Source of the DNA: Patescibacteria group bacterium
GTDB taxonomy: Bacteria > Patescibacteriota > JABMPQ01 > JBFLZX01
DNA length: 64,000 nt
Direction: 5' to 3'
Assembly: GCA_040756075.1 (NCBI GenBank)
Contig: JBFLZX010000001.1
Location: 28,787-92,786 of the forward strand
Positions 1 through 64,000 of this stretch are shown piece after piece (position 1 is the stretch's first letter; the number at the start of each line of letters is the position of its first letter). The translations under genes were made by a program, and so were the position numbers. A model generated the notes under the pieces. The model saw only the letters and a list, made by a program, of their open reading frames with translations, was not told the origin of the DNA and made no database searches.

Positions 1-1296
1 AATTTTTTTAATTTAGCAGTAAAACAGATTCCTAAGAAACAGTTTATCATATGGTTTGGAATTGCTGTTATATTAAGATTATTATTTTTATATATGACAA
101 TGCATGGGGATTTATTTTTTATTCATTATTATCCTACTAAATTAGGTACGCAAGGGCTTTTTGATATTTATCGGAATGGCAATATCTCAAGTTTGTATTA
201 TCCACCCTTAACTTATTTCTTTATAGGGGTTTATCAATTACTTTTAAAGCCATTTAATCCAGAGTTTTATAACTGGATACAAAATATATTTAATAGCAAT
301 GATGTAAGGGTATGGTTAGTTAATAATGGAATAAGCACAGAGTTTTTTAAGCAAATATTTTTTATGAAATTTCCTGTAGTAGTATTCGATTTCTTGTGTT
401 TTTTTATTATTTTAAGATATCTTGAAAAACCTTGTCATAAAAAAACAGCTTTAAAATTATGGAGCATTAATCCAGTTATTCTATACGGCATCTATGGATT
501 TGGGCAAATAGATATTATACCGGCGTTCTTCGCCGCATTATCTTTATTGTTAATCAAATATAAAAACGAATGGTGGGGATTTTTTTGTTTAAGCGTTGCT
601 GCTTTGTTTAAAACATTTACTATTTTTATGGTGTTGCCATTTTTAATATTATTAACTAGATCAAAAAGAGATTTATTCAAAAAATTACTCGCTTTGATTA
701 TTCCGTTTATTATTGTATTTTTGCCTTTACTTATTTCTAGCAAGGGCAGAATCCTGCGTTCAATATTTTTCGATCCGGGAGATAAATTAATTCCCTGTTT
801 AAGTTATTTGCAGAAATCGATTACCATTATATTTTTTATATTATTATATTATGTTGCTTATAAGCTAAGAGAAAAAGAAAAGAAAGACCATTGGTTATTA
901 ATGTTATCCATAGCTTCATTGATGATCCTCTATAGCGTAGCATTTATACCCGTGCATTATTTTATTTGGATTACTCCATTTCTAATTATAGCAGTTTCTG
1001 ATAATGCCTTTCCCTTAAAATTTTATTGGTTTCTTATTGTCCTTGTATTTTTGTATTGCTTGAATAGCCCAAACACAACTAGCAGGTTATTAATGCCTAT
1101 TAATCCTAAATTTTTTTATAAGTTTCCTAGCTTACCGGATTTAATGCATAAAATGCATATTAAATGGGGGGCTATTATGCTTTCAGCAAGATTGATTTTT
1201 ACGGCAAGCTGTGTATTAATTGCTTTTGAGCTTATTGGTGTAAGTTCAATCATAGAGCGTTTATTTAAAATTAAGATTGGATATAGGAAGGCATAA
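1..1296 (+). CDS. Polytopic membrane protein, putative GT-C-type glycosyltransferase (DUF2029/GT87-like). The 5' end lies outside the window.
   Basis: Frame 1 is open from nt 1 with no stop before the annotated ATG at 94, and the upstream translation (NFFNLAVKQIPKKQFIIWFGIAVILRLLFLY) is hydrophobic. The protein has many predicted TM helices and sits next to a GT2 polyprenyl-P-sugar synthase. Confidence 0.45.
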   Translation, partial: NFFNLAVKQIPKKQFIIWFGIAVILRLLFLYMTMHGDLFFIHYYPTKLGTQGLFDIYRNGNISSLYYPPLTYFFIGVYQLLLKPFNPEFYNWIQNIFNSNDVRVWLVNNGISTEFFKQIFFMKFPVVVFDFLCFFIILRYLEKPCHKKTALKLWSINPVILYGIYGFGQIDIIPAFFAALSLLLIKYKNEWWGFFCLSVAALFKTFTIFMVLPFLILLTRSKRDLFKKLLALIIPFIIVFLPLLISSKGRILRSIFFDPGDKLIPCLSYLQKSITIIFFILLYYVAYKLREKEKKDHWLLMLSIASLMILYSVAFIPVHYFIWITPFLIIAVSDNAFPLKFYWFLIVLVFLYCLNSPNTTSRLLMPINPKFFYKFPSLPDLMHKMHIKWGAIMLSARLIFTASCVLIAFELIGVSSIIERLFKIKIGYRKA

Positions 1297-2034
1297 TTGA
1301 AACTATCAGTTATAATACCAGCGCATAACGAAGAAGATTGTATTGAGAAAACTGTCTTAGACATTTCTGAAGAATTAAAAAAAGAATCTATAGATAACGA
1401 AATAATAATTGTTAATGATAACAGCACTGACAGAACCGTCTCTATAATTAATAATTTAGCTCAAGAGTATAATGATATACGGTTGATTAATAGGCAATCA
1501 CCTAATGGATTCGGCAGGGCAGTTAGAGAAGGGTTAGATAATGCAACCGGAGATGTGATTATAATTGCGATGGGTGATGCTTCAGATGACCCTAGGGATA
1601 TCGTGAAGTATTTTTATAAAATTGAAGAAGGGTATGACTGTGTTTTTGGTTCAAGGTTTATTAAGGGTGCCATGACAAGAGATTATCCATTTCATAAATT
1701 GATTGTAAACCGCATAGCAAATACTTTTTTAAGAATCCTTTTTTTAACCAAACACAATGATTTAACCAATGCTTTTAAAGCTTATCGTAGGGAAGTTATA
1801 GACGCTATTAAGCCGATAGAGTCGCTTTATTTTAATATTACCATAGAACTGCCCCTAAAAGCACTTATAAGAGGCTATTCTATTGCTTCAATGCCGACTA
1901 ATTGGTATGGCCGTAAAAGTGGTGTTTCTAAATTAAAAATTAAGGAAATGGGCAGGCGTTATCTTTATACAACACTATATCTATGGTTACAAAAGACACT
2001 TATTAGGGATGATATAAGGGATAAAAGGAAATGA
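1297..2034 (+). CDS. GT2 glycosyltransferase, DPM1/ArnC-like polyprenyl-phosphate sugar synthase
   Basis: The N-terminus SVIIPAHNEE, followed by IIVNDNSTD and a DxD-type region, matches GT-A fold dolichyl/undecaprenyl-phosphate sugar synthases. A TTG start sits right after the upstream stop. Confidence 0.7.
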   Translation: MKLSVIIPAHNEEDCIEKTVLDISEELKKESIDNEIIIVNDNSTDRTVSIINNLAQEYNDIRLINRQSPNGFGRAVREGLDNATGDVIIIAMGDASDDPRDIVKYFYKIEEGYDCVFGSRFIKGAMTRDYPFHKLIVNRIANTFLRILFLTKHNDLTNAFKAYRREVIDAIKPIESLYFNITIELPLKALIRGYSIASMPTNWYGRKSGVSKLKIKEMGRRYLYTTLYLWLQKTLIRDDIRDKRK

Positions 2035-3428
2035 ATATTATTTTGATTAGTCCTTCGCAAGGGGATGTCTATGGTAATTTCCAACCGCCTTATCATCCGT
2101 CGATAGGTTTAGGTTATATTGGGGCTGTTTTGGAGAAACAAGGCCATAATGTTAAGATAATTGATATTGATGCCGATAGAGTTACAGAAGACGATTTAAG
2201 AAAAAGAATAGTTGAGGATAAAATAGATTTAGCAGGGATTATGGTTTTAACTCCGATATTTACCAATGCCGTTAGAACCGCGCATATAATAAAAAAGTGT
2301 TCTAACGTTAAGGTTGTATTTGGGGGGATGCATCCGACTATTATGCCTCAAGATTGCTTAAAGATTAAAGATGTGGATTTTGTTGTCATTGGTGAAGGCG
2401 AGCAAACAATTTTAGAGCTAATTAATCAAATTCAGGGAGAGGGAAAATTCAAAGACGTTAAAGGCGTTGGTTTTAAGAAAGACGAAAAGATAATAATTAA
2501 TGAAAATAGACCATTAATCGAGGATTTGGATTCATTACCTTTTCCGGCAATGCGTTTATTTAATAATATAAAATATACTTACCCAGATGCAATTGCAAGC
2601 CCTACATTTCCGATTGTTACAAGTCGTGGTTGCCCTGGAACATGTACATATTGTAGTGCGCAAAGTATGTTTGGCAGGAAATTTCGGGCTCGTAGTGCGG
2701 TAAATATTGTTGATGAAATCGAAAAATTGATAAAAGATTTTGGTGTTAAAGAAGTGCATATTTGGGATGATAATTTCGTAACCATAAAAGAAAGAGTTTT
2801 AAAAGTAAGAGATGAAATTAAAAAGAGAGCTATTTTTATTAAGTTTGCATTTCCTAATGGGGTTAGGGCAGATTTTTTGGATAAAGATGTGATTGGCGCT
2901 CTCAAAGAAATGGGGACATATAGCATAGGCCTTGGTATAGAATCTGGGAATAACGAGATTTTACGGCGAGTCAAAAAAAACATTAATTTAGATAAGATTA
3001 AAGATGCTGTTAAGCTTGCGAAAAAATCAGGTATTGAGGTTTGGGGGTTTTTTATGCTTGGCCTTCCCGGTGAAACAAAAGAAACCGTCAATAATACTAT
3101 AAAATTTGCTATTGATTTAGATCCTGATATCGCAAAATTTCATATTTTAAAGCCTTATCCTGGGACGGAAGTTTTTAAAGAATTCGTAAATAATAATTTA
3201 ATTGATGATTTTGATTTTTCTCATTATGGTATCCATACAGGGCCGGTACACCATCTTAAAAATTTAGCCGTAGAGGAAATGAATTATCTTCAGCGCAGTG
3301 CTTATAAAAAATTTTATTTTAGGCCTTCAAAAATAATTAATCAAATAATAAGATTAAAATCATTCACTAGAATAAAATTAAATATAAAAGTATCGCTATC
3401 TGTTATAAGGAAAGCATTTACTAAATAA
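2031..3428 (+). CDS. B12-binding radical SAM protein (class B radical SAM, likely methyltransferase or related)
   Basis: The N-terminal roughly 150 aa are cobalamin-binding-like. The radical SAM cluster motif is RGCPGTCTYCS (CxxxCxxC). There is an ATGA overlap with the upstream gene. Confidence 0.75.
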   Translation: MNIILISPSQGDVYGNFQPPYHPSIGLGYIGAVLEKQGHNVKIIDIDADRVTEDDLRKRIVEDKIDLAGIMVLTPIFTNAVRTAHIIKKCSNVKVVFGGMHPTIMPQDCLKIKDVDFVVIGEGEQTILELINQIQGEGKFKDVKGVGFKKDEKIIINENRPLIEDLDSLPFPAMRLFNNIKYTYPDAIASPTFPIVTSRGCPGTCTYCSAQSMFGRKFRARSAVNIVDEIEKLIKDFGVKEVHIWDDNFVTIKERVLKVRDEIKKRAIFIKFAFPNGVRADFLDKDVIGALKEMGTYSIGLGIESGNNEILRRVKKNINLDKIKDAVKLAKKSGIEVWGFFMLGLPGETKETVNNTIKFAIDLDPDIAKFHILKPYPGTEVFKEFVNNNLIDDFDFSHYGIHTGPVHHLKNLAVEEMNYLQRSAYKKFYFRPSKIINQIIRLKSFTRIKLNIKVSLSVIRKAFTK

Positions 3429-3489
3429 TTATTTATTAATCCTAAACACTCAAGATGTCTCAAAATTTTTTATTCATGAATTTTAAAGA

Positions 3490-5007
3490 ATGAAGCATAC
3501 TTTGTTTACTTTATTTTTATTATCTTTTTTGCTTGGGATTATTCTGCGCATGATAAATATTAATCAACCATTGTTGGAATATAATACTACCAGGCAAGCC
3601 CAAACCGCTATGATAACTAAGAATTATATTTTAAATAAACTTCATTTTCTATATCCTACTATTTACAATTATTCCGGTGAGAATCCCACTTATCTTATGC
3701 AGGAATTCCCATTAATTACTGCCCCAGTTGCTATCGCATGCTATTTAATAGGTACAATCCCTGATTGGCTTCTTAGAATCCCTAGCTTGTTTTCATTTAT
3801 AATGGCTACATTTTTTTTATTTAAATTGGTAGAGTTATGTTGGAATCGAAAATTAGCAGTAATTTCTTCTTGTATTTTTATTTTTAGCCCTCTATCTATA
3901 TTAATGAGTAGAACATTTCAACCAGAAATGCCAATGCTATTTTTTCTATTAATGATGTTTTATTTCTTATGGAAATGGGTTTACGATGACAATATTTATA
4001 GTCTTATTTTTTCAGCATTCAGTTTTATGTGCTGCATTCTTTTGAAAGTAACGAATCTTTATTTGTTGCTGCCAATTTTATATATTATCTTATCAAATAA
4101 GAAAAAAATAGATTATCGCCTATTTAATTTTATAGTAGCATTTGTTTTAGCTTTTTTACCTGTATTATGGTGGTATGGTTATCATTGCCCAAAGATACGG
4201 CATTTGTTCCCAAACCAATACGATGTTATCTTTAATATTCACTATCAGACTATTTTTACTAAAAAATATCTAACAAATTTCAATTTTTATTTAAGGTTAA
4301 TTGTTCATATAATCAGGACAGCTTTTACTCCTTTAGTTTCCATTGCATTTATAATCGGATTATTAATTCGCCATAGGACTAATGAAGAAAAATTTTTATT
4401 TTTTTGGCTCTGCGGGGTAATTATTTTTTTATTATCTTTTCCTTCGGTAACGGACCATGAATATTATAAATTAGTAATTGTTCCAATAGGCGCCATATAC
4501 GCGGCTAGAGGCGTAAGTATCTTTTTAAATAAAAATAAAAATTATTTTAAATTAATAATAATTTATTCTAGTATACTTAGTTTTATTTTCTCGCTTAGGA
4601 TAGTTTATCCGTATCTTATAAATAAGGCTTATTTTAAAAATACCTTGCTTGCTGGAAAAGTTATAGATGAGGTTTCTTTTAAAGATGATTTGATTGTTGT
4701 TGCGCATGAATCCGGATCCGGATTGCTTTATTATTGCAATAGGAGAGGGTGGGGATTGAAAATTCCTGCGATTATTAAAAAGCGATGGGATAAAGATGCT
4801 TCTCCTAAGAATTTAGATGAACAAAACTATGAAGCTATTACTTCGTTAGAAGATTATCGGAGAAAAAATGCAAAGTATTTCGTTACCGTAGACATGGAAA
4901 AATTTAATAAAAGCCATAAATTCAGAGAATACATGTTTAAAAATTATATTTTATTAAGACATGAACCAGACAAATATATTATTTTTAAATTAGAAAACAA
5001 GAGGTAA
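3490..5007 (+). CDS. Polytopic membrane glycosyltransferase, GT-C fold (GT39/ArnT/PMT_2-like)
   Basis: About 11 TM helices with a C-terminal soluble domain. The architecture resembles 4-amino-4-deoxy-L-arabinose transferase and protein O-mannosyltransferase family members. Confidence 0.5.
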   Translation: MKHTLFTLFLLSFLLGIILRMININQPLLEYNTTRQAQTAMITKNYILNKLHFLYPTIYNYSGENPTYLMQEFPLITAPVAIACYLIGTIPDWLLRIPSLFSFIMATFFLFKLVELCWNRKLAVISSCIFIFSPLSILMSRTFQPEMPMLFFLLMMFYFLWKWVYDDNIYSLIFSAFSFMCCILLKVTNLYLLLPILYIILSNKKKIDYRLFNFIVAFVLAFLPVLWWYGYHCPKIRHLFPNQYDVIFNIHYQTIFTKKYLTNFNFYLRLIVHIIRTAFTPLVSIAFIIGLLIRHRTNEEKFLFFWLCGVIIFLLSFPSVTDHEYYKLVIVPIGAIYAARGVSIFLNKNKNYFKLIIIYSSILSFIFSLRIVYPYLINKAYFKNTLLAGKVIDEVSFKDDLIVVAHESGSGLLYYCNRRGWGLKIPAIIKKRWDKDASPKNLDEQNYEAITSLEDYRRKNAKYFVTVDMEKFNKSHKFREYMFKNYILLRHEPDKYIIFKLENKR

Positions 5008-5702
5008 TGATGCAATTAAGCCAAGAGAAGATGGTTGGGCGTTTAGGTAGATTCTTAGGCGATGTGCAGAGAATCCAGAACGAGGATATAATTAAACAAA
5101 TATCAGGAAATACTGTATTAGATGTTGGTTGTGGATATGGCGTTTTAACTAAACAATTAGCAGAAAAAAATAAATATAAATTGTTATTAGGAATAGACAG
5201 TGATACATTAGCTATAAATATAGCACGCAATTTATATAAAGATATTAATTTTAAAGAAATTGATTTATATGCTTTAAACCCTCTGCATAATAAATTTGAA
5301 ACCATAATTTTTCGTGAATCAATTCATCATTTAAATGTTGATAAGGCTTTATCATTCGCTAGGCAGATTTGTTCTAAAGAAATTATAATATTTGATCCAA
5401 ATCCTAATTTACTTCTTCGAATGTGTAGATATTTAATTGCGCACAAGGATGATGAAGCAAGATTAGGCGATATTATCACAAGTTGTAATAAAAACCATCT
5501 TAAAATAGAATCTATCAAATACAACAGTATCCTGGCCTTTCCTTTTTCTGGTGGATTTGTCGGAAAAGAAATATGCCCAAATATAAAATTTATTAAGAGG
5601 TCGATAATTTACATAGATTCTGTTTTAGTTAAATTCTTGCATTTCTTAGGTATTGATAGATATTTTTGTTGGCGTTATTTGGTAAAAATAAATATAAATT
5701 AA
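5007..5702 (+). CDS. Class I SAM-dependent methyltransferase
   Basis: SAM-binding motif I is VLDVGCGYGVLT, with an acidic residue at the end of beta2 (GIDSD). Confidence 0.7.
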   Translation: MMQLSQEKMVGRLGRFLGDVQRIQNEDIIKQISGNTVLDVGCGYGVLTKQLAEKNKYKLLLGIDSDTLAINIARNLYKDINFKEIDLYALNPLHNKFETIIFRESIHHLNVDKALSFARQICSKEIIIFDPNPNLLLRMCRYLIAHKDDEARLGDIITSCNKNHLKIESIKYNSILAFPFSGGFVGKEICPNIKFIKRSIIYIDSVLVKFLHFLGIDRYFCWRYLVKININ

Positions 5703-5716
5703 TATTAATAATTAAA

Positions 5717-6424
5717 ATGTTTTTATCGGTTATTATTCCCGCATTTAATGAAGAAAAGAGGCTAAAACAAACTCTTTGCCAGATATCTTCGTATCTTATT
5801 AAGGGGTATAAAGATTCTGAAATTATTATTGTTGACGATGGCTCTAATGATTGTACGTTTTTAGTAGCGAATGACTTTTCAAAAAATACCAATTTACCAG
5901 TAAAGGTATTAAAAAATATTATAAATTTAGGCAAAGGCGCTAGTGTGAAAAATGGTATACTTGTATCTTGCGGCGATTTTGTTCTTTTTAGTGACGCGGA
6001 TTTATCTACGCCGATAGAAGAATTGGATAAGCTCTTTAACTATATTAAAGATGGTTACGATATCATTATAGGTTCGCGAAGCAAAGAGGATTCAAGCGTT
6101 CAAATACATCAACCATGGTACAGGAAAAAGATGGGGAAAATATTTAATTTTCTTGTAAAATTATTATTATTAAAAGACTTTAATGATACTCAATGTGGTT
6201 TTAAGCTTTTTAAAGGTGATATCGCCAGGAAAATTGCAGGACTTATGCATATTAATGGATTTTGCTTTGATGTAGAGATGCTATATATTGCCCAAAAAAA
6301 TGGTTATAAAATAAAAGAGATAGGTGTTATTTGGAAAAATTCATCCCAAAGTAGAGTAGAAATATTAAATAGTTCATTAAGGATGTTTTTTGATCTTCTT
6401 AAGATTAAAAGGTTGCATATATAA
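5717..6424 (+). CDS. GT2 glycosyltransferase, CsbB/DPM1-like polyprenyl-phosphate sugar synthase
   Basis: MFLSVIIPAFNEEKRL, IIIVDDGSNDCT and DADLSTP motifs. I prefer the internal ATG at 5717 over the track start at 5666, because 5717 gives the canonical N-terminus and removes the overlap. Confidence 0.7.
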   Translation: MFLSVIIPAFNEEKRLKQTLCQISSYLIKGYKDSEIIIVDDGSNDCTFLVANDFSKNTNLPVKVLKNIINLGKGASVKNGILVSCGDFVLFSDADLSTPIEELDKLFNYIKDGYDIIIGSRSKEDSSVQIHQPWYRKKMGKIFNFLVKLLLLKDFNDTQCGFKLFKGDIARKIAGLMHINGFCFDVEMLYIAQKNGYKIKEIGVIWKNSSQSRVEILNSSLRMFFDLLKIKRLHI

Positions 6425-6467
6425 TAAATTTTTTATTACCCACAGACAGAAATTTTTAATTAATAAA

Positions 6468-8732
6468 ATGAGTACAATAAAAGATAATATATTATTTTTA
6501 TTCCTATTTTTTTTACTTACCTGTTTATTTTTCTGGAAAGTTTTTACATTACAGATGACATTTTTAACAGGTGATTATCTCCAGCAGTTTTTTCCTTGGA
6601 TGAATTTTTATGCCATGTCTATTAAAAATTTTAATATACCATTGTGGACAAAGCATATTCAATCTGGTTTTCCGTTGTTTGCAGAAGGCCAGTCAGGGAT
6701 GCTCTATCCGTTAAACGTTATCTTTTTTTATTTACTGCCTTTTAAAGTAGCCTATAATTATTCTTTTTTATTTCATTTTATTTTAGCCGGATTTTTTATG
6801 TATTTATATGTAAAGAAGATGGGTTCTAAAAAAAGCGGAGCATTTCTTGCAGCTATTATTTTATGCTTTGGTAGTGTGTATGCAGGGTCATTTATTAATA
6901 TCAATGCTCTAAAAACGCTATGTTTTTTTCCTGCAATTCTTTTTATTTTTGAGAATTATTTTAGTTATTATAAAAATATAAAATTATTTTTACTCATTGG
7001 GATTATTTGGGGAATACAGCTTTTATGTGGGTCTATTCAAATGGCATTCTACAGTATAGCACTCTGTTTATCCTATTTTTTTCTTAAGGCTTATTTGTTT
7101 AATCGATCAACCCTAAGGTATATTTTTATTTATTCTTTATTGGCAGGAATAATAGCGTTATTAATAGCCATGCCTCAACTTTATGCTACTCTTGAACTTA
7201 CAAAATATTCTATTAGATCTCATCAGACAATAGAATTTGCTTTATGGAATTCATTTTCACCGTTAGCTCTAACCGGTTTAATTTTTCCAATATTAGGATC
7301 TTTATTTATAAGGAACAATGTTGTATATATAAGCCTTATTGGATTTTTCTTTTTTATAGCGGCAGTTTTAAATTTTAAAAGAGATAAAATTATCAAATTT
7401 GTTGTTTTGTTGCTCTTGCTTGTTTTTTTCTTTGCTTTAGGCAAATACAATCCATTCTGTATTTTATTCTTTAAGTTAACAAGGATTTATTCTTTTAGAG
7501 GCCCATCAAAATTAATATATTTTATTGTTTTCTTTTCAGCGATATTAGTTGCTAAAGGTTTTACTTATTATTTCGATAGTAATTTAAGTAATTTATCTGA
7601 AAAAGTATATAAGATTTTTTCTGTTGCATTACTGATTGTGGCTGTTGTATTTTTATCACTAAAATTATTAGTTACAAAATATAGCCAAGAATTGTTAGTA
7701 ATACTAAAGAGATTTGTCGCTTATAATATTTACGGAAAATCTTTTCATCGTTATAGCTTACCTTTTTATTTAGAAAAAGTAGAGAGCAAGTTTATGGTTG
7801 TAAAAGAGAAGCTTCTTCTATCTTTCCCCTTTACTTTCTATGGAATTTGTATTATTTTTTGCATATTTATTTTCACATTTGTATTAACAAGATATGGCAA
7901 GAAGAATTTTTTAAAGTTTATGAGTATAGGGTTTATAGTTATTGATCTTTTTATATATAGTAATTTTTTTGAAGGACCGAGAACAAGCTTGAGTACGTTT
8001 GAAGCAATCAATATTAAGCAGCCCAAAATTTATAATATTTTGAAAAAAGATAAATCTATTTATCGTATATGCCCTTTTAGCATAGAAAAAAAACTGCCTG
8101 TTTGGGCATCATTTAATGCAAATATGATTTATGATTTAGATAGTATCGGTCTTTATAGCCCTCTTTCAAACGAAGATTATTTTTCAAAAGTAAGCATTCT
8201 TGGCGTTGTAGATGATTCTCTGGGTATTATCTCTCCTGGCGAGGCTGCCGTAGGAGCCAATAAAAAATTATTAGAACATCTTAATGTTAAATATATAGCC
8301 TCTTCAAAAAGGCTTAAGGATGATGATTTTGAAGAAATGTTAGAAGAAGAGGGGATTTATCTCTATAAGTTAAGTAATTTTAAGCCAAGATTCATATTTT
8401 CTGCTTCATTGGATGATATTAATAAGAAGCAAGGAAGTGTAGATATTATTGAATATAATTCCGGCACTGCTAAAATTTTAATTAATGCTTATAGCGATGG
8501 TTATTTAATATTTTCTGAAAAATTTTATCCTGGCTGGAAAGTGTTTATTGATGGCGCGAAAGAAGAAATAATAAAAGTCAATGATATTTTAATGGGTACC
8601 AAAATAAATAAAGGAAGACATTCTGTTTTATTTAGTTTTAAGCCCGACTATTTCTACCCTATGTTATTTTTCTCCCTAGCGATTTTATTTTTAATTTCTA
8701 TCATTATCTGTTATGACAGAAAAAAAATATAG
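6468..8732 (+). CDS. Large polytopic membrane protein, YfhO-like GT-C glycosyltransferase
   Basis: The protein is about 750 aa, with at least 12 TM helices and a C-terminal extracytoplasmic domain. It sits immediately downstream of a CsbB-like GT2, which is the csbB-yfhO arrangement known from Firmicutes. The start is taken at the internal ATG MSTIKDN at 6468. Confidence 0.5.
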   Translation: MSTIKDNILFLFLFFLLTCLFFWKVFTLQMTFLTGDYLQQFFPWMNFYAMSIKNFNIPLWTKHIQSGFPLFAEGQSGMLYPLNVIFFYLLPFKVAYNYSFLFHFILAGFFMYLYVKKMGSKKSGAFLAAIILCFGSVYAGSFININALKTLCFFPAILFIFENYFSYYKNIKLFLLIGIIWGIQLLCGSIQMAFYSIALCLSYFFLKAYLFNRSTLRYIFIYSLLAGIIALLIAMPQLYATLELTKYSIRSHQTIEFALWNSFSPLALTGLIFPILGSLFIRNNVVYISLIGFFFFIAAVLNFKRDKIIKFVVLLLLLVFFFALGKYNPFCILFFKLTRIYSFRGPSKLIYFIVFFSAILVAKGFTYYFDSNLSNLSEKVYKIFSVALLIVAVVFLSLKLLVTKYSQELLVILKRFVAYNIYGKSFHRYSLPFYLEKVESKFMVVKEKLLLSFPFTFYGICIIFCIFIFTFVLTRYGKKNFLKFMSIGFIVIDLFIYSNFFEGPRTSLSTFEAINIKQPKIYNILKKDKSIYRICPFSIEKKLPVWASFNANMIYDLDSIGLYSPLSNEDYFSKVSILGVVDDSLGIISPGEAAVGANKKLLEHLNVKYIASSKRLKDDDFEEMLEEEGIYLYKLSNFKPRFIFSASLDDINKKQGSVDIIEYNSGTAKILINAYSDGYLIFSEKFYPGWKVFIDGAKEEIIKVNDILMGTKINKGRHSVLFSFKPDYFYPMLFFSLAILFLISIIICYDRKKI

Positions 8733-9837
8733 TTTTAAAAAAATACTGGCCAGAATTATTATTGTTATCATTATTTTTTTTATTTTTACGGGATTTTTAT
8801 TTATTATTTCTGAGTTCTCTTATAGGTTGTTTAAGGTGATAAAGCTTGTATTTGAGAAGACATATAGTGTTAAAAATCAGGCCTGGAGAGAATATGATCC
8901 ATTGCTCGGTTGGATTAATAAGCCAAGTACCGATATTTCTATTGATCTTGGGGAAGGAAAAAAGCACGTCTTCATTGATTCCTATGGCTTTCGGAATACA
9001 CCAAAAAATCATGTTTATTACAGGGATTTAAGATATGATAAAATAATTGCTTTGGGAGATTCATTCACTTTTGGCTATGGGGTTAATAATGATGAAACTT
9101 GGCCATTTTATTTAGAGAAACAACTTAGAGCAAAGGATAGAAAAGTTCAAGTTATAAATATGGGTTGCACTGCTTATGGATTAGACCAAGAGTTTCTATG
9201 GTTTAGGCGAGATGGGCTTAAGTTCAAAAGTAAGATTGTTATTCTTGGATTACTTGATATTAGTTTTTCAAGAGCTACATTATCTCGCTGGATACAAGGT
9301 GAGAATAAGCCTAAATTTAAGATTTCTAATGGTAAATTAATACTTGCTAATATTCCCGTGCCAAAACCAAGCAGAGTCGGATCTATACGGATTTCAAAAT
9401 CTGATATTCCTGATATATTATTTAATTGGAGGGGAAGTTATATTATGTCTTTTTTACGAGATAGATTTTATCGCCTTAATTTATTATTCATGAAAAAACT
9501 TCCTGAATGCTCCGAATCTTTTTATCTAGGAAAAGCACTGCTTAGAGAATTAAATTTACTTTGTAATCAAAATAATATTAAATTAATAATTCTATTAATT
9601 CCTAAAAGAGAATGGGAGAATAATTTACCTGCTATTTATTATTCTATGAAGGATTTGAAAAACGAACTTAGTATTGATATAATTGATACTATTGAGTTAT
9701 TCAATGCAGATAATTTAAAATGGCAATATTTATATGATGGCAGTGGCCATTTTTCTGCCGAAGGCAATAAAATTGTAGCAAATTATGTTTATGAATATTT
9801 AGCGAAGAATAATTTTTTTGCTTTATATGCTAATTAA
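8713..9837 (+). CDS. SGNH/GDSL-family hydrolase with an N-terminal membrane anchor (putative glycan O-acetylesterase/acyltransferase)
   Basis: An N-terminal TM helix, then SGNH block I (IIALGDSFTFGYGV) and a further GxND-like block. Confidence 0.65.
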   Translation: MTEKKYSFKKILARIIIVIIIFFIFTGFLFIISEFSYRLFKVIKLVFEKTYSVKNQAWREYDPLLGWINKPSTDISIDLGEGKKHVFIDSYGFRNTPKNHVYYRDLRYDKIIALGDSFTFGYGVNNDETWPFYLEKQLRAKDRKVQVINMGCTAYGLDQEFLWFRRDGLKFKSKIVILGLLDISFSRATLSRWIQGENKPKFKISNGKLILANIPVPKPSRVGSIRISKSDIPDILFNWRGSYIMSFLRDRFYRLNLLFMKKLPECSESFYLGKALLRELNLLCNQNNIKLIILLIPKREWENNLPAIYYSMKDLKNELSIDIIDTIELFNADNLKWQYLYDGSGHFSAEGNKIVANYVYEYLAKNNFFALYAN

Positions 9838-9888
9838 TATTCTATAAAATATTAATAATTTTAATCAGCATAGTTATTAGGAGGCACA

Positions 9889-12069
9889 ATGAAAAAAGTT
9901 TTACTAACTGGTGGAGCTGGTTATTTAGGTTCTATTCTATCAAGAAAACTGATTGAGAAAGGCTATCAAGTAAAATGTTTTGATAAGATGTATTTCGGTG
10001 AAAGTTCTATTAAGCAATTAATACCCCATAAGGATTTTGAATTGATTAATGGCGATATCCAAAAATTAGATGCATATTCTAATCTTTTAGATGGTGTTAA
10101 CGCAGTTATACATTTAGCCGGCCTTGCTAATGATCCGACGGCAGAACTCGATCCCGAGCTCACTCAATTGATAAATTATAGATCATCTTATTTATTGGCT
10201 AAGATGGCTAAAGAAAGAGGGGTTGAGCGTTTTATTTATGCTTCAAGTTGTAGCGTCTACGGGAAGGGGCTGTTGGATGTTGTTAGCGAAGAGACGCCAT
10301 TAAATCCTGTATCGGTTTATGCTGAATCAAAAATGCGTGCCGAAAATGAAATTATAAAGATGGTGGATGAAAAATTTTGCCCTATATTTCTAAGACAGGC
10401 TACCCTTTATGGCGTTTCTTGGCGTATGCGTTTTGATTTAGCAATTAATTTAATGGTTTTACACGCAATTCTTAGTAAAAAAATCTTTATTTGGGGCGGT
10501 GGGACTCAGTGGAGGCCTTTTTTGCACGTTGAAGATGCCGCAGAAGCGTTTATAACTTGTTTAGAGCAACCTAGAGATAATGTTGCTGGAAAAATTTATA
10601 ATGTTGGATCTACGGAGAATAATTATAAAATAATAGATTTAGCAAAAATCGTTCAAGACAACATTAAGGGTGTTCAATTAGACATAATTCCTGACAATCC
10701 GGACAAACGCAGCTATAGAGTTTGTTGTGACAAGATTAGCAAGGAATTGAATTGGCATCCCAGGAGAACAATTGAGGATGGTATAAAGGAGCTAATCGGA
10801 TTTATTGAAAAAAATAAACAAAAAACTAATTTCGAAGATTATTATTATTATAATATTAAGACACTTCAGCGTTTCTTAAAAACACCTGTAATAGAGAATG
10901 GCGATCCGATTAGAGCAGACGAGTTACCGTTTAATAGGCCCAGCATAGGTAAAGAAGAGGAAGAAGAAGTTTTAGATACTCTTCGTTCGGGATGGTTAAC
11001 GACTGGTCCAAAAGTTAATACATTAGAAGAAATGTTTAAAAGATATATTGGAGTTAAGCATGCCGTTTGCGTTAGTTCTTGTACTGCGGCCCTACACCTT
11101 AGCTTAGCCGTTTTAGATATTAAGGATGGAGACGAAGTTATTACTTCGCCAATAACATGGCCGGCTACTGCTAATGTAATAGTTCATGTAGGGGCAACTC
11201 CAGTTTTTGCTGATGTGAATCGCCGCACTCTTAATATTGACCCCCAAGAGATCGAATCAAAAATTACAAAAAAAACGAAGGCGATTATACCGGTACATGT
11301 AGCAGGACAGCCATGTGAAATGGATAAAATCAATCAAATTGCTAAAAAATATAATCTTCATGTAATTGAAGATGCGGCACATGCCATAGGCGCTTTTTAT
11401 AATTCGCAACAAATAGGCACAATTAGTGATTTTACTTGTTTTAGTTTTTATCCGATTAAAAATATAACTACTATTGAAGGAGGGCTCGTAGTTACTAATA
11501 ATAATGAATGGGCGAAAAAATTAAGAATTTATAGTTTGCATGGAGTAACTAATGATGCATGGAATAGATATGCTACTAAATCCAAAGGAATTCATGAGGT
11601 CGTATATCCAGGATTTAAATATAATATGAGCGATATACAAGCTTCTCTTGGAATACACCAGCTGAAGAAACTCAAGACATTTATTAAACAAAGAAAAGAA
11701 ATAATAGAGCAATATAATAATAGTTTTAGTCAGATTGAAGAGATTATTTTTCCCCAACCTATTCATAATATACAACATGCAAATCATCTTTATATTATAA
11801 TATTAGATATTGATAAATTGAAGATTGACAGAGATAGGTTTATTGAAGCCTTAAAGAGCGAAAATATAGGCGTGGGCGTTCATTTTCGTTCATTGCATAT
11901 GCAGCCATACTATAGGAATAGATTTAGTTTTAAAGATGATTATTTTCCTTCAGCAAAGTATCTAAGCGATAGAATCCTTTCATTGCCTTTATACCCTGCC
12001 ATGAATCAACGCGATGTAGATACAGTTATAAAAGCCGTTATAAAACTAGTTAATTACTATAGAAAATGA
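9889..12069 (+). CDS. Bifunctional fusion of an NAD-dependent sugar-nucleotide epimerase/dehydratase (extended SDR) and a DegT/DnrJ/EryC1-family PLP aminotransferase
   Basis: N-terminus: LLTGGAGYLGS Rossmann motif and YAESK catalytic dyad. C-terminal roughly 390 aa: DegT-family pattern (SGWLTTGPKV ... CTAALHLSL ... SFYPIKNITTIEGG). A strong AGGAGG RBS lies upstream. Confidence 0.75.
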   Translation: MKKVLLTGGAGYLGSILSRKLIEKGYQVKCFDKMYFGESSIKQLIPHKDFELINGDIQKLDAYSNLLDGVNAVIHLAGLANDPTAELDPELTQLINYRSSYLLAKMAKERGVERFIYASSCSVYGKGLLDVVSEETPLNPVSVYAESKMRAENEIIKMVDEKFCPIFLRQATLYGVSWRMRFDLAINLMVLHAILSKKIFIWGGGTQWRPFLHVEDAAEAFITCLEQPRDNVAGKIYNVGSTENNYKIIDLAKIVQDNIKGVQLDIIPDNPDKRSYRVCCDKISKELNWHPRRTIEDGIKELIGFIEKNKQKTNFEDYYYYNIKTLQRFLKTPVIENGDPIRADELPFNRPSIGKEEEEEVLDTLRSGWLTTGPKVNTLEEMFKRYIGVKHAVCVSSCTAALHLSLAVLDIKDGDEVITSPITWPATANVIVHVGATPVFADVNRRTLNIDPQEIESKITKKTKAIIPVHVAGQPCEMDKINQIAKKYNLHVIEDAAHAIGAFYNSQQIGTISDFTCFSFYPIKNITTIEGGLVVTNNNEWAKKLRIYSLHGVTNDAWNRYATKSKGIHEVVYPGFKYNMSDIQASLGIHQLKKLKTFIKQRKEIIEQYNNSFSQIEEIIFPQPIHNIQHANHLYIIILDIDKLKIDRDRFIEALKSENIGVGVHFRSLHMQPYYRNRFSFKDDYFPSAKYLSDRILSLPLYPAMNQRDVDTVIKAVIKLVNYYRK

Positions 12070-13769
12070 AAAAAGACCCAAGTAAAATACTAATCTTAAT
12101 AATCATCATAGGAGCTATAGTAAGAATTTTAGGCGTAAATTTTGGGCTCCCTTTTATATATCACAATGATGAAAAGATAATTGTGAATTATGCGCTTGCT
12201 TACGGCGCAGGAGACCTGAACCCACATTTCTTTAAGATTCCGCCTTTATTGTCTTATTTTCTATTTTTTCTTTACGGGATTTTTTATATAGCGGGGAAAA
12301 TTTTAGGCATTTTTAATTCTATTAGTGAATTCGGATACCTTTTTTTAAATAATCCAACCAGTTTTTTTATTATTGGTAGATTTTTTGCTGGAGTTATTCC
12401 AGGCATTCTGTCAATTCCCCTGATATTTTATTTAGCAGAAAGAGCATTTTCAAGACGCGTTGCAATATTTGCGTCACTTTTCTTATCGCTTAATTTTTTA
12501 CACGTCAGAGATTCTCACTATATTTATTGCGATATACTCTTAGTTTTTTTTATCCTCCTATTTTTTATATGGCTTTTTAAAATTTTTGAGAAAAATCGAA
12601 CAAGCGACTATTTTGTCACTGCATTAATTATCGGTATAGCTACATCAATAAAATATAACGGAATACTATTATTTATTCCTTTTCTACTTATAATTTTACG
12701 CAATAAAGCCTTTTTTAAAGATAGCAATATAGTTTTGTTTAAAAGATTATTTGGAATAGGGTTATTTTATCCCATCGCTTTATTCTTTAGCAATCCGTAT
12801 ATGTTTCTAGATTATAAATTTTTCTTTAATGATATTTCAAGAATGCCTTTTTATAATCCCGGATTTTTTTATCACTTAAAAGTATCTATTGTTGGAGGAT
12901 GCGGCCTATTAATATTTCTTTTTTCTATAGGCGGCTTTACAATAGCCATTTTTAAGAAACATTTTTTTGCTATTACACTTGGTTTCTTTGGCTTAATTTA
13001 TTATTTTATTGTTGCTAGGCTTAGCCAATCGGCAGAGAGATATATTCTTCCACTTATTCCCGCTATATTATTATTTGCGGCATATTTTCTTGATTACATT
13101 ATTCAGAAAGTAAAAGCAGTTAAAGCGCAATTAATTCTCTCTGTTTTATTTTGTATAATATTACTTACACCTTCTTTGTTTAAAATATATAAATCTGATA
13201 AGCTTTTTACTATGGATGATACGCGTACACAAGCTTATGAATGGATTAAGAAAAACATTCCATTTAATACTAAGATCGCTGTCGATTCAACCGGGTCAAT
13301 ATACCCAGTATTAAGACAATCAAAGGAATTTATTGATATCAATGTAAAAAATTTCAAAAAAGAAAAATTTCGGAAACCAGAAGGTTCTTTAGATTATAAA
13401 ATAGAACTTATAAAAAATAATCCTTATTATGATAATACTTATAGGATTTATTATTTAAAAAAAAGCATAGGCCAAAAAGGATTCTTTTTATCATTCCCTG
13501 AAGTAGAGTTAAATATAGATCAAATCAAGACTAAAGGGATTGAATATATAGTTGTTTCGACTTTACTTATTAGCAATACCGGAAAAAAATTTTTACCAGT
13601 ACTAGAAAAAAATACTAATTTAATTAAAGAATTCTCTCCATATAATAAATCTATTTCTAAATTAATTCCTGATGAGCTTACTGTTTTACCTGCTGCAGCT
13701 TTTACATACCGAGAGTTAAAGGATAGAGACAGGTTTGGTCCAGTAATTAGAATCTATAAGTTTAAGTAG
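12066..13769 (+). CDS. Polytopic membrane glycosyltransferase, GT-C fold (GT39/PMT_2, ArnT-like)
   Basis: Multi-TM protein. A DE-type motif in the first extracytoplasmic loop (HNDEKII) is typical of the ArnT/PMT family. There is a C-terminal soluble domain. Confidence 0.6.
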   Translation: MKKDPSKILILIIIIGAIVRILGVNFGLPFIYHNDEKIIVNYALAYGAGDLNPHFFKIPPLLSYFLFFLYGIFYIAGKILGIFNSISEFGYLFLNNPTSFFIIGRFFAGVIPGILSIPLIFYLAERAFSRRVAIFASLFLSLNFLHVRDSHYIYCDILLVFFILLFFIWLFKIFEKNRTSDYFVTALIIGIATSIKYNGILLFIPFLLIILRNKAFFKDSNIVLFKRLFGIGLFYPIALFFSNPYMFLDYKFFFNDISRMPFYNPGFFYHLKVSIVGGCGLLIFLFSIGGFTIAIFKKHFFAITLGFFGLIYYFIVARLSQSAERYILPLIPAILLFAAYFLDYIIQKVKAVKAQLILSVLFCIILLTPSLFKIYKSDKLFTMDDTRTQAYEWIKKNIPFNTKIAVDSTGSIYPVLRQSKEFIDINVKNFKKEKFRKPEGSLDYKIELIKNNPYYDNTYRIYYLKKSIGQKGFFLSFPEVELNIDQIKTKGIEYIVVSTLLISNTGKKFLPVLEKNTNLIKEFSPYNKSISKLIPDELTVLPAAAFTYRELKDRDRFGPVIRIYKFK

Positions 13770-13782
13770 AAGATATTTGTAA

Positions 13783-14553
13783 ATGTATATTTCCGTAGTT
13801 ATTCCAATATATAATGAAGAGGGCAGCATAAATACTCTTTATAATAGGCTGAGTAGGGTCATGGAAGGCATTCATCTTGAATACGAGATAATTTTTATTG
13901 ACGATGGCTCAAATGATGACTCTTTGAAATTAATAAGATCTATTATAAATAATGATAATAAAGTAAAGGCGATCTCTTTTGATAAAAATTATGGGCAACA
14001 TCCAGCGGTAATAGCTGGTTTTGAAAAAGCGCAAGGTAAATTTATAGTTACGCTTGATGCAGATTTACAGAATCCCCCGGAAGAAATTCCCAAGCTCATT
14101 GATGCGATAAATGACGGATATGATATGGTAAGCGGAATTAGGGTATTGAGAAAGGATAATAATTTTAGACAGTTATCTTCAGCTTGTTCAAATATATTTT
14201 TAAATTTACTGACAAGAAGCCATATCAATGATTACGGAACTATGCTGCGTGTTTTTAAAAAAGAATTTGCAAAAAAGATGAGCATTCATTATAGAAGAAA
14301 TAGGCTTTATATACCAGTATTAATTAATACCCTTACTAATAACATTCTAGAAATTGAGTTAAGCCATGAAAATCGTTTTGCCGGTGAATCAAAATATGCA
14401 TTTTTTAAATTGATAAAGACATTTATTTCTATAGTTATACGGTATCATCGAGGTTTTACAGCATTCCTTAAATTTTTTCATATAATAAAAGAGGACGATG
14501 TGCTTTATAGAGTTAAAGAGCAAATAGAAATACAAAAAAGTAGACATATATAA
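13783..14553 (+). CDS. GT2 glycosyltransferase, ArnC/GtrB-like polyprenyl-phosphate sugar synthase
   Basis: SVVIPIYNEEGSI, IIFIDDGSNDDS and DADLQNPPEEIPKL motifs match ArnC/GtrB. Confidence 0.75.
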   Translation: MYISVVIPIYNEEGSINTLYNRLSRVMEGIHLEYEIIFIDDGSNDDSLKLIRSIINNDNKVKAISFDKNYGQHPAVIAGFEKAQGKFIVTLDADLQNPPEEIPKLIDAINDGYDMVSGIRVLRKDNNFRQLSSACSNIFLNLLTRSHINDYGTMLRVFKKEFAKKMSIHYRRNRLYIPVLINTLTNNILEIELSHENRFAGESKYAFFKLIKTFISIVIRYHRGFTAFLKFFHIIKEDDVLYRVKEQIEIQKSRHI

Positions 14554-14555
14554 AT

Positions 14556-15323
14556 ATGCATAAAAAAACACAATCTACAAAAATAGTTTTGAAAAAAAAT
14601 AAATGGGATAGTTTATTTTTTGGCATAGATATCGCAGACATGTTTTTTCATGGATTTAATTTGCCATCGGAATCAGAAATAAAATTATTATTAGATAGAG
14701 CGTTAAAAAAAGCCTATAATTTTGGTTTTAAATATTTAGTTTTCACGCTTCCCGAAAAATTTATTTTTTTAAGCAGTATCCTTAAGAAACAAGGTTTTAA
14801 GCTTATAGATTTATGTTTTGATTTAAAGTTAGTTATTAATAAAAAGATACCTTTCAAAATATCGTCCGATATCAATATTATTAAAACCTGTATTAGCGAT
14901 ATTCCTTTCATTGAGAGGATAGCGAGTTATTCTTTTAGATTGAGCAGGTTTTATAATCTTAAATTTTCGAATAAAAAATTATCCGACCTTTACCATATTA
15001 TTTGGATTAGAAATTTACTTAAGAGTAGACGGGCTATTTTATTTACGGCTAAATTAGAAGATAGAGTGTGTGGTTTTCTTGCGCTTACATTAAATCGTCA
15101 AGATTGTTCCGGAAGGATAAGCCTTATTGCTACCAAAAAAGATATGCAGGGTATGGGGGTCGGAAATGCATTAGTTTATTATGCTATTAATTGGGCTAGA
15201 AAAAAAAGATTTAAAACGATATATGTAAAAACACAGAAGAATAATCTTAAAGCGCTAAAATTATATAAAAAACATAATTTTAAGATTTTTAATGTAGAAC
15301 GCAAGTATTCTCTTTATTTATGA
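14556..15323 (+). CDS. GNAT-family N-acetyltransferase (WecD-like amino-sugar acetyltransferase architecture)
   Basis: The C-terminus carries a GNAT motif A (MQGMGVGNALVYYAINWARKK). The two-domain layout resembles TDP-fucosamine acetyltransferase. Confidence 0.6.
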   Translation: MHKKTQSTKIVLKKNKWDSLFFGIDIADMFFHGFNLPSESEIKLLLDRALKKAYNFGFKYLVFTLPEKFIFLSSILKKQGFKLIDLCFDLKLVINKKIPFKISSDINIIKTCISDIPFIERIASYSFRLSRFYNLKFSNKKLSDLYHIIWIRNLLKSRRAILFTAKLEDRVCGFLALTLNRQDCSGRISLIATKKDMQGMGVGNALVYYAINWARKKRFKTIYVKTQKNNLKALKLYKKHNFKIFNVERKYSLYL

Positions 15324-16993
15324 TAATGAAAAAATTGATTTTAATATCTTTTTTTATTTTATTTACTATTTTATGTATAGGGACCATTCTTCAAACTTCT
15401 CCTATATGCGATGAAGTCGCGCATCATTTAGCCAGCGGATATTCCTATTTAAAGACAAAAGATTTCAGGATGAATCCAGCCACACCTGCATTTTCAAGGG
15501 AATTAATTGCTGCGTCGCTTTTAGTCCTTAATTTAAGGTTGCCAACGGATCATCCTTCTTGGATTAATAATGATAGCCCTATATTTGGAAGGCTTTTTTT
15601 ATATGAATACAATGATAATCCTGAAAGAATAGTTTTGTTGGCCCGTTTGTCTGTTATGCTTCAATCTATTATTCTTGCATTTTTGGTTTACGTTTGGGCC
15701 AGAAAGGTACACGGTGTAAACGCTGCCGTATTTTCCGTTTTTCTATACTTGTTTTCTCCTGCAATCATAGGAAATTCTACTATAGCTATGGCAGATATCT
15801 CTGTAAGCCTTTTTATATTCTTAACGATTTTTCAGTTTTGGCTTTTTTTACAAAAGAAAACTATAGCTGGCTTAATTTTTACAGGAATATTTTTTGGATT
15901 AGCACAGTCTTCTAAGCATACTGCAATAATACTATTTCCGCTTTTTATTATTTTAGGAATAGTCTATGCTATGAATTCAAGTAATAACAAGGGAGATATG
16001 TTATGGGATATGTGGAAAAAAATAGTTTTAATATGGGGGATTGGTTTTTTTACGTTATGGGCAACTTATTTTTTTGAATTCAAGCCATTGCTTTTAAATG
16101 TTAGTGATATAAACGAAAAAGTAGTATATATTCAGAGATTCTTATCATCGATACCTTTTTTAGACCATAAATATATTATAGATAAAGTAATTTATTTTGC
16201 TAAAAATGTTCCTATTCCGCTGAGCTCTTTTTTTATTTCATTATTTGGAGTATTACATCAATCAAGTATTGGGCAAGGCGTATTCTTTATGGGAGAGCAT
16301 ACTATCAGCGGATCAAGGATTTATTATATCGTCGATTATTTAATAAAGACTCCTATACCACTTTTAATTTTTATTATTCTTTCGATCTTTTTAACACTAT
16401 TTAAGAGGCTATTTAAAACAAAAATCTTAACAAATTGGTTTATTATTTTGCCGATATTTCTTATTTTTGTCGCGTCATCATATTCAAAAATCCAAGGAGG
16501 AATAAGATATCTTTTGCCGATATATCCTTTTCTATTTGTATGGCTAGGAAATATCATAACCGTTAAATTCAACCCATTTAGAAATTTATTTTATAAAATC
16601 ATTATTTTAATAATATGTTTATGGTATTTTTGGATTGCATTAAAGACATTTCCGGATTATCTATGTTATTTTAATGAAGCTGTAGGTGGATTAAATGGCT
16701 TCGGTCATAAAATAACACATGATTGTGATTGGGGGCAAGATCTTAAAGCGCTTGGTAAATTTTATAAAAAAAATGATCTTAATGAAATTACGCTTTCCTA
16801 TTTTGGTACGGCAGACCCATCTTTTTACGGAATTAATTATAAAGAGTTATCTAAGGAAGAGCAAGACGTACCGGGAAAGAAAGTTTATGCGATAAGCATA
16901 CGTTTTCTTGATTCTGCGAAATGGACAAGAAATATTCCGCCATCTGCAAAAGCAGGCCATTCTATATTCATTTATGACTTTAGAGTTAATTGA
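15320..16993 (+). CDS. Polytopic membrane glycosyltransferase, GT-C fold (GT39/PMT_2, ArnT-like)
   Basis: DE motif near the N-terminus (ICDEVAHHLASGYSY). Multiple TM helices and a C-terminal soluble domain. Confidence 0.65.
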   Translation: MIMKKLILISFFILFTILCIGTILQTSPICDEVAHHLASGYSYLKTKDFRMNPATPAFSRELIAASLLVLNLRLPTDHPSWINNDSPIFGRLFLYEYNDNPERIVLLARLSVMLQSIILAFLVYVWARKVHGVNAAVFSVFLYLFSPAIIGNSTIAMADISVSLFIFLTIFQFWLFLQKKTIAGLIFTGIFFGLAQSSKHTAIILFPLFIILGIVYAMNSSNNKGDMLWDMWKKIVLIWGIGFFTLWATYFFEFKPLLLNVSDINEKVVYIQRFLSSIPFLDHKYIIDKVIYFAKNVPIPLSSFFISLFGVLHQSSIGQGVFFMGEHTISGSRIYYIVDYLIKTPIPLLIFIILSIFLTLFKRLFKTKILTNWFIILPIFLIFVASSYSKIQGGIRYLLPIYPFLFVWLGNIITVKFNPFRNLFYKIIILIICLWYFWIALKTFPDYLCYFNEAVGGLNGFGHKITHDCDWGQDLKALGKFYKKNDLNEITLSYFGTADPSFYGINYKELSKEEQDVPGKKVYAISIRFLDSAKWTRNIPPSAKAGHSIFIYDFRVN

Positions 16994-17083
16994 GGTTATT
17001 TCATTTAGTTAGCTGAAGTATAATAATTATTAGTTTAAGTTGTTATGATGCTAATAATAGTTAATGATAGCTAAATATAGTTA

Positions 17084-17111
17084 TTGACAATTGATAAGCA
17101 TATGGTATACT
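17084..17111 (+). promoter_or_regulatory. Sigma70-like promoter (TTGACA-16 bp-TATACT) driving the long downstream operon
   Basis: TTGACA at 17084..17089, a 16-nt spacer, and TATACT at 17106..17111. It lies in the only sizeable intergenic gap (16994..17164), about 55 nt upstream of the ATG at 17165. Confidence 0.5.
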
Positions 17112-17164
17112 TATAACATATATTCTCCAAGTATTTTCTTAGTTAATATATAATTATTTTATAT

Positions 17165-19318
17165 ATGAATAATATAAAAAATATAATATTTCTTTCTATT
17201 GATGCACTGCGTTTTGATATGTTAAGATATGCAGGTGGCTACCAATTAAATACTACGCCTTCCATCGACTTTCTATGCAAAAATGGCATATATTGTGCTA
17301 ATGCATTTACTCCGGGAAATCCTACTCAGTTCGGATTTCCTTCTATATTTACCTCAACTATGCCTTTAGATTTTGGTTCATATAATGAAGGGATAAAGAA
17401 TAGGCCTATTTCTTTCCCCGAGATTCTTAAGAAAAAAGGTATTAAGACATGTGGCATGACTAATAATGTGAATATAAATAATTTCTTTTATTATGACCGC
17501 GGGTTTGATGAATTCTATGAATTTTTTGATATTGAACTCTTTTGGAATAGTATGAAGAAGAATTATTTTTATTACTACCGAGAATTGTATAAAAAAAATA
17601 TAATTAATAAACAAGCTTATTATGAGATATTAAGATTCTGGTTAAAAAAATGTTTTTTATATATGATGGATTTTTGTAATAAGAGAGATAATGCAATAGA
17701 AATCCAGTGTGATTATATTGCAGAATGGCACGATTATGAAATCCTCAAAAAAGCAATCTCAAGCAAAATTAAAAATTTAATAAATAATTTCGGGAATTAC
17801 CATAATGATAATTTCGATGATCTCTTAAATAAAAATTTATATGATTTTCTCGGTATTGTATCAACTAAGCCCGCAATAGGTAAGTTTATTAATCATATTG
17901 ATAAGAATATTGCAAAATTATTAAAGAATATTTATATCCAATTTGATGAAAGGTATTCGAGAAAGATTAAAGGAGATAAAATTGCAAAGAATATTATTAA
18001 TTGGATAGATAAAAATTCAATTAATCCATTTTTTATTTGGGCGCATTTTATGGATTTGCATGATGAAAATTATATATCAAAATCTTTTGGTTTACCCCAC
18101 AAGCTCGCTTCTTTTATAGCAAAAAGAATTTTTTTACGGGATACTTATAGAGGAAACCTGCGTTATGATTTTTCTCTAAACTTTGTAGATAGGGCGGTAG
18201 GTTGTATTATTAAGTATTTAAGAAATAAGGATCTTTTGGATAGTTCTTTAATAGTCATCTGTGGAGATCATGGGCATAGGACGGGTAAGCCTTATAGGAA
18301 AGGTTCTTCCGCCGCCGCTTTCTATGAAGAGGATATAAAAGTACCCTTAATATTTTATAACCCTAAATTCAGACCAAAGAGAATTGAAGATCTTTGTTGT
18401 TTAAGAGATATAGCTCCTAGTATTTTTTCATTTCTAGGTATTGAACAAGTGGCTGAATTTGAAGGAAAATCTGTCATTGATAGATCTGTTAAAGAGAGAG
18501 ATTATGTTATATTGGAAAATAACTTTAGAGGGCCTTGCGATTTCGACAATAAGCCCATATATCTTGCCGTCAGAACAGATAAATATAAGTATGTGCATCG
18601 CGAATCGATTAGTTTTAACGATCCATGGTCAAAGCATAAACAAGAGTTATATAATCTTAATGATGATCCAAAAGAATATAATAATTTATACGATCATCCC
18701 GAATACGTTAATGTTTTAAATAAGTTAGAAAAAATAGCAGTACAGAGAATTCAGGACATAAGATCATCGCATGGTAAGAATAATTTAGGGCATACCGATG
18801 GCAAAGGTTTTGTTTTATGGTTAACAGGATTATCTGGATCAGGGAAAACTACATACGCAAATAGGCTTTATACGCTTTTTGGCATTAAAAATTTTAAGAT
18901 ATTGGATGGAGATGAATTTAGGCAAATGTTTAGTGCAGATTTAGGTTATACATATGAAGATAGAATTTTGAATATCAAGCGAATTGCTTATTATGCGCAT
19001 ATTATATCGAGCTTAGGAATAAATGTCATAGTTGCTAATATAGCACCTTTTTATGAGGCCCGGGATTTTATAAGGCAGAATATTCATAATTATATTCAGG
19101 TTTATCTTAAAGCCGATATAGAGGTATTAAAGATTAGGGACCCTAAAGGATTATATGCTAGATCGAAAGCAAGAAAAATCGGAAATGTTATCGGGATACA
19201 TGAGCCATATCAAGAACCAAGAACTCCTGATGTCGTTATTGATACAGGACAGGAGAGCGTCGAGGATGGCGTTCAGAAAATAATTACTTATCTACGCAAT
19301 AAAAAGATAATTCAATAG
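17165..19318 (+). CDS. Fusion of an alkaline-phosphatase-superfamily 'sulfatase-like' domain with an adenylyl-sulfate (APS) kinase
   Basis: N-terminal roughly 520 aa: sulfatase/AP fold (LSIDALRFDML, TPGNPTQ, CGDHGH) but without a C/S-x-P-x-R formylglycine motif. C-terminal roughly 180 aa: CysC-like (LWLTGLSGSGKTT Walker A plus an APS-kinase-like body). Confidence 0.65.
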   Translation: MNNIKNIIFLSIDALRFDMLRYAGGYQLNTTPSIDFLCKNGIYCANAFTPGNPTQFGFPSIFTSTMPLDFGSYNEGIKNRPISFPEILKKKGIKTCGMTNNVNINNFFYYDRGFDEFYEFFDIELFWNSMKKNYFYYYRELYKKNIINKQAYYEILRFWLKKCFLYMMDFCNKRDNAIEIQCDYIAEWHDYEILKKAISSKIKNLINNFGNYHNDNFDDLLNKNLYDFLGIVSTKPAIGKFINHIDKNIAKLLKNIYIQFDERYSRKIKGDKIAKNIINWIDKNSINPFFIWAHFMDLHDENYISKSFGLPHKLASFIAKRIFLRDTYRGNLRYDFSLNFVDRAVGCIIKYLRNKDLLDSSLIVICGDHGHRTGKPYRKGSSAAAFYEEDIKVPLIFYNPKFRPKRIEDLCCLRDIAPSIFSFLGIEQVAEFEGKSVIDRSVKERDYVILENNFRGPCDFDNKPIYLAVRTDKYKYVHRESISFNDPWSKHKQELYNLNDDPKEYNNLYDHPEYVNVLNKLEKIAVQRIQDIRSSHGKNNLGHTDGKGFVLWLTGLSGSGKTTYANRLYTLFGIKNFKILDGDEFRQMFSADLGYTYEDRILNIKRIAYYAHIISSLGINVIVANIAPFYEARDFIRQNIHNYIQVYLKADIEVLKIRDPKGLYARSKARKIGNVIGIHEPYQEPRTPDVVIDTGQESVEDGVQKIITYLRNKKIIQ

Positions 19319-19320
19319 TT

Positions 19321-20421
19321 ATGATGAATAAGAAAAATAGAATTCAAATTAATTTTGATCATTTATTATACTTAAGGGGTATTAATGAGGGTTCGTTAAA
19401 TCCTTTAAAAGGGTTTTGTAATAGGTTGGATTACGAATCTATTCTTAAGACGATGCGTTTTAAAAATGGTTATCCTTGGCCTATCCCAATAACTTTAGAA
19501 ATAGACGAGGAACAAGCAAAATCTATCAAGAAATTTAATGAAGCAGAATTAATTCAGGAAGATGGGATTAATTGCGCTATTTTAATGATAACAGATATAT
19601 TTAAGATTGATTTACAAAGATATATCAAAGAAATATTTAAAACAGATTCATTGAATCATCCAGGAGTAAAGAAAGAGATAAAAAAACCCCTATGGAGAAT
19701 AGCAGGAGACATTAGATTTAAACGCTCATTTAAACCCATAAGCAGTAAATATTATCAGAAGCCCGATGAGGTCATAAAAGAAATAAAGAAGAGGGGATGG
19801 AATACTGTTGCAGGATTTCAAACAAGGAATCCAATTCATCGAGCACATGAGCATCTTCAGCGTATCGCAATGGAGGTATGTGATGGTTTGCTAATTCAAC
19901 CGCTTATAGGGGCTAGAAAAAATGATGATTTTTCTTTTCCGGCTATCTTGGAATCATATAATATCATGATAAACCATTTTTATCCTAGAGATAAAGTGAT
20001 TTTTACCTCCTTAGAGCTGCCTATGCATTACGCAGGTCCACGGGAAGCCATTTTACATGCTTTAATCAGAAAAAATTATGGCTGTACGCATTTTATAGTA
20101 GGAAGGGATCATGCTGGGGTTGGTAATTTTTATGGTAGATACGAAGCGCAAGAAATTGCAAATAGCTTTAAAGACTTAGGTATAGAAATACTTAGATTAA
20201 AAAGCCCTTTTTTCTGTAAAAAATGTGCCAAGGTAGTATCTGAAAATACATGCACACATTATTATTCAGATAAAGATTCTGTTTGCGAAATAAACGGTTC
20301 AAATATACGAAATATGATAAATAATAATAAAATCCCACCTAAATTTATAATGAGGAAAGAAATAAGTAAAATGCTTTTTGAGTATAAGCAAAAAAAAATG
20401 TTATTAAATGAATGGAGATGA
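19321..20421 (+). CDS. sat: Sulfate adenylyltransferase (ATP sulfurylase)
   Basis: Canonical QTRNPIHRAHE motif and GRDHAGVG motif. Confidence 0.8.
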   Translation: MMNKKNRIQINFDHLLYLRGINEGSLNPLKGFCNRLDYESILKTMRFKNGYPWPIPITLEIDEEQAKSIKKFNEAELIQEDGINCAILMITDIFKIDLQRYIKEIFKTDSLNHPGVKKEIKKPLWRIAGDIRFKRSFKPISSKYYQKPDEVIKEIKKRGWNTVAGFQTRNPIHRAHEHLQRIAMEVCDGLLIQPLIGARKNDDFSFPAILESYNIMINHFYPRDKVIFTSLELPMHYAGPREAILHALIRKNYGCTHFIVGRDHAGVGNFYGRYEAQEIANSFKDLGIEILRLKSPFFCKKCAKVVSENTCTHYYSDKDSVCEINGSNIRNMINNNKIPPKFIMRKEISKMLFEYKQKKMLLNEWR

Positions 20422-20422
20422 T

Positions 20423-21385
20423 ATGTTTAAGATTATTGTAACCTTAGGCCCCTCAATATTGAAAGGGGATACATTAAAAATGCTTCCAAGAGAGCATCCT
20501 TATATATTTAGACTTAATGGTTCGCATATATCATATAATTATGCCAGAGATTTGGTTAAAAAAATACGTAAAGCAGTAAAAGAAGCGGTTATTTTACTTG
20601 ATTTGCCGGGTAATAAGGTAAGAACAACCAACTTGGAGAGGCCTATTAATCTTATGGTTGGTAAAAAATTTTGCTTAACCGACGATATGATAAATCATAA
20701 GATATTTTTTGATAGGGTTAAAGTTGGAGATGTTATTAGGGCCCATGATAGTTTATTAAAATTTGAGGTTATTAATAAGAAGAAGAAGTCCGTAAGTTTT
20801 ATATCCCATTCAAACGGGATTCTTAATAAAAATAAAGGTCTTCATCTTTGCGGATTAACCGATGGTATAGATTTTTTAACAGAACAAGATAAGGTTCTTT
20901 TAGAGATAGCAAAGAATCTTAGGATAGATTGTGTTGGAGTTTCGTATGTTAGGGATAAGCAAGATATTCTTCTTATTAGGGATTATATGCGTAAGAAAGA
21001 TTTTATTCCTGATATTTTTGTTAAGATCGAGACAAAAAGAGCTATAGAAAATCTTAATTCTATTTTTAGCGAAGCGAATAATTTTATTCTTGATAGAGGG
21101 GATCTTTCAAGTGAAGTAGGTATTGAGAATATTTCATTGTTTCAACGTAAGATAATCGTTGAGGCGAAGAAAAAGAATCGTAATCTTTTTCTGGCAACAC
21201 AGTTTTTAAAAAGCATGATTCATAATCCATTGCCATTTATAGCAGAAGTAAATGATTTGCATAATGTGCTTGCAGATGGAATATCTGGATTGCAGCTTTC
21301 TGATGAGACTGCGATAGGAAAATATCCCCTAGAAGCGATTAATACAATAATAGCCATAAGAAAGAATATAGAAAAGTTACTATAA
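20423..21385 (+). CDS. Pyruvate-kinase-family protein comprising the catalytic barrel only, with no C-terminal regulatory domain
   Basis: PK signatures IIVTLGPS, FRLNGSH, ILLDLPGNKVRT, KIETK, DRGDLS and ATQFLKSM. I prefer the start at 20423 (GGAGA RBS, directly after the sat stop) over 20408. Confidence 0.6.
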   Translation: MFKIIVTLGPSILKGDTLKMLPREHPYIFRLNGSHISYNYARDLVKKIRKAVKEAVILLDLPGNKVRTTNLERPINLMVGKKFCLTDDMINHKIFFDRVKVGDVIRAHDSLLKFEVINKKKKSVSFISHSNGILNKNKGLHLCGLTDGIDFLTEQDKVLLEIAKNLRIDCVGVSYVRDKQDILLIRDYMRKKDFIPDIFVKIETKRAIENLNSIFSEANNFILDRGDLSSEVGIENISLFQRKIIVEAKKKNRNLFLATQFLKSMIHNPLPFIAEVNDLHNVLADGISGLQLSDETAIGKYPLEAINTIIAIRKNIEKLL

Positions 21386-21401
21386 AAAATAAGGAGTAAA
21401 T

Positions 21402-21632
21402 ATGGAAATCAAAGAAGGCGGAGTTTATACTTTACAAGAAGTCCAAAAGTTATTAAAGGTAAGCCCAAGTACATCGTTAAGGCTTGTTAAAAATGGTTTT
21501 ATTCATGCGGCCAAGGTAGGAAAGCAATATCGTATTCTCGGAAAAGAACTTTTACGTCTTTTATCTCCACAGCTTGAAGATAAAGTTGGTAAACTTTACA
21601 ATAAAGGCAGGGCTTGGTTGTACGAGGATTAA
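21402..21632 (+). CDS. Small excisionase/MerR-superfamily helix-turn-helix DNA-binding protein
   Basis: YTLQEVQKLLKVSPSTSLRLVKNGFIHAAKVGKQYRI fits the Xis-type HTH_17 pattern. An AAGGAG RBS lies upstream. Confidence 0.55.
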   Translation: MEIKEGGVYTLQEVQKLLKVSPSTSLRLVKNGFIHAAKVGKQYRILGKELLRLLSPQLEDKVGKLYNKGRAWLYED

Positions 21633-21648
21633 AAAAAAGGAGATATTG

Positions 21649-23055
21649 ATGAAGAGCAGAATAAAATCTTTAATTATAAGTAAAAATTCTTGCATCAAAG
21701 ATGCTATAAAGGGCATAATGAAAAATGGTTATGGAGTTGTTTTTATAGTAGACGAAAACGGTCGATTTATTAGTGTTATAAACGATGGCGATATCAGAAG
21801 GGGTATTCTTAAAGGGAAGCAGTTGGCGGATAATGTTATGACGATATCTTCAGATACGCCTTTTTATGTGTTAGATAATATGTCGAAAGAAGAGATAGCG
21901 GGGTTCATCAATAAGAAAAATAATTTAAAAAATAAAATTCAATATGGGGGTACCCTTAAGGTACCAGTTTTAGATAAGAATAAGTTAATTACCAATGTTT
22001 TGTTTATTTCCATAAATGACAGCGGAGTTTGCATTATTGATCATGACTGTAGAAGCCCTAATAAAATGCGAGAAATTAAAAAAAATAAAAATATATTAGT
22101 TACCGGCGGAGCAGGCTATCTTGGTTCAATTCTATGCAAGAAACTACTAGATAATGATTATAAGGTCAAGGTATTAGATAATCTGATGTATGGTGATCAT
22201 GGGATAAGGCAATTTCTTAATAATCCTAATTTTAAGCTCATCAAGGGAGATATTAGAAATATTCAAATCGTTGTAGAATCTATAAAAGACGTTGATGCAG
22301 TTATTCATCTTGCTGCAATAGTAGGGGATCCTGCTACTACCAAATTTCCCCAAGAGTCTATCGATGTAAATTATTTAGCAACTAAAGCAATTGTTGAAGT
22401 TTGTAAATATTACCAGGTCAATAGATTTATATTTGCTTCTACTTGTAGTGTTTATGGTTATCAATCCGAAGAGGATAGCGGATTAACAATTAATTCTAAG
22501 CTGAACCCGCTTTCTTTATATGCAAAGATGAAGCTTGAGTCAGAGAAAGCCATTCTTTCATTAGCTGATGATTATTTTTCACCCTTAGTTTTAAGAATGG
22601 CAACTCTATACGGTTTATCTCCTAGGATGAGATTTGATTTAGCGGTTAATTTCCTTTCTGCCGAAGCCGTAATTAAAAAGGAAATAGTAATTTTTGGCGG
22701 CAGTCAATGGAGGCCATTCCTGCATGTAGAGGATGCCGCAAATGCTTATGTTAAATGCCTCGAATTACCTTTTAGGAAAGTACGGAAAAAAATATTAAAT
22801 TTAGGCCAAAATAATCAAAATTATCAGATGCTTCGCGTAGGAAGAATGATAAAGAAGCTAATCCCGGGAACGAAATTAGGGATATCTAAAAAAGAAGTTG
22901 ATTCGAGAAATTATAAAGTATTATTTGATGATACCGTAAAGAACATAGATTTTCATGCCGATTATAAAGTATCAGACGGAATTGCAGAAATTAGAGATCG
23001 CATCTTAGAGGGAGATTTTATTGATTATAGAGATAAAAAATATAGGAATGTTTGA
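21649..23055 (+). CDS. CBS-domain pair fused to an NAD-dependent sugar-nucleotide epimerase/dehydratase (paralogue of the N-domain of 9889..12069)
   Basis: N-terminus: CBS-like (GVVFIVDENGRFISVINDGDIRRGI). C-terminus: ILVTGGAGYLGS and YAKMK. It shares the ATLYG.S.RMRFDLA.N and QWRPFLHVEDAA blocks with the 9889 ORF. The start is taken at the ATG 21649, which follows an AAGGAG RBS. Confidence 0.65.
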   Translation: MKSRIKSLIISKNSCIKDAIKGIMKNGYGVVFIVDENGRFISVINDGDIRRGILKGKQLADNVMTISSDTPFYVLDNMSKEEIAGFINKKNNLKNKIQYGGTLKVPVLDKNKLITNVLFISINDSGVCIIDHDCRSPNKMREIKKNKNILVTGGAGYLGSILCKKLLDNDYKVKVLDNLMYGDHGIRQFLNNPNFKLIKGDIRNIQIVVESIKDVDAVIHLAAIVGDPATTKFPQESIDVNYLATKAIVEVCKYYQVNRFIFASTCSVYGYQSEEDSGLTINSKLNPLSLYAKMKLESEKAILSLADDYFSPLVLRMATLYGLSPRMRFDLAVNFLSAEAVIKKEIVIFGGSQWRPFLHVEDAANAYVKCLELPFRKVRKKILNLGQNNQNYQMLRVGRMIKKLIPGTKLGISKKEVDSRNYKVLFDDTVKNIDFHADYKVSDGIAEIRDRILEGDFIDYRDKKYRNV

Positions 23056-23081
23056 ATTATAAGACATAGAAAGGAGTGATT

Positions 23082-23531
23082 ATGCCTAAGATAACTAAGC
23101 CACAATTATTGAATATAGAATTTCATTGTGATGATAGGGGCTATCTAGTTCCTTTAACAAATAATTTGGATAGAACATTGCAAAAAAAGATAAAAAGAAC
23201 TTATGTAGTAGGAAACTTTAGTAAAGGAGTAATCAGGGGATTACATTTCCATAAAAAAGAAATTAAAATATTTTATATTGCCCGAGGTGCCGCAAAATTC
23301 GTAGCTATCAATCCTAAATTACCTAAAAAGGATTTTTATGCACATGTTCTTTCAGACAAAAAATCTGCTTTATTTATAATTCCTCCCGGATATGCTAACG
23401 GCTGGGTTTCTTTATCTGATAACACAATATTAATTTCTTTATCTACATCTACATTTCAGGAAAGTGTAAAAGATGACATAAGATTTTCTCCTTACGAATG
23501 GGGAGATATTTGGAATATAAGAGCCAGGTAA
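23082..23531 (+). CDS. Cupin-fold sugar-nucleotide 3,4-ketoisomerase or 3,5-epimerase (FdtA/WxcM-like or RmlC-like)
   Basis: A roughly 150 aa cupin. The N-terminal segment HCDDRGYLVPL resembles the RmlC/FdtA block, and IRGLHFH is a cupin His motif. It lies between an SDR and a DegT aminotransferase. Confidence 0.5.
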   Translation: MPKITKPQLLNIEFHCDDRGYLVPLTNNLDRTLQKKIKRTYVVGNFSKGVIRGLHFHKKEIKIFYIARGAAKFVAINPKLPKKDFYAHVLSDKKSALFIIPPGYANGWVSLSDNTILISLSTSTFQESVKDDIRFSPYEWGDIWNIRAR

Positions 23532-23534
23532 TAT

Positions 23535-24719
23535 ATGATAAATAAGAGAATAATTCCTTATGGAAAACAGTGGTTATTTAAAGAAGACATTAATTCAGTT
23601 GCTAATGTTTTAAGGTCCGATTGGATTACTCAGGGGCCTAAAATTAAAGCCTTTGAAGATGCAATTTGTAACTATTGTGGTTGTAAATATGCAGTAGTGG
23701 TTTCTTCCGGAACAGCCGCATTGCATATTGCCTGTTTGGCAGCAGGGCTTAAAAAAGGAGATCAGGCTATCACAACTCCGTTAACTTTTTTGGCTACAGC
23801 AAATTCTGTATTATACAGCGGGGCAGAAGTAATTTTTGCAGATATAGATTATGCTACCGGTAATATTGATACGAGACAGATTGAGAAAAAAATAACAAGA
23901 AAAACTAAAGTATTGTTGCCGGTAGATTTTGCAGGACTGCCTTGTGACTTATCAGAAATAAAAAAAATTGCAAAACGATATAAACTTTTGGTGATAGAAG
24001 ATTCTTGTCATGCTTTAGGCGCAACCTATAAAAATTCAAAGATAGGCGATTGTAATTATTCCGATATGACAATATTTAGTTTTCATCCTGTAAAACATAT
24101 TACAACAGGAGAAGGCGGGGCCATCACAACAAATTCTAAGAAGTTATATAATAGGCTTATTGCGCTAAGGAACCATGGGATGTGTAAGAAAGCGCAAACA
24201 TTAAAGAAAGAGGGTTCTTGGTATTACGAGATGAACTATCTTGGTTTTAATTATAGAATTACCGATTTACAATCTGTTTTAGGATTAAGTCAAATTAATA
24301 AATTACCTTTATTCATAAAGCGTAGAAATTTGATTGCCAATAGATATGACCAAGCATTCTTTTGTTTTAGAGATCTTCTAACTTTACCATCGATAAATTA
24401 TGGAGATAGAACACATGCTTGGCATTTGTATACGCTTAGATTAAACATGGCTAAAAAATATATTTCGCGTAGACAATTATTTGAATTGTTGCATAAAGAA
24501 GGAGTAAGAGTGCAAGTTCATTATATACCTATAACGCGGCAACCTTATTACCGAGAAAAAGGTTTTAAGAGCTCACTCTTTCCAAATGCTGAAAAATATT
24601 ATGAGAATGTTATTTCATTGCCAATCTATCCTAAAATGGACAATTCGGATATTGATTATGTTATAGGCGTTGTAAGCAAGATAATAGATAAATATTGTAG
24701 ACAAGGAGGCAGTAAGTGA
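23535..24719 (+). CDS. DegT/DnrJ/EryC1-family PLP-dependent sugar aminotransferase
   Basis: WITQGPKIKAFE, SSGTAALHIA and SFHPVKHITTGEGG are typical of this family. Confidence 0.75.
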   Translation: MINKRIIPYGKQWLFKEDINSVANVLRSDWITQGPKIKAFEDAICNYCGCKYAVVVSSGTAALHIACLAAGLKKGDQAITTPLTFLATANSVLYSGAEVIFADIDYATGNIDTRQIEKKITRKTKVLLPVDFAGLPCDLSEIKKIAKRYKLLVIEDSCHALGATYKNSKIGDCNYSDMTIFSFHPVKHITTGEGGAITTNSKKLYNRLIALRNHGMCKKAQTLKKEGSWYYEMNYLGFNYRITDLQSVLGLSQINKLPLFIKRRNLIANRYDQAFFCFRDLLTLPSINYGDRTHAWHLYTLRLNMAKKYISRRQLFELLHKEGVRVQVHYIPITRQPYYREKGFKSSLFPNAEKYYENVISLPIYPKMDNSDIDYVIGVVSKIIDKYCRQGGSK

Positions 24720-26185
24720 GGGTACTTTTAGCCTATCTTAGTGATACTGGCATAGGAGAAATACCCATAGGTTTATCTATAATTCAGGCTTGCTTGAGAC
24801 AGGCAGGGCATAGTACGTGCATCTTTGATACCACCTTTTTTAAACAAACTGATATAAGGAGTATTAATGAGAACTTGGGTGTGCATAAACCTGTTAACTT
24901 AGAAGATTATGGGGTAAGCCTTACTTATAGCGACATCGATGATGAGTTTTTATCTGTAGTAAAAAATTTTAATCCGGATCTTATAGGCTTTTTTACTACT
25001 AGTTACAATTTTTTTCAAGTATTAAATATGATTAAGTTGATTCGTCGGAATAATATAAATACTCAAGTAATACTAGGGGGTCCTCATACGACAGTTGCAC
25101 CCGAAGAGAGTATTAATTATCCGGAAATTGATATGCTTTGCGTGGGAGAAGGAGAAGAGGCAATTATCGAATTATGCAAGAAGATGCAAGTATCAAATAG
25201 GATCGATAATATAGAAAATATTTGGATTAAGCATGACGGCAGGGTCTACAGAAATCAACCAAGGCCTTTTATATGCATGGATAAGGTTCCCTGTCCTGAT
25301 GCAGATAGTTTTTCCGATATGCATTTTTTTAAACCTTTTTCAGGTAAAGTATATCGTATGGGGCATATAGAAATAAGCAGAGGTTGTCCTTTTAGTTGCA
25401 CATATTGCATTAATGCATATATGCGTAACTTGTATAAGGCTAAAAATGAAGGTAATTATCATCGTGAAAAGAGCATAGATAAAGCTATATCGGACATAAA
25501 AATATTGGTTAAGAGGCACAATCTTGAAATGTTGCGTTTCTGGGATGAAACTTTTTTATTTATGAAGGAGTCTAGATTGAATGAATTTAGTAAGAGATAT
25601 AAAAAAGATATTAATCTCCCTTTTATAATTTCAACACACCCGGCTACTATTAATGAGAAAAGAATAGGGATTATGAAGGATATGGGTTGTGTTGCTATTA
25701 GCGTTGGAATAGAGAGCGGAAACGACCGTATCCGTAGGGCGCTTTTAGGTCGTAAAATTAGCAACGAACAAATAATTAGAGCTTTTGATATTATTAAGTC
25801 ATCTGGAATAAGGGTTACTTCGTATAACATGATTGGCTTACCGTTTGAAACACGTAAAAATATCTTTGAGACCATAGACTTAAATCGAAGAGTTAAGGTG
25901 GATACAGCTGGCCCAAGTTTTTTTTATCCTTATCCGGGGACTAAATTAAGAGAAGTTTGTTTAGAGAGTAATTTTATAGATTCAGAGCTTAAACCAGCAG
26001 AGAATAATGTTGACACCATACTCAATATGCCACAAATTAAGCATAAGGAATTAAAAGGACTGCATAAGACTTTTACTCTTTATATAAAATCACCTAAATG
26101 GTTATTTCCTCTGATTAAGCTTTGCGAGTTAGATAACTATATATCTAATAGAATATTCAAGTTTTTAATCAGAAGATATTGCTAA
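24716..26185 (+). CDS. B12-binding radical SAM protein
   Basis: N-terminal B12-binding-like domain. Radical SAM motif SRGCPFSCTYCIN. Confidence 0.75.
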   Translation: MRVLLAYLSDTGIGEIPIGLSIIQACLRQAGHSTCIFDTTFFKQTDIRSINENLGVHKPVNLEDYGVSLTYSDIDDEFLSVVKNFNPDLIGFFTTSYNFFQVLNMIKLIRRNNINTQVILGGPHTTVAPEESINYPEIDMLCVGEGEEAIIELCKKMQVSNRIDNIENIWIKHDGRVYRNQPRPFICMDKVPCPDADSFSDMHFFKPFSGKVYRMGHIEISRGCPFSCTYCINAYMRNLYKAKNEGNYHREKSIDKAISDIKILVKRHNLEMLRFWDETFLFMKESRLNEFSKRYKKDINLPFIISTHPATINEKRIGIMKDMGCVAISVGIESGNDRIRRALLGRKISNEQIIRAFDIIKSSGIRVTSYNMIGLPFETRKNIFETIDLNRRVKVDTAGPSFFYPYPGTKLREVCLESNFIDSELKPAENNVDTILNMPQIKHKELKGLHKTFTLYIKSPKWLFPLIKLCELDNYISNRIFKFLIRRYC

Positions 26186-26201
26186 GAAGGGCGGGCATAA
26201 G

Positions 26202-27269
26202 ATGTTTAAATTTAACAAAACAGTAGAAATTGATGGCGTGAAAATTGGTAGCGGACAACCTTGTTACATAGTAGCTGATGTTAGCGCTAATCACAATTCA
26301 GATTTTAAAACTGCAAAAAGATTTATAAGGTTAGCCAAAGACATAGGTCTAAATGCAATTAAATTTCAAACATACACAGTTGAAAAGTATCTTTCAAAAA
26401 AAATTAAGCGGGAAGACGGATATCATTTTAATAAATCTTTTCAAAAAGCAAAGAAATATGAATTACCTTATGAATGGCATCAAGAATTATTTGATTATGC
26501 TAAGGATTTAGGGGTTACAATTTTTTCTACTATTGATGATATCGATACCATTGATTTTTTAAATAAATTAAATACGCCAGCCTTTAAGGTGTCTTCTCCC
26601 GATTTAAATTTTTTACCAATGATAGAAGAGGCTGCCAAGACTCTTAAGCCACTTATTTTATCAACAGGCATAGGAGATATATCTAGAATTAAAGAGGCAA
26701 TTGAATCGGTAGCTTCCTACGGGAATGATCAGTTGATACTATTGCATTGTGTTTCTATGTACCCCTCGCATTTTTCGGAAATGAATATTCGCTGCATAAC
26801 TAACTTACAGGATACTTTTGGTCTACCTGTAGGGTTATCTGACCATACAGCGGCCAGCCAAGATCCTTATTCTGTAGCTTTGGGAGCTGTGGCTTTGGGT
26901 GCAAATATGATAGAAAAACATATTACATTTAGCAGATCCCAAGATGGCCCGGATCACATATTTTCTATGGAACCCGATGAATTTTCCAAATTAGTTACTT
27001 ATATAAGGAATCTTGAAGAATCGTTGGGTAATGGAAGGAAGTGTCCTGTCTCCAGAGAAATTAAAGTGAGCATAGAGATAACAAAGAGTATCCATACAAC
27101 AAGAGATATAAGAGCTGGAGAAATAATCAAGGAGTCAGATCTGAGAATATTAAGACCAGGTTACGGAATTGAACCTAAATATCTAGGAGATGTTATAGGT
27201 ATGAAAGCAAAAGTTGATATAAAAGATTCAGAGGCGCTAGAGTGGAATTTATTAGAGAAAAATAAATAA
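26202..27269 (+). CDS. Nonulosonic acid synthase (NeuB/PseI/LegI/SpsE family), PEP-dependent
   Basis: The NeuB-family N-terminal barrel (GSGQPCYIVADVSANHN...AIKFQTY) is followed by a C-terminal SAF/antifreeze-like domain. Confidence 0.75.
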   Translation: MFKFNKTVEIDGVKIGSGQPCYIVADVSANHNSDFKTAKRFIRLAKDIGLNAIKFQTYTVEKYLSKKIKREDGYHFNKSFQKAKKYELPYEWHQELFDYAKDLGVTIFSTIDDIDTIDFLNKLNTPAFKVSSPDLNFLPMIEEAAKTLKPLILSTGIGDISRIKEAIESVASYGNDQLILLHCVSMYPSHFSEMNIRCITNLQDTFGLPVGLSDHTAASQDPYSVALGAVALGANMIEKHITFSRSQDGPDHIFSMEPDEFSKLVTYIRNLEESLGNGRKCPVSREIKVSIEITKSIHTTRDIRAGEIIKESDLRILRPGYGIEPKYLGDVIGMKAKVDIKDSEALEWNLLEKNK

Positions 27270-28060
27270 TGAATATTAAAGTAAATAGAATAGGCTGTAT
27301 TATTCAAGCACGAATGAATTCACATAGGCTTTTTGGTAAGGTATTGGTAAAAATTTGCGGGAAATCTATATTAGAGCACATTATTGAACGAATAAAAGAA
27401 TCGAAATATATTCAAGAAATTATTATTGCAACTTCTTCTTCTGGTATAAATGACCCAATAAGAGACCTCGGCAATAAAATTAATATACCTGTTTTTAGCG
27501 GCAGCGAGGACGATGTATTAAGTAGATATATAGAGGTTAGTAAAACATATAATTTTAGAATTATAGTTCGGGTTACAGCGGATGATCCGCTTATTGACAT
27601 ACAAGAAGCGGATAAGATGATAAAAATACTTGAAGAAAAAAAGCTAGACTATGTAACAAATTCAGATATCAGCTTGGATGATTATAATACAGAACTTCCA
27701 GCCGGGTTCCAGGTGGAAGTTTTATCCAGCGATGCTCTATTAAGCTTGGAAGATAAAGATCTGACACAATTGCACAGAGAACATGTAACTCTTTATATCG
27801 AGCAATACGCAGAGAAATATAATATTAGATTTATTAAACCGCGAGAGAACATACGTTACAAGGGATTACGTTTAACAGTAGATACGCCAGAAGATCTAGG
27901 ATTAATGAATAAGATATACCTTGAGTTATATAAAGGTAGGCCTATTCTTAATGAAAAAGTTGTAGAGTTAATTAAAAAGAATCCTAGCTTATCTTTATTA
28001 AACAGTTCTATAAAAACAAATTACAGTTATTTAGACGGAATAAGGGTTAAAAAATTATGA
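27269..28060 (+). CDS. Cytidylyltransferase, SpsF/PseF-like (CMP-nonulosonic acid synthetase family)
   Basis: GCIIQARMNSHRLFGKVL in a GT-A-like nucleotidyltransferase fold. It is the classic SpsE-SpsF neighbour of the NeuB-like gene. Confidence 0.6.
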   Translation: MNIKVNRIGCIIQARMNSHRLFGKVLVKICGKSILEHIIERIKESKYIQEIIIATSSSGINDPIRDLGNKINIPVFSGSEDDVLSRYIEVSKTYNFRIIVRVTADDPLIDIQEADKMIKILEEKKLDYVTNSDISLDDYNTELPAGFQVEVLSSDALLSLEDKDLTQLHREHVTLYIEQYAEKYNIRFIKPRENIRYKGLRLTVDTPEDLGLMNKIYLELYKGRPILNEKVVELIKKNPSLSLLNSSIKTNYSYLDGIRVKKL

Positions 28061-29508
28061 TCGATTGTCTTCTGATATATCCTAATCCTACAAAGGATAG
28101 TCCTAAAAAAGGCGTAGCTTTAGGTATCTTTTACTGCGGAGCAATGCTTGAGAAGAGCGGTCTTAGTGTAGAGTATTTTGATTCGCGTTTTGATAGTAAT
28201 GAAAAATTGAGAAAAATTATTGATCGCAGAGTGCTATGTGTCGGAATATCTTCTATGACCGGTAATCAACTAAGAGAAGCAAAAGAGTTTCTTAAATTTA
28301 TAAAGAATGAGGATGCATCTATTTTTACTATAATGGGCGGTGTTCATCCTTCAATTTTACCTCTTGAGACATTAAGTGATGAATTAGTTGATTTTGTAGT
28401 AATCGGAGAGGGAGAGTTTGTTTTAGTAGATTTGATTCGTCAACTAAAAGGCGATAGACGATTATCGGAAGTCGAAAGTCTTTGTTGGAAAGATGGCAGA
28501 AAATTAATTAAGAATAAAAGGGCTCCATTTATAGATTTAAAAGATTTACCATCCCCATTAACTAAGAAGACAGAAAAGTATTATGTTATATCTGCAAAGA
28601 CAAATAATTTAATTCATCCAACAAGCAGATCTTGTCCGGGTTTTTGCGGGTTTTGTTATAACACTGTAGTTAATAAGAGTCAATGGCGTTCTATGCCTGT
28701 TATGAAATGGGCAAAAGAGTTTAACGAAATGGTAAATTTAGCAAGGTTCTCCCATATGTTTACCGGCGATGATAATATTGGTAGAGATAAAGAGCGTATT
28801 AAAGAAATAGGAGATGTATTTATGGCCAGAGGTGTTACCTGGCATACGAATATTAGACCAGAATATTTAGATGAGGAGTTGATAGGGATCCTAGAGAGGG
28901 GTGGGTGTACTAGTTTGTTATTAGGTTATGAATCTGGTTGTAATAGGATATTGAATACAATAATAAAAAAAGGTTTACCTAATGGTGTTTTAGATTTACG
29001 AAGATGTGCCGAACTCATTGGTAGAAGTAAAATTAATGCGCTATATAGCTTTATGAGCAATCTTCCTACCGAAACCTGGGGTGAATTAAAGGAAAGTATG
29101 GATTTAGCAGATTATATAAAAAAAGTGGATAAAAAATGCAGAATTAGTTTTTATGTTTATGGTCCATATCCCGGTACGCCGATGTATCATATGGCTTTAA
29201 GGCAAGGCTTTAGAGAGCCTAGAAGTATAGAAGAGTGGGGAACTATTTGTTTGACTTACGCCGCAAATGCCTTAGTTGAAAATTTGCATTATATAGCTTC
29301 ATTAAATTTTAGGGGAGGCAAAGGCGATAATACTTCTATTAATTTTCCCGGTTTAAAAAGATTACTTTTATTGCCTTTTGAGTTATCGGCAAAATTAAGA
29401 TGGAAATTAAGATTTTTTAGGCTGTTCAATCTAGAAAAACGAATCGTAAAATACCTTTTTGGCTGGGCAGCAGCACGTATAGATAGATTGCATAAATATA
29501 ATATTTAA
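28057..29508 (+). CDS. B12-binding radical SAM protein
   Basis: N-terminal B12-binding-like domain. Radical SAM motif SRSCPGFCGFCYN. Confidence 0.7.
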   Translation: MIDCLLIYPNPTKDSPKKGVALGIFYCGAMLEKSGLSVEYFDSRFDSNEKLRKIIDRRVLCVGISSMTGNQLREAKEFLKFIKNEDASIFTIMGGVHPSILPLETLSDELVDFVVIGEGEFVLVDLIRQLKGDRRLSEVESLCWKDGRKLIKNKRAPFIDLKDLPSPLTKKTEKYYVISAKTNNLIHPTSRSCPGFCGFCYNTVVNKSQWRSMPVMKWAKEFNEMVNLARFSHMFTGDDNIGRDKERIKEIGDVFMARGVTWHTNIRPEYLDEELIGILERGGCTSLLLGYESGCNRILNTIIKKGLPNGVLDLRRCAELIGRSKINALYSFMSNLPTETWGELKESMDLADYIKKVDKKCRISFYVYGPYPGTPMYHMALRQGFREPRSIEEWGTICLTYAANALVENLHYIASLNFRGGKGDNTSINFPGLKRLLLLPFELSAKLRWKLRFFRLFNLEKRIVKYLFGWAAARIDRLHKYNI

Positions 29509-29515
29509 TATAAAA

Positions 29516-31051
29516 ATGACAAATACAGTTTTAGTCAGAGTAGATAGTAACTATCATGTAGGTATGGGGCATATTATGAGATGTGTTGCTTTAGCGCATG
29601 AGTTCAAACGGAGAGGAATAAAGCCTACTTTTCTAATTAAGAATTATAAAGAAGCTAAATTTATTCTAGATAAAAATTCTATGGATTATCTTTGTTTACC
29701 TAAAATAATCAGTATGGAAAAAGAAGTAGAATTTATTAATCAGTCTGCCAAAGATGCTAATACTAGAATCTTAGCAATAGATTTGAAAAAAATACCAGCT
29801 TTATACATTCAAGCTTTAAAAAATAAAGGATTTTTTCTTATATGTTTTTCTGATTTTGAAAAAATAAGGAAGAGCGCCGCGGACCTTATAATAGCCGGAG
29901 AATCTTATTATAAAAATAAAGAGGAAGGCATAGTTCGTGGTTTAGATTATATAATCACCGGAAGAACATCAATAAGATATAATAAGCGAAAAAAAATAAT
30001 TAATAAGGTTAAAAGGATTCTTTTAAGTTTTGGCGGGGGAGATAATGGCGGGGTATTTATAAAGGTCTTAAGGGCCTTAGAGAAATCTAGACATAGATTA
30101 GAATTCAATTTAATTGTTGGCGCAACATTTAAACGCCATTCTTTGCTAAAAAAAATTATTAATAAGACAAAATTAAATTTAAATATTATTGAAAATACTA
30201 ATTCAATGGCTAAATATTTATATAATACGGATGTTGCTTTTATATCTGGAGGGGCAACAAAATATGAAGCTGCGTGCATAGGGACACCATCTTTTATCAT
30301 AGCACAAGATAACAGGCAGTTTAAATATTCAAGAAGGTTTTCTGAATTGACAAAGGCAGCTATATGTTTAGGTAGGCATAATAAATTGAAAGTTAGGAAT
30401 ATTCATAAACAGGTCGACCCCCTTTTTTGTAATAAACAATTACTTAGAAAGATGAGTGATGCCGGTAAGCTTAGCGTCGATGGATTAGGTGCTAGGCGAA
30501 TAGTAGATAGGATATTATATTTACAATCTAAAATATTATATCCAAGCATCTCTCTGCGATTGGCGACAAGAAAAGACCTGCCATTATTATTGAAGTGGTT
30601 CAATGATCCAGAGTTAAGGCAATTTTCTATTACTTCCAAGAAAATAACATTAACTCAACATAGAAAATGGTTTACTAGTTTAAATAAAAGAAAAAATAAA
30701 ATATTTGCCGTTGATTTGAATGGGCAACATATAGGCACAGCGGCATTAAGGAATATTGACTCAAAAAATAGACAGGCTGAGTTAGCTATAGAGATAGGTG
30801 AAAAAGAGTATTGGGGTAAAGGTTACGGTACATTAATCATAAAACAACTTTTAGAATACGGATTCAATAAGCTTAATTTAAGATCGGTTTACCTTTCAGT
30901 TTTTTCCAAAAACAACAGAGCGGTTAATTTATATAAGAAGATCGGTTTTAGTCTTAATCAAAGTGAAAAAAAAATTATAAATAAAGACGGTAAGCGCATA
31001 GAGCTATCTCGAATGAATTTGGACAATAAAGAATATTTTAGGCGGAAATGA
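29516..31051 (+). CDS. PseG-like UDP-sugar hydrolase (GT-B fold) fused to a GNAT N-acetyltransferase (PseH-like)
   Basis: N-terminus: VRVDSNYHVGMGHIMRCVALAHEF, which matches the PseG G-x-G-H-x-x-R signature. C-terminal roughly 170 aa: GNAT fold (ATRKDLPLLLKWFNDPELRQF ... YWGKGYG). Confidence 0.65.
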   Translation: MTNTVLVRVDSNYHVGMGHIMRCVALAHEFKRRGIKPTFLIKNYKEAKFILDKNSMDYLCLPKIISMEKEVEFINQSAKDANTRILAIDLKKIPALYIQALKNKGFFLICFSDFEKIRKSAADLIIAGESYYKNKEEGIVRGLDYIITGRTSIRYNKRKKIINKVKRILLSFGGGDNGGVFIKVLRALEKSRHRLEFNLIVGATFKRHSLLKKIINKTKLNLNIIENTNSMAKYLYNTDVAFISGGATKYEAACIGTPSFIIAQDNRQFKYSRRFSELTKAAICLGRHNKLKVRNIHKQVDPLFCNKQLLRKMSDAGKLSVDGLGARRIVDRILYLQSKILYPSISLRLATRKDLPLLLKWFNDPELRQFSITSKKITLTQHRKWFTSLNKRKNKIFAVDLNGQHIGTAALRNIDSKNRQAELAIEIGEKEYWGKGYGTLIIKQLLEYGFNKLNLRSVYLSVFSKNNRAVNLYKKIGFSLNQSEKKIINKDGKRIELSRMNLDNKEYFRRK

Positions 31052-31785
31052 ATATGCATATATTATCAGCCCATCAACCAGCTTATTTGCCATGGCTAGG
31101 CTTATTTCATAAAATTGCTATTTCTGATACATTTGTAGTTTTTGATACCGTGCAATATTTAAACGAAGACTTCAATCATAGAAATAGAATCAAGATTCCA
31201 TTTGGTTCAATGTGGCTTACTGTTCCTGTTGTAACTAAGGGAAGATTTCCTTTATTATTAAGGGATGCCCAAATAGACAACTCTAAACCTTGGCAAAAAA
31301 AACATCTAAAATCTATTATGCAAAGATACAGCAAGGCCCCTTATTTTAAAGACTATATAAGATTTTTCGAAGAGCTTTATAGTAAAAAATGGGATATGTT
31401 AGTTCCTCTATGCGACACAATATTTAAGTATTTATTAAAAGAGATGAGAATTCATACAAAAATTATTTATGCCCATCAATATAAATTTCAAGGCAAGAAG
31501 TCGGATTTAATTCTTGATATGTGTAAACAACTAGATGCGGATCTATTTATTTTTGGCGAAATGGGGCAGGATTATGCCAAAAAGGAAGAGTATCATAAAA
31601 ATAGAATTATTCCTTATTTTCAAAAATATAATCATCCCATATATCCACAACTATATGGAAAGTTTATTCCTAATTTATCGACTATTGATTTACTTTTTAA
31701 TTGTGGAAGTAGGAGCTTAGAAATCATCATGCAAGGAAATATAACAAGAGAAGATTTAATGAAATTTTATACTACAGAAAGATAA
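31048..31785 (+). CDS. WbqC-like family protein (function unknown, found in O-antigen/nonulosonic acid loci)
   Basis: HILSAHQPAYLPWLGLFHKIAISDTFVVFDTVQY matches the WbqC-like signature. Confidence 0.6.
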   Translation: MNMHILSAHQPAYLPWLGLFHKIAISDTFVVFDTVQYLNEDFNHRNRIKIPFGSMWLTVPVVTKGRFPLLLRDAQIDNSKPWQKKHLKSIMQRYSKAPYFKDYIRFFEELYSKKWDMLVPLCDTIFKYLLKEMRIHTKIIYAHQYKFQGKKSDLILDMCKQLDADLFIFGEMGQDYAKKEEYHKNRIIPYFQKYNHPIYPQLYGKFIPNLSTIDLLFNCGSRSLEIIMQGNITREDLMKFYTTER

Positions 31786-31795
31786 GGAGAAACCG

Positions 31796-32488
31796 ATGGC
31801 TATTAATAATAGAATACTAGTTGTTGTAGCGCATCCAGATGATGAAGCGCTTGGCTGTGGAGGTGTTATTTCTAAGCATGCCGAAAAGGGAGATGATGTT
31901 TTTATCATATTTTTAGGGGAGGGGTTGGCAGCTAGGTACAAGGATTGCAAGACTCCATCAAAAAGAATATTAAATCTTCATAGAATGCAATCAAGAAAAG
32001 CAGCAGATATACTTGGAGCAAAGAGAGTATATTTTTTTAATCTGCCCGATAACGCTTTTGATTCTGTTAGGCTTTTAAAAATTATCAAGATAATAGAAAA
32101 AATAAAAAGAGACGTAAAACCGAACATTATTTATACACATTACTGCGGAGATTTAAATATCGATCATAGAATAACTCATCAGGCCGTTCTTACTGCTTCA
32201 AGACCTTTGGTTTCTGAAACCGTTAAAAATATTTATACCTTTGAAGTATTATCTTCTACTGAATGGGCCAATAATCAAAACGAAAGCTTTAAGCCAAACG
32301 TTTATATAGATATTTCGAGCCAACTGAGTAAAAAAATAAAGGCCTGCGAATGCTATAAAACAGAGATTAAAGAATGGCCTCATCCAAGAAGTAGGAAAGG
32401 GATTGAGATTTTAGCGCATAAAAGAGGCTTAGAGGTTAGTTTAAAACATGCCGAAGCATTTATGTTGATACGGAGTATAGGAGAATAA
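31796..32488 (+). CDS. PIG-L/LmbE-family N-acetyl-sugar deacetylase
   Basis: VVAHPDDEALGCGG zinc-binding motif. Confidence 0.75.
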   Translation: MAINNRILVVVAHPDDEALGCGGVISKHAEKGDDVFIIFLGEGLAARYKDCKTPSKRILNLHRMQSRKAADILGAKRVYFFNLPDNAFDSVRLLKIIKIIEKIKRDVKPNIIYTHYCGDLNIDHRITHQAVLTASRPLVSETVKNIYTFEVLSSTEWANNQNESFKPNVYIDISSQLSKKIKACECYKTEIKEWPHPRSRKGIEILAHKRGLEVSLKHAEAFMLIRSIGE

Positions 32489-32491
32489 TAA

Positions 32492-34330
32492 GTGAATTTA
32501 ATAGTTGTTCCGCCTAAGGTAAATGATTGTATTATTTCGGAGAAAATCAAGGCCCAAGAAAGTTATGTTTTTTTGGCTGATTTTCCTGGACAAATGAAAA
32601 ATTTTAAGATAAGAGGCCTAAATATTTTAAATAAAAGTTATTTTTTATCACAGGCCGAAATACGTTTAGTTGAAAAAAAAGCTGAATTTTTTGCTCAAAA
32701 TTGGTTTAAACAAGGCAAGTGCCAGGATCTATTAAGCTATAGAAATATAAACATAGGAGATGCATGCTATTTATTAATACTGAATTACATAATAAAAGTA
32801 TTAAGAGCAATTTTAATTTCAGAAAAATTAATAAATGATAATTTAGATAAAAAGTTTTTTTTAATAGACGATAAAGGATTTTGGTCAAAAACTTTCCTAG
32901 CAGTTATAAAGAATAAATATATAGAAGCCGAAACATTAGTTAATGGAATAAAAGTTTTTAAAAAAACAATTAATAAAGAAGGCATTAAATCTATCATAAA
33001 AAAAACAATTTTAAGGTTTACAAGATTAAACGTTGTTAATGCTCCTAATTTTAAAAAGGAGAAGATTATATTTTCTTGTGCTTTGAGATTCATAAAAGAT
33101 ATTTGGCAGGAATTAAGCGGCGATTACTCTATGTATTATCTGCGCCCGATATTTTCGTTCGATGCTCATAGAATTGAAAAAGATCACAGAGGTTTATATA
33201 TAAAACATATTCTACCAGAATATTTCATTAGTAATAGAGACAAGAACGAAATTGCTAAGAATGTTGATATAGGGAAAATAGCACAGGGTTTAAGAAGCTA
33301 TTTTTCGCAAAACCAATTTTTTAATTTCAATGAATATGATTTATGGCCTATTATAAATGACGATTTAATTCAGATAATTCAAGAGAATCTTATAGAATGT
33401 ATGGCCCGGATAAATAGTTTTGAATGTATGTTTAGTAGGTTAAATCCGATGCTGATTATTGTTGATGAAGACGATTGTCCTTTTAATAGGGTATTAATAA
33501 GATCTGCGAATCTAAAAAATATTAAAAGTATTCAATTAATCCATGGACTAACAGGAAATAGCTTATCAGAATCCGCAACTATTTCTACAAAAGTTGCTGT
33601 TTCTGGAAATGTTGCTTATAATAGGCTTATTGAGTTTGGCGTAGAAAAAAACATCATCGAAATTATTGGATCTCCTCATTATGAACAAAAATTAAAACAT
33701 AGCAATAAGAATAAGATAAAAAAGACAATATGTGATAAATTAAGATTTTTGTCAGATCCTGTTTTAGTAACGTTGGCATTACAACAGTTTTATAGTGATG
33801 ATAGAGTTACTCTCGCGCGTTTTCTAGAAGCAGATTTTATGGAGAAGATGCTACGGATCAGTATTGCAACATCAAAAAAAATTAAAAACATTAAATTGAT
33901 TATAAAATTACACCCCGGAGAAATACATGAATGGTTTGTTGATGATATTATTCGTTCTGAAAAAGCTAGGCATTTGGTAGCAGTTGTTAAGGAATACGAT
34001 ATCATGGATCTTTTATCTGCAAGTACGCTTGTTTTGACTTCCGGATCAACCGTATATACAGAATGTTTACTTACGGCTACGCCGGTATTATTATTTGATG
34101 ATAGCAGGGAAAGATCGTTAGATTTTTTAAGTACAGATTACTTGGATATTAATAATATGCATTTATCTGTTAGGCAGATTCAGAATATGATAGAAAGTTG
34201 TGAATTAAGAAATGACAAGTTATTATTCCAAAAGCAAGAATTAAAAACGCATTTTTTGAATAATAACGATGGCGCGCTTTATAATTTTAAACAATTAGTG
34301 CGGAATATGAGTAATCGGTCTTATGATTAA
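32492..34330 (+). CDS. TagB/TagF/KpsC-family GT-B transferase (CDP-glycerol glycerophosphotransferase or capsule beta-Kdo-transferase-like)
   Basis: The C-terminal block KLHPGE ... LTSGSTVYTECLLTATPVLLFDD resembles the K-x-HP ... TDYSS ... P-I-I-F signature of this family. GTG start. Confidence 0.4.
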   Translation: MNLIVVPPKVNDCIISEKIKAQESYVFLADFPGQMKNFKIRGLNILNKSYFLSQAEIRLVEKKAEFFAQNWFKQGKCQDLLSYRNINIGDACYLLILNYIIKVLRAILISEKLINDNLDKKFFLIDDKGFWSKTFLAVIKNKYIEAETLVNGIKVFKKTINKEGIKSIIKKTILRFTRLNVVNAPNFKKEKIIFSCALRFIKDIWQELSGDYSMYYLRPIFSFDAHRIEKDHRGLYIKHILPEYFISNRDKNEIAKNVDIGKIAQGLRSYFSQNQFFNFNEYDLWPIINDDLIQIIQENLIECMARINSFECMFSRLNPMLIIVDEDDCPFNRVLIRSANLKNIKSIQLIHGLTGNSLSESATISTKVAVSGNVAYNRLIEFGVEKNIIEIIGSPHYEQKLKHSNKNKIKKTICDKLRFLSDPVLVTLALQQFYSDDRVTLARFLEADFMEKMLRISIATSKKIKNIKLIIKLHPGEIHEWFVDDIIRSEKARHLVAVVKEYDIMDLLSASTLVLTSGSTVYTECLLTATPVLLFDDSRERSLDFLSTDYLDINNMHLSVRQIQNMIESCELRNDKLLFQKQELKTHFLNNNDGALYNFKQLVRNMSNRSYD

Positions 34331-34344
34331 CGCAGGGGGGCGTT

Positions 34345-35127
34345 ATGAAAATAAAAGAACTTTATTCATTGAAAGATAAAACAGCCATTATTACGGGCGG
34401 AGGCGGTAAAGTTGGTAAGTTTATAGTACGGGGCTTATGGGAGGCTGGTGCAAAATGCATTATTTTAAGTAGAAAAAAAGCGAATGCCTCTGATTTATTA
34501 AAAGAGGCAAAACTAAATGGTTACTCTTTATCTTTTTTAGCCTGTGATATTACAAAAGAGAAAGACCTTATAAAAATTAGTAAAAAATTAGCAAAAAATA
34601 AAAATATTAAAATATTAATTAATAATGCAGTTTATACTATAAGCAAAAATATTGAAAGCTTAACATATCAAGATTGGCAGAAAACATATGAGGTTAATCT
34701 TTTAGGGGGATTTCTTTGTGTGAAACATATCGGTCAATTAATTAAAAAAAACGGAGGCGGGAGCATAATTAACATAGGTTCTCATTATGGTTGTATTTCT
34801 TGTGATGAACGCATATATCGTAATAAGAATATAGCAAGCTCTTTATCATATGCAACTACAAAATCTGGAATTTTAAATTTTACACGTTATATCGCTACGC
34901 ACTGGGCAAAATATAAGATTAGGTGCAATACAATTTCTCCAGGAGGCTTTCAGGACAAAAATAATAACGATTATTATTTTAGAAGAGAGTATAAAAAAAG
35001 AGTTCCTCTTGGCAGAATGGCTTTCGAAGATGATATCAAGGGCGTAGCAGTATTTTTAGCTTCGGAAGCCTCGCAATATATTACTGGGCAAAATATTATT
35101 GTTGATGGCGGATGGACTGCTTGGTAA
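34345..35127 (+). CDS. Short-chain dehydrogenase/reductase (classical SDR)
   Basis: TGGGGKVGKF cofactor motif and a YxxxK catalytic pair (YATTK). Confidence 0.7.
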   Translation: MKIKELYSLKDKTAIITGGGGKVGKFIVRGLWEAGAKCIILSRKKANASDLLKEAKLNGYSLSFLACDITKEKDLIKISKKLAKNKNIKILINNAVYTISKNIESLTYQDWQKTYEVNLLGGFLCVKHIGQLIKKNGGGSIINIGSHYGCISCDERIYRNKNIASSLSYATTKSGILNFTRYIATHWAKYKIRCNTISPGGFQDKNNNDYYFRREYKKRVPLGRMAFEDDIKGVAVFLASEASQYITGQNIIVDGGWTAW

Positions 35128-35153
35128 AAATAGCTTAATAGGTAAGGATCTTT

Positions 35154-36098
35154 ATGAGATATAGAATTTTAGGTAAAACAGGTTTTAAAATTTCAGAAAT
35201 TTCTTTAGGGACTGTTGAGCTTGCACAAGATTACGGATTGTCTAAAGCTCCATCACGAAAAGACGCAGTAAATCTTATAAAATATGCTTTAGATAATGGG
35301 ATTAATTTTATTGATACTGCCAGGGCATATGATCCTGCGGAAGATATTATTGGTGAAGCTATCAGAGATAGGAAGGCTAATCGTCCCATAGTAGCTACTA
35401 AATTAGAATATTTTTTTAATGATGAATTAGGCGAGAAAGAACTGTTTAAGTTTTATAAAAAATCTATAGAGACTTCTTTGGATAGGCTAGGGGTAGATAT
35501 TATTGATATCCTAAAGCTGCATCAGACCGATAAAAATACTTTAAAGATTCCTGGATTACTTGAAGTATTAAGAAAGTTAAAAAAAGACCAAAGGATTAAG
35601 TTTTTAGGTGTGTCTATTTCTGATGTAAGTACTGCTAGAGAACTTATTAACAGTGATATTTTCGATGTAATACAAGTTGCTTTTAATGTATTCGATCAAA
35701 GATTGGAAAAGGAAATTATATATGCATCTTTAGAAAAAAAAATCGGTGTTATTGTGCGTTCAGCTTTTATGAGAGGAATCATTCCTTGTCCATTTGAGAA
35801 AGTTCCTTCTTTGCTTGTTTCTTTGATTCCTTACAAAGAACGCTTAAATTCGATATCAAATAGTATTAATGTTGAACCATATGAGGCCGCTTTATGTTTT
35901 CCTCTTACATTAAATGAGGTATCTACAACTATCGTAGGGATGGAAAATATAAGCTTATTAAGAAAAAATATCGAAGCAGTTAATAAATTCGATATTGTAT
36001 TAAATAATATTTATGAATTTAAAAATATGGCTATAGATAATGAATTTTTAATTACGCCAGCATTATGGGATGCTGCGTCAACAAAGGCTAAGGGATAG
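35154..36098 (+). CDS. Aldo/keto reductase family oxidoreductase
   Basis: YRILGKTGFKISEISLGT N-terminus and the TIM-barrel AKR pattern. Confidence 0.65.
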   Translation: MRYRILGKTGFKISEISLGTVELAQDYGLSKAPSRKDAVNLIKYALDNGINFIDTARAYDPAEDIIGEAIRDRKANRPIVATKLEYFFNDELGEKELFKFYKKSIETSLDRLGVDIIDILKLHQTDKNTLKIPGLLEVLRKLKKDQRIKFLGVSISDVSTARELINSDIFDVIQVAFNVFDQRLEKEIIYASLEKKIGVIVRSAFMRGIIPCPFEKVPSLLVSLIPYKERLNSISNSINVEPYEAALCFPLTLNEVSTTIVGMENISLLRKNIEAVNKFDIVLNNIYEFKNMAIDNEFLITPALWDAASTKAKG

Positions 36099-36105
36099 TT
36101 TTGTT

Positions 36106-37608
36106 ATGGCACATCATATAAAGAAACAAATTATGAAGGATACTGCTAAATTGACATCTGCTCAATACTTTTCTCAGGGATTAGGTTTCGTTACGTCTAT
36201 AATGATTCGTCGTTATTTAGGGCCATACTTTACAGGCATATGGAGTCTTCTGCGGATTATTTTAGATTATTCTGCTTATAATTCTTTGGGTGTAGATAGA
36301 GCCGCAATGTATAAGATACCATTTTTTATCGGACAGAATAAGCAGGAAGAGGTAAGAGAGATACAGAATTGTAGTTTTAGTTTTATGTTTTTAGCTTCAC
36401 TCCTCACAAGCGTATTGCTTGCTATAATTACAACATTTATAAAACATAGGTATCCTATAGAAGTAGTGGTTGGTTTATATGCGCTTTCTATTATTGCAAT
36501 TGTAGAAAAAATCAGCGCTTTTTTAATCTTATTGCCTAAGGCAGAAGGCGATTTTTCTGTTTTAAGTAAAGCCATAATTTTTGATGCCATTCTTAATATT
36601 ACATTAGTATTTTTACTAGTAAGGCCATTTTTTATATACGGTCTTTATACAATGATGTTTCTTTCAGCAGTAATAAATGCTGTGTTTGTATATAGCCTTA
36701 TAAAATGTAAGGTAAAATTAATCATAGATACTAAAATAATAAAAGGGCTTATAAAATATGGGTTCCCTATCCTTGGAATATCTCTTTTAACTGTTATATT
36801 AAGAAGCGTGGATAGGATTATTATTGCAAAGATGCTTGGCGTGACTTTTGTGGGATATTTTAGCCTAGGAATTATGACAAGAAATTATGCAGAAATTTTT
36901 GCGAGTTTTTCAACGGTATTAAGGCCAAGGATGATGCAGGCCTATGGAAAAGAAGAAAAAATAGAACACATGGAGAAGTTTGTGATTGGTTCATGTGAAA
37001 TTATAGCATTTACCTTGCCGATTATTTTAAGTATTATATATTTTTTAGGGCCGGTATTAGTCAGGCTGCTGTTGCCTAAGTTTATCCCTGGTATTATAGT
37101 TATGCAAATTCTTCTTCTAGATTCTTTTTTCCACTCAACTTATATACAGTCTCAACAATTTATAATTGCAATAGGCAAACAAAAAAAGATAATGGCTATA
37201 ATAACAGGAGTGATTATTTTAAATGGTATATTAGATTACTTTCTTATCAAAATGGGGCTAGGGATTGCAGGAGTTGCTGCGAGCACAGCATTTAGTTCAT
37301 TTTTGAGCTTTATATTAGTACAAATTGTTTCAATGAGATATTTTATGAATAATAAAGATATTATCTTTTTTATCATAAGGGTATTGGTTCCTGTATTTTA
37401 TATAAGCTTAGTATCAATTTTTATAGGGAATATAATTTTAGTGGCTAATCAGGTAATTGATTTATTATTAAAAATTGTTATAGTTCTTACTTCATCTTTG
37501 CCGTTGTTATTCTACTTAAACAGAAGGATTAATTTTATTCCAGTTTTAGTTTCTCTGATAAAAGGAAAATTTGGGATTAAAGACGATAATTACACAGATC
37601 TAATATAG
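36106..37608 (+). CDS. Wzx-like oligosaccharide flippase (MOP/polysaccharide biosynthesis protein family)
   Basis: About 12 TM helices. The N-terminus (KLTSAQYFSQGLGFVTSIMIRRYLGP) is typical of Wzx/PST flippases. The start is taken at the internal ATG 36106. Confidence 0.65.
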   Translation: MAHHIKKQIMKDTAKLTSAQYFSQGLGFVTSIMIRRYLGPYFTGIWSLLRIILDYSAYNSLGVDRAAMYKIPFFIGQNKQEEVREIQNCSFSFMFLASLLTSVLLAIITTFIKHRYPIEVVVGLYALSIIAIVEKISAFLILLPKAEGDFSVLSKAIIFDAILNITLVFLLVRPFFIYGLYTMMFLSAVINAVFVYSLIKCKVKLIIDTKIIKGLIKYGFPILGISLLTVILRSVDRIIIAKMLGVTFVGYFSLGIMTRNYAEIFASFSTVLRPRMMQAYGKEEKIEHMEKFVIGSCEIIAFTLPIILSIIYFLGPVLVRLLLPKFIPGIIVMQILLLDSFFHSTYIQSQQFIIAIGKQKKIMAIITGVIILNGILDYFLIKMGLGIAGVAASTAFSSFLSFILVQIVSMRYFMNNKDIIFFIIRVLVPVFYISLVSIFIGNIILVANQVIDLLLKIVIVLTSSLPLLFYLNRRINFIPVLVSLIKGKFGIKDDNYTDLI

Positions 37609-37669
37609 TTTTTATCCAGTTGTTGAAATATTAAGAATAATAATAGTGTTTGGAAAGGAGTTTTGGATT

Positions 37670-38395
37670 ATGAATTGCGTTCTTATAATGGCTAAAGAGG
37701 GAAGCAGCCTTGCCGGAAAAAATATATGGAATATAAGGGGTAGGACATTGCTTAACTGGCTTATAGATGACGCAAGGAAGTCATCTTTAGTTAATAAGGT
37801 ATTCGTTTCAACGAATGGTAAAGAAACAGCACAGATAGCAGAGAGGGCTAATGTTGAGTTAATTATTAGGAGTGACGATCTTGCAAAAAATGAGAATTTT
37901 CCGCAAGCTGTAGATCATGCTATAAATTATATTAAACAGAAATATGACGATCTTCAAATTATAACTATATCTCAATGCGTCGTTCCTTTTAGGGCCCCAG
38001 ATATATTTGATAGGTGTATTTCTTTTCTTCTGAAAAACAAAAATTATGATTCGGTCGTAACAATTAGAAAGACAGCAGATATTCCGGAAACGATCATGAA
38101 AGAAGAGAATGGATATTTGATGCCATATTTTTCGGAGCATCATGCTAAGTCTTTTTTATCCCGTCAGGATAGCCAGGCCTACGGAATAGATCATGTTATA
38201 GAATGTTTCCGTTATTCTTCATGGTTAAATAGAGAAAAAGGCATAAAACCTTGGTCATATCTTGGCAGAAAAATAAAGGGGATAGAGCAAGATTACCATA
38301 ATCCTAACTGTTTTGTAGATGTGCATACGCTAGATGACATAAGGTGGCTAGAATTTTTAGTCGATAATATTGGTTTTGAAGGAATGAAAAAATAA
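37670..38395 (+). CDS. Acylneuraminate (nonulosonate) cytidylyltransferase, NeuA-like
   Basis: MNCVLIMAKEGSSLAGKNIWNIRGRTLLNWLI corresponds to the IPARGGSKG..KN...GKPLI block. GGAAAGGAG RBS. Confidence 0.65.
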   Translation: MNCVLIMAKEGSSLAGKNIWNIRGRTLLNWLIDDARKSSLVNKVFVSTNGKETAQIAERANVELIIRSDDLAKNENFPQAVDHAINYIKQKYDDLQIITISQCVVPFRAPDIFDRCISFLLKNKNYDSVVTIRKTADIPETIMKEENGYLMPYFSEHHAKSFLSRQDSQAYGIDHVIECFRYSSWLNREKGIKPWSYLGRKIKGIEQDYHNPNCFVDVHTLDDIRWLEFLVDNIGFEGMKK

Positions 38396-38420
38396 ACGAA
38401 ACCACATCGAAGGAGAAAAA

Positions 38421-39176
38421 ATGAATCTAAAAAAAAGATTGAAATTAAAGAAGATAACAGTAGGTTCTTGGATAACCATTGGGGATTCTTCTGTGGCAGA
38501 GATTATGGCGAAATCTGATTTTGATTGGCTTGTGGTAGATATGGAGCATAGTGCTATAGAATTAGATGCTGCACAAAAACTTATACGGATTATTGAGCTT
38601 GCTGGTTGCATACCATTGGTTAGGGTAGGAGAGAATAATCCAGCGCTTATAAAACGTGTTATGGATGCAGGTGCGCATGGCGTAGTGGTTCCGATGGTTA
38701 ATAGCAAAGAAGAAGCCATAAGGGCTGTTAGAGCAGTTAAATACCCCCCCGGCGGTATAAGAGGCGTAGGGCTTGCGCGTGCACAAGGCTATGGTATGAG
38801 CTTCGAAAGCTATAAAAATTGGCTTAATCAGAATAGCATAGTAATTGTTCAGATAGAACATATAAATGCGGTTAAGAACCTTCAGCAGATATTAGACGTA
38901 GAGGGAGTGGATGGTTTTATAGTAGGGCCTTATGACCTCTCTGGTTCAATCGGAAAACCAGGAGAATTTAACGATCCCGAAGTAAAGGCTGCTTTAGAAA
39001 GAATAAAAATTGTGGCGGAGCAATTACATAAGCCTTCAGGAATCCACGTTATTCCTCCTGATTATAGAGAGGTAAATAAAAGGATAAAAGAAGGCTATAG
39101 TTTTATTGCATTTAGCCTTGATACATTATTTTTGGGGAAAAGCTGCAGAAATGGGCTTTCTAAAATCACAAGATAA
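38421..39176 (+). CDS. HpcH/HpaI-family class II pyruvate-dependent aldolase
   Basis: VGSWITIGDSSVAEIMAKSDFDWLVVDMEHS, VRVGENNP and MVNSKEEA...KYPPGGIRG blocks are characteristic of HpcH/HpaI/YfaU aldolases. Confidence 0.7.
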   Translation: MNLKKRLKLKKITVGSWITIGDSSVAEIMAKSDFDWLVVDMEHSAIELDAAQKLIRIIELAGCIPLVRVGENNPALIKRVMDAGAHGVVVPMVNSKEEAIRAVRAVKYPPGGIRGVGLARAQGYGMSFESYKNWLNQNSIVIVQIEHINAVKNLQQILDVEGVDGFIVGPYDLSGSIGKPGEFNDPEVKAALERIKIVAEQLHKPSGIHVIPPDYREVNKRIKEGYSFIAFSLDTLFLGKSCRNGLSKITR

Positions 39177-39185
39177 AAGGAGAAA

Positions 39186-39968
39186 ATGAATATGAAAATA
39201 GTCGGTTTTATACCTGCTCGTATGGGTTCAAGTCGTTTTCCAGGTAAGCCGCTAGCAGATATTTTAGGAAAAGCGATGATAGAACATGTTTATTATCGTA
39301 GTAAGCTATCAGATAAGCTAGACGACCTTTATATTGCAACGCCTGATAAAGAAATAGAGGACTATTGTCTTAGCAGGGATATAAAAGTTGTAATGACCAG
39401 CCCAGTGCATGAACGCGCTACCGATAGGACTGCCGAGGCAACGCAGAAAATAGAGAATAAAACGAATGAGAAAATAGACATTGTGATACTAATACAAGGC
39501 GATGAGCCTTTGTTATATCCTGAAATGATTAATCTTGCGTTGAAACCACTTATTAATGACAGTAATATTTTGACTTCTAATCTTATGTCGCCATTAAAAT
39601 CAATTGAGGAACAGGAAGATCCCAATGAGGTAAAGGTAGTAGTAGATAAAGATAATTTTGCCCTTTATTTTTCAAGAGAGCCTATACCATCAAGGAAAAA
39701 AGGCGCTAAGAATTTTGTTACAATGAAGCAGGTATGTATTATGCCTTGGAGAAGAGATTTTTTATTTAAATACACCAGCCTTAAGCAGACGCCGCTTGAG
39801 ATAATTGAATCGGTGGATACGCTTAGATGCATTGAGAATGGCTTTAAAGTAAAGATGGTTCCTTGCGATTTTAATACCTATAGTGTTGATACAATTAATG
39901 ATTTGAATAAGGTAAGAGAAATGATGAAGAAAGATAGTTTATTTTTAAAATATAGTAATATAAGGTAA
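39186..39968 (+). CDS. 3-deoxy-manno-octulosonate cytidylyltransferase-like (KdsB family)
   Basis: KIVGFIPARMGSSRFPGKPLADILGKAMIEHV matches the KdsB N-terminal signature. AAAGGAG RBS. Confidence 0.7.
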   Translation: MNMKIVGFIPARMGSSRFPGKPLADILGKAMIEHVYYRSKLSDKLDDLYIATPDKEIEDYCLSRDIKVVMTSPVHERATDRTAEATQKIENKTNEKIDIVILIQGDEPLLYPEMINLALKPLINDSNILTSNLMSPLKSIEEQEDPNEVKVVVDKDNFALYFSREPIPSRKKGAKNFVTMKQVCIMPWRRDFLFKYTSLKQTPLEIIESVDTLRCIENGFKVKMVPCDFNTYSVDTINDLNKVREMMKKDSLFLKYSNIR

Positions 39969-39972
39969 CTAT

Positions 39973-41478
39973 ATGAGAAAGAAAATTAAAATATTACTCG
40001 TTTATCCAAACATCCCAATGATGTTAGTAACGCCTTTATCAATTGCTATTTTTACTTGGATTTTAAGGCAGGAAGGTTTTGAAGTAGATCTTTTCGATAC
40101 TACTCAATATGGGGAGGGAAATTTAAGTAGCCCACAGAATCGCGTCAAGTACCTTCAGGCGCGCAATATATTTACTGAAAAAAATTTAATACTTTTAAAA
40201 TCTAACAGTATGGAGAATGATTTTAAGTTAAAACTGGAAGCATTTAAACCAGATATTTTACTCTATTCATTTACCGAAGATGCCTTGGGGCGGGCTTTGC
40301 AGCTATTGCGAGTTTCAAATACTTTCAACATACCAACAGTTGTTGGCGGTGTATTAGCAACTGCTGATCCGGATTGGTTAATTTTATTTCCGGAAATTTC
40401 AATGATTGGAGTTGGAGAGGGGGAAGAAGTTGTTAGAGAGTTGGCTTTACGATTATCTCAAGGAAGAGATTTTAACGATATAGCTAATTTATGGATTAAA
40501 TTAAGTAATGGATCTGTATTGCGTAATCCAATCAGGCCCTATGTTAATTTAACCGATTATTTCACAGATTTTTCTCTATTTGATGAAGTTCGTTTTGAGC
40601 GCCCAATGGGAGGTAAAATACACCGTGCTTTGCCGATCGAAACATATAGAGGATGCCCTAATAGCTGTACTTTTTGCAATTCACCGATGCATAACAGGAT
40701 TGCCAAGGAGCATAATTGGGTGTATCTTCGGCGTAAATCAATAGAGTGGATGAGAAAGGAAATAAAACATCTTCTGGATGATTATAACGTAAATCTTTTA
40801 TATTTTATAGACGATAGCTTTTTAGCTAGACCATTAAACGAAATCAAAGATTTTATAGAAATGTATAAAGAATTTCGTGTTCCTTTTTGGTTTAATACCC
40901 GTCCCGAGGATTGCGCTCTGGATATATTAAAAAAACTCAAAGAAGTAGGGCTTTTTAGAGTTTCTTTTGGCGTTGAGTCTGGAAATGCACATTTTCGTGA
41001 AAAATATTTAGGTAGGAGGGTTTCAAATGAAAAATTATTGCATTATTTCAATATTATTAGCGATAGTGGCATCGATTTCAGCATTAATTACATAATAGGC
41101 TTTCCTTTTGAAACGCGCGAAATGGTTTTTGATAGTATACGTCTCGCTAAGCAGATAAAGGGATACGATTCTATTACTGTAAGTATTTTTACCCCTTATA
41201 GGGGGACGATTTTACGGCAGGCAGCAATAGAAGCCGGATGGCTTGATCCTGACGCTTTAACAACACATACCACCGCTAGTTCAATATTTAAGATGCCTTT
41301 ATTTACATCACGGCAAATAGATGGTCTTATACGGACATTTCCTTTATATGTTGAGTTTGAAGAATCTCTTTGGGCTGAAATAGGAAAGGCAGAGATGTTT
41401 GAGCCTGGAGGAGAAGAGATATTGGCTAAATATTCAGAATTATATAAAAAACGTAGGTGGGAGAAAAAGAGAGCATAG
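39973..41478 (+). CDS. B12-binding radical SAM protein
   Basis: N-terminal B12-binding-like domain. Radical SAM motif YRGCPNSCTFCNSP. Confidence 0.75.
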   Translation: MRKKIKILLVYPNIPMMLVTPLSIAIFTWILRQEGFEVDLFDTTQYGEGNLSSPQNRVKYLQARNIFTEKNLILLKSNSMENDFKLKLEAFKPDILLYSFTEDALGRALQLLRVSNTFNIPTVVGGVLATADPDWLILFPEISMIGVGEGEEVVRELALRLSQGRDFNDIANLWIKLSNGSVLRNPIRPYVNLTDYFTDFSLFDEVRFERPMGGKIHRALPIETYRGCPNSCTFCNSPMHNRIAKEHNWVYLRRKSIEWMRKEIKHLLDDYNVNLLYFIDDSFLARPLNEIKDFIEMYKEFRVPFWFNTRPEDCALDILKKLKEVGLFRVSFGVESGNAHFREKYLGRRVSNEKLLHYFNIISDSGIDFSINYIIGFPFETREMVFDSIRLAKQIKGYDSITVSIFTPYRGTILRQAAIEAGWLDPDALTTHTTASSIFKMPLFTSRQIDGLIRTFPLYVEFEESLWAEIGKAEMFEPGGEEILAKYSELYKKRRWEKKRA

Positions 41479-41479
41479 G

Positions 41480-42391
41480 ATGAAAATATTAATCACTGTA
41501 TCTAGTTTCGGAAAATATGACCAGACTCCTTTGAATATAATAAAAAAACGTGGTTATGAAATTAAGCTTAATCCTTATGGAAGAAAACTGACTAAGGAAG
41601 AAACGATATCACTTTATCAAGATGATGTATGTGGAGTTATCGCGGGCCTTGAGATAATAGATAAAGAAGTTATTAATAATGCTAGTAAGCTTAAGGTTAT
41701 ATCTCGTTGCGGGACAGGTATCGATAACATTGATATAAAAGAGGCTAAGCGCAAAAGGATCAAAATTTATAATACTCCAGATTCACCATCGGATGCAGTA
41801 GCAGAATTAACTACTTGTTTAATATTAGCTTTATTGCGTCAGGTGACATTAACAGATAGAGAAATACGGCGCCATGAATGGAATAAACGCATAGGATCGC
41901 TTCTTAAGGGGAAGAAAATAGGTATTATTGGCATGGGGAAAATAGGTCGAAAGGTTGCTAAGATAATCGAGGTATTCGATACGGATATTTTCTATTATGA
42001 CCCCAATGTTAATATTCATAAATATAAAAAGGTAAGTTTGAATAAATTATTAGAAGCAGCAGATATTGTTAGTCTTCATGCAGCATATTTAAAGAAGAAT
42101 AAGCATCTGATAGGCAAGAGGGAAATAGAGAAGATGAAAAAAGATTCTTTTTTAATTAATTGTTCCAGAGGTGAAATAGTAGATGAATGCGCTCTTTATT
42201 CAGCTCTTAAAAGAGGCGCATTAAAAGGAGCGGGTTTAGATGTATATGCAGATGAGCCTTATCATGGGCCATTTGCAGAGCTAGATAACGTTATTCTTAC
42301 GCCCCATATAGGTTCTTATACTAAGGAAACGCGTATCCAGATGGAGATAGAATCTGCGAAAAACTTATTAAAAGGCATGGGTAATGGTTAA
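41480..42391 (+). CDS. D-isomer-specific 2-hydroxyacid dehydrogenase (PGDH/GDH-like), NAD-dependent
   Basis: GIIGMGKIGRKVAKI Rossmann motif and a C-terminal catalytic His region (ILTPHIGSYT). The start is taken at the ATG 41480, right after the upstream stop. Confidence 0.7.
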   Translation: MKILITVSSFGKYDQTPLNIIKKRGYEIKLNPYGRKLTKEETISLYQDDVCGVIAGLEIIDKEVINNASKLKVISRCGTGIDNIDIKEAKRKRIKIYNTPDSPSDAVAELTTCLILALLRQVTLTDREIRRHEWNKRIGSLLKGKKIGIIGMGKIGRKVAKIIEVFDTDIFYYDPNVNIHKYKKVSLNKLLEAADIVSLHAAYLKKNKHLIGKREIEKMKKDSFLINCSRGEIVDECALYSALKRGALKGAGLDVYADEPYHGPFAELDNVILTPHIGSYTKETRIQMEIESAKNLLKGMGNG

Positions 42392-43052
42392 ATATAAATT
42401 TTTATCTCATAAAATAGAAAAATATATGCCGTCTTATGGCAAAATAGATAGGGTGTGGACAAGGAGAACGAAGTCGATTCAAAAAGGGGATTCCTGCAAT
42501 ACTTTTGAGATAAGAATACCTAATCATATAGGGACGCATGTCGATGCCCCAGCTCATTTTTTTGAATCTGCTTTAAAAATATCAGATTTTTCTGCTAGGG
42601 AATGCATATTTAATGATCCCTATATTTTAAATTGCTCTTTAAAAAATAATGAACTTTTAGACATTCGACATCTAAAAAATATTCCCAAAAAAAAGATTGA
42701 TATTTTACTTTTTAAGACTAATTTTCAGAAATTTAGAGGCCAAGATGTATATTTTTTAAATAATCCTGGTATTTCTTATGAAGTGCCATTATGGTTAAAG
42801 AAAAATTTTCCTTCGATTAAAGCCATAGGTATTGATTTTGTATCTATATCATGTTTTAAAAGAAGGAAAACTCTGCAGGGAGTTTATGCCCACAGGGCCT
42901 TCCTTAATCCAAAATCATCCCGTTCAATATTAATCATTGAAGATATGGACTTATCAGGTAAATTGCAGAATTTAAAACAAGTAATTATCTCACCATTTAG
43001 GTTTACAGAGATAGATAGCTCTTTTTGTACTATTATCGGTATTTTTAAATGA
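42384..43052 (+). CDS. Putative cyclase-family metal hydrolase (kynurenine formamidase-like fold)
   Basis: HIGTHVDAPAHFF matches the cyclase-family H-x-G-T-H-x-D-A-P-x-H motif. Confidence 0.55.
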   Translation: MVKYKFLSHKIEKYMPSYGKIDRVWTRRTKSIQKGDSCNTFEIRIPNHIGTHVDAPAHFFESALKISDFSARECIFNDPYILNCSLKNNELLDIRHLKNIPKKKIDILLFKTNFQKFRGQDVYFLNNPGISYEVPLWLKKNFPSIKAIGIDFVSISCFKRRKTLQGVYAHRAFLNPKSSRSILIIEDMDLSGKLQNLKQVIISPFRFTEIDSSFCTIIGIFK

Positions 43053-43702
43053 TAAGAACTATTATTTTTGATTTTGATGGCGTTATTGCGGAATCAGTTG
43101 ATATTAAAACAAGAGCTTTTATATATTTATTTAAAGATTATCATAAAAGCATTCAAGATAAAGTAAAAAAATTACACCTTAATAATGGAGGAATGTCTAG
43201 GTACAAAAAGTTTAAAATTATATATGAAAAATTTTTGAATAAGCGGCTCGATAAAATTACTTCTAATCGACTAGGGAAAGATTTTTCGCGTTTTTGCTAT
43301 CAGGGAGTTATTAAAGCGCCGCTTGTTAAGGGCGCAAAGCAATTTCTTAAAAAATCATATAAGAAATATAATTTGTATATTGTATCTGGTACGCCGGAAT
43401 CAGAGATAAAAAGAATCATTAAAGAAAAAGGCCTTAGCCGCTATTTTCGGAGTGTTTATGGTTCGCCGAAATATAAGGGAGAACTTTGTAAGGCGATAAT
43501 AAGAAAAGATAAGATTTTACCTCGAGAGGCTGTTTTTATCGGCGATTCAGTTAATGATTTAAAGGGTGCAATGGAAGCTGGATTATATTTTGTTGCTAGG
43601 GTGATAAATAGAAATAACCCTCTTTTAAGATTGAGGCCAAAATATAAGTTGAAGGATTTATGTAATCTTAAAAGAGTTATAATAAAATTAAATAGGGAGT
43701 AA
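43049..43702 (+). CDS. HAD-superfamily hydrolase/phosphatase
   Basis: IIFDFDGVIAES motif I, and FIGDSVNDLKGA motif IV region. Confidence 0.7.
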   Translation: MIRTIIFDFDGVIAESVDIKTRAFIYLFKDYHKSIQDKVKKLHLNNGGMSRYKKFKIIYEKFLNKRLDKITSNRLGKDFSRFCYQGVIKAPLVKGAKQFLKKSYKKYNLYIVSGTPESEIKRIIKEKGLSRYFRSVYGSPKYKGELCKAIIRKDKILPREAVFIGDSVNDLKGAMEAGLYFVARVINRNNPLLRLRPKYKLKDLCNLKRVIIKLNRE

Positions 43703-43708
43703 CATATT

Positions 43709-44614
43709 ATGAAAGCGACTGTTTTTGGAGGGGCGGGTTTTTTAGGTAGGCATATTGTTAATAAACTATCAAAAATGGGTTATTTTATAAAAGTTTTGGA
43801 TACTAATACCTCAAATAGAATTAATGCAAAAAATATTGAATACATAAAAGGAAGCATCTTAGATGATAAGGCAATAAAAAAAGCATTAGAGGGTAGTAAT
43901 GTAGTTTTCCATTTAGCGGCTTTAGCTGATATCGATAGGTCATCAAAGGAGCCGATAAATACTATAGATATCAATATCGGCGGGCTTGTAAGGTGTCTTG
44001 ATGCGGCAAGTAAATTAGGGGTAAAAAGGTTTATTTATGCTAGCTCTGTTTATGTCACAGGGACTATGGGTTCATTTTATAGAGTATCTAAGCTTGCCGG
44101 AGAAGAGTTGTGTAAGGTTTATCATGAAGAATATGGTTTACCGTATAGCATAGTAAGATACGGTTCTTTGTATGGGGAAGATGCTAATGAATGGAATTTT
44201 ATCAGTAGGATATGCAAACAACTTATAGAGAATAAAAAGTATGTGTATTATGGCAATGGTAAAGAGATCAGAGAGTTTATTCATATTGTCGATGCGGCAG
44301 AAGGAAGTATTAAAGTGAGCAGGGATGAAAAATTTGAGAATAAGACAGTACTTATAACGGGTCATCAAAAGATGAACATGGAAGAGTTTTTTGAGCTTGT
44401 AAAGGAAATTATGAATGGCGAAATTGAAATAAGATATTCGATGGATATTGAGTATCGAGAAAGGCATTATAATGTTACACCATACAGATTTCAACCAGAA
44501 GTGCCTCTTAGGATAAATATGGATCAATACATAGATATAAATGAAGGTATAATTGCGTGCTTGGCAAAAGCAAAAGAGAATTTAGAGAGTAGATATGAAA
44601 AAAAAACAGTATAA
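43709..44614 (+). CDS. NAD-dependent epimerase/dehydratase (extended SDR)
   Basis: ATVFGGAGFLGRHI Rossmann motif and a YxxxK pair (YRVSK). Confidence 0.65.
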   Translation: MKATVFGGAGFLGRHIVNKLSKMGYFIKVLDTNTSNRINAKNIEYIKGSILDDKAIKKALEGSNVVFHLAALADIDRSSKEPINTIDINIGGLVRCLDAASKLGVKRFIYASSVYVTGTMGSFYRVSKLAGEELCKVYHEEYGLPYSIVRYGSLYGEDANEWNFISRICKQLIENKKYVYYGNGKEIREFIHIVDAAEGSIKVSRDEKFENKTVLITGHQKMNMEEFFELVKEIMNGEIEIRYSMDIEYRERHYNVTPYRFQPEVPLRINMDQYIDINEGIIACLAKAKENLESRYEKKTV

Positions 44615-45953
44615 AATAATTTTTTTAGCCCATTCCAATAATGACATAGACCATTTTTTGCCAATAATAAACGGTTTAAATAAGCAAACTATATTTAACC
44701 CTGAAATACTTTTTTTGAGATTCGAAGAAGAGGCTGTAAGCAATAGACTGCATAAAGAATTAATTAAAAATCTTTCAGTTGGTAAGCGGTCTGCTTCCGA
44801 TTTCTTAGAATGGCCTTTTATTTCCAGGATCCTATTCTTTATTATGAAGTATTGTTATATACGGACGAAAGGCAGAACTCTAAAAGATTTTATTAGAGGA
44901 AAAGATATAGTAAGAATTTTTTATAAGGGAGTGTATATATTACTCGATAGACTATTAAAGAGATATTGCGAACAATTATTTACCGTAGCGGCTATTAATA
45001 AAATAATGCAGAAGATTGCGCCAGATCTTGTATTAATCGATCCACAGCTTATTCAATTAGTACCTCCATTTTCAGATTTAAGATCTTATTTATCATCACA
45101 GATAGTTCAGGCTTGTAAATATAAGAGGATACCGGTTTTTATGGTATCCCATGGGGTAGAAATAATGTATGTAACACATAAAGACCACAAAATTGATGAA
45201 GCCCTAGTTTATAAACCGGATGTTTTTGGCTTGTGTAATGATAAAGATGATTTAGGTGTTAACGGGATTATCAGTAATAATGTTAGAAAAGTAATTTTGG
45301 GAGATTTAAGGTATGATAGGCGCTGGGTTGAAATACTAGAGTCTACAGCAAAAAAGATTTATAACATAAATAAACCTATTGAGAAAATTATCATCCTTTA
45401 CTTAGTAGGAAATCTTAGATTCTTGAATGATAAAAAATATGAAAAAGATATTCATAAAGACATAATATCCATACTTGATAATTATAGAAATGTAGAATTA
45501 TGGATAAAAATGCATCCTCGCGTTATAGAAGATATTGATGTGGGCGTAGCGATTAATAAGGACATATCATCAAGGATAAAGATATTTAGGAATGAGATTG
45601 ATACCAATGCATTGATACCGCATGCCGATATTTTTATATCTACTTTTTCGGGTGTTCTTTTTCAGGGTATAATGAAAAAGAAGCCGGTTATTTTCTATCA
45701 AAGATGGAGAGAACGCATGGATCATCCTATAAAAACTATTTTTGATGACAGTTACTATGTCATAAAGGCGATGAATAACGAACAGTTAAAAGAAAGTATA
45801 GCAGCTATTTTAAATTTAAAGCATATTGATGATGAAGAAGCCGATAGATTTTATAGACAGGCTGTTTGCGGCGGTATAGCAAGAGACGGCAATATTATAA
45901 ATAATTATGTAGATGAAATAAGAAATATAGTTTTAGAAAGGGCAAATGGTTAA
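44595..45953 (+). CDS. TagB/TagF/KpsC-family GT-B transferase, paralogue of 32492..34330
   Basis: C-terminal block KMHPRV ... FISTFSGVLFQG ... KPVIFYQR, the same K-x-HP / S-x-S / P-V-I-F pattern as 32492. Confidence 0.4.
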   Translation: MKKKQYKIIFLAHSNNDIDHFLPIINGLNKQTIFNPEILFLRFEEEAVSNRLHKELIKNLSVGKRSASDFLEWPFISRILFFIMKYCYIRTKGRTLKDFIRGKDIVRIFYKGVYILLDRLLKRYCEQLFTVAAINKIMQKIAPDLVLIDPQLIQLVPPFSDLRSYLSSQIVQACKYKRIPVFMVSHGVEIMYVTHKDHKIDEALVYKPDVFGLCNDKDDLGVNGIISNNVRKVILGDLRYDRRWVEILESTAKKIYNINKPIEKIIILYLVGNLRFLNDKKYEKDIHKDIISILDNYRNVELWIKMHPRVIEDIDVGVAINKDISSRIKIFRNEIDTNALIPHADIFISTFSGVLFQGIMKKKPVIFYQRWRERMDHPIKTIFDDSYYVIKAMNNEQLKESIAAILNLKHIDDEEADRFYRQAVCGGIARDGNIINNYVDEIRNIVLERANG

Positions 45954-46728
45954 GGAAGATATCGCAGAAATAACAAAAGAAGCATGGGTTAATAATTGGA
46001 AGGAGCACAGTGTTAAAGAAGTTCTACAAATATTCGAATATACTCGTGTTCAAAGATTGCTTAGTATAATGAAGCTAACTCTTCCTAAAGACGGCAGTAT
46101 AATCGAAGGAGGATGCGGCCTTGGGCCGTGGGTGATAAAATTAAGAGAACTAGGTTATGATATGGTAGGGATTGATTATGATGCCATATCAATTAATAAA
46201 TTAGGAGTTTATGATAAAAAAATTCCTTTAGCTGTCTCAGATATCGAAAATATCCCATTTAAAAACAGTCATTTTGTTGCGTATATATCCTTAGGGGTAT
46301 TAGAGCATTTTCATGAAGGACCGGAAAAGGCGATTAGCGAGGCCCAACGTATTTTAAAACCAGGAGGGCTATTTTTTGTAGTGGTGCCTAATATGAGCAT
46401 TCTTCTTAGATTAAAACTGCCTATACAAAAAGTTAAGCAGATTAAAATTTTGAGAAAAATATTCAGAAAAAAACAAAAAATATTTTATTATGAGCGTTAT
46501 TTTAAAATAAATGAAATCAAGCACCTATTAGAAAAATCTAACTTTGATGTTATGCGTATTTTTCCATTCGATCATATTTTTAGTTTTGTTTCTTTTTCGA
46601 GTGTATTTAGAAAAAAAGGGACCTATGATGGCGAAAATAACCTTGCGATTAAGTTTGCCGATTTTTTTAGCAAGATTTTGCCTTGGCAGACAGCCGGATC
46701 AATTATATTAATCGCAAAAAAAACATAA
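45946..46728 (+). CDS. Class I SAM-dependent methyltransferase
   Basis: IIEGGCGLGPW motif I and ILKPGGLFFVVVPN. Confidence 0.65.
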   Translation: MVKEDIAEITKEAWVNNWKEHSVKEVLQIFEYTRVQRLLSIMKLTLPKDGSIIEGGCGLGPWVIKLRELGYDMVGIDYDAISINKLGVYDKKIPLAVSDIENIPFKNSHFVAYISLGVLEHFHEGPEKAISEAQRILKPGGLFFVVVPNMSILLRLKLPIQKVKQIKILRKIFRKKQKIFYYERYFKINEIKHLLEKSNFDVMRIFPFDHIFSFVSFSSVFRKKGTYDGENNLAIKFADFFSKILPWQTAGSIILIAKKT

Positions 46729-46740
46729 AAGGGGATAAAA

Positions 46741-47682
46741 ATGAAACTTATAATTCAAATACCTTGTTATAACGAAGAAAAAACACTTCCTTTGGTTATT
46801 AACGCATTACCTAAGCAAATTAATGGCATAGACAAAATTGAAGTTTTAATTATTAATGATGGCAGCACAGATAATACGATAAATATTGCAGGGAACCTTG
46901 GTGTTGCTCATGTATTAGATTTACCTCATAGGGGCTTAGCTGAGGCATTTAGGAGGGGATTAGAAAAATGCCTTATTCTTGGCGCAGACATTATAGTTAA
47001 TACAGATGGGGATAATCAATATAAAGGAGAAGATATTCCGCGTTTAATAGAACCTATTTTAAAAAGGAAAGCAGATATGGTGATAGGATGTAGGAATATT
47101 TTAGCAATCAAACATTTTTCTTATCTTAAAAAATTACTACAAAAAATTGGCAGTTATTTTGTAAGAAAGTTTTCTGCAACTAAGATTCCTGATGTAACTA
47201 GCGGTTTTAGGGCATATTCACGAAATGCCGCCTTAAGGCTGAATATATTTTCTAGCTATACCTATACATTAGAAACAATAATTCAAGCCGGGAAGAAACA
47301 AATTCCCATGTCTTTTATAAAAATAGATACTAATGGAAAACTGAGGGAATCAAGATTAATAAAAAATATATTTTTTTATATATTAAGGTCAATAGCTACA
47401 ATTTTGCGTATTTATCTCATGTACGAACCTATGCGCTTTTTTATAAAAATAGGTTCAATTTTTATATTAGGCTTCGCTTTAATAGGTGCCCGGTATTTAT
47501 ATTTTTTCTTTTTTGGGCTTAAGCGCAGTGGCCATTTGCAATCTCTTATTTTGGCTGCAGTGTTTGTAATCATAGGTGTTCAACTTGTTTTTATTGGATT
47601 TTTAGCAGATATCATCGCAGCAAATAGAAAATTATTAGAAGAAATTCTTTATAGACAAAGAAAAGAACAGTTTAAAAATTAG
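46741..47682 (+). CDS. GT2 polyprenyl-phosphate sugar synthase with C-terminal membrane anchors (DPM1/GtrB/PpgS-like)
   Basis: IQIPCYNEEKTLPLV, LIINDGSTDNT and NTDGDNQY. The C-terminal roughly 90 aa contain two TM helices. Confidence 0.7.
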   Translation: MKLIIQIPCYNEEKTLPLVINALPKQINGIDKIEVLIINDGSTDNTINIAGNLGVAHVLDLPHRGLAEAFRRGLEKCLILGADIIVNTDGDNQYKGEDIPRLIEPILKRKADMVIGCRNILAIKHFSYLKKLLQKIGSYFVRKFSATKIPDVTSGFRAYSRNAALRLNIFSSYTYTLETIIQAGKKQIPMSFIKIDTNGKLRESRLIKNIFFYILRSIATILRIYLMYEPMRFFIKIGSIFILGFALIGARYLYFFFFGLKRSGHLQSLILAAVFVIIGVQLVFIGFLADIIAANRKLLEEILYRQRKEQFKN

Positions 47683-48755
47683 TGGAAAGAAAAAGAATAT
47701 TATTAATAAGCAGAAAATATCCGCCTATGATTGGCGGTATGGAAACTTACACAAAAAATTTATTAAGCAATCTATGTTTATCATACGATGTAGATACAAT
47801 ACTACTTAATAAGAAACAATTTCATCTTATTTGGTTTTTGCCGTATGTTTTTATAAAGAGTTTTTTCTTAAGTTTACGGCATAAATACAGTGTTCTGTAT
47901 ATTTGTGATGCCTTATTGTCGCCTTTAGGCTTAATTATAAAATCAATATTTAATATAAAAACGATTGCGACTGTTCATGGTTTAGATGTTACTTATCCAA
48001 ATTTTTTATATCAAAAAATAGTGCCCTTTTCTTTGTCAAAACTAGATTATTTGGTATGTGTGAGCAATAATACAGTTAGCGAATGTATTAAAAGAGGTAT
48101 TTGTGCATCAAAGTGTATATTTATTCCAAACGGTGTTAATATTAATGAGTATTATTTAGAGCAATCTAAAAATGATGTTCTTGAGCAGCTTAAAGGAAAA
48201 ATGAAACATGATTTTAATAATAAAAAGATATTGCTTACTACGGGGCGTTTGATAAAAAGAAAAGGCATGGATTGGTTTTTGAAAAATATATTTATGCAAT
48301 TAGGGCCTGATTTTATCTATTTTGTAAGCGGCGAAGGACCACTAAAGAGGGACTTAAGGCGTATTATCGATAAACAATCTCTAAAAAATAAAGTTTTTTT
48401 ATTAGGTAAGGTTGATAGAAATACACTAAAGCTTCTTTATAACTCTGCGGATGCCTTTATTATGCCCAATCAAATTATAAAGAGTGACCCTGAAGGTTTT
48501 GGTATTGTTGCATTAGAAGCAGCCAGTTGTGGCGTACCAGTAATTGCTAATGCCGTAGACGGCATAAAAGAGGCAGTCTTAGATGGCAAAACAGGATGGT
48601 TAATAAAGTATAATAATAAAGATGCCTTTATCGAAAAAATTATAAATCCAGGCCTTAGAGCTAATAGTGTAAGAGAAGCAATCCATTCATTTAGCTGGGT
48701 AAATTTAATAAAGAGCTATCAGAAAATTATAGAGAATAATTATGACGATTTATAA
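47682..48755 (+). CDS. GT4-family (GT-B) glycosyltransferase
   Basis: The C-terminal EGFGIVALEAASCGVPVIAN gives the E-x7-E motif of retaining GT4 enzymes. GTG start. Confidence 0.7.
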   Translation: MERKRILLISRKYPPMIGGMETYTKNLLSNLCLSYDVDTILLNKKQFHLIWFLPYVFIKSFFLSLRHKYSVLYICDALLSPLGLIIKSIFNIKTIATVHGLDVTYPNFLYQKIVPFSLSKLDYLVCVSNNTVSECIKRGICASKCIFIPNGVNINEYYLEQSKNDVLEQLKGKMKHDFNNKKILLTTGRLIKRKGMDWFLKNIFMQLGPDFIYFVSGEGPLKRDLRRIIDKQSLKNKVFLLGKVDRNTLKLLYNSADAFIMPNQIIKSDPEGFGIVALEAASCGVPVIANAVDGIKEAVLDGKTGWLIKYNNKDAFIEKIINPGLRANSVREAIHSFSWVNLIKSYQKIIENNYDDL

Positions 48756-49425
48756 GACTGCTAGCGAATCATCTCAACAAAGGTATTATTTTGATGCTTT
48801 TTATAAAAAAGAAAGAAAAAAAGTTTATTTTTACGAGCTAAATGATTTTAAAAACAGAATCGGAGAGACAGTAGAAAAAATAGTACTTTCTATAGGTAAT
48901 GGCAATAAAAGTCCTATTTTTGAAAATCAAATAATTTCTGATATTTCTTTTGAGGGGATAAAGAAGGTAGATTCAAGGAGAAAAGTTGTTTTAGATTGCC
49001 ATAGCCTTCCTTTTAAAAAAGATAGTATAGATATTATATTTGGGTGGCAAGTTGTACATCATTTAAGCTTGGATAAATTTTTATCACAAGTTAAATTTAC
49101 GCTCAAGAGTGGAGGAAAATGTGTTTTTGTCGATAATGGTTATTCGCCGCATTGGAGAATAATAAGAAATTTATTTCCTAAGAAAAAAAATGAACCGGCC
49201 GAAGATATGAGCGAGGATCTTATTTATCAAAAAATAGAAGAATACGGGTTTAAAAAATTCGATGCAAAAAGATATAATTTTTTTGCCTATTTATTCAGCA
49301 AAACATTTAGGGAGCTTGGTATTAATTTATCTATTAATATTTTAGGAGAAATAGATCAGTTTTTCTCTAGATGGGAATGGTTTAGAAGAAACTTAAGGAA
49401 TATGGTTTGGAGTTTTGAGAAATAA
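48742..49425 (+). CDS. Probable SAM-dependent methyltransferase (Methyltransf_11-like)
   Basis: LSIGNGNKS glycine-rich loop, DCHSLPFKKDSIDIIFGWQVVHHL and LKSGGKCVFVD blocks. Confidence 0.45.
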   Translation: MTIYKTASESSQQRYYFDAFYKKERKKVYFYELNDFKNRIGETVEKIVLSIGNGNKSPIFENQIISDISFEGIKKVDSRRKVVLDCHSLPFKKDSIDIIFGWQVVHHLSLDKFLSQVKFTLKSGGKCVFVDNGYSPHWRIIRNLFPKKKNEPAEDMSEDLIYQKIEEYGFKKFDAKRYNFFAYLFSKTFRELGINLSINILGEIDQFFSRWEWFRRNLRNMVWSFEK

Positions 49426-49427
49426 TT

Positions 49428-50879
49428 ATGAATTACAAAAAGATACTTTTGTTAAGGCCAAATTATAGAGAATCGCATTATGAATACACCGGTTTGCCTG
49501 CCGGCATAGGTTATATCTCAGAAGCATTGGATAAAGCAGGTATACCGCAGGAAGTCGTTGATATGTCATTGGGGTATAATTACACCTATCTTAAAAGGCG
49601 TATTGAAAAATTTAATCCGGATATGCTTGGCGTATCATTAATGAGCTTCAGGTATAAGGACCATTATGTTTTGATTAATAAGATCAAAGATGATTTTAAA
49701 AATTTAAAGATTATTGCTGGTGGGCCGCATATCTCAACTTTTAGAGAAAAATCTTTAATTGAATGTAATGCAATAGATTACGGGGTTACTTTGGAAGGCG
49801 AAGATGCAATGCTGGAACTTTGCATGAGGCAGGATAACCCTTTTAACATAAAAGGCCTCTTCTTTAAGAATCGCGACGGGATTGTTTATACTGGTGACAG
49901 GCAATTTAAGCAAAATCCGGATGTTTTTGGATTCCCGAAATATAAATTCTTTGAAAAAGATAAATATCCTAAATTTATTTCACTTTTAACTAGTCGCGGT
50001 TGTCCGTATAATTGTATATTTTGCCCTGTTCAGTTAACAATCGGTAAAAAATTACGCGTGAGGACTCCCGAGTCCGTATTAGATGAAATAAGTTATTGGT
50101 ACGAACAAGGAATAAGAGTTTTTAATGTGGTTGATGATAATTTTACTTTTTACAAACAAAGAGTTATAGATATTTGCGATGGCATCAAGAAAAGGAAGTT
50201 TAAAAATATAACTCTAAGTTGCAGAAATGGTATACGGGCCGATACCGTTGATAGAGAAACATTAAGATTTATGAAGGAAGTCGGATTTAACTATCTTGCC
50301 TTTGGTGTTGAAAGTGGTAGCGAAAAGATATTAAAGGTGTTAAAAAAAGGAGAAAATCTGTCTAAAATAAAAACAGCGATAAAAGATGCCTGTGAGCTTG
50401 GCTTTATGGTTACTTTATTTTTTATCATCGGCATGCCATACGAGACAGAGGAAGATGTTAGCGAATCATTAAAAATTGCAATGGAATTTCCTGTTTTTGA
50501 TGTCCGTTTTTATAATCCGATACCTTTTCCAGGAACGGAGTTATATGATTGGATAGCGAAGAACAATTATTTTAACAAATCCAACAGAGATTATTTAAAT
50601 AATCTTTCTCATTGGGTAAATAAGCCAATATTTGAAACACCAGAGCTACCTTTTGAAGCAAGAAAGGTTCTCTATGAGCGGCTCAATAAGATTATAAAAA
50701 AACATACTTTTAAAACAAAGATTTTATTCTTAAAAGATACAGAAAGGTTATTTACTAACCTTGGAATACCGCTTTTTTTAAGCAAATACCTGGCTAGAAT
50801 TTATTATACGCAGTTTTTTCAAATGTCTTTTATACAATCAGGATTAGCCGCAAAATTTAAAAAGTTTATTAAAAAATAG
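49428..50879 (+). CDS. B12-binding radical SAM protein
   Basis: N-terminal B12-binding-like domain. Radical SAM motif TSRGCPYNCIFCPV. Confidence 0.75.
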   Translation: MNYKKILLLRPNYRESHYEYTGLPAGIGYISEALDKAGIPQEVVDMSLGYNYTYLKRRIEKFNPDMLGVSLMSFRYKDHYVLINKIKDDFKNLKIIAGGPHISTFREKSLIECNAIDYGVTLEGEDAMLELCMRQDNPFNIKGLFFKNRDGIVYTGDRQFKQNPDVFGFPKYKFFEKDKYPKFISLLTSRGCPYNCIFCPVQLTIGKKLRVRTPESVLDEISYWYEQGIRVFNVVDDNFTFYKQRVIDICDGIKKRKFKNITLSCRNGIRADTVDRETLRFMKEVGFNYLAFGVESGSEKILKVLKKGENLSKIKTAIKDACELGFMVTLFFIIGMPYETEEDVSESLKIAMEFPVFDVRFYNPIPFPGTELYDWIAKNNYFNKSNRDYLNNLSHWVNKPIFETPELPFEARKVLYERLNKIIKKHTFKTKILFLKDTERLFTNLGIPLFLSKYLARIYYTQFFQMSFIQSGLAAKFKKFIKK

Positions 50880-50888
50880 CTTAAGAAT

Positions 50889-52022
50889 ATGAATATTTTT
50901 ACAGTCACAATGACACCGATAAATCCACCTTATGATGATGGAGCAAAAAATATCGTTTTGGGTATTGCAAATCATATAAAAAACCATAATTTTTATTTTA
51001 TTTCTGCTTTTACAAGGAGATTTAAGGCAGGCAGTAATATTTCTTTTATTTTTTCGCCTTTTCAGGGCGTTGGTATGCATAGCATGGCTTTTTTTCAGAA
51101 AATTTATATAACATTAATTATACTTTTAAGGATACAAAAAATAGATATTTTACAATTTTTTTTTACGCCGCAGATGTATTTTTCAAAAATTTTTGGCAAT
51201 TTAGTTAAGAGATACAATAAGAAATCAATCCAAATAGTTTCTTCTGTGCATACGCTTTTTAAAAAAAACTCAGCTGAGATTATACCAGCACTTTTTTTTG
51301 CGGATTATACAATAACCCATTCCGATTATACGAAAAATTTACTTACCGTATTAGGAGTAAAAAATGTACTCAAGGTCTATCCGGGAATAGAATTTAGCCG
51401 TTTTAGAGCTAACCCCTTAGGAAGAAAAAGTAATGATTTAACCGTTCTTTATGCGGGTACTTACAAGATCCTTAAAGAATCATATTCTTTCGAAGAATTT
51501 TATGAAATTTCCAGGATTGTGTGTGGAAATATAGAAAATTTAAAATTTATAATGGCCTGTCGAATAAGGTCAAAAGAAGATCGTTTATACGAAAAGACAT
51601 TTAAGAAGCTTGTAGAGAAAAATAATCTTTTACAGCATTTTATTTTTCTTAATACCGTAGAAGATATGCCTTCTTTAATAAATAATTGTTCTGTCGGAAT
51701 CATGCCGTCAAGGAATCAAATGTCCGGTGTCTTAGAGATTCCTCTTGTGTTGCTTGAGTTGGCGGCAATGGAAAAGCCCGTTATATATAGCGCGATTGAG
51801 CCATTTAATGAATTAGCAGATAAAGGTTTGGGAGTTTGTTTAAATGATATGTCTGCACAGAAATACGCAGAAACTATATTAGATATACTTAAAGATAGAA
51901 ATTTATACGATAATATTTCTAGGGATTCGAAAGATGCCGTTATGAAACATTTTGATATAGAAAAAACTGCTATTGAATATCAAAAAATCTATGCGGATTT
52001 AGAGAAAAATAATTATGAATAA
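50889..52022 (+). CDS. Putative GT-B fold glycosyltransferase (GT4-like)
   Basis: Two Rossmann-like halves, with a C-terminal EIPLVLLELAAMEKPVIYS block reminiscent of the GT4 nucleotide-sugar-binding region. Confidence 0.4.
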   Translation: MNIFTVTMTPINPPYDDGAKNIVLGIANHIKNHNFYFISAFTRRFKAGSNISFIFSPFQGVGMHSMAFFQKIYITLIILLRIQKIDILQFFFTPQMYFSKIFGNLVKRYNKKSIQIVSSVHTLFKKNSAEIIPALFFADYTITHSDYTKNLLTVLGVKNVLKVYPGIEFSRFRANPLGRKSNDLTVLYAGTYKILKESYSFEEFYEISRIVCGNIENLKFIMACRIRSKEDRLYEKTFKKLVEKNNLLQHFIFLNTVEDMPSLINNCSVGIMPSRNQMSGVLEIPLVLLELAAMEKPVIYSAIEPFNELADKGLGVCLNDMSAQKYAETILDILKDRNLYDNISRDSKDAVMKHFDIEKTAIEYQKIYADLEKNNYE

Positions 52023-53505
52023 TATACGTTTAATTATAAATGATGATTATCCCCTAGATAGTAATACATTAGATATTTTAAAGAGCATGAGCCAAGTAGA
52101 GGGCATAGTAAAGCCTATAGTTGCGCTTCCCGATGTGCATTTTAAATTTTCTTATTATACTCCTACAGGGGTAGTAGTTTTAAGTAAAAATACGATTATT
52201 CCTAAGTTTGTTAACGCAAATTGCGGCATGTCATTTATAATAACGCCATTTTTTGAAAATGATATTAGCGAAGTTATTCTTGATAAATTATTCGATTACC
52301 TTAGAACTAATATAGCCATTACGACAAGAATTTCTCCACTTATTTCCGTAAATGACCTTTCTGATATAGTAAAAAATGGCGCGGAATGGGTATTTGATAA
52401 GCATAGCTTAAATCGGCAGGATCTGCTAAACTTTGAAAATAATGGTTCGGCATTAAAAAACGACAAAAGGCCTATGGCTAAGATTATGTCATTTATACCA
52501 GAATATTGTAAGAAAATCGGTTTATATAGTTTAGGGGTTTTGGGTTATGGTAACCATTTCATAGAACTACAAAAAATAGATAAGGTAACAAATAAGCCAT
52601 TGGCAGATAAGTTTGGTATTTCTCCCGGACAGCTCTGTTTTATGATTCATAGTGATTCTCGGGCTTTCGGACAGTCTATTTATGACTTTTATTCGAAGAA
52701 AGCGAAAAAACTATTAGGCCTACAGCAAGTTTATAAAAAAATACACTATGCTATTGCATCTTCTGAAAACAGCCCGGAATTTATAAGGAATACGTTAAAT
52801 TTAACAAACCAGGCTTTAAACAGGTTAAAATCGACTCTTTATTGGAAATTAGATAGAATAAATAAAAAATCTTCTAAATTTGATGCCATAGGCATAGAGA
52901 CAGAAGAGGCAGATGCTTATATAACAAGCACTGCCTGTGCTATTAATTTTGGTTATGCCAACAGGACTTATTTAGCATCTATTATTCGCGATGGATTTAG
53001 AAAAGTGTTTAATAAAAATGCTGTCGATTTAACTATTCTTTATGATGGCAACCATGATAGCTTGCAGAAAGAAACTATAGATGGAAATGAGTTTATTGTA
53101 CATAGGAATGGGGCAAGCAGGGCATTGTCTCCGCAGTATTTTCCAAATCATCCGGTGTTTTCTTATACGGGACAACCGGTATTATTGCCAAGCGCTTTAG
53201 GAAGAATGTCTTTTTTATGCGCCGCTACGAAAGGATGTCCGGAATCATACTATTCGGCCTGTCACGGAACAGGAAGATTGATTGACAGGGGGCAGGCGAG
53301 ACAGATTTTTAAAACACAAGATGTTTTTAATGAAGTAAAAAAACAAAATATGAAAATTTACGATTATGGCAAAGGTTATATTTCCGAAGAATCTCCAGCT
53401 GCATTCAAAGATGCAGAGAAAATTTTAGAAACCGTTATTAACTACAATATAGCCGATCCGGTTGCAAGACTTAAACCATTAGCAGCGCTTAAAGGGTGGA
53501 GATAG
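52015..53505 (+). CDS. RtcB-family protein (RNA 3'-phosphate ligase homologue)
   Basis: IVALPDVH...NANCGM aligns with E. coli RtcB IAVMPDVH...VDIGCGM. GYGNHFIELQ aligns with GTGNHFIEI. SACHGTGR aligns with CSHGAGR, and the nucleophilic His is present. Confidence 0.65.
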   Translation: MNNIRLIINDDYPLDSNTLDILKSMSQVEGIVKPIVALPDVHFKFSYYTPTGVVVLSKNTIIPKFVNANCGMSFIITPFFENDISEVILDKLFDYLRTNIAITTRISPLISVNDLSDIVKNGAEWVFDKHSLNRQDLLNFENNGSALKNDKRPMAKIMSFIPEYCKKIGLYSLGVLGYGNHFIELQKIDKVTNKPLADKFGISPGQLCFMIHSDSRAFGQSIYDFYSKKAKKLLGLQQVYKKIHYAIASSENSPEFIRNTLNLTNQALNRLKSTLYWKLDRINKKSSKFDAIGIETEEADAYITSTACAINFGYANRTYLASIIRDGFRKVFNKNAVDLTILYDGNHDSLQKETIDGNEFIVHRNGASRALSPQYFPNHPVFSYTGQPVLLPSALGRMSFLCAATKGCPESYYSACHGTGRLIDRGQARQIFKTQDVFNEVKKQNMKIYDYGKGYISEESPAAFKDAEKILETVINYNIADPVARLKPLAALKGWR

Positions 53506-53506
53506 A

Positions 53507-54130
53507 ATGATTATAGCTTTTTGTGGAATCGATGGTTCCGGTAAAAGCACTTATGTTGGTTATACTATGGATTATTTAAATGCCAAAGGTTTAAAAACTA
53601 AATCTATACATATTATCAGAGATTCATTTTATCATTTTGTCCTTCATAACTATATTGGCAGGATTTCTTCTGTATCCCAAAAACGATTAGAGGATAATTT
53701 AAGAAACCCAAAAAATAAGATTTATCCCTTTATTGTAAAATTTTTAAAAAAAATATTATTATTTATGAATCTCATATATTTTAATTTAAAGCACCTATCC
53801 TATAAAGGCAATTTAAACAATAATATAGTTTGCGACAGGTATTTTTACGACGATTTAGTACAGATGAAATACTTAAAATTAGCTAAGGACAAATTCTTTT
53901 ATTTTTATGAAAAACTTATTATAAAGCCCGACATTATTTTTTTTGTAAAGGCAGATCCGCAAACTGCTTATTCAAGAAAATACGAATATAATTTAGATTA
54001 TTTTTTAAATAAAAATCGGTTATATTCCAATTTATTTAGCCATATTTTACACCTGGAATTAAGCCACCCGGACATAGAAAATAATAAGCAGTATATTTAT
54101 AGACAAATTGACGAAGTTATTCAAAGATAA
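53507..54130 (+). CDS. Thymidylate-kinase-family P-loop nucleotide/nucleoside-monophosphate kinase
   Basis: IIAFCGIDGSGKST P-loop (Tmk GxDGxGKST) and VCDRYFYD, which matches the Tmk DRY motif. Confidence 0.55.
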   Translation: MIIAFCGIDGSGKSTYVGYTMDYLNAKGLKTKSIHIIRDSFYHFVLHNYIGRISSVSQKRLEDNLRNPKNKIYPFIVKFLKKILLFMNLIYFNLKHLSYKGNLNNNIVCDRYFYDDLVQMKYLKLAKDKFFYFYEKLIIKPDIIFFVKADPQTAYSRKYEYNLDYFLNKNRLYSNLFSHILHLELSHPDIENNKQYIYRQIDEVIQR

Positions 54131-55071
54131 TGAACAGGAAACGATTGCTTCAGGTATTATTTATTACTATTATAACAGTGATGTTTATTATTTATTTCAG
54201 GAGAAATTATTCACATTTGAAAGATGTGATAAAGATAAAGCCGCATTTTTTAATTTGGTTGGTTCTATTAAATATTACAAACAAGATTTTGGGAGGTTTT
54301 AAAATAAGAACAGCCCTGGAGATATTTAAAATAAGGCTTTCTTTTATGCAGTGGTTTGGAGCTTCAGTTATTAATAATTTTTATAACTATCTTGCGCCTA
54401 AATCCGGTAGTGCGCTTTTAGCGGTTTATTTCAAAAATAATCATAAACTTGAGTACAACAAATATTTAAGCACCCTTGTAGTTATGGCTATGATTACTAT
54501 ATTAACTTTGGGTATAATAGGCTTTGTCACAAGTCTATATGCTTATAAAAACTATATTATAACAAGTTCTTTATTTATCTTAATTTTTATAGCCATGATT
54601 ACTCTGCCGCTTATTTTATTGATTATGCCGCGGATTTACTTTAATAAAAAGGGATTTTTTGAAAAAATAAATAGGTTTCTAGTAGGTTGGCATACCCTAC
54701 GCAAAAATAAAAAGATGATAGCATTGCTCTTTTTATCAGATGTAGGTATTTTAATGTCATTAGCCTTTCGTTACTATATTATGTTTAAAATGTTTTCATT
54801 AAATACCAACCTAATTAGCTGTATTCTTATAGCGCCATTTAACATCTTAATGCATTTTGCAACAATAGTACCTGGTGGCTATGGGATTAAAGAAGCAATT
54901 GTAGGCTTTGTATCCAAATTAACTAATATTGGTTTTGACGGAGGAGTTATATCAACATTAAGCGATAGGATAATAAATATGACAGTATCATTTATATTGG
55001 GGCCGCTATTTAGCTTTATTTTATTTAAGCGCATTTTTATACCTAAAAAGGAGATAGTAAAAAATGAATAA
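54130..55071 (+). CDS. Flippase-like integral membrane protein (UPF0104/LPG-synthase-TM-like)
   Basis: About 8 TM helices. The KIKPHFLIWLVLLNITNK start is typical of the flippase-like domain proteins that accompany GT2/GT-C pairs. Confidence 0.5.
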   Translation: MNRKRLLQVLFITIITVMFIIYFRRNYSHLKDVIKIKPHFLIWLVLLNITNKILGGFKIRTALEIFKIRLSFMQWFGASVINNFYNYLAPKSGSALLAVYFKNNHKLEYNKYLSTLVVMAMITILTLGIIGFVTSLYAYKNYIITSSLFILIFIAMITLPLILLIMPRIYFNKKGFFEKINRFLVGWHTLRKNKKMIALLFLSDVGILMSLAFRYYIMFKMFSLNTNLISCILIAPFNILMHFATIVPGGYGIKEAIVGFVSKLTNIGFDGGVISTLSDRIINMTVSFILGPLFSFILFKRIFIPKKEIVKNE

Positions 55072-56632
55072 ATATAAATCTTGCGCTTTGTTGATTTTGT
55101 TATTTTTTATGTCTTTTTATTCTTTATTTGGTATTGGGCATTTTGGCGGAGATGGTTACCAGGATTATTTAACTGCTGAAAGTATTGTTTTAGATCATAA
55201 TTTATCGCTAAACGATAGGCCAGAGGATATAGATGAATTACAATACATTAAAAGTTTTGGTATCAAGGGTACAGATAATAAAGTTTATAGTTCGCGCACG
55301 GGCTTAGGAGTGCCTATTATACTTGTTATATTTTATTTTTTTGGGCATGTTGCTTCTTTTTTATTTAAAGATTTACCGCATGATTTCATAACTATGTTTT
55401 TCGTTTCATTCGCTAATCCAGTTATCTGCGCATTATGTTGTTTTTTTGTGTTTGTCATCGCTAAGAAACTTAAATTTTCTTTACAAATATCGGCTATATT
55501 AGCGTTCATTTATGGCCTTTCTACTATGTTGCCTGTTTATGCAAGAACAGCATTTAACGAACCTGCTATAGGGCTATTTTTGCTTATTTCAATATATTTT
55601 ATATTAGACTATAAAAGCTCTTTAAATGTTCGTTGCTTAATTTTATCGGGATTGGCAATGGCATATTCATTTTTTATAAAACCGAGTAGTTTAATTTTTT
55701 TAGTTGCTTTATTGCCATATATTATGTGGATTAGTTTTGATTTAAAAATTAATAGTTTAAATAAAATAAAGCATTTTTTCTTTTATGTCGTTTCTCTATT
55801 AGTGCCGGTAATCTTAATCTGTATTTACAACCAGATTATCTATGGAGATTACCTAAAATTTGGCGGACAAGAAGCTTTTAAATTAGGAAAGCGCATTATG
55901 GGGTCAACACATCTATTAAAAGGATTTTATTATTATATGTTTAGTACGGGGAAAAGTTTTATTCTATTTAATATACCAATTGTTTTAGCATTTATCGGCG
56001 CATATAAAGCTTGGCAAGAAAGAAAAAAAGAAACGGTTTTATTCTTGTTAATATTTTTTGTTAATCTTTTATTCTTTGTTAAGTTTTTTAGGCGGGGATC
56101 ACTTTTTAGTTGGGGGCCACGTTATTTGCTGCCATCTTTGCCATTCTTAATATTTTTTATTGGGGATTATTGTCAAAATTATAGAAAGCTTATTTCAAAA
56201 GTAGCCCTATTTGTTTTATCTGTTATTGGTTTTTTGATTATGCTACCATGCTTATTTATAAATCAATCAAAATTTTATTTTTTTATCATTGAAAAGTTAA
56301 GGCTGGATGAATATATGATTAATTTTATCCCTGATTTGTCGCCGATACTTGGGGCATGGAATATGTTAATATCGAGAATTTATTTAAATTTAAAAGGGAT
56401 AGACATTCCCTTTATTTATAACCCGGATTATCGCCTTGTTAACCCTATATCAGCTAGCATGCTTGATTACAATAATTTTGATTTTTGGTTTTTGAAGATA
56501 ATCAAATATAAAACGGATTATAACTTTATTATTTCTTTATTAGTTTTATCTTTAGTTAGTTTAATATTATTATCAAGTAGTATTATTATAAAAATTTTGA
56601 TAAATAAAAATAATTCTCTAGATAATTATTAA
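55064..56632 (+). CDS. Polytopic membrane glycosyltransferase, GT-C fold (ArnT/PMT-like)
   Basis: At least 12 TM helices, with an acidic first loop (GDGYQDYLTAESIVLDHNL..DRPEDIDEL). Confidence 0.5.
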   Translation: MNKYKSCALLILLFFMSFYSLFGIGHFGGDGYQDYLTAESIVLDHNLSLNDRPEDIDELQYIKSFGIKGTDNKVYSSRTGLGVPIILVIFYFFGHVASFLFKDLPHDFITMFFVSFANPVICALCCFFVFVIAKKLKFSLQISAILAFIYGLSTMLPVYARTAFNEPAIGLFLLISIYFILDYKSSLNVRCLILSGLAMAYSFFIKPSSLIFLVALLPYIMWISFDLKINSLNKIKHFFFYVVSLLVPVILICIYNQIIYGDYLKFGGQEAFKLGKRIMGSTHLLKGFYYYMFSTGKSFILFNIPIVLAFIGAYKAWQERKKETVLFLLIFFVNLLFFVKFFRRGSLFSWGPRYLLPSLPFLIFFIGDYCQNYRKLISKVALFVLSVIGFLIMLPCLFINQSKFYFFIIEKLRLDEYMINFIPDLSPILGAWNMLISRIYLNLKGIDIPFIYNPDYRLVNPISASMLDYNNFDFWFLKIIKYKTDYNFIISLLVLSLVSLILLSSSIIIKILINKNNSLDNY

Positions 56633-56637
56633 ATGCA

Positions 56638-57585
56638 ATGGATATACATATAATTATATTAAATTATAACGGAATGGCTCTTTTAAAAAAACATCTACCA
56701 TCTGTAATCATGGCTCATAATCGTTGTTCATATAAAAGCCGCATAACTATTTTAGATAATGGGAGTACAGATGGGAGTTTGTTATATGTAAGAGAAAATT
56801 TTCCCGAAGTGAACATAAGTATTTCTCCAAAAAATTTAGTTTTAATTTCATACAACGCATTTATTCAACAAATAAAAGAAAAAGTTATATTATTGTTAAA
56901 TAATGATGTTAGGTTGTCGGAAGATTGTATTGATTTAATGATGCCACATTTTTTAGATAGTTCTGTTTTTTTTGTTTCTCCGCTTGTTTTGAATAAAGAT
57001 GGAAATGACTTAAACGGAGGCTGTATGGATTTTTCATTTAAATATGGATTATTTCAGAATAAATTCAAGCAGCCGACAGTTAATAAATATTCCTTATTTA
57101 TTGGGAGTAGCGTTGCTTTTGATAGGGATAAATTTCTGGCTTTAAGTGGATACGATTCTATTTATTTACCTGGCACTTACGAAGATGTAGATATATGCTA
57201 TAGGGCTTGGCAAAGGGGATGGTTTGGCATCTGTGAAAAAAAAGCAATCGCTTATCATGACGATTCGGCTTCGTTTAATAAGGAATACGGCAATAAAAAA
57301 CGCCAAATAATATCAGCTAGGAATGCTTATATATTTGTTTGGAAAAACATACACAGCCCCACGATACTCTGTACAAATATTATTTGTTATCCATTAGTAA
57401 TAATATTTAATATGATGCGTTTACGGTTTGATTTGGTTTTAGGTTACCTACAGGCCATTTTTTTATTACCTGCTATTTTTAAAAGAAGGATATTTTGTAA
57501 TAGGCAGATTAAAAGGACGGATTCAGAGATTAAACAACTTTTTAATAGCACATCAGGAGATAAAAATGTATATACTTGGAATTAA
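56638..57585 (+). CDS. GT2-family glycosyltransferase
   Basis: IIILNYNGMALLKKHLPSV, ILDNGSTDGS and a later YEDVDI block (DxD-like). Confidence 0.65.
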   Translation: MDIHIIILNYNGMALLKKHLPSVIMAHNRCSYKSRITILDNGSTDGSLLYVRENFPEVNISISPKNLVLISYNAFIQQIKEKVILLLNNDVRLSEDCIDLMMPHFLDSSVFFVSPLVLNKDGNDLNGGCMDFSFKYGLFQNKFKQPTVNKYSLFIGSSVAFDRDKFLALSGYDSIYLPGTYEDVDICYRAWQRGWFGICEKKAIAYHDDSASFNKEYGNKKRQIISARNAYIFVWKNIHSPTILCTNIICYPLVIIFNMMRLRFDLVLGYLQAIFLLPAIFKRRIFCNRQIKRTDSEIKQLFNSTSGDKNVYTWN

Positions 57586-59242
57586 TTGCGGACACGATGC
57601 AACAGCAGCCCTTATAAAAAATGAAAAAATTATAGCTGTTGTTCAGGAAGAAAGAAAAACGCGCATCAAACATCAAAATGGATTTCCCTTCTTAGCCATA
57701 AAAGAAGTATTATATATCGGTGGAATCGAAGCTAAGGATATAGATTATATTGCTTGGGCAGGAAATGATAGGCGGCTTCAATCAATAAAAGAGTTGTTTT
57801 GGGCAATAGGAGGAGATAAGTTTTATTCATATGGAGGAATAACTAAAAGGATTAAAACGGCTATAGCCGAAAATACAAAAGGAATATGGAATTTCAACGG
57901 CAATCTTAAGAAATTAAAATTAAACAAAAAGAAATCTTTCTTTTTTGAACATCATCTTTGTCATGCGTCATCGGCATACCGTAATTCGGGTTTTCAGAAA
58001 GCCCTAATTTTGACAATCGATGGCGTAGGAGATAATATTTCCGCTACAGTAAATATTGGAGATAAAGGTCTGATTAAAAGAATAGCAAAGACTAGCCCGA
58101 AACACAGTATCGGGTTGCTTTATCAAGCAGTAACCGAGGCATTAGGGTTTGTTCCTGTCGAAGGCGAATATAAAACTATGGGCCTTGCAGCTTATGGCGA
58201 TAAAATTAAACTCTACAACTATTTTAATAATATAATAAGCTATGAGAATTTAAGGTTTAAATCAAAATTTATATGGGAATCTAATTGGCAATTTCCTGCT
58301 CCTAGCATACGCCAACATATTTTATTCAAGAATTTACTCAAACAGTACAAAAAAGAAGATATAGCAGCGAGTTGTCAGGCTGTTTGCGAAGATGTAATTT
58401 ATAGATTTGTGAATGATGTTGTTAAGAAAACAGATATTCATAATATATGTGTTGCCGGCGGAGTTTTTCTTAATGTTAAAGCAAACAAAATAATTAGGGA
58501 AAAAGTCCCTCTAGATTCTTTATATATTCATCCGGATGCTGGCGATGGAGGTTTAGCTTTAGGGGCGGCTTTAGAATTATATTTTAACTTAACGGGCTCT
58601 ATGCCTAGAGACAAATTAGATAACACTTATTTTGGCAGGAGTTATGCTAATGAAGAAATAAAGAAAGAATTAGATAGAAATAATCTAAAGGTATATTATT
58701 TTGAAGATATTGAAAAAAAAGCAGCAGAATTATTAAAATCAGGAAAAGTCATAGGCTGGTTTCAGGGGAGAATGGAAATGGGCCCACGCGCCTTAGGTAA
58801 TAGGTCTGTTTTAGCAGATCCTCGTAATCCATCGGTGAAAGAAAAAATCAACAAACATCTTAAAAAACGCGATTGGTTTGTGCCATTTGCACCCTCAATT
58901 TTAGAGGAAGATAGCAATCTTTATATTAAGGAATTTAATGGGTATGCTCCTTTTATGATTATGGCGTTTGATGCTGACGTTACTAAAAAAGAGTTAATAC
59001 CAGCAGTTGTGCATGTTGATAATACGTTAAGGCCGCAGATCGTAAGAAAAGAATTCAATCTTTCGTACTGGAAGTTGATAAAGTCGTTTAAAGAGCTTAC
59101 TGGCATTGGCGTTGTATTGAATACCTCATTTAATAGGCATGGTTTACCGATGGTAGAATCTCCCAAGGATGCAGTGGAGCACTTATTGGACCGTAATATT
59201 GATACCCTAGTTATTGGGAATTATATCGTTGACAGGCCTTAA
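57566..59242 (+). CDS. Carbamoyltransferase (NodU/CmcH family)
   Basis: YILGINCGHDATAALIKNEKIIAVVQEERKTRIKH matches the family's N-terminal signature. The C-terminal domain has the usual FPFAPS and NTSFN blocks. Confidence 0.75.
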   Translation: MYILGINCGHDATAALIKNEKIIAVVQEERKTRIKHQNGFPFLAIKEVLYIGGIEAKDIDYIAWAGNDRRLQSIKELFWAIGGDKFYSYGGITKRIKTAIAENTKGIWNFNGNLKKLKLNKKKSFFFEHHLCHASSAYRNSGFQKALILTIDGVGDNISATVNIGDKGLIKRIAKTSPKHSIGLLYQAVTEALGFVPVEGEYKTMGLAAYGDKIKLYNYFNNIISYENLRFKSKFIWESNWQFPAPSIRQHILFKNLLKQYKKEDIAASCQAVCEDVIYRFVNDVVKKTDIHNICVAGGVFLNVKANKIIREKVPLDSLYIHPDAGDGGLALGAALELYFNLTGSMPRDKLDNTYFGRSYANEEIKKELDRNNLKVYYFEDIEKKAAELLKSGKVIGWFQGRMEMGPRALGNRSVLADPRNPSVKEKINKHLKKRDWFVPFAPSILEEDSNLYIKEFNGYAPFMIMAFDADVTKKELIPAVVHVDNTLRPQIVRKEFNLSYWKLIKSFKELTGIGVVLNTSFNRHGLPMVESPKDAVEHLLDRNIDTLVIGNYIVDRP

Positions 59243-59259
59243 AAATAAAGCATGTATTA

Positions 59260-60267
59260 ATGAAAAGAAAAAGTATTTTAAAAAGATTTGGTTCACAAGA
59301 ATTAGCAGTATGTGAGCAAGTTGCAGAAAAGCCATTTATAGAGCTGCAAGGCAATAATATTATGCCTCTACCAAAAGACTTTTTTTGTCTTAGAATTGAT
59401 GCAGATGAGCATAATGAAGAATTATTCGATGAATTTTTGAGTGTCTTTGATAACTTTAAAGATGCCATAACAATTTTTTTTAATGCACATAATTTTTCTT
59501 CTCTAAAAGATAAAATTATTAAATGCGCTAATTCAGGATTAGATGTTCAATCTCATGGGTATTACCACTATACTTATAATGACTACAGAAGCAATCGATA
59601 TAATATAAATAAAGCAAAGCGGTTTTTCGAAGAGTTAGGAATTACGACTATTGGATTTGCTGCTCCTATGGGGAAATGGAATGAGAGTTTAATGTATGCC
59701 TTGGAAGATGAGGGCTATGAATATTCCTCGGACTTTAGTTATGATTATTTAGGCTTTCCGACTTATCCTAATTTAGGAAATAGAGTATCTAGTATCCTTG
59801 AAATTCCAATTTTTCCTGTTGCGCCAGAGTTATTTTTTCAAAATAATAATTTTAACTCAAGGAGAATCTTAGAATTTTATGAAAATGCTATTAAAGAAAT
59901 AAGTTCTTGTGGGCTACCGGTAATAATTTATGCTCATACAAGTAATTATAATGAAATACCTAAACTTTTAAACAGCATATTAGAATTTGCTATTCTAAAA
60001 AATAAACTAACTCCTATTAATCTAACAAATTTTTATAATTTATGGAAAAAAATTCATCCGCAGAAAATACAGATGACCAGTAGGGCGGATAAAATAAAAA
60101 TACCAAATTCAGATCTTTTAGGAGAAACGATAAACTTAGAGATAAATAGTTTTTTAAAAAACTATTTTAAAAACTTGATTGATTTTGAACGGATTACTCC
60201 CTTAGATGAAATTCAATACGGATGGTTTAAAAAAACGATAAACAAAGTATTAAGAAATTTTTTATAA
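59260..60267 (+). CDS. Putative polysaccharide deacetylase-like (NodB homology) protein
   Basis: LRIDADEH (a TFDDG-like motif 1), QSHGYYH (an H-x3-H motif 2) and FAAPMGKWN (an RPPYG-like motif). The match is weak. Confidence 0.4.
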   Translation: MKRKSILKRFGSQELAVCEQVAEKPFIELQGNNIMPLPKDFFCLRIDADEHNEELFDEFLSVFDNFKDAITIFFNAHNFSSLKDKIIKCANSGLDVQSHGYYHYTYNDYRSNRYNINKAKRFFEELGITTIGFAAPMGKWNESLMYALEDEGYEYSSDFSYDYLGFPTYPNLGNRVSSILEIPIFPVAPELFFQNNNFNSRRILEFYENAIKEISSCGLPVIIYAHTSNYNEIPKLLNSILEFAILKNKLTPINLTNFYNLWKKIHPQKIQMTSRADKIKIPNSDLLGETINLEINSFLKNYFKNLIDFERITPLDEIQYGWFKKTINKVLRNFL

Positions 60268-60286
60268 TATTATAAACGGAGGAGTT

Positions 60287-61252
60287 ATGCCTAATTTTTA
60301 TAATAAAAAAAGAGTTTTAATAACCGGTGCTGATGGTTTTATGGGCTCTCATCTTGTAGAGCGGTTACTTGCTGAAGGCGCAAAAGTATCGGTTTATGTG
60401 AGGGGAAATTCTGTCTCTGGGACAACCCAATATAACCTTAAGAATATAAAGCACTTAGAGAGGTATTTGTCTGAAATAATCACTGGTAATATTGCTACTT
60501 TAGATGCAAAAGATCTTGTAATTAAAAATAAGCCAGAAGTTATATTTCATCTTGCGGCTGATGCGTATGTGCCAAACTCATTTGACCATCCGATTGAGGT
60601 AATGGAAACAAATGTTATTGGTACATTGAATATGTTATGCGCTGTTAAAGAAGACAAGAAAATTAAACGCATTGTTTGTACTTCATCTAGTGAAATTTAT
60701 GGCATGACTTTAGGTGGTTCGATTAATGAAGAACATCCACTTTATCCATCAAGCCCCTATGCAGCAAGTAAGGTTGCTGCAGATAGATATGCCTACGCAT
60801 ATTGGAATACCTATAAGCTACCTATTGCGATTATCCGGCCATTTAATACATATGGCCCACGCCACACCTACGATGTAATACCAAAATTTATTGATTTAGC
60901 GCTAAAGAATAGAGCCATAACTGTGCATGGGAGCGGTAGTCAGTCTCGTGATTTTACATATGTCGATGATATGATAGATGCCTTTTTGATTATGGGCAGC
61001 CACGATAAAGCAATTGGCAAGGCAGTAAATTTTGGCACAGGACGCGCGGTAACTATAAATTATATTGCAAAAAAAATAAAGGACATAGCTAAATCAAACT
61101 CAAGAATAGTTCATACAGAACAAAGGCTTGCAGAGGTGCCTAAGCTTTTGTGTAATTATTCATTGGCTAATAAATTATTTGGATGGAAGCCAAAAATTTT
61201 TATTGATGAAGGGTTAAGGAGAAATGTCGAATGGGCAAAACAAAGCCAATAG
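60287..61252 (+). CDS. NAD-dependent sugar-nucleotide epimerase/dehydratase (UDP-glucuronate decarboxylase / 4-epimerase-like extended SDR)
   Basis: [18 protein letters not shown] and YAASK. GGAGG RBS. Confidence 0.7.
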
Positions 61253-62787
61253 AAAAATATTTCCGTGATAAAAATGCTTTAATTTCTAAAACCGCCAAAA
61301 TAGGTGCAGGCACTAAAATTTGGGCGTTTGCGCAAATTGGAGATAATGCGCGAATTGGCAATAATTGTGTTATAGGAAATGGTGTTTATATCGATAGAAA
61401 TGTTGTAGTTGGCAATAATGTAAAAATTCATAATAGGGCATTGCTTTACGATGGCTTAGTTGTTGAAGATAACTGCTTTATTGGCCCTGGTGCATGTTTT
61501 ACAAATGATAAGCTGCCAAGACACAATACAACACGTAATTTAGCAGATAAAACTTGGCGAGTGAGAGAAGGGGCAAGCATTGGTGCAAATGCAACAGTGC
61601 TGCCAGATATAACAATTGGGAAAAATGCTGTTATTGGTGCGGGCTCAGTAGTTACAAAAGATGTGCCTGATAATGCGACTGTTTATGGAAATCCCTCTAA
61701 AATAATTAAAATCCATAAAAATAACCAAGTAAGTTCAGGAGAAAGTTTAAAATTAGTTTGCAATTGGATTATAAATTCTGGCCTGCAGGCAAAAAATGGT
61801 GGTTTTTACGCGTGGCTTGACCTAAATGCAAATGCATATTCGTATATTTATTCAGAAATAACCGGCTATGGTATTACGACTCTGCTTTTTTTGAATGAAC
61901 TAAAAAAAGCAGAATTAGCCGCTGATTGGATTATTAAAAAATCAATACAGCCTTGTGGGGGGGTTAGAACAGGTAAGGGTGAGTTTGATAATTTATTTAC
62001 CTTTGATACTGGAATGGTCTTGTATGGCTTAATAAATTTATTTAAAGCCGCTAAAAAGCAAGAATATCTTAATATCTCAAAAAAAATTGCTGATTTTTTA
62101 TTAGCGAATCAGAGAAGTAATGGTTCACTTGCCCCGATTTATTCGTTAAAAACAAATAAAACAATTGAAACACTTGATAAATGGTCAACTCAAAGTGGTA
62201 CATATCATGCAAAAGTAGCTTTAGGGTTAGTCGATCTATTTAGAATTACAAAAAACGATATTTACAAAAATGCGGCAATAAAGCTCTGTAAATTTACCTT
62301 AACTTTGCAAGATAAATCAGGCAGGTTCATCACAAATAAAAAAGATAATACCACTCATATTCATCCGCATTCTTATGCGGCAGAAGGTTTACTATACACC
62401 GGGGCAATTTTAAAAATTAAAGAATTTGTCGCTGCGGCAAAAAAATCTGTTGAGTGGTCATTTAAAAATTTATCCGGTTATGGTATAAATGAGCTTTATA
62501 ATCCGTTTTCGAATACTTTTAATGATTTTCAAAGAAGCGATATCCTCGCGCAAGTATTAAGATTGGGAATTATCTTTTCTTTAGATTCAAAAAAAATAGA
62601 AGAATTGGCATCTTTATTACTTGCTTATCAATATAATGGCCAAAATAAGCAGAAAGGCGGCTTTTTTTATTCAAAGAATGACTTACACTTAAATTCTTGG
62701 TGCTCAATGTTTGCTTTACAAGCATTAGCGCTATACCAAAATAAAAAATTAATCGGCAAAAATGGCAAAGTTGAACTGTTTATCTGA
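61231..62787 (+). CDS. Hexapeptide-repeat (LbH) acyl/acetyltransferase fused to a C-terminal alpha/alpha-toroid domain that carries GGF-type repeats
   Basis: N-terminal roughly 170 aa: [54 protein letters not shown], which is FdtC/WxcM-like. C-terminal roughly 340 aa: recurring NGGFYAW, CGGVRT, SGRF and KGGFFYS repeats like those of prenyltransferase/terpene-cyclase beta repeats. Confidence 0.55.
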
Positions 62788-63898
62788 AAAAAAACTAGGG
62801 TTTGTTTTTGGCACGCGGCCGGAGATTATAAAACTAAGCCCCATAATTAAACTCTGTCAAAAAATAAAAATTCCATTCTTCTGTATTCATACAGGCCAAC
62901 ATTACTCTCATGAGATGGATAAAATATTTTTTAAAGACTTGAATTTACCGCTTCCAAAATATAGGTTGCAAATAAAATCAAGCGCGCCATTTAAGCAAGG
63001 AGAGCATACTGGCAGGATGTTGATTGAACTTGAGAAAATTCTATTAAAAGAAATGCCTTATTGTATATTAATCCAAGGCGATACAAATACGGTTTTAGCA
63101 GCTGCTCTGACTGCAGAGAAAATATCAACCACTGAAAGCTATACAGGTTTTCATATAAGAATAGCCCATGTAGAAGCCGGCCTAAGAAGCTATGACAGAA
63201 GCATGCCCGAAGAAACAAATCGGTTTATTACTGACCATCTTTCAGACTTTTTATTTACGCCTACCAATAATGAAAAAGAAATTTTATTAAGAGAAGGTGT
63301 TGATAAATCAAAAATATTCACTGTTGGCAACACAATTGTTGACTCAGTGAAGAATAATATTAAATCGGCTTTATTAAAAAGCGAAATTTTAAAAACTTTG
63401 GGGCTAAAACGACATAAATATTTATTAACAACTATTCACCGTCAAGAAAATGTAGATTCAAAGGAAATATTTAGCAATATTTTATCCGGGTTAGAAAAAG
63501 TTAATGATAGTTTGAAGCTGCCTATGATTTTTCCAATTCACCCTCGTACAGCAAAGATGATGGATAAATTCAATTTGAGCTTGCCAAAGAGCATAACACC
63601 AATAGCGCCAGTTGGATTTATGGATTTTCTTTTACTTGAAAGTAACGCAGCATTAATCTTAACTGATTCGGGCGGTATTCAGGAAGAGGCGTGTATTTTA
63701 AAAGTACCATGTGTTACGTTAAGAAGTAATACTGAACGGCCAAAAACTGTAAAAGTTAAGGCAAATATGATTTCATATAACAAACCAGATAGAATATTAA
63801 GCTATGCATTAAAAATGATAAACGCTAGAAGAAAATGGAAGAATCCATTTGGCGATGGCAAAACAAGCCAGCGTATAATCGAGGCGATATTGAATTAG
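62762..63898 (+). CDS. UDP-N-acetylglucosamine 2-epimerase (WecB/NeuC family)
   Basis: [13 protein letters not shown] and HVEAGLRS motifs. Confidence 0.8.
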
Positions 63899-64000
63899 AT
63901 GAAAGTATTGTTTTATTCCTATCCTCAAGCATTTCAAAATCCTGGCGGCGGAGAAGTAATGCTTTTAAAAACAAAAGAAGCATTAGAAAAACAAGGTGTT
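63899..64000 (+). CDS. Glycosyltransferase, N-terminus only (GT4-like). The 3' end lies outside the window.
   Basis: An ATG at 63899 follows the upstream stop. MKVLFYSYPQAFQNPGGGEVMLLKTKEALEKQGV is a typical GT-B N-terminal Gly-rich loop. Confidence 0.35.
   Translation, partial: MKVLFYSYPQAFQNPGGGEVMLLKTKEALEKQGV

Follow-up and report, generated by a model that had tools for sequence, protein, structure and literature searches.

The 64 kb stretch of DNA analysed here (the window), a slice of a 110 kb source contig, belongs to a larger cell-envelope glycan supercluster that appears to be old and conserved in its lineage rather than a recently acquired island, a reading to which we assign a probability of roughly 0.8. 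The type of locus is already known; its size is unusual. According to the ORF listing and the junction analysis, the window holds 58 genes (56 complete and two truncated by its edges), all on the plus strand, to which all gene coordinates below refer. For 53 of the 56 complete genes, the Pfam or NCBIfam family fits a role in sugar or glycan metabolism.

Layout and transcription units

The complete genes comprise 55 large ORFs (g1 to g55) and one ORF of 76 aa (21402-21632), and coding density is ~99% across the window. On the minus strand, the ten ORFs of 100 aa or more each lie nested in a plus-strand gene and gave no match in a Pfam search. A sequence-only reading of this DNA had described about 57 co-directional genes, spaced mostly by less than 30 nt, with one gap above 100 nt and a continuation past both edges, all of which our counts bear out. 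Among the 55 junctions, 26 overlap and 25 lie at 0-30 nt, three fall between 31 and 100 nt (37, 51 and 61 nt), and one exceeds 100 nt (171 nt, 16994-17164). In the mechanical ORF list, 21386-21573 looks like another gap, of 188 nt. This interval is occupied by a conserved HTH_17 gene, and ATG 21649 is the most likely start of the gene downstream of it, g17, which leaves the count of a single long gap correct. Seven ATGA overlaps had also been proposed; there are indeed seven 4-nt overlaps at those positions, six of them ATGA (2031, 12066, 15320, 28057, 31048 and 43049), whereas the one at 24716 is GTGA. On the left, an ORF is open to position 93 (1-93; 3' end with a hydrophobic tail and no Pfam match), and on the right the 5' end of a GT4-like gene (63899-64000) abuts the preceding stop codon; in the related locus L044 a GT4 gene likewise follows WecB. 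The locus thus continues in both directions.

GC skew is positive over the entire window, and the co-directional run is therefore partly a matter of strand bias, in the lineage or the replichore, and not of a single transcript. In related loci, the fraction of same-strand genes is 21/21 (L044), 14/14 (L045), 19/20 (L130) and 18/18 (L131).

The 171-nt gap before g14 contains a sigma-70-like site, TTGACA-16-(TG)TATACT (17084-17111; 11/12 match, extended -10 TG), with A/U-rich hairpins upstream of it; the fold z-score there is -2.7, without a U-tract. At the equivalent place L130 carries a minus-strand gene, which together with the 11/12 site makes a transcription-unit boundary credible here, and most likely transcription starts at least at this gap. 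Tight spacing and the 26 overlaps point to a small number of long units with translational coupling. Promoter- and terminator-like sites are as frequent window-wide as in shuffles of this AT-rich DNA, so that the scans speak neither for nor against internal promoters. Two operons, as the sequence-only reading had it, are plausible. That there are exactly two giant ones, g1-g13 reaching beyond the left edge and g14 running at least 47 kb to beyond the right edge, we consider unlikely: the single long gap with its promoter-like site, the frequency of overlapping junctions, the conservation of the boundary in L130 and the absence of an intrinsic-terminator-like site from every intergenic spacer of the window would all fit, but promoter-like hexamer pairs occur at shuffle frequency (~100 per 20 kb), three more spacers of 37-61 nt exist, an HTH regulator gene lies within the second unit, relatives gain or lose genes inside the units (e.g. 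g20 and a minus-strand rSAM gene), and transcripts longer than 45 kb would be an exception.

Gene content and proposed glycan pathways

The annotation strongly supports the earlier proposal of glycan biosynthesis, and at least five recognisable biochemical modules likewise strongly support the description of an elaborate, multi-component glycoconjugate. Among the genes are those of a pseudaminic-acid-like pathway, of a CMP-ulosonic-acid branch of the KdsB type and of PAPS synthesis, with four Arn- or YfhO-like GT2/GT-C pairs. They also encode a Wzx flippase, five B12-radical-SAM enzymes and transferases for carbamoyl, acetyl and methyl groups. PseC, PseH, KdsB, WecB, ATP sulfurylase and APS kinase score above the curated cutoffs of their NCBIfam models; the PseB, PseF, PseG, PseI and ArnB models score below theirs, and many assignments are at family level only. 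Some family names are of a housekeeping type (pyruvate kinase barrel, RtcB, dTMP-kinase-like, phosphoglycerate-dehydrogenase-like, ATP sulfurylase), but a chance co-directional run of unrelated housekeeping genes is extremely improbable and effectively refuted by annotation and synteny, as sugar-nucleotide, glycosyltransferase, flippase and glycan-tailoring families account for more than 50 of the 56 genes and the 'housekeeping-like' genes keep their place in the glycan loci of relatives.

The order and products of the pathways given here are predictions. Cytoplasmic enzymes would first supply activated sugars. Of these, g17-g26 would make a pseudaminic-acid-type nonulosonic acid. They encode a CBS-domain and SDR sugar dehydratase/epimerase in the PseB position, though not a PseB equivalog (g17, 21649-23055), a cupin sugar 3,5-epimerase/isomerase (g18, 23076-23531; RmlC/FdtA-like, PF00908, PF05523), the PseC aminotransferase (g19, 23535-24719; TIGR03588, 501 bits vs cutoff 423.5), a PseI-like NeuB-family nonulosonic acid synthase (g21, 26202-27269; PF03102, E 1.4e-75; TIGR03586, 318.5 bits vs cutoff 340), a CMP-sugar (acylneuraminate-type) cytidylyltransferase (g22, 27269-28060; PF02348, E 1.2e-32), a PseG-like UDP-sugar hydrolase fused to a PseH N-acetyltransferase (g24, 29516-31051; TIGR03585, 93.8 bits vs cutoff 93.1; TIGR03590, 126 vs 153.6), a WbqC-family protein (g25, 31048-31785; PF08889, E 2.5e-71) and a PIG-L family de-N-acetylase (g26, 31796-32488; PF02585), with two B12-radical SAM genes, g20 and g23, among them.

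A second CMP-activated ulosonic acid may come from g31-g38, centred on an HpcH/HpaI class II pyruvate aldolase (g32, 38421-39176; PF03328, E 1.2e-34) and a KdsB-type CMP-ulosonic acid synthetase (g33, 39186-39968; NF009905, 292 bits vs cutoff 255). The other members are a divergent cytidylyltransferase (g31, 37646-38395; PF02348, E 6e-12), the radical SAM gene g34, a D-2-hydroxyacid/phosphoglycerate dehydrogenase-like gene (g35, 41399-42391; start probably ATG 41480), a cyclase/arylformamidase-family hydrolase (g36, 42384-43052; PF04199), a HAD phosphatase (g37, 43049-43702; PF13419) and an SDR sugar epimerase/reductase (g38, 43709-44614; PF01370). A 4-amino-4,6-dideoxy-hexose is the predicted product of g9 (9889-12069), a fusion of an SDR 4,6-dehydratase/epimerase and a DegT-type aminotransferase (PF01370 and PF01041; ArnB/PseC models below cutoff) whose two halves have their paralogues in g17 and g19 (41% and 40% identity, respectively), and of the GNAT N-acetyltransferase g12 (14556-15323; PF00583). 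Finally, ManNAc or 6-deoxy-amino sugars could arise from g53-g55: a LegB-like NDP-sugar 4,6-dehydratase (60287-61252; ~80% identical in relatives), a hexapeptide sugar N-acetyltransferase fused to an (alpha/alpha)6 GH88/GH76-like domain (61231-62787; two separate genes in relatives) and the WecB non-hydrolysing UDP-GlcNAc 2-epimerase (62762-63898; TIGR00236, 363 bits vs cutoff 210).

These sugars would then be tailored by the five B12-radical SAM enzymes, g3 (2031-3428; PF02310 and PF04055; best NCBIfam match HpnJ/BchE, below cutoff), g20 (24716-26185; GTG start overlapping the preceding stop; absent from L130), g23 (28057-29508; L130 homologue 83% identical), g34 (39973-41478) and g44 (49428-50879), together with four SAM methyltransferases. 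Genes annotated as SAM methyltransferases include g5 (5007-5702; PF13649 and related families) and g40 (45946-46728), and g43 (48742-49425; PF08241) is annotated as a methyltransferase. Acetyl and carbamoyl transferases and de-N-acetylases may contribute as well. Enzymes of these and similar kinds are encoded by g8 (8713-9837; SGNH/GDSL acyl-esterase or O-acyltransferase type with an N-terminal TM segment; PF13472; L130 homologue 56% identical), g51 (57566-59242; NodU/CmcH-type carbamoyltransferase, PF16861 and PF02543) and g52 (59260-60267; polysaccharide deacetylase in an ArnD-like position, PF01522), the L044 version of the last being fused to a formyltransferase. Sulfation would draw on PAPS made in situ by g14 and g15. 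The latter is a sulfate adenylyltransferase (ATP sulfurylase; 19321-20421; NF003166, 409 bits vs cutoff 387), and g14 (17165-19318) joins a sulfatase-fold domain to an APS kinase; in the sulfatase fold Thr54 takes the formylglycine position and the C/S-x-P-x-R motif is absent, which together with the fusion makes g14 a candidate for new glycan chemistry. Downstream lies g16, a pyruvate-kinase barrel-only protein (20408-21385; PF00224, E 5e-57; syntenic in L130, 66% identical). A short-chain dehydrogenase (g28, 34345-35127; PF13561) and an aldo/keto reductase (g29, 35154-36098; PF00248) are also present.

Glycans or polyprenyl-phosphate sugars would be built by GT4 enzymes, g42 (47682-48755; PF00534) and g45 (50889-52022), and by GT2 enzymes: g2, a candidate polyprenyl-phosphate sugar synthase (1297-2034; PF00535, E 1.6e-31), g6 (5666-6424, start possibly ATG 5717; PF00535, E 1.2e-27), the ArnC/DPM1-like g11 (13783-14553; PF00535, E 6.9e-33), g41 (46741-47682; two C-terminal TM helices, GtrB/ArnC architecture), which is the best-conserved glycosyltransferase (71-73% identity), and g50 (56638-57585). 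A 612-aa GT-B-like protein (g27, 32492-34330), with weak matches to Epimerase_2, Capsule_synth, Glyphos_transf, BFO_1060 and TIGR04396, is a candidate CMP-ulosonic acid transferase, and g39 (44595-45953; PF04464, E 1.5e-6) is a TagB/F-like (Glyphos_transf) transferase. The products would cross the membrane via the Wzx-type flippase g30 (36070-37608; PF13440, PF01943; 12 TM) and the MprF-flippase-like LPG_synthase_TM membrane protein g48 (54130-55071; PF03706). Transfer to extracytoplasmic acceptors could fall to six polytopic GT-C enzymes with 8-13 TM segments each: g1 (94-1296; GT87-like, PF09594, E 7.5e-6; 8 TM-like segments), g4 (3490-5007; PMT_2/ArnT-like, PF13231, E 3.9e-12; 11 TM), g7 (6390-8732, start possibly ATG 6468; YfhO-like, PF09586, E 2.5e-11; 12 TM), g10 (12066-13769; PMT_2/ArnT-like, PF13231, PF02366; 12 TM), g13 (15320-16993; PMT_2, PF13231, PF02366; 11 TM) and g49 (55064-56632; PMT family; 13 TM). 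Each lies beside a small GT2 gene, an arrangement known from the Arn, Gtr and CsbB/YfhO systems. Within the 64 kb we found no gene for an initiating phosphoglycosyltransferase, a Wzy polymerase, a WaaL ligase, an oligosaccharyltransferase or an acceptor protein, and thus none that would single out the acceptor (S-layer, pilin, flagellin, LPS or capsule). The locus may serve several separate glycoconjugates.

Conservation of the locus

Gene order is conserved in related Omnitrophota-type contigs at 35-85% amino-acid identity. L130 matches g8-g25 at 50-84% identity, with the small HTH gene among them, and g33-g55 recur in L045, L044 and L003 at 33-80%. The retention of order over tens of kb in distinct contigs at such identities indicates old vertical descent or ancient shared ancestry, and paralogues within the locus are at most 41% identical, so that no recent in-situ duplication has taken place.

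The sequence-only reading had called the locus an island; in the sense of horizontal acquisition, our results do not support the term. A recent import, as a strain-specific surface-antigen cassette, would suit the frequent hypervariability of surface-glycan loci and a preprint's description of Omnitrophota polysaccharide cassettes as cargo that is variable or mobile (10.64898/2026.06.07.730766). It would also suit the origin of the sequence, a MAG labelled Patescibacteria by NCBI while the closest homologues of the locus are in Omnitrophota MAGs, as well as the presence of an excisionase-family HTH gene. We nevertheless regard it as improbable, since GC3 is uniform over all 56 genes (0.255 +/- 0.027), the 64 kb contain no tRNA, Rfam RNA, IS element, integrase or flanking repeat, and several contigs keep the gene order. 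The HTH gene (21402-21632; HTH_17, excisionase/MerR-type; PF12728, E 1.9e-12; AAGGAG Shine-Dalgarno) is itself conserved in position, its L130 counterpart being 76% identical, and its small DNA-binding product is a candidate regulator of the locus. The source organism is an uncultured, low-GC bacterium with a small genome.

An RtcB-kinase pair among glycan genes

Within the supercluster, g46 (52015-53505) encodes a full-length RtcB-family ligase (Pfam RtcB, E 2.4e-83) of a glycan-locus-specific clade, and g47 (53507-54130) a P-loop kinase of the dTMP-kinase fold that is its obligate downstream partner. The kinase directly follows the clade RtcB in all eight independent loci, from bacteria and archaea and all amid glycan genes, whereas among 80 canonical RtcB loci it occurs in none, and any homologue of the window's glycan genes in two. 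The pair seems to have moved from RNA repair into glycan chemistry. Like g14, it exceeds what such a locus ordinarily contains and is a second candidate for new chemistry of this kind.

Alternatively, g46 and g47 could form a cassette for RNA repair or defence that is only carried along in variable glycan regions and plays no part in glycan synthesis. Elsewhere, P-loop kinases are found alongside RNA-repair ligases, and g46 is a full-length RtcB that retains the GMP-accepting nucleotidyl His (CHGxGR), the Cys and three His metal ligands. We find this doubtful, because the pair lies on the same strand, spaced by 0-25 nt or overlapping, among glycosyltransferase genes in 8/8 loci, including archaeal-type contigs with otherwise different neighbours, and because the kinase is missing from the canonical loci. 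Beside the clade pair we saw no RtcA, RtcR, archease or PrfH, and a PADLOC defence search with g46 gave no match. The dTMP-kinase fold of g47, which is not that of polynucleotide kinases, also speaks against such a cassette, as do the systematic active-site changes across the g46 clade (D-I-N-C to N-A/P-N-C, HxGYG to HxK.., HTGSR to HSDSR and HN to HD); g46 itself has Asn in place of the equivalent of Asp95.

An RtcB-family ligase and its partner kinase

In the window, an uncultured lineage carries a glycan supercluster of exceptional size and density, with every gene on one strand. Its most interesting content is a glycan-locus-specific module made up of g46, an RtcB-family ligase (52015-53505), and g47, a dTMP-kinase-fold kinase (53507-54130), followed by g14 (17165-19318), in which a sulfatase-fold domain with a Thr nucleophile is fused to an APS kinase. 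What hosts and phages meet on uncultured, often episymbiotic bacteria with small genomes is determined mainly by large surface-glycan loci, and here the coding investment in such a glycan exceeds 64 kb of a contig of 110 kb. The RtcB-kinase pair and the g14 fusion are two enzyme recruitments with a clean comparative-genomic handle and possibly new carbohydrate chemistry. If confirmed, they would add a new route by which glycans acquire phosphodiester, pyrophosphate or sulfate linkages, and the RtcB family would no longer be confined to nucleic acids.

Compared with the canonical RtcB of P. horikoshii, E. coli and human (PMC10630183), g46 belongs to the same fold family and is full length (PF01139, E 2.4e-83), with ~28-30% identity to solved RtcBs. 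We aligned it to 4dwr and 2epg, the ligand columns being invariant across 34 sequences, and found that it keeps the nucleotidyl His (His404, in CHGxGR), Cys98, His203, His234 and His329 (P. horikoshii numbering), as well as Glu, Ser and Lys positions that are invariant among RtcB relatives. The roles of these five numbered residues have been described, and Asp95 has been assigned as a Mn2 ligand touching the GTP gamma-phosphate (PMC10630183). Canonical loci have Asp at this last position (D-I-N-C), whereas g46 and 21 of the 22 other aligned clade sequences have Asn and the remaining one has Leu. Three further motifs are remodelled across the clade, HxGYG to HxK.., HTGSR to HSDSR and HN to HD. 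The clade is small: when 1.84 billion representatives were searched exhaustively with a profile, ~7-9 clusters scored above 480 bits.

A gene for a ~205-aa P-loop protein, the kinase, directly follows the RtcB gene in all eight independent clade loci that could be read (the window and the related loci L003, L044, L045, L046, L047, L048 and L132), with a spacing within 25 nt. The neighbours in these loci are genes for GT4, GT2 and GT-C glycosyltransferases, Wzx or MprF-like flippases, and UDP-glucose dehydrogenase or heptosyltransferase. One of the loci, L046, looks archaeal, carrying genes for ribosomal protein L37e and LSM, and another, L048, has as neighbours an operon for ribosomal proteins and a gene for an aEF1A-type elongation factor. 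As a control we used 80 loci with canonical, D-I-N-C-type RtcBs of 25-30% identity, which came from a metagenome scan with the RtcB-clade alignment whose patterns were too general. The kinase was present in none of the 80, and only two had a gene homologous to any of the glycan genes in the window. Genes for RtcA, RtcR, archease or PrfH were found neither beside g46 nor in the seven related loci. In contrast to canonical RtcB, g46 and its relatives always stand ahead of a dTMP-kinase-fold gene in glycan loci and never beside RtcA, RtcR or archease. The association of the RtcB-kinase pair with glycan loci is a direct observation, whereas the chemistry is conjecture.

A role of the pair in defence or RNA repair was considered and set aside, as PADLOC returned no match for g46 and only P-loop-level matches for g47. 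The structural model of g47 (pLDDT 87.6) has a dTMP-kinase fold, with TM scores of 0.6-0.7 to many TMPKs, and the protein retains the P-loop together with a D-R-Y motif that is invariant; on these grounds the model suggests that the acceptor is of the phosphomonoester type. We infer a recruitment of the g46 clade into glycan biosynthesis, in which the His-NMP intermediate of g46 would activate a phosphomonoester as X-O-P-P-N for attack by a hydroxyl. The substrate would be a phosphorylated sugar, polyol or lipid-linked intermediate rather than RNA, and the outcome could be phosphodiester links in the surface glycan or an NDP-activated donor. Literature searches on RtcB in polysaccharide or glycan loci returned nothing relevant. 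To the overall proposal, that g46 and g47 form an unrecognised glycan module of Omnitrophota-type bacteria and some archaea, with a g14 sulfotransferase as a second case, we would give roughly three chances in ten.

The g14 fusion and sulfate activation

Sulfate activation is encoded by g14, g15 and g16 (module B, 17165-21385, plus strand). g14 ends in an APS kinase domain (TIGR00455, 154.6 bits vs a cutoff of 138.7) and g15 is an ATP sulfurylase (NF003166, 409 bits vs 387), while no classical PAPS sulfotransferase (Sulfotransfer_1/2/3) was matched with Pfam at E <= 1e-3 in any of the 56 proteins. The N-terminal 540 residues of g14 match Pfam Sulfatase, and the model of this domain (pLDDT 88) has its best matches among S1 sulfatases and phosphonate monoester hydrolases (Foldseek E ~1e-18, TM 0.5-0.57), with which it shares the fold and the metal-binding Asp13 and Asp368-His369. 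In contrast to these formylglycine enzymes, g14 has Thr54 at its nucleophile position (...PTQFGFPSIFTS...), nearly invariant in 20 homologues, and is fused to an APS kinase beside an ATP sulfurylase gene. The C/S-x-P/A-x-R formylglycine motif is absent, and on this ground we rejected an ordinary sulfatase. The domain also has a ~130-residue insertion, predicted to be helical, and is without a signal peptide.

Genes of the g14 type were found in the window, in L130 (10001-12175), a related contig that matches g8-g25, and in L131 (10001-11632), another related contig. The fusion itself is rare, being limited to g14 and one homologue of 59% identity. A stand-alone homologue lies in an Omnitrophota-type glycan locus, directly after genes for PEP mutase, phosphonopyruvate decarboxylase and Fe-ADH. 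Taken together, Thr54, the fusion to APS kinase, the neighbouring ATP sulfurylase gene and the phosphonate genes beside the homologue point to a domain that is used as a transferase rather than a sulfatase. Since PAPS would be made here with no classical sulfotransferase at hand and a homologue is linked to phosphonate genes, we suspect that the family transfers anionic groups to glycans, sulfate in the window and phosphonate in the other locus. The Thr-nucleophile domain might therefore be a new type of sulfotransferase, or belong to a new family of sulfo- or phosphono-group transferases. Literature searches on sulfatase-like sulfotransferases yielded nothing relevant.

The third gene of this group, g16 (20408-21385), encodes a 325-aa protein that consists of the pyruvate-kinase barrel only, with no C-terminal regulatory domain. 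It is also present in L130 (13259-14233; 66% identity), immediately after the ATP sulfurylase gene, and might serve ATP regeneration or PEP handling.

Gene layout, transcription and origin of the locus

In the six-frame ORF list, large ORFs form an unbroken series on the plus strand. The window holds 56 complete genes, g1 to g55 plus a small HTH_17 gene, and is cut within a gene at each edge. The sequence-only reading had described about 57 genes, all co-directional, mostly less than 30 nt apart and running past both edges, and each of these points holds. Among the 55 junctions, 26 are overlaps, 25 have 0-30 nt, three have 37, 51 and 61 nt, and one has 171 nt (16994-17164), the latter being the sole spacer above 100 nt. 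A mechanical ORF list gave a second such gap at 21386-21573, which we dismissed as the region is occupied by a 76-aa ORF of the HTH_17 (excisionase/MerR-type) family (21402-21632; Pfam E 1.9e-12) with an AAGGAG ribosome-binding site; with this gene included, both the earlier gene count and the earlier statement of a single large gap are right. Seven stop/start overlaps had been reported as ATGA, and all seven 4-nt overlaps lie where they had been placed, although the one at 24716 reads GTGA.

The HTH_17 gene occurs in the same place in L130 with 76% identity, between the pyruvate kinase-like and CBS-SDR genes, and its product is a candidate in-locus regulator. The gene after it, g17, most likely starts at the ATG at 21649. 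ORFs of 100 aa or more on the minus strand were not counted as genes, because all are nested within plus-strand genes and none has a Pfam match. The GC content is ~31%, GC skew is positive along the entire window, and Shine-Dalgarno-like 4-mers precede 26 of the 56 starts, compared to 14% at random positions.

With their shared direction and their short or overlapping junctions, the genes have an operon-like layout. Counts of promoter and terminator consensus sequences over 60 kb equal those of dinucleotide shuffles, so that such scans are uninformative in this AT-rich DNA, and we used the promoter scan for one site in the large gap only. This site, TTGACA-16-TATACT with an extended -10 TG (17084-17111), is the best plus-strand site of the region. 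The upstream half of the gap (16985-17090) can form two A/U-rich hairpins (z = -2.7, better than 199 of 200 shuffles). They were not called as an intrinsic terminator, having neither a G+C stem nor a U-tract, and might instead mark a site of processing or of unconventional termination. The equivalent position in L130 is taken by an opposite-strand gene for a B12-radical SAM enzyme. The promoter-like site, the folding and the opposite-strand gene make a transcription-unit boundary before g14 credible; the division into exactly two operons, as had been proposed, is unproven.

Protein searches placed the nearest relatives of the locus mostly in Omnitrophota MAGs, and also in Scalindua and Margulisiibacteriota. 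L130 has g8-g25 in order at 50-84% identity, except for g12 (34%), and L045, L044 and L003 have g33-g55 in synteny at 33-80%. Within the window GC3 is uniform (0.255 +/- 0.027), searches for tRNAs, Rfam RNAs, IS elements and meaningful repeats were negative, and paralogues are old (<=41% identity). Recent in-situ duplication of the five B12-radical SAM and six GT-C genes was likewise rejected, as the former are only 23-31% identical to one another and a BLASTP comparison among the latter gave no match at E <= 1e-5. Local changes are seen in comparison with the relatives, such as the lack of g20 in L130, the split of g54 into two genes and the exchange of a formyltransferase-deacetylase fusion in L044 for a carbamoyltransferase and a separate deacetylase. 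In view of the synteny, the uniform GC3, the lack of mobility marks and the age of the paralogues, the locus has the marks of a supercluster conserved in its lineage, in which genes are gained and lost locally, rather than those of a recent import. Within the 64 kb, the term 'island' in the sense of horizontal acquisition is not supported.

Protein searches gave matches of 100% identity in the source MAG, g47 being AB1465_00410. This MAG is labelled Patescibacteria by NCBI, whereas the homologues and syntenic loci are of Omnitrophota type, and the GC content of the window (31%) compares with 35-44% in the Omnitrophota-type contigs with the closest homologues. This mismatch could stem from mis-binning, mislabelling or an old transfer between phyla. 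Literature searches on pseudaminic acid in Patescibacteria returned nothing relevant.

Sugar pathways and their known counterparts

Pfam and NCBIfam assign nearly every product to sugar or glycan metabolism, which bears out the glycan-biosynthesis function put forward in the sequence-only reading, and the further claim of an elaborate locus is upheld by the five modules that we read, all on the plus strand. Module A (1-16993) consists of periplasmic-type glycosylation units in which a small GT2 (g2, g6, g11) adjoins a polytopic GT-C enzyme with 8-12 predicted TM segments (g1, GT87-like; g7, YfhO; g4, g10 and g13, PMT_2). The PMT_2 assignments are above the Pfam cutoffs, at family level only, and these three proteins have 11-12 TM segments and each adjoin a GT2 (g2, g11). 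The module also encodes a GNAT, a methyltransferase, an SGNH protein, a B12-radical SAM enzyme and an SDR-aminotransferase fusion, g9, the halves of which are paralogues of g17 (41% identity) and g19 (40%).

Module C (21402-37608) encodes a pseudaminic-acid-like nonulosonic acid pathway. Above their NCBIfam equivalog cutoffs are the aminotransferase PseC (g19, TIGR03588, 501 bits vs 423.5) and, marginally, the N-acetyltransferase PseH (g24 C-terminal domain, TIGR03585, 93.8 vs 93.1). The PseG hydrolase model scores 126 bits on the g24 N-terminal domain (TIGR03590, cutoff 153.6) and the PseI synthase model 318.5 on g21 (TIGR03586, cutoff 340.3), being the best match there, ahead of NeuB. Equivalogs of the inverting 4,6-dehydratase PseB and the cytidylyltransferase PseF were not found at their positions (g17, 49 bits vs 407.8; g22, 26.5 vs 205.7), which are held by a CBS-SDR (g17) with a cupin (g18) and by a CTP_transf_3 protein, respectively. 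The product is therefore Pse-like but not demonstrably Pse. Two B12-radical SAM genes are interleaved in this block, and the module further contains WbqC, a PIG-L deacetylase, two reductases, a Wzx flippase and g27 (612 aa; weak matches only), a candidate ulosonic-acid transferase.

A second branch to a CMP-activated acid sugar is formed by module D (37646-46728), with a KdsB-type synthetase (above cutoff), an HpcH-type pyruvate aldolase, a second cytidylyltransferase, a 2-hydroxyacid dehydrogenase, a HAD phosphatase, a cyclase-family hydrolase, an SDR, a B12-radical SAM enzyme, a TagF-like transferase and a methyltransferase. In g32-g33 (38421-39968), the partner of the KdsB-type CMP-ulosonic acid synthetase is an HpcH/HpaI class II pyruvate aldolase, not a PEP-dependent synthase of the KdsA/NeuB type, which suggests that a 2-keto-3-deoxy acid sugar is made by an unconventional, pyruvate-dependent route. 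GC3 is higher in this gene pair than anywhere else in the window.

Module E (46741-64000) combines assembly genes with an Arn-like unit. It begins with g41 (GT2, GtrB/ArnC architecture), two GT4s, a methyltransferase and a B12-radical SAM enzyme, continues with the RtcB-kinase pair, g48 (MprF-flippase-like), g49 (GT-C) and g50 (GT2), and ends with a carbamoyltransferase, a polysaccharide deacetylase, a LegB-like dehydratase, g54, WecB (above cutoff) and the start of a GT4. An initiating phosphoglycosyltransferase, Wzy, WaaL, an oligosaccharyltransferase and a candidate acceptor protein are all absent from the window.

By analogy, the locus appears to work like the large O-antigen and glycoprotein glycan loci, such as Leptospira rfb and those of Campylobacter flagellin glycosylation, and it combines genes of this type with several units of the Arn/Gtr/CsbB-YfhO type. 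The Leptospira rfb locus is very large, with a near one-strand layout. The window has six periplasmic GT-C/GT2 pairs, five B12-radical SAM genes, in-locus PAPS synthesis and the RtcB-kinase pair, and we know of none of these from rfb loci. It resembles rfb, the LPS antigen locus (PMC10958091), in its dozens of tightly packed, almost entirely co-directional genes, its nonulosonic-acid and aminosugar pathways, its many glycosyltransferases and its Wzx flippase. It differs in coming from another phylum and in being without Wzy, WaaL and an initiating transferase.

In Campylobacter and Helicobacter, flagellin O-glycosylation uses the PseB-C-H-G-I-F pathway for pseudaminic acid. The window likewise has PseC and PseH equivalogs and PseG-, PseI- and PseF-like enzymes in g19-g24, and in both cases a nonulosonic acid core is surrounded by many tailoring genes. 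In contrast to those loci, however, the window has the CBS-SDR and cupin at the PseB position and the interleaved B12-radical SAM genes, has no Maf transferase or flagellin gene, and keeps all genes on one strand.

Other counterparts are the Arn (PmrF) pathway arnBCADTEF and two three-component glycosylation systems, GtrABC and CsbB/YfhO. Parts of the window would follow the same logic, in that an aminosugar nucleotide (g9) is passed to polyprenyl phosphate by a GT2 (g2, g6, g11, g41, g50), then deacylated (g52), flipped (g48) and transferred outside the cytoplasm by a GT-C enzyme (g1, g4, g7, g10, g13, g49). In contrast to Arn, the window has no ArnA decarboxylase/formyltransferase, with no Formyl_trans_N domain found anywhere in it by Pfam and the carbamoyltransferase g51 standing there instead, the ArnB model is below cutoff on the g9 C-terminal domain (NF008658, 428 bits vs 631), and the flippase is MprF-like, not ArnE/F or GtrA. 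As several defining equivalogs thus score below their cutoffs, membership of the locus in the canonical Pse or Arn pathway is not demonstrable from these profiles.

In g51-g52 (57566-60267), a NodU/CmcH-type carbamoyltransferase gene is followed by a separate deacetylase gene, and the equivalent place in L044 (15536-17257) even has an ArnA-type formyltransferase domain fused to an ArnD-like deacetylase. This hints at an Arn-like unit with carbamoyl chemistry in place of formyl.

The B12-binding radical SAM enzymes (2031-3428, 24716-26185, 28057-29508, 39973-41478 and 49428-50879) also differ in presence among relatives, L130 having the extra opposite-strand one in addition to lacking g20, and look like interchangeable tailoring modules, for example for C-methylation of sugars.

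Finally, g54 (61231-62787) joins a hexapeptide N-acetyltransferase and an (alpha/alpha)6 GH88/GH76-like domain in one ORF. In relatives it corresponds to two neighbouring genes that overlap by 4 nt (L044 18201-19906; L003 8351-9984), and the second domain of g54 contains a G7 homopolymer (61957-61963), which is unusual for DNA of 31% GC.

What the first reader, a model, noticed from the sequence alone, without database searches (positions are those of the whole stretch)
1..16993. Repeated Gtr-like three-component modules: four GT2 polyprenyl-P-sugar synthases and six GT-C membrane transferases
DPM1/ArnC/CsbB-like GT2 genes lie at 1297, 5717, 13783 and 46741. They are interleaved with GT-C fold membrane proteins at 1, 3490, 6468, 12066, 15320 and 55064, together with a flippase-like protein at 54130. 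This is the pattern of extracytoplasmic glycosylation from lipid-linked monosaccharides, as in GtrABC, ArnC/ArnT, CsbB/YfhO and PMT. Several independent modules side by side suggest several different sugars being added outside the membrane to a common acceptor.
Basis: partly seen in the sequence, partly recalled or inferred. Interest (0 to 1): 0.65.

Follow-up and report, generated by a model that had tools for sequence, protein, structure and literature searches.

The report
Dense cluster of periplasmic sugar-adding enzymes
The first 17 kb of this window, from an uncultivated bacterium most likely of the phylum Omnitrophota, hold three enzymes predicted to load sugars onto a membrane lipid carrier and five membrane enzymes predicted to transfer those sugars onto an unidentified cell-surface acceptor; all belong to known enzyme families, and the sugars, the acceptor and the activities are unknown.

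Summary

- **GT2 enzymes.** The four GT2 proteins (1297, 5717, 13783, 46741) match polyprenyl-phosphate sugar synthases best (ArnC, GtrB, archaeal DPMS), not processive synthases.
- **GT-C enzymes.** The six membrane proteins are polytopic and pass Pfam thresholds for PMT_2/PMT, YfhO or GT87. AlphaFold models of two of them (12066, 6468) match only GT-C enzymes in the PDB. Five keep an acidic residue in the first outer loop.
- **Flippase-like gene.** 54130 carries the MprF-type flippase-like domain.

The interpretation needs correction in four respects.
- There is no GtrA gene.
- The three synthases in 1-16993 lack the C-terminal membrane helices of GtrB and ArnC.
- The ratio there is three synthases to five GT-C enzymes, not 1:1.
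- The genes are old, divergent paralogues, not repeats.

In 85 related loci, a 5717-like GT2 most often lies directly upstream of the 12066-type GT-C. The YfhO-like and 15320-type GT-C genes often follow it. The window's close relatives add an Arn-like 4-acetamido-sugar branch. The named relatives are all Omnitrophota.

Verdict: new members of a known kind of extracytoplasmic glycosylation system. The acceptor is unknown and interest is modest.

The parts
1..1296 (+). GT-C candidate, GT87/DUF2029-like. The N-terminus is cut by the window edge.
   Evidence: Pfam GT87 scores 26.9 bits against a cut-off of 25. It has 9 hydrophobic segments. The H-x-D motif just after TM1 is kept in the one homologue found, in L030. 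There is no profile similarity to the PMT_2-type family. This is the weakest of the six.
1297..2034 (+). GT2 polyprenyl-P sugar synthase-like protein, 245 aa, without TM helices.
   Evidence: Glycos_transf_2 scores 109.9 bits. The best PDB match is P. furiosus DPMS 5mlz (E 3.9e-25), followed by GtrB and ArnC. The best NCBIfam matches are PgfS, dolichyl-P hexose transferase and AglJ. It has no TM helix. Its start abuts the stop of the upstream GT-C. Homologues abut GT-C genes in L007, L031, L042 and L062.
2031..3428 (+). B12-binding radical SAM enzyme (class B, HpnJ/BchE-like); possible sugar C-methylase (inferred).
   Evidence: Pfam B12-binding plus Radical_SAM. NCBIfam HpnJ scores 223 bits, below its cut-off. 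Its start overlaps the stop of the GT2 by 4 bases. B12-rSAM genes also sit among GT2 and GT-C genes in L004, L007, L016 and L017.
3490..5007 (+). GT-C, PMT_2 family (GT39-like), 505 aa.
   Evidence: PMT_2 scores 47.1 bits. It has 10 hydrophobic segments. hhalign against the 12066 family gives 76% probability. E30 directly after TM1 is conserved in at least 90% of 21 homologues; Q36, N45 and E72 are invariant. A homologue exists in Ca. Omnitrophus magneticus.
5007..5702 (+). Class I SAM-dependent methyltransferase.
   Evidence: Methyltransf_25, _31, _12 and _11.
5717..6424 (+). GT2 polyprenyl-P sugar synthase-like protein, 235 aa, without TM helices. It is the type of GT2 that most often lies directly upstream of the 12066-type GT-C in related loci.
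   Evidence: Glycos_transf_2 scores 97.4 bits. The best PDB matches are DPMS 5mlz (E 4.5e-20), then ArnC and GtrB. In the related loci, D93-A94-D95 is conserved in at least 95% of 60 sequences, and 52 of 59 homologues lack a TM helix. A homologue lies directly upstream of the 12066-type GT-C in 30 of 62 loci that have enough upstream flank.
6468..8732 (+). GT-C, YfhO family, 754 aa, with a C-terminal beta-sandwich domain and a final TM helix.
   Evidence: Pfam YfhO scores 42.8 bits on the C-terminal part only, and 18 of 26 orthologues hit YfhO. The AF2 model has pLDDT 92.6. Its top PDB matches are STT3, ArnT (TM-score 0.54, normalised by the target), AftD, AftA, EmbC and DPY19. D36 is invariant in 26 orthologues and present in at least 90% of 48. 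The NCBI name is 'YfhO family protein'.
8713..9837 (+). SGNH/GDSL hydrolase or acyltransferase with one N-terminal TM anchor. The catalytic domain is predicted to lie outside the membrane (inferred).
   Evidence: Lipase_GDSL_2 scores 42.4 bits. The LA_2486 family gives a weak hit. There is one TM segment at residues 5-38. An orthologue lies in the same block in L002.
9889..12069 (+). Fusion of an SDR nucleotide-sugar dehydrogenase and an ArnB/PseC-like aminotransferase. It is predicted to make an NDP-4-amino-4-deoxy sugar.
   Evidence: Epimerase scores 159 bits and DegT_DnrJ_EryC1 scores 441 bits. NCBIfam ArnB scores 427.7 bits (cut-off 631) and PseC scores 392 bits. The SDR domain's best PDB match is 6vo6 (E 2.1e-47), not ArnA. 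The fusion is conserved in L002, L003, L004 and L087. The two halves are separate genes in L006.
12066..13769 (+). GT-C, PMT_2/PMT family (GT39/GT83-like), 567 aa.
   Evidence: PMT_2 scores 51.5 bits and PMT scores 37.6 bits. A profile of 51 homologues hits yeast Pmt1 (E 1.5e-6) and ArnT 5ezm (E 9e-5). The AF2 model has pLDDT 91.4, and all 45 matches with Foldseek probability of at least 0.75 are GT-C enzymes. H33, D35 and E36 in the first loop are invariant.
13783..14553 (+). ArnC-like GT2, 256 aa, lacking ArnC's C-terminal TM helices.
   Evidence: The PDB match to ArnC 9hwj has E 1.8e-50, aligning residues 3-218 with 10-225 of 322, with an identical 'LDADLQNPPEEIP' stretch. NCBIfam ArnC scores 205.6 bits against a cut-off of 529. 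It has no TM helix.
14556..15323 (+). WecD/RffC-like GNAT N-acetyltransferase for an NDP-4-amino sugar.
   Evidence: Acetyltransf_1 scores 60.5 bits. NCBIfam dTDP-4-amino-4,6-dideoxygalactose acyltransferase scores 92 bits over nearly the full length. It follows the ArnC-like GT2 in L002-L005 and L087.
15320..16993 (+). GT-C, PMT_2/PMT family, 557 aa.
   Evidence: PMT_2 scores 38.3 bits and PMT scores 34.2 bits. hhalign against the 12066 family gives 95% probability. D31 and E32 are conserved in at least 95% of 23 sequences. It has 9 hydrophobic segments.
36070..37608 (+). Wzx-like (MOP family) polytopic protein; one candidate flippase.
   Evidence: Polysacc_synt_3 scores 46.9 bits and Polysacc_synt scores 40.5 bits. 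It has 10 hydrophobic segments. Wzx- and MATE-type flippases serve such systems in S. pyogenes and C. youngae (PMC8035078, PMC11127046).
46741..47682 (+). AglJ/ArnC-like GT2, 313 aa, with two C-terminal TM helices (the classical GtrB/ArnC layout).
   Evidence: Glycos_transf_2 scores 84.3 bits. NCBIfam AglJ scores 114 bits over the full length. The PDB match to ArnC aligns residues 2-293 with 9-296. TM segments lie at 230-251 and 263-295.
54130..55071 (+). MprF-type flippase-like membrane protein.
   Evidence: LPG_synthase_TM scores 86.1 bits against a cut-off of 33.4. TIGR00374 'flippase-like domain' scores 39 bits, below its cut-off of 43.2. It has 6 hydrophobic segments.
55064..56632 (+). 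GT-C candidate (PMT-like, LA_3751/LA_3752 family).
   Evidence: PMT scores 24.6 bits against a cut-off of 22.7. NCBIfam LA_3751/LA_3752 putative glycosyltransferase scores 64 bits against a cut-off of 200. hhalign against the 12066 family gives 56% probability. It has 12 hydrophobic segments. Conservation of the first-loop Asp (G-D30-G) was not tested.

Best explanation
Bases 1-16993 encode a multi-enzyme system for glycosylation outside the cytoplasmic membrane, using sugars carried on polyprenyl (undecaprenyl) phosphate.

**Predicted steps.**
1. Three cytoplasmic GT2 enzymes without TM helices, of the DPM1/GtrB/ArnC clade (1297, 5717, 13783), each transfer one sugar from a nucleotide sugar to the lipid phosphate at the inner face of the membrane.
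2. The lipid-linked sugars are flipped by a protein encoded elsewhere. Candidates in the window are the Wzx-like gene at 36070 and the MprF-like gene at 54130.
3. Five GT-C enzymes (1, 3490, 6468, 12066, 15320), each with a conserved acidic residue in the first outer loop, transfer the sugars onto an envelope acceptor.

**The amino-sugar branch.** One donor branch can be read in more detail. The SDR-aminotransferase fusion (9889) makes an NDP-4-amino-4-deoxy sugar. The WecD-like GNAT (14556) N-acetylates it. The ArnC-like GT2 (13783) loads it onto the lipid. This resembles the Arn pathway, with acetyl in place of formyl.

**Tailoring enzymes.** The interleaved genes probably tailor the sugars: a B12-radical SAM enzyme, a SAM methyltransferase and a membrane-anchored SGNH protein.

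**Stoichiometry.** The genes are not 1:1 repeats. In related genomes a 5717-like GT2 most often lies directly upstream of the 12066-type GT-C, and the YfhO-like and 15320-type GT-C genes often follow. One donor therefore probably serves several transferases, at different sites or linkages.

**What is shown and what is inferred.** Family and fold membership, conserved motifs and synteny are shown. Donor sugars, the flippase, the acceptor and all activities are inferred.
For: - **GT2 proteins.** Their best PDB matches are ArnC, GtrB and DPMS. Processive synthases give only weak N-terminal hits. Their NCBIfam top hits are all polyprenyl-P sugar synthases. The DxD motif is kept.
- **GT-C proteins.** They pass Pfam thresholds. 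The 12066 profile hits Pmt1 and ArnT. AF2 models of 12066 and 6468 (pLDDT 91.4 and 92.6) match only GT-C enzymes in the significant range. First-loop acidic residues are conserved.
- **Synteny.** Among 34 related loci with at least 5 kb on both sides of the 12066-type gene, 31 have a DPM1-like GT2 within 5 kb, 19 have a YfhO-like GT-C and 12 have a 15320-type GT-C. The immediate upstream neighbour is a 5717-like GT2 in 30 of 62 loci, and the immediate downstream neighbour is the YfhO-like gene in 22 of 69. The same seven-gene set as in the window recurs in L003, L004 and L087, where the 12066-type protein is 40-41% identical to the window's.
- **Gene junctions.** Several genes abut or overlap by a few bases, at 1296/1297, 2031-2034, 5007, 12066-12069 and 15320-15323, which is consistent with co-expression.
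- **Amino-sugar branch.** ArnB-like, 427.7 bits; WecD-like, 92 bits; ArnC-like, E 1.8e-50.
- **Precedents.** TM-less synthases, unlinked or Wzx-type flippases, and one synthase serving two GT-C enzymes are all known (PMC8035078; PMC11127046).
Against: - No biochemical data exist, and the organism is uncultivated.
- No flippase gene lies within 1-16993, and no GtrA or ArnE/F homologue lies anywhere in the window.
- The three TM-less GT2 proteins have no identified membrane partner of the GacJ kind.
- All NCBIfam equivalog cut-offs are missed. ArnC scores 205.6 against 529 and ArnB scores 427.7 against 631. None is therefore an orthologue of a characterised enzyme.
- The GT87-like protein at 1-1296 has weak support. 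Conservation of the first-loop Asp in 55064 was not tested.
- GT2_1297 has D-A-S where the others have D-x-D.
- No initiating phosphoglycosyltransferase, Wzy or ligase is in the window, so nothing identifies the acceptor.
Confidence: 0.75

Rival explanations
1. Several independent Gtr-like modules, each with one synthase, one flippase and one GT-C, add different single sugars as side-branch decorations to one common, already polymerised acceptor such as an O-antigen or capsule.
For: - Three divergent GT2 proteins (25-31% identical) sit next to different tailoring enzymes, which suggests different donor sugars.
- Wzy_C, Bac_transf and WecG genes lie next to the block in L003 and L087. A Wzy-type polymer may therefore be the acceptor in relatives.
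Against: - There is no GtrA.
- The ratio is three GT2 to five GT-C genes.
- In many related loci the GT-C genes lie in a run headed by a single adjacent GT2.
- The GT2 proteins here lack GtrB's TM helices.
- The window has no polymerase or initiating transferase.
Confidence: 0.3
2. The amino-sugar part (9889-16993) is an Arn/Lgm/Flm-type system that modifies lipid A or the LPS core. It adds a 4-amino sugar, after removal of its acetyl group, to phosphate or core residues to change surface charge.
For: - It has ArnB-like, ArnC-like and ArnT-like proteins.
- The named relatives are Omnitrophota. That phylum is diderm (general knowledge).
- A weak LptD_2 hit and a UDP-glucose dehydrogenase lie near the block in L088.
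- A Polysacc_deac_1 gene lies at 59260.
Against: - The SDR domain is not ArnA-like. Its best match is 6vo6, and ArnA scores only 44 bits on a fragment.
- A WecD-like acetyltransferase replaces the formyltransferase.
- No deacylase lies next to the module.
- There are two to three GT-C genes per donor rather than one.
- Lipid A synthesis genes were not seen, because the rest of the genome was not available.
Confidence: 0.2
3. The PMT_2-type GT-C enzymes O-glycosylate surface proteins such as pili or giant adhesin-like proteins, as protein O-mannosyltransferases do in actinobacteria and eukaryotes.
For: - The best PDB sequence match of the 12066 profile is yeast Pmt1.
- The DE motif in the first loop is the PMT hallmark.
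- Omnitrophota encode many giant surface proteins and pili (bioRxiv 10.64898/2026.06.07.730766).
Against: - There is no MIR domain.
- PMT_2 is also the family of many polysaccharide-modifying GT-C enzymes such as GacL, GtlB and CsdD (PMC8035078).
- No candidate protein acceptor is encoded nearby.
Confidence: 0.12
4. The GT-C enzymes polymerise, rather than decorate, an envelope glycan outside the membrane from polyprenyl-P-monosaccharide donors, as the Emb and Aft enzymes do with decaprenyl-P-arabinose in mycobacteria.
For: - A GT2 followed by up to three different GT-C genes recurs in many related loci.
- The 6468 model matches AftD, AftA and EmbC among its best hits and has a C-terminal beta-sandwich domain that could bind carbohydrate.
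- The window has no Wzy or ABC-transporter polymer pathway.
Against: - STT3 and ArnT match as well as or better than the Emb and Aft enzymes.
- Nothing shows processivity.
- Relatives carry Wzy_C next to the block.
Confidence: 0.15

Closest known systems
ArnB/ArnC/ArnT pathway (undecaprenyl-P-L-Ara4N modification of lipid A), with its N-acetyl analogues LgmABC (Bordetella) and FlmF2/NaxD/FlmK (Francisella). The analogues are recalled from general knowledge.
   Same: - An ArnB-like aminotransferase, 427.7 bits.
- An ArnC-like GT2, E 1.8e-50, with an identical DADLQNPPEEIP motif.
- ArnT/PMT-like GT-C enzymes with a first-loop Asp.
- An N-acylated amino sugar loaded on the lipid carrier.
   Different: - There is no ArnA: the SDR is 6vo6-like, and there is no formyltransferase.
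- A WecD-like acetyltransferase takes the formyltransferase's place.
- No ArnD-type deacylase is adjacent, and there is no ArnE/F.
- The GT2 lacks ArnC's TM helices.
- Two GT-C genes flank one GT2.
- All equivalog cut-offs are missed.
Multi-component transmembrane glycosylation systems of Gram-positive bacteria: CsbB/GtcA/YfhO, GtlA/GtlB, GacI-GacJ/GacK/GacL and CsdAB-CD-EF/CflA (PMC8035078).
   Same: - A GT-A synthase paired with a PMT_2- or YfhO-type GT-C.
- Several pairs per genome.
- The flippase is often unlinked and shared.
- A TM-less synthase is known (GacI).
- One synthase (GttA) serves two GT-C enzymes.
   Different: - The host here is a predicted diderm of Omnitrophota, with no teichoic acids.
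- No GtrA/GtcA or GacJ-like gene is in the window.
- Five GT-C and three GT2 genes are packed into 17 kb.
GtrABC O-antigen glucosylation (Shigella and Salmonella phages), and the pentofuranose three-component systems of Citrobacter (GT136, PMC11127046).
   Same: A lipid-linked monosaccharide donor, flipping, and transfer by a GT-C enzyme after polymerisation.
   Different: - There is no GtrA or MATE gene next to the pairs.
- The synthases lack GtrB's TM helices.
- The system is not phage-borne.
- The stoichiometry is not 1:1:1.
Mycobacterial and corynebacterial arabinan and mannan assembly (DPA or PPM donors with EmbA/B/C, AftA-D, PimE).
   Same: - One lipid-linked monosaccharide donor used by several different GT-C enzymes.
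- A TM-less polyprenyl-P sugar synthase is known (Ppm1, PpgS).
- A GT87-like member is present.
- There are structural matches to AftA, AftB, AftD, Emb and PimE.
   Different: - There is no sequence-level membership of the Emb or Aft families.
- There is no decaprenyl-P-ribose pathway.
- Polymerising activity is not shown.

Membership tests
GT2 polyprenyl-phosphate sugar synthase clade (DPM1/DPMS, GtrB, ArnC, CsbB, PpgS) | GT-A catalytic domain (Glycos_transf_2) with a DxD metal-binding motif | tested here: met
   Pfam scores are 84-114 bits. DAD is present in 13783, identical to ArnC. DAD is conserved in at least 95% of 60 sequences of the 5717 family. DGD is present in 46741. In 1297 only the first Asp is kept (D94-A-S).
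GT2 polyprenyl-phosphate sugar synthase clade (DPM1/DPMS, GtrB, ArnC, CsbB, PpgS) | Closest characterised relatives are polyprenyl-P sugar synthases rather than processive or oligosaccharide-acting GT2 enzymes | tested here: met
   The top PDB hits for all four are ArnC, GtrB or DPMS, with E values from 1e-13 to 1e-50. The alignments extend through the interface-helix region (to about residue 220). Chondroitin and heparosan synthases reach at best E 3e-10, on the N-terminal part only. The NCBIfam top hits are PgfS, dolichyl-P hexose transferase, AglJ, ArnC and PpgS.
GT2 polyprenyl-phosphate sugar synthase clade (DPM1/DPMS, GtrB, ArnC, CsbB, PpgS) | C-terminal transmembrane helices (GtrB/ArnC/CsbB subtype) | tested here: not met
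   1297, 5717 and 13783 have no hydrophobic segment. Only 46741 has two. TM-less members of the clade are known: GacI (PMC8035078), and human DPM1 and PpgS (general knowledge). This excludes the subtype, not the clade.
GT2 polyprenyl-phosphate sugar synthase clade (DPM1/DPMS, GtrB, ArnC, CsbB, PpgS) | Transfer of a sugar from a nucleotide sugar to polyprenyl phosphate | not testable with these tools
   This needs an enzyme assay.
ArnC proper (NCBIfam NF007986 equivalog) | Score above the curated equivalog cut-off of 529 bits | tested here: not met
   13783 scores 205.6 bits over model positions 8-223 of 316. It is ArnC-like but not an ArnC orthologue.
GT-C superfamily, PMT_2/PMT type (GT39/GT83-like) | Profile match above the Pfam gathering score | tested here: met
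   3490 scores 47.1 bits, 12066 scores 51.5 and 15320 scores 38.3, against a cut-off of 26.1. 55064 scores 24.6 for PMT against 22.7. The profile of 51 homologues of 12066 hits Pmt1 at E 1.5e-6 and ArnT at E 9e-5.
GT-C superfamily, PMT_2/PMT type (GT39/GT83-like) | Polytopic membrane protein with the GT-C fold | tested here: met
   Each has 9-12 hydrophobic segments. The AF2 model of 12066 (pLDDT 91.4) matches STT3, AglB, PglB, ALG9, ALG12, ArnT, Pmt4, AftA, AftB, Emb and PimE. No non-GT-C protein reaches a Foldseek probability of 0.75. The other PMT_2-type proteins were not modelled. hhalign against the 12066 family gives 95% for 15320, 76% for 3490 and 56% for 55064.
GT-C superfamily, PMT_2/PMT type (GT39/GT83-like) | Conserved acidic residue (DE motif) in the first extracytoplasmic loop | tested here: met
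   12066 has H33-x-D35-E36, invariant in 51 sequences. 15320 has D31-E32 in at least 95% of 23 sequences. 3490 has a single E30 in at least 90% of 21 sequences, so not a DE pair. For 55064 an Asp (G-D30-G) is present but its conservation was not tested.
YfhO family (PF09586) | Profile match above the gathering score, with the GT-C fold in the membrane part | tested here: met
   It scores 42.8 bits against 28.5, but only on model positions 752-834. 18 of 26 orthologues match, the best at E 3.9e-23. The AF2 model (pLDDT 92.6) matches STT3, ArnT, AftD, AftA, EmbC and DPY19. D36 in the first loop is conserved.
GT87 / DUF2029 (PimE-like GT-C) | Profile match, with a conserved Asp in the first loop | tested here: inconclusive
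   It scores 26.9 bits against a cut-off of 25, on 90 residues. The ORF is truncated by the window edge. Only one homologue is available, and it keeps the H-x-D motif. There is no profile link to the PMT_2 family.
GtrABC-type three-component system | A GtrA-family (PF04138) small flippase gene within the module | tested here: not met
   None of the 55 + strand ORFs or the 10 - strand ORFs of at least 100 aa hits GtrA. The window is 98.6% coding, and the largest gap is 189 bp.
GtrABC-type three-component system | One synthase paired with one GT-C | tested here: not met
   The interval 1-16993 has three GT2 and five GT-C genes. Relatives often have one adjacent GT2 with two or three GT-C genes.
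Arn pathway (ArnA, B, C, D, T, E/F) | ArnA (UDP-GlcA C4 oxidative decarboxylase plus formyltransferase), ArnD deformylase and ArnE/F flippase | tested here: not met
   The SDR's best match is 6vo6. ArnA scores only 44 bits, on a 77-residue fragment. There is no formyltransferase domain. A GNAT is present instead. The only Polysacc_deac_1 gene is at 59260, about 42 kb from the module. There is no SMR-type gene.
MprF-type flippase-like domain (LPG_synthase_TM / TIGR00374) | Profile match | tested here: met
   Pfam scores 86.1 bits against 33.4. TIGR00374 scores 39 bits, below its cut-off of 43.2. Flipping of polyprenyl-P-sugars by this family is not established, and it cannot be tested here.

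The most novel reading that the evidence does not exclude
Omnitrophota may carry a widely shared envelope-glycan machine built around one TM-less polyprenyl-P (amino)sugar synthase and three different GT-C enzymes (12066-type, YfhO-like and 15320-type). On this reading the machine assembles, rather than merely decorates, a major surface polymer outside the cytoplasmic membrane. That would be a diderm counterpart of mycobacterial arabinan assembly. In this lineage the product would be further elaborated by B12-radical-SAM methylation, acetylation and sulfation.
Probability: 0.12. Interest if true: 0.7.

Novelty: new member of a known kind. Interest (0 to 1): 0.35.

Why it matters
Omnitrophota are widespread, mostly uncultivated and partly host-dependent bacteria, and their surface chemistry is unknown.

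This analysis shows that a block of lipid-carrier sugar synthase and GT-C transferase genes recurs in many related genomes, whose named members are all Omnitrophota. The window holds more of these genes than any of the 34 related loci read at about 21 kb: five GT-C and three synthase genes in 17 kb, inside a 64 kb glycan island. The block gives concrete gene targets for finding out what these cells display on their surface.

It also adds sequence-diverse, confidently modelled members to the YfhO and PMT_2 branches of the GT-C superfamily.

It does not reveal a new mechanism.

Tried and rejected
- **Exact look-up of window proteins.** The products of 9889, 26202 and 13783, and P0001, gave nothing on record. 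The window's own contig could not be fetched.
- **Scan of species-representative genomes.** Using the 9889 fusion found only a Methanobrevibacter aminotransferase at 36% identity.
- **Single-sequence PDB searches.** GT-C proteins 12066, 15320 and 3490 found nothing. Only the profile worked.
- **hhalign.** The 12066 family against the YfhO-like family gave 3% probability, and against GTC_1 gave 0.4%. No sequence-level link exists. Support for 6468 comes from its model, and for 1-1296 only from the weak Pfam hit.
- **Structure prediction from loci-derived orthologues.** I redid it with database homologues.
- **First alignment of the 3490 family.** A small alignment of five locus sequences suggested that the first-loop acid was missing. 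A 21-sequence alignment showed this was a misalignment, and E30 is conserved.
- **Promoter and terminator scan of 1-20000.** Counts equalled those of the shuffles (118 against 118.9, and 8 against 8.4). It gave no operon boundaries.
- **GT2 at 56638 as a possible partner of GT-C 55064.** It has no PDB hit, and its NCBIfam hits are not to polyprenyl-P synthases. I did not count it as a lipid-sugar synthase.
- **Permease or chance explanations for the GT-C candidates.** I rejected these on the Pfam matches and, for 12066 and 6468, the fold matches.
- **Recent tandem duplication.** I rejected this on the 25-31% identity between the GT2 paralogues.

Full report
**What is in the window**

The window has about 31% G+C. 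It carries 55 ORFs of 100 aa or more on the + strand and no tRNA gene. It is 98.6% coding, and the largest gap between genes is 189 bp. Pfam assigns nearly every gene to sugar or glycan metabolism. The whole 64 kb is therefore one glycan-biosynthesis island, and the flagged interval 1-16993 is its membrane-enzyme-rich left end.

**Origin**

NCBI proteins 100% identical to the products of 3490, 6468 and 12066 sit on a 110 kb contig labelled 'MAG: Patescibacteria group bacterium'. Every other homologue for which a source names a phylum (28-42% identity) is from Candidatus Omnitrophota/Omnitrophica, except one partial Planctomycetes protein. One of them is from Ca. Omnitrophus magneticus. Gene order is also shared with those contigs. 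I therefore treat the organism as most likely an Omnitrophota member. The window's own contig could not be retrieved.

**Check of the observation: GT2 genes**

- The ORFs at 1297, 5717 (ATG inside the 5666 ORF), 13783 and 46741 all carry Glycos_transf_2, at 84-114 bits.
- Against NCBIfam, their best hits are PgfS, dolichyl-phosphate hexose transferase, AglJ, ArnC and PpgS. All of these are polyprenyl-phosphate sugar synthases. All the scores fall below the equivalog cut-offs.
- Against PDB sequences, the best hits of all four are ArnC, GtrB (sll0501) and Pyrococcus DPMS. The alignments run through the catalytic domain and the interface-helix region.
- 13783 matches ArnC at E 1.8e-50, with an identical LDADLQNPPEEIP stretch.
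- Processive enzymes (chondroitin and heparosan synthases) reach at best E 3e-10, on the N-terminal part only.
- A fifth GT2, at 56638, is not of this clade.

**Check of the observation: GT-C genes**

- The six candidates pass Pfam gathering scores:
  - PMT_2: 47.1 bits (3490), 51.5 (12066) and 38.3 (15320).
  - YfhO: 42.8 bits (6468, C-terminal part only).
  - PMT: 24.6 bits (55064), plus the LA_3751/LA_3752 family at 64 bits against a cut-off of 200.
  - GT87: 26.9 bits (1-1296, an ORF cut by the window edge).
- Each has 9-12 hydrophobic segments. The only other polytopic proteins in the window are a Wzx-like protein (36070) and the MprF-type flippase-like protein (54130).
- Single sequences found nothing in the PDB. 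A profile of 51 homologues of 12066 hit yeast Pmt1 (E 1.5e-6) and ArnT (E 9e-5).
- An AlphaFold model of 12066 (pLDDT 91.4) matched STT3, AglB, PglB, ALG9, ALG12, ArnT, Pmt4, AftA, AftB, Emb and PimE. All 45 matches with Foldseek probability of at least 0.75 were GT-C enzymes.
- A model of the YfhO-like 6468 (pLDDT 92.6) matched STT3, ArnT, AftD, AftA, EmbC and DPY19. It shows a C-terminal beta-sandwich domain followed by a last TM helix. 18 of 26 orthologues hit Pfam YfhO.
  - H33-x-D35-E36, invariant in 51 sequences (12066).
  - D31-E32 in at least 95% of 23 sequences (15320).
  - D36, invariant in 26 sequences and present in at least 90% of 48 (6468).
  - A single E30 in at least 90% of 21 sequences (3490).
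- For 1-1296 an H-x-D motif is shared with the one homologue found. For 55064 the Asp is present but its conservation was not tested.
The GT87-like protein is its weakest member.

1. No gene in the window hits GtrA or an SMR-type ArnE/F, and there is no room for an unannotated one. This does not contradict lipid-linked glycosylation. In the characterised Gram-positive systems the flippase is often unlinked and shared, or of the Wzx type. In Citrobacter it is a MATE protein (PMC8035078; PMC11127046).
2. The three GT2 proteins in 1-16993 have no TM helices, whereas 46741 has the classical two. TM-less synthases are known, for example GacI, which works with the small membrane protein GacJ (PMC8035078). 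No GacJ-like gene is present here.
3. The genes are not repeats. The GT2 proteins are 25-31% identical to one another, and the GT-C proteins are barely alignable.
4. The ratio in the interval is three GT2 to five GT-C genes.

**Comparative evidence**

I collected 85 related loci that carry an orthologue of 12066 and mapped homologues of the window proteins onto them.

- In loci with enough flank, the gene directly upstream of the 12066 type is a 5717-like GT2 in 30 of 62.
- The gene directly downstream is the YfhO-like GT-C in 22 of 69.
- Among 34 loci with at least 5 kb on both sides, 31 have a DPM1-like GT2 within 5 kb, 19 have a YfhO-like GT-C and 12 have a 15320-type GT-C.
- The recurrent order is: several SDR genes, sometimes an aminotransferase, the GT2, the 12066-type GT-C, the YfhO-like GT-C, then the 15320-type GT-C.
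- The 5717-type GT2 family keeps D-A-D, and 52 of 59 members lack a TM helix.
- In the window's closer relatives L003, L004 and L087, the 12066-type protein is 40-41% identical to the window's. These loci hold the same seven-gene set as the window, in a slightly different order: the 5717-type GT2, the SDR-aminotransferase fusion, the 12066-type GT-C, an ArnC-like GT2, a GNAT, the 15320-type GT-C and the YfhO-like GT-C. L002 (55% identity), whose upstream side is cut by the contig end, keeps the run from the fusion to the 15320-type GT-C.
- Ca. Omnitrophus magneticus has a minimal version: SDR, aminotransferase, GT2, GT-C.
- The window has more of these genes than any of the 34 related loci read at about 21 kb. 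Those loci have a median of two GT-C genes and a maximum of four.

**Most likely mechanism**

- Shown: family and fold membership, motifs, and synteny.
- Inferred: each TM-less GT2 makes a polyprenyl-P-monosaccharide at the inner leaflet. A flippase moves it across; it is either encoded elsewhere or is the Wzx-like or MprF-like protein of the window. The GT-C enzymes then transfer the sugar to an envelope acceptor.
- Because GT-C genes outnumber synthase genes, in the window and in many relatives, donors are probably shared by GT-C enzymes with different sites or linkages. Listeria GttA feeds both GtlB and GttB in this way (PMC8035078).
- One branch can be read further:
  - The SDR half of the 9889 fusion is closest to PDB 6vo6 (E 2.1e-47). 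I recall this as the C4 dehydrogenase Cj1427, from memory and not checked.
  - It is not closest to ArnA or to 4,6-dehydratases.
  - The aminotransferase half is ArnB/PseC-like.
  - The GNAT is WecD-like over its full length.
  - The predicted product is an NDP-4-acetamido-4-deoxy sugar that the ArnC-like GT2 loads on the carrier.
- The B12-radical SAM enzyme (2031), the SAM methyltransferase (5007) and the membrane-anchored SGNH protein (8713) probably tailor the sugars. Their substrates are unknown.

**Acceptor**

Nothing in the window identifies the acceptor.

- Relatives carry Wzy_C, Bac_transf and WecG genes next to the block.
- One relative carries a weak LptD_2 hit and a UDP-glucose dehydrogenase nearby.
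- Candidates are an O-antigen-like polymer, LPS core or lipid A, a surface protein, or a polymer built by the GT-C enzymes themselves. I rank them as rival explanations.

**Comparison with known systems, and novelty**

- The system works like the ArnC/ArnT, CsbB/YfhO, GacI/GacL and mycobacterial PPM/DPA systems.
- It is not a member of the Gtr or Arn systems in the strict sense. GtrA, ArnA, ArnD and ArnE/F are absent, and the equivalog cut-offs are missed.
- NCBI already names these proteins 'glycosyltransferase family 39' and 'YfhO family'.
- The new elements are:
  - the recurrent GT2-plus-GT-C block across related genomes, whose named members are all Omnitrophota;
  - the TM-less ArnC-like enzyme coupled to a WecD-like acetyltransferase and an SDR-aminotransferase fusion;
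  - the density of the cluster.
- I rate this as new members of a known kind, of modest interest (0.35).
- The most novel reading still open is that the GT-C enzymes assemble, rather than decorate, a major envelope polymer. I give it a probability of about 0.12.

Noticed in passing
window 17165-21385: A cytoplasmic protein with no TM helix fuses a sulfatase-family domain to an APS kinase. It is followed by an ATP sulfurylase and a protein consisting only of the pyruvate-kinase barrel domain. The fusion and the sulfurylase lie in the same position after the GT-C block in L002. This suggests PAPS synthesis for sulfated glycans. The role of a cytoplasmic sulfatase-fold domain is unexplained.
   Followed up: partly
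window 2031-3428, 24716-26185, 28057-29508, 39973-41478, 49428-50879: Five B12-binding (class B) radical SAM genes lie in one glycan island. They are 23-31% identical to one another. Similar genes lie among GT2 and GT-C genes in L004, L007, L016 and L017. They may C-methylate sugars, but their substrates are unknown.
   Followed up: partly
window 52015-54130: A full-length RtcB RNA ligase homologue (281 bits) lies between glycosyltransferase genes. It is followed by a thymidylate-kinase-like P-loop protein. This is an odd location for an RNA-repair enzyme.
   Followed up: no
window 21574-39968: This region looks like a nonulosonic-acid (pseudaminic or legionaminic acid-like) pathway. It includes a CBS-SDR protein, an FdtA-like cupin, a DegT aminotransferase, NeuB, three CTP_transf_3 cytidylyltransferases, WbqC, PIG-L, GNAT, an HpcH aldolase and a Wzx-like protein. 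Part of it (HTH_17, SDR, DegT, aldo-keto reductase, CTP_transf_3, and in L003 a B12-rSAM gene) is syntenic downstream of the GT-C block in L003, L004 and L087.
   Followed up: partly
whole window; proteins P0001, P0121, P0196: NCBI labels the source contig 'Patescibacteria group bacterium'. Every other homologue for which a source names a phylum is Omnitrophota/Omnitrophica, except one partial Planctomycetes protein. The bin label may be wrong.
   Followed up: partly
window 54130-57585: A flippase-like gene, a GT-C gene and a GT2 gene lie directly adjacent, with overlapping or near-abutting ends. This looks like a three-gene module. However, this GT2 (56638) is not of the polyprenyl-P synthase clade and has no PDB relative.
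   Followed up: partly
window 61231-62787: A hexapeptide-repeat acyltransferase domain is fused to a domain with weak GH88, pectate-lyase and squalene-cyclase-type (alpha/alpha barrel) hits.
   Followed up: no
window 1-64000: All 55 large ORFs are on one strand. GC skew is positive in every 2 kb bin, so cumulative skew rises monotonically. Many stop and start codons overlap.
   Followed up: no
window 44595-45953 and 57566-60267: A TagF-like CDP-glycerol glycerophosphotransferase domain protein, a carbamoyltransferase and a polysaccharide deacetylase are also present. These hint at glycerol-phosphate and carbamoyl substituents on the same glycan.
   Followed up: no

Follow-up and report, generated by a model that had tools for sequence, protein, structure and literature searches.

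Five B12-binding radical SAM proteins in an envelope-glycan locus of a Patescibacteria genome

Five open reading frames in a 64,000-nt stretch of a Patescibacteria (CPR) genome, referred to as the window, were found to encode proteins with the architecture of class-B radical SAM enzymes. They are members of five old, functionally uncharacterised subfamilies, and the window itself belongs to a glycan super-locus of the cell envelope. We consider it quite likely that they tailor glycans, whatever their chemistry. The best explanation, to which we give about an even chance, is that they tailor nucleotide- or lipid-linked sugars by cobalamin-dependent radical chemistry, C-methylation included. The five proteins (domains by Pfam) were designated rS1 to rS5.

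2031-3428, + strand: rS1, 465 aa, motif CPGTCTYC in RGCPGTCTYC
24716-26185, + strand: rS2, 489 aa, GTG start, motif CPFSCTYC in RGCPFSCTYC
28057-29508, + strand: rS3, 483 aa, motif CPGFCGFC in RSCPGFCGFC
39973-41478, + strand: rS4, 501 aa, motif CPNSCTFC in RGCPNSCTFC
49428-50879, + strand: rS5, 483 aa, motif CPYNCIFC in RGCPYNCIFC

The initial annotation had assigned these frames a B12-binding-like domain and a CxxxCxxC motif, and its coordinates and motifs were exact. Re-inspection for disruption showed a single CxxxCxxC per protein, intact in all five. The profile search that it had proposed placed both an N-terminal B12-binding domain (PF02310) and a Radical_SAM domain (PF04055) above the gathering score in every protein, with domain E-values of 5e-8 to 1e-28. 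The lowest Radical_SAM score was that of rS3 (40.7 bits; cut-off, 29.5), and the lowest B12-binding score that of rS4 (33.3 bits; cut-off, 32.1). The other four B12-binding domains scored 54-77 bits, well above the cut-off. The two-domain architecture occurred in five of the approximately 55 genes of the window, and this five-fold recurrence is no chance pattern. No additional radical SAM gene was found among the 55 large ORFs of the window scanned.

The AlphaFold model of rS3 was confident (pLDDT 91.1). Its top structural matches were MgmA (the best), TsrM, CysS, OxsB, AprD4 and TokK (E 3e-20 to 1e-15), which are class-B enzymes with solved structures. The class-B assignment made earlier was thus supported by the fold of rS3 as well as by the Pfam domains. 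MgmA, a cobalamin-dependent methylase, was also the best PDB sequence match of rS1. The only invariant cysteines in alignments A1 (rS2/rS4) and A2 (rS3) were the three cluster cysteines. These proteins are therefore not of the SPASM type and have no auxiliary cluster. Orthologues retained the B12-binding domain, in which a GEGE segment was invariant.

The absence of rS2 and rS5 from otherwise syntenic loci, together with comparatively low Pfam scores for Radical_SAM in rS3 and for B12-binding in rS4, would fit decaying or non-functional remnants of horizontal transfer. On the other hand, all five frames were full-length and uninterrupted, with intact cluster motifs and in operon register with the adjoining genes, and rS3 gave a confident model. 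Moreover, rS3 was 83% identical to its orthologue in locus L087, the highest value in the block common to both, and the rS1 family was very tight (50-63% identity, 461-470 aa) across bacteria and DPANN archaea. We therefore regard decay as scarcely credible.

The five had been called paralogous. As a local family expansion, this did not hold: pairwise identities were only 23-31% (31% between rS4 and rS2), and the five fell into separate clades, each protein clustering with an orthologue from another phylum and not with its window neighbours. These cross-phylum orthologues occurred in matching gene contexts. Within the phylum, rS1, rS2 and rS3 were each 100% identical to a protein encoded on a 109,970-bp contig of a 'Patescibacteria group bacterium' MAG. 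None of the five reached the cut-off of a curated family (HpnJ, BchE, MgmA, AprD4, PhpK and others), the highest score being 223 bits for HpnJ against a cut-off of 577.6. Function could therefore not be transferred.

The curated families nearest to several of the five (HpnJ, BchE and AprD4) are not methyltransferases, and HpnJ and BchE were the top families, below cut-off, for rS1 to rS5. This favours glycan-tailoring radical enzymes of which some or all have a chemistry other than methyl transfer: 1,2-diol dehydration with reduction (deoxygenation, as in AprD4/AprD3), epimerisation, ring contraction or rearrangement (HpnJ, OxsB), or oxidative cyclisation (BchE). In that case, the B12-like domain would be vestigial, or catalytic in a different way; AprD4 has such a domain and does not use cobalamin. 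AprD4 was the best PDB sequence match for rS2 (3e-17) and rS3 (3e-12). In addition, the 2-hydroxyacid dehydrogenase encoded directly 3' of rS4, with an SDR protein, could act like AprD3 and reduce a keto product, and methylation capacity is already present in three class I methyltransferases. To our knowledge, Patescibacteria are generally thought incapable of cobalamin synthesis, and no cobalamin riboswitch or transporter was found within the window. However, the family matches were far below cut-offs (for AprD4, no more than 101 bits, where 500 are required), and the AprD4 alignments were confined to the radical SAM halves of rS2 and rS3. The B12-binding scores of four of the five and the GEGE segment speak against decay of that domain, and the MgmA matches of rS1 and rS3 point to a methylase. 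We consider non-methyl chemistry possible, but rather unlikely.

The glycan locus spans at least 64 kb and extends through the window, with all genes on the same strand and many overlapping. The proposal of a glycan locus was supported by genes for a Wzx flippase, five GT-C/PMT_2 transferases, YfhO, GT2, GT4 and a TagF-like transferase, and by pathways of the pseudaminic-acid and KdsB types. The nonulosonic-acid route was complete and accompanied by a candidate transferase; the window also had a PAPS-generating module and an LPG_synthase_TM gene (54130-55071; Pfam). Homologous loci in other phyla had the same envelope-glycan composition.

The initial annotation had considered such enzymes rare for a cell-surface glycan and more typical of aminoglycoside or antibiotic pathways. 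The sugar-modifying class-B enzymes characterised so far do come from aminoglycoside pathways, and AprD4 was among the top PDB matches, as expected if the window were a secondary-metabolite cluster and no surface-glycan locus, with GenK/GenD1-like tailoring of a small molecule. Gentamicin is cited in a review (PMC12931638). Nothing in the window resembled an aminoglycoside pathway, however, and no 2-deoxy-scyllo-inosose synthase, NRPS/PKS or resistance genes were found among the 55 ORFs scanned; the envelope-glycan genes stood there instead, repeated in other phyla. A secondary-metabolite cluster is thus highly improbable. Nor was the setting rare. At least 590 species-representative genomes contained relatives of the five. 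Of 42 long loci, 32 had a homologue of NeuB or of a CMP-sugar synthetase within 10 kb of them, and 38 contained one or more sugar-pathway homologues.

Each of the five glycan-tailoring candidates appears to be wired to its own sugar sub-pathway. The genes around rS1 were the following.

1297-2034, + strand: GT2 glycosyltransferase, 5' partner of rS1 (Pfam Glycos_transf_2, 1.6e-31)
3490-5007, + strand: GT-C membrane glycosyltransferase, 3' partner of rS1 (Pfam PMT_2; ArnT-like)
5007-5702, + strand: MTa, class I SAM methyltransferase (Pfam Methyltransf_25/31/12/11)
6390-8732, + strand: YfhO-type membrane glycosyltransferase (Pfam YfhO)

The rS1 start overlapped the GT2 stop by 4 nt. The order GT2-rS1-PMT_2-YfhO was kept in locus L090, where rS1 was 63% identical, and a PMT_2 gene adjoined an rS1-like gene in L005. 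By analogy with the ArnC/DPM1-type GT2 enzymes that are paired with GT-C transferases, the upstream GT2 may make a polyprenyl-phosphate sugar; rS1, between GT2 and GT-C, holds a position equivalent to that of ArnD between ArnC and ArnT. This suggested that the cassette leads to a lipid-linked sugar, which rS1 would modify before its transfer by GT-C/YfhO.

rS2 was located in the pseudaminic-acid-type pathway, between PseC and PseI.

21574-23055, + strand: CBS+SDR dehydratase (Pfam)
23076-23531, + strand: RmlC-like cupin (Pfam)
23535-24719, + strand: PseC aminotransferase (501 bits; cut-off, 423.5)
26202-27269, + strand: PseI-like nonulosonic acid synthase (Pfam NeuB, 1.4e-75; PseI, 318.5 against a cut-off of 340)
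27269-28060, + strand: CMP-sugar synthetase (Pfam CTP_transf_3)

The dehydratase-cupin-PseC front end (21574-24719) was syntenic in L001 and L087. The rS2 orthologue in L001/L002 (59% identity) lay between a CMP-transferase gene and NeuB, and the order in Dehalococcoidia loci was NeuB-rSAM-CMP-transferase. In L087, the closest syntenic relative, NeuB directly followed DegT without rS2, which indicated that rS2 is accessory. It may perform an optional tailoring step between the aminotransferase and the synthase and CMP-activation steps.

rS3 was followed by a second group of nonulosonic-acid genes.

29516-31051, + strand: PseG+PseH fusion (NCBIfam PseG, 126 bits; PseH, 93.8 bits, cut-off 93.1)
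31048-31785, + strand: WbqC-like protein (Pfam WbqC)
31796-32488, + strand: PIG-L-type N-deacetylase (Pfam PIG-L)
32492-34330, + strand: candidate nonulosonic-acid transferase, 612 aa (weak BFO_1060-family match)

The rS3 family was small, with some 24 clusters at an identity of at least 40%. A WbqC gene lay closely 3' of the rS3 orthologue in every locus that has one, and the rS3-WbqC(-PIG-L) unit recurred in nonulosonic-acid loci L087, L088, L089, L092, L093 and L001. With WbqC and usually PIG-L, rS3 may remodel a nonulosonic acid, possibly at its N-acyl group. rS3 was the least canonical of the five.

rS4 was associated with a second set of CMP-sugar genes.

36070-37608, + strand: Wzx flippase (Pfam)
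37646-38395, + strand: CMP-transferase b (Pfam)
38421-39176, + strand: HpcH/HpaI-type pyruvate aldolase (Pfam; HpaI/GarL-like matches, 175-190 bits)
39186-39968, + strand: KdsB-type CMP-ulosonate synthetase (KdsB subfamily model, 292; cut-off, 255)
41399-44614, + strand: PGDH-like 2-hydroxyacid dehydrogenase, arylformamidase-like 'cyclase' hydrolase, HAD phosphatase and SDR epimerase/dehydratase (Pfam, NCBIfam)
45946-46728, + strand: MTb, class I SAM methyltransferase (Pfam Methyltransf_23/11/25)

The block from Wzx to KdsB (36070-39968) was syntenic in L087 and L084. The Omnitrophota locus L084 contained orthologues of rS4 (46%), with neighbours matching those of the window, and of MTb (45%). 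The rS4 clade was large and linked to CTP_transf_3, 2-hydroxyacid dehydrogenase, HAD, SDR and cyclase genes, and these partners accompanied rS4-like genes in at least 15 loci of several phyla. rS4 would serve a second CMP-activated pathway, based on the HpcH aldolase and the KdsB-type synthetase.

rS5 and the methyltransferase MTc formed an accessory cassette flanked by two GT4 genes.

47682-48755, + strand: GT4 glycosyltransferase, 5' side of rS5 (Pfam)
48742-49425, + strand: MTc, class I methyltransferase, directly 5' of rS5 (Pfam)
50889-52022, + strand: GT4 glycosyltransferase, 3' of rS5 (Pfam Glycos_transf_1)

MTa, MTb and MTc confirmed the three class I methyltransferases claimed earlier. 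In L084 the two GT4 genes were directly adjacent without rS5, and GT4 genes also flanked the rS5 orthologue (52%) in L082. Homologues of rS5 (38-48% identity) were fused with GT4, GT2, methyltransferase or DegT domains (Rosetta-stone), the last being a sugar aminotransferase. With MTc and GT4, rS5 may act at glycan assembly. Gene context and domain fusions together tied these enzymes to sugar tailoring.

The context was not always that of sugars. A Pacearchaeota rS1 homologue lay between PAP2 and UbiA genes, and a sister clade of rS2 (25 loci) was flanked by AP_endonuc_2 TIM-barrel and LPG_synthase_TM genes, with a CDP-alcohol phosphatidyltransferase gene nearby. Placement in a family with a non-glycan role, named earlier as a refutation, was thus borne out only in part: this clade had a lipid-head-group-like context, but the five window enzymes did not. 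Lipid-modifying radical SAM enzymes include HpnP, HpnR, HpnJ, a ladderane-associated B12 enzyme and tetraether synthase. Some of the five, rS1 especially, might act on a polyprenyl carrier or on the head group or tail of a membrane lipid. The top curated matches included HpnJ and TIGR04072, the 'lipid biosynthesis B12-binding/radical SAM protein', and an LPG_synthase_TM gene is present in the window. All lipid-family scores were far below cut-offs, however. Sugar-pathway or glycosyltransferase genes flanked all five, in the window and in their closest relatives; rS2, rS3 and rS4 tracked with NeuB and CMP-transferase genes, and the rS5 fusions were with glycosyltransferases and a sugar aminotransferase. 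A lipid target is accordingly unlikely.

Characterised class-B enzymes are mostly methyltransferases according to the review (PMC12931638). C-methylation is probably the chemistry of rS1 to rS5, with cobalamin use, substrates and methyl transfer as we infer them. SAM would be reductively cleaved at the [4Fe-4S] cluster to give a 5'-deoxyadenosyl radical, which would remove a hydrogen atom from an unactivated carbon of the sugar or of an N-acyl group, and methylcobalamin would then donate the methyl group. The outcome would be branched or chain-extended sugars and a diversified cell surface. The five sub-modules point to a widespread, never-studied chemical decoration of sialic-acid-like and lipid-linked sugars.

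Many further uncultivated microbes also have these sub-modules. Of the 42 long loci, 17 contained at least two such enzymes, and tandem arrays of up to six were found on metagenomic contigs.

Five ORFs of the window, designated rS1-rS5 in positional order, carried both a B12-binding and a Radical_SAM domain:

2031-3428, + strand: rS1, B12-binding and Radical_SAM ORF
24716-26185, + strand: rS2, B12-binding and Radical_SAM ORF
28057-29508, + strand: rS3, B12-binding and Radical_SAM ORF
39973-41478, + strand: rS4, B12-binding and Radical_SAM ORF
49428-50879, + strand: rS5, B12-binding and Radical_SAM ORF

The products are 465-501 aa long, and each contains a single CxxxCxxC motif. All five passed the Pfam cut-off for Radical_SAM (PF04055; 40.7-100.7 bits against 29.5), the weakest being rS3 (40.7 bits). 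They also passed that for the N-terminal B12-binding domain (PF02310; 77, 63, 66, 33.3 and 54.6 bits for rS1-rS5 against 32.1), which was marginal in rS4 (33.3 bits). Judged by this architecture, rS1-rS5 are class B (cobalamin-binding-domain) radical SAM enzymes, as the initial annotation had claimed. The five CxxxCxxC strings quoted there were exact, with no cluster motif disrupted, and its three class I methyltransferases were found at 5007-5702, 45946-46728 and 48742-49425. A B12-like domain can persist without cobalamin, as AprD4 shows, and no sequence signature tells the two cases apart.

Only the three cluster cysteines were invariant in the family alignments (A1, covering rS2/rS4, and A2, covering rS3). 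These enzymes therefore have no SPASM-type auxiliary cluster. A confident AlphaFold model of rS3, made from 29 family members, was obtained (pLDDT 91.1, pTM 0.88). Its best fold matches in the PDB were solved class-B enzymes (MgmA, TsrM, CysS, OxsB, AprD4 and TokK), and it aligned with MgmA, TsrM, CysS, OxsB and TokK across both domains. The best match was MgmA (E 3e-20, TMq 0.66); the fold search confirms the class-B assignment and does not tell a methylase from a non-methylase.

None of rS1-rS5 reached the cut-off of a curated family in the NCBIfam profile scan. The best-scoring family was HpnJ (TIGR03471), with 223, 122, 103, 91 and 164 bits for rS1-rS5 against a cut-off of 577.6. AprD4 (NF033070, diol dehydratase) gave 101, 62, 59, 50 and 82 bits against 500. 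The scores were likewise low for MgmA (TIGR04014; 44-155 bits against 360), the PhpK family (TIGR04479; 72-125 against 600), the ladderane-associated family TIGR04072 (at most 157 against 360) and HpnR (TIGR04367; at most 127 against 650), and they fell far under each cut-off for TsrM (TIGR04428), the KedN5 family and BzaD. BchE (TIGR02026, anaerobic Mg-protoporphyrin cyclase) reached at most 221.5 bits against 481, and no bacteriochlorophyll genes were present among the window ORFs scanned. The name 'BchE' borne by some homologues is an automatic label. By sequence search of the PDB, rS1 was nearest to MgmA (1e-29), and rS2 and rS3 were nearest to AprD4, the latter two over the radical SAM half only.

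Pairwise identity among the five was 23-31% (31% for rS2/rS4 and for rS1/rS5; at most 29% between rS3 and any other). A neighbour-joining distance tree was built from the five and 107 B12-radical-SAM ORFs of other loci; it carries no support values and served to group the sequences, not to order deep branches. In this tree each window enzyme paired with an orthologue from another organism, never with another window enzyme. The low identity and the pairing ruled out recent paralogues or a local family expansion, and the description of the five as paralogous was not borne out. They are best filed as five uncharacterised class-B subfamilies that belong to envelope-glycan pathways for nonulosonic acids and lipid-linked sugars.

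Profile scans of about 55 window ORFs revealed a cell-envelope glycan super-locus that extends past both window ends. Its parts include a Wzx flippase, LPG_synthase_TM, YfhO, a TagF-like transferase, five GT-C/PMT_2, six GT2 and two GT4 transferases, a carbamoyltransferase, deacetylases and WecB. The G+C content is about 31%, and all large ORFs lie on the + strand, frequently overlapping a neighbour by a few bases. Four of the five radical SAM genes overlap the gene before them or begin no more than 4 nt from its stop, and rS4 begins 5 nt downstream. Nothing similar to an aminoglycoside or other small-molecule pathway was found among these ORFs, and the initial view that such enzymes are more typical of aminoglycoside or antibiotic pathways did not hold. 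No cobalamin riboswitch or other RNA element reached the Rfam gathering score in the window, and no cobalamin transporter was detected among the ORFs scanned by profile.

The genes around rS2 and rS3, as identified by profile scans, form one module:

Window, + strand: pseudaminic acid (Pse)-type pathway, with CBS-SDR dehydratase, RmlC-like cupin, PseC, PseI-like protein, CMP-transferase, PseG+PseH fusion, WbqC and PIG-L

PseC passed its cut-off (501 bits against 423.5) and PseH just passed (93.8 against 93.1). PseG (126 against 153.6), PseI (318.5 against 340), PseF (26.5 against 205.7) and PseB (49 against 408) were below theirs. The CBS-SDR and the RmlC-like cupin may stand in for PseB, and a weak BFO_1060-family match is a candidate nonulosonic-acid transferase of the module. 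On these profile matches the pathway is of the Pse type, though divergent.

The same module was found in loci L001 and L002, with a 59% orthologue of rS2, in the order CBS-SDR, cupin, DegT, methyltransferase, CMP-transferase, radical SAM, NeuB, sulfatase, second B12-radical SAM, WbqC, PIG-L. In Dehalococcoidia loci the order was NeuB, radical SAM, CMP-transferase. The closest syntenic relative of the window, L087, shares 54-83% protein identity over window positions 17165-39968. There NeuB directly follows DegT with no rS2 between them, so that rS2 is an optional tailoring gene. A different B12-radical-SAM gene (682 aa; 1-400, minus strand) lies upstream of the sulfation module of L087, at the place of a GT-C gene in the window; radical SAM genes are exchanged in and out between related loci.

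rS3 has a small family, with about 24 clusters at or above 40% identity and then a gap to 33%. WbqC is encoded directly or one gene after rS3 in the window, L087, L088 (Deltaproteobacteria), L089, L092, L093 and L001, and a PIG-L gene usually comes next. rS3 is the best conserved protein (83%) in the block common to the window and L087. WbqC itself gave no PDB match, no NCBIfam match and no informative literature. From gene position, rS2 and rS3 likely act on a Pse-type intermediate, or on the product of the pathway, free or linked to CMP; there is precedent for nonulosonic acids being tailored as CMP-sugars (PMC5378307). The PIG-L and WbqC partners of rS3 suggest removal, replacement and modification of the N-acyl group.

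A second CMP-activated route was identified by profile scans around rS4. Its genes encode an HpcH/HpaI-type aldolase and KdsB (292 bits; cut-off 255), together with another CTP_transf_3, a PGDH-like dehydrogenase, a HAD phosphatase, an SDR and an arylformamidase-like hydrolase. The rS4 clade is large and has members in Methanoregula, Pelagibacter and Nitrospirota as well as in Terasakiella sp. A23, which is cultured. Its neighbours are CTP_transf_3, 2-hydroxyacid dehydrogenase, HAD, SDR and 'cyclase' genes, and NeuB or HpcH is often present too. Synteny with window positions 36070-52022 was seen in the Omnitrophota locus L084. By its position, rS4 likely acts on a KdsB-type CMP-ulosonate or its precursor.

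The aldolase (HpcH/HpaI-type, class II pyruvate aldolase) and the above-cut-off KdsB-type CMP-ulosonate synthetase adjoin each other at 38421-39968, and the pair is kept in L087, L084, L066 and L059. It suggests that an aldolase, not KdsA or NeuB, makes a 3-deoxy-2-ulosonic acid. Patescibacteria are a phylum not known to have LPS.

rS1 belongs to a very tight family of at least 120 clusters of 50-63% identity and 461-470 aa, with a few outliers to 492 aa, and with members in Lentisphaerae, Omnitrophica, Victivallales and Pacearchaeota. The cassette GT2, radical SAM, PMT_2, YfhO, GT2 is repeated in L090 (63% identity to rS1), and L005 has the order methyltransferase, radical SAM, PMT_2. In the rS1 cassette a GT2 (by inference the polyprenyl-phosphate loader) is followed by a modifier and by a GT-C that would transfer the sugar outside the membrane, an order like that of ArnC-ArnD-ArnT. 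ArnD, however, is a deformylase and not a radical enzyme, and the analogy is one of pathway logic only. By this logic, the substrate of rS1 is likely a polyprenyl-phosphate sugar.

At 9889-16993 the window also holds a 726-aa fusion of an SDR (ArnA C-terminal-like) and an ArnB-like aminotransferase, followed by its own GT-C, GT2, GNAT and GT-C; the set resembles an Arn-like pathway for a lipid-linked 4-amino sugar, N-acetylated instead of formylated. Four or five membrane glycosyltransferases of GT-C fold were observed (at 3490, 12066, 15320 and 55064; a GT87-like one at 94-1296), each paired with a small GT2. These pairs imply that a single locus in a very small genome encodes several separate systems for lipid-linked monosaccharide decoration. 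A Pacearchaeota homologue of rS1 adjoins PAP2 and UbiA genes. The Pacearchaeota locus L091 (16568-17386 and 2983-4386) encodes a GT2 fused to Radical_SAM (679 aa) and has two B12-radical-SAM genes, with PAP2, UbiA and a Wzx-like flippase as neighbours.

An exhaustive search for rS5 homologues gave about 60 representative clusters with identities of 40-48%. Fusions to glycan enzymes were seen in several: GT4 (P0368, P0379), GT2 (P0371, P0444), methyltransferase (P0361, P0373), methyltransferase and GT2 (P0423, P0425) and DegT sugar aminotransferase (P0445). The same partners are separate genes in the window, in the order MTc (one of the three methyltransferases), rS5, GT4b (the downstream GT4). 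In L084 GT4b directly follows GT4a, the upstream GT4, without MTc and rS5. MTc and rS5 are therefore an inserted cassette. By gene position, rS5 likely acts, with its methyltransferase and GT4 partners, on a sugar of the growing glycan. Giant proteins of 1,800-2,300 aa with four to six separate rS5 matches (P0436, P0461, P0474, P0488 and P0496) were also seen; these are multi-radical-SAM polyproteins.

In a scan of one genome per species, relatives of rS2/rS4 were found in at least 590 genomes. Context was counted in 42 loci, each of at least 15 kb and outside one divergent clade. A NeuB or CMP-transferase homologue lay within 10 kb in 32 of the 42, at least one sugar-pathway homologue was present in 38, and 17 had two or more B12-radical-SAM genes; these counts are lower bounds, since only the window's own proteins were used in blastp. 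In metagenomic contigs (L158, L134, L146 and L098), four to six full-length B12-radical-SAM genes stood in tandem. A locus with five of them therefore lies toward the upper end of a common pattern and is no singular case. A rare feature was ruled out by the number of genomes, the multi-gene loci and the arrays, and the statement that such enzymes are rare for a surface glycan did not hold. Five or six full-length genes stand back to back in L158 (1745-10251) and L134 (3473-11890).

Caution is needed over context, because a sister clade of rS2 (25 loci) departs from it. This clade was found in anammox Planctomycetes (Scalindua, Brocadia), Gammaproteobacteria and Alphaproteobacteria (Rhodospirillales). 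An AP_endonuc_2 TIM-barrel gene usually precedes it, LPG_synthase_TM often follows, and NTP-transferase and CDP-alcohol phosphatidyltransferase genes are nearby in some loci. This context looks like that of a lipid head group rather than a glycan, and the clade may belong to an uncharacterised lipid head-group pathway. Loci of a tight rS2-like clade (about position 10000) were L011, L015-L020, L023-L025, L028-L031, L033, L035, L036, L038, L039 and L041; L030, of the rS2-like sister clade, has Aminotran_5, NTP_transf_3 and CDP-alcohol phosphatidyltransferase genes.

Class-B architecture, cross-phylum conservation, linkage to sugar sub-pathways, fusions to glycan enzymes and a presence/absence pattern of the tailoring type all back a role of rS1-rS5 in tailoring glycans, which we consider probable. 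The initial proposal of sugar tailoring was upheld by the conserved sub-pathway contexts and the fusions. That the chemistry is also C-methylation is, as a full statement, about an even bet. In such a reaction, each enzyme would generate a 5'-deoxyadenosyl radical; an unactivated carbon of a sugar intermediate would lose a hydrogen to this radical and then gain a methyl group donated by methylcobalamin. Methyl transfer is the commonest class-B outcome (PMC12931638). MgmA/QCMT (PDB 9ccb), which C-methylates a glutamine of methyl-coenzyme M reductase, is a genuine B12-dependent C-methylase (PMC11796369, PMC12931638). It is a compact enzyme (about 450 aa) and shares the domain order, but its substrate is a protein side chain and identity is about 18%.

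GenK, GenD1 and Fms7, cobalamin-dependent radical SAM C-methyltransferases of aminoglycoside sugars, are likewise class-B enzymes with a sugar as substrate, as presumed for rS1-rS5. Methylation of an unactivated sugar carbon is their chemistry and the working model for rS1-rS5, a likeness drawn from background knowledge. They act in actinomycete antibiotic pathways, whereas rS1-rS5 belong to envelope-glycan loci of uncultivated lineages. Fom3, of fosfomycin biosynthesis, acts on a cytidylylated (CMP-linked) substrate supplied by an adjacent cytidylyltransferase. rS2, rS3 and rS4 similarly adjoin CMP-transferase genes, but the window has no phosphonate genes (PEP mutase) and the PhpK-family scores were low. 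By analogy, rS1-rS5 may work like GenK, GenD1 and Fom3, as class-B enzymes that tailor sugars or CMP-linked compounds.

The main rival is a radical chemistry that does not methylate: AprD4-like dehydration followed by reduction, epimerisation, or an HpnJ/OxsB-like rearrangement. It stays alive because dehydrogenases lie next to rS4 and because HpnJ, BchE and AprD4 are among the top matches of rS1-rS5. HpnJ has a lipid-linked amino sugar as its substrate, a setting similar to the place of rS1 between GT2 and GT-C, and is thought to rearrange, not methylate; hopanoid genes, however, are absent from the window. AprD4 (PDB 6fd2), the radical SAM 1,2-diol dehydratase of apramycin biosynthesis, has an amino-sugar substrate and an N-terminal B12-like domain, but binds no cobalamin and does not methylate. 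We regard this alternative as rather unlikely.

Nonulosonic acids (sialic, pseudaminic, legionaminic) shape the recognition of microbial surfaces. Knowledge of their tailoring enzymes 'is scarce' (PMC5378307). In the literature searched, no paper linked a radical SAM enzyme to nonulosonic- or pseudaminic-acid biosynthesis, and nothing relevant tied radical SAM/B12 to NeuB, CPR or polysaccharide loci. The radical SAM genes of Campylobacter fetus are annotated as MoaA/NifB/PqqE/SkfB-family and not as B12-binding.

At least three conserved modules would bring cobalamin-type radical chemistry into nonulosonic-acid pathways (NeuB/CMP-transferase with rS2; rS3-WbqC-PIG-L; KdsB/HpcH with rS4 and a dehydrogenase), and two more (rS1, rS5) would do so at the lipid-linked or glycosyltransferase stage. 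They offer defined candidate substrates and testable enzyme-substrate hypotheses for the five subfamilies, and suggest that many uncultivated lineages carry sugars unseen by glycan chemistry. We propose only tentatively, and with considerable doubt, that the rS2, rS3-WbqC-PIG-L and rS4 modules make previously unknown nonulosonic/ulosonic acids that are C-alkylated (branched or chain-extended) or radical-rearranged. If so, a new layer of sialic-acid-like sugar chemistry would be spread over CPR bacteria, DPANN archaea, Omnitrophota, Dehalococcoidia, anammox bacteria and others, and glycan decoration in a genome-reduced Patescibacterium would rely on cobalamin scavenged from its host or community. 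The locus raises the question of how such a cell supplies external vitamin B12 to five of these enzymes.

Other genes of the window were also of interest. A sulfation (PAPS) module at 17165-21385 consists of a fusion of a sulfatase-like domain and APS kinase (717 aa), ATP sulfurylase and a truncated pyruvate kinase (325 aa, the barrel domain only, without the C-terminal domain). The sulfatase-fold domain may serve as a sulfotransferase, and the pyruvate kinase-like protein may recycle nucleotides. A sigma-70-like sequence, TTGACA-N16-TATACT, lies just upstream (about 17084-17111). The trio is kept in L087 (59-66% identity), and the same three functions occur in the Nanoarchaeota locus L037, where the ORF matching APS kinase is short. 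At 52015-54130, the glycan operon encodes an RtcB RNA ligase of full length (281 bits), whose gene overlaps the GT4 stop and is followed by that of a weak thymidylate-kinase-like protein. At 61231-62787, a hexapeptide acyltransferase is fused to a GH88/pectate-lyase-like (alpha/alpha toroid) domain in a protein of 518 aa, an unusual pairing.
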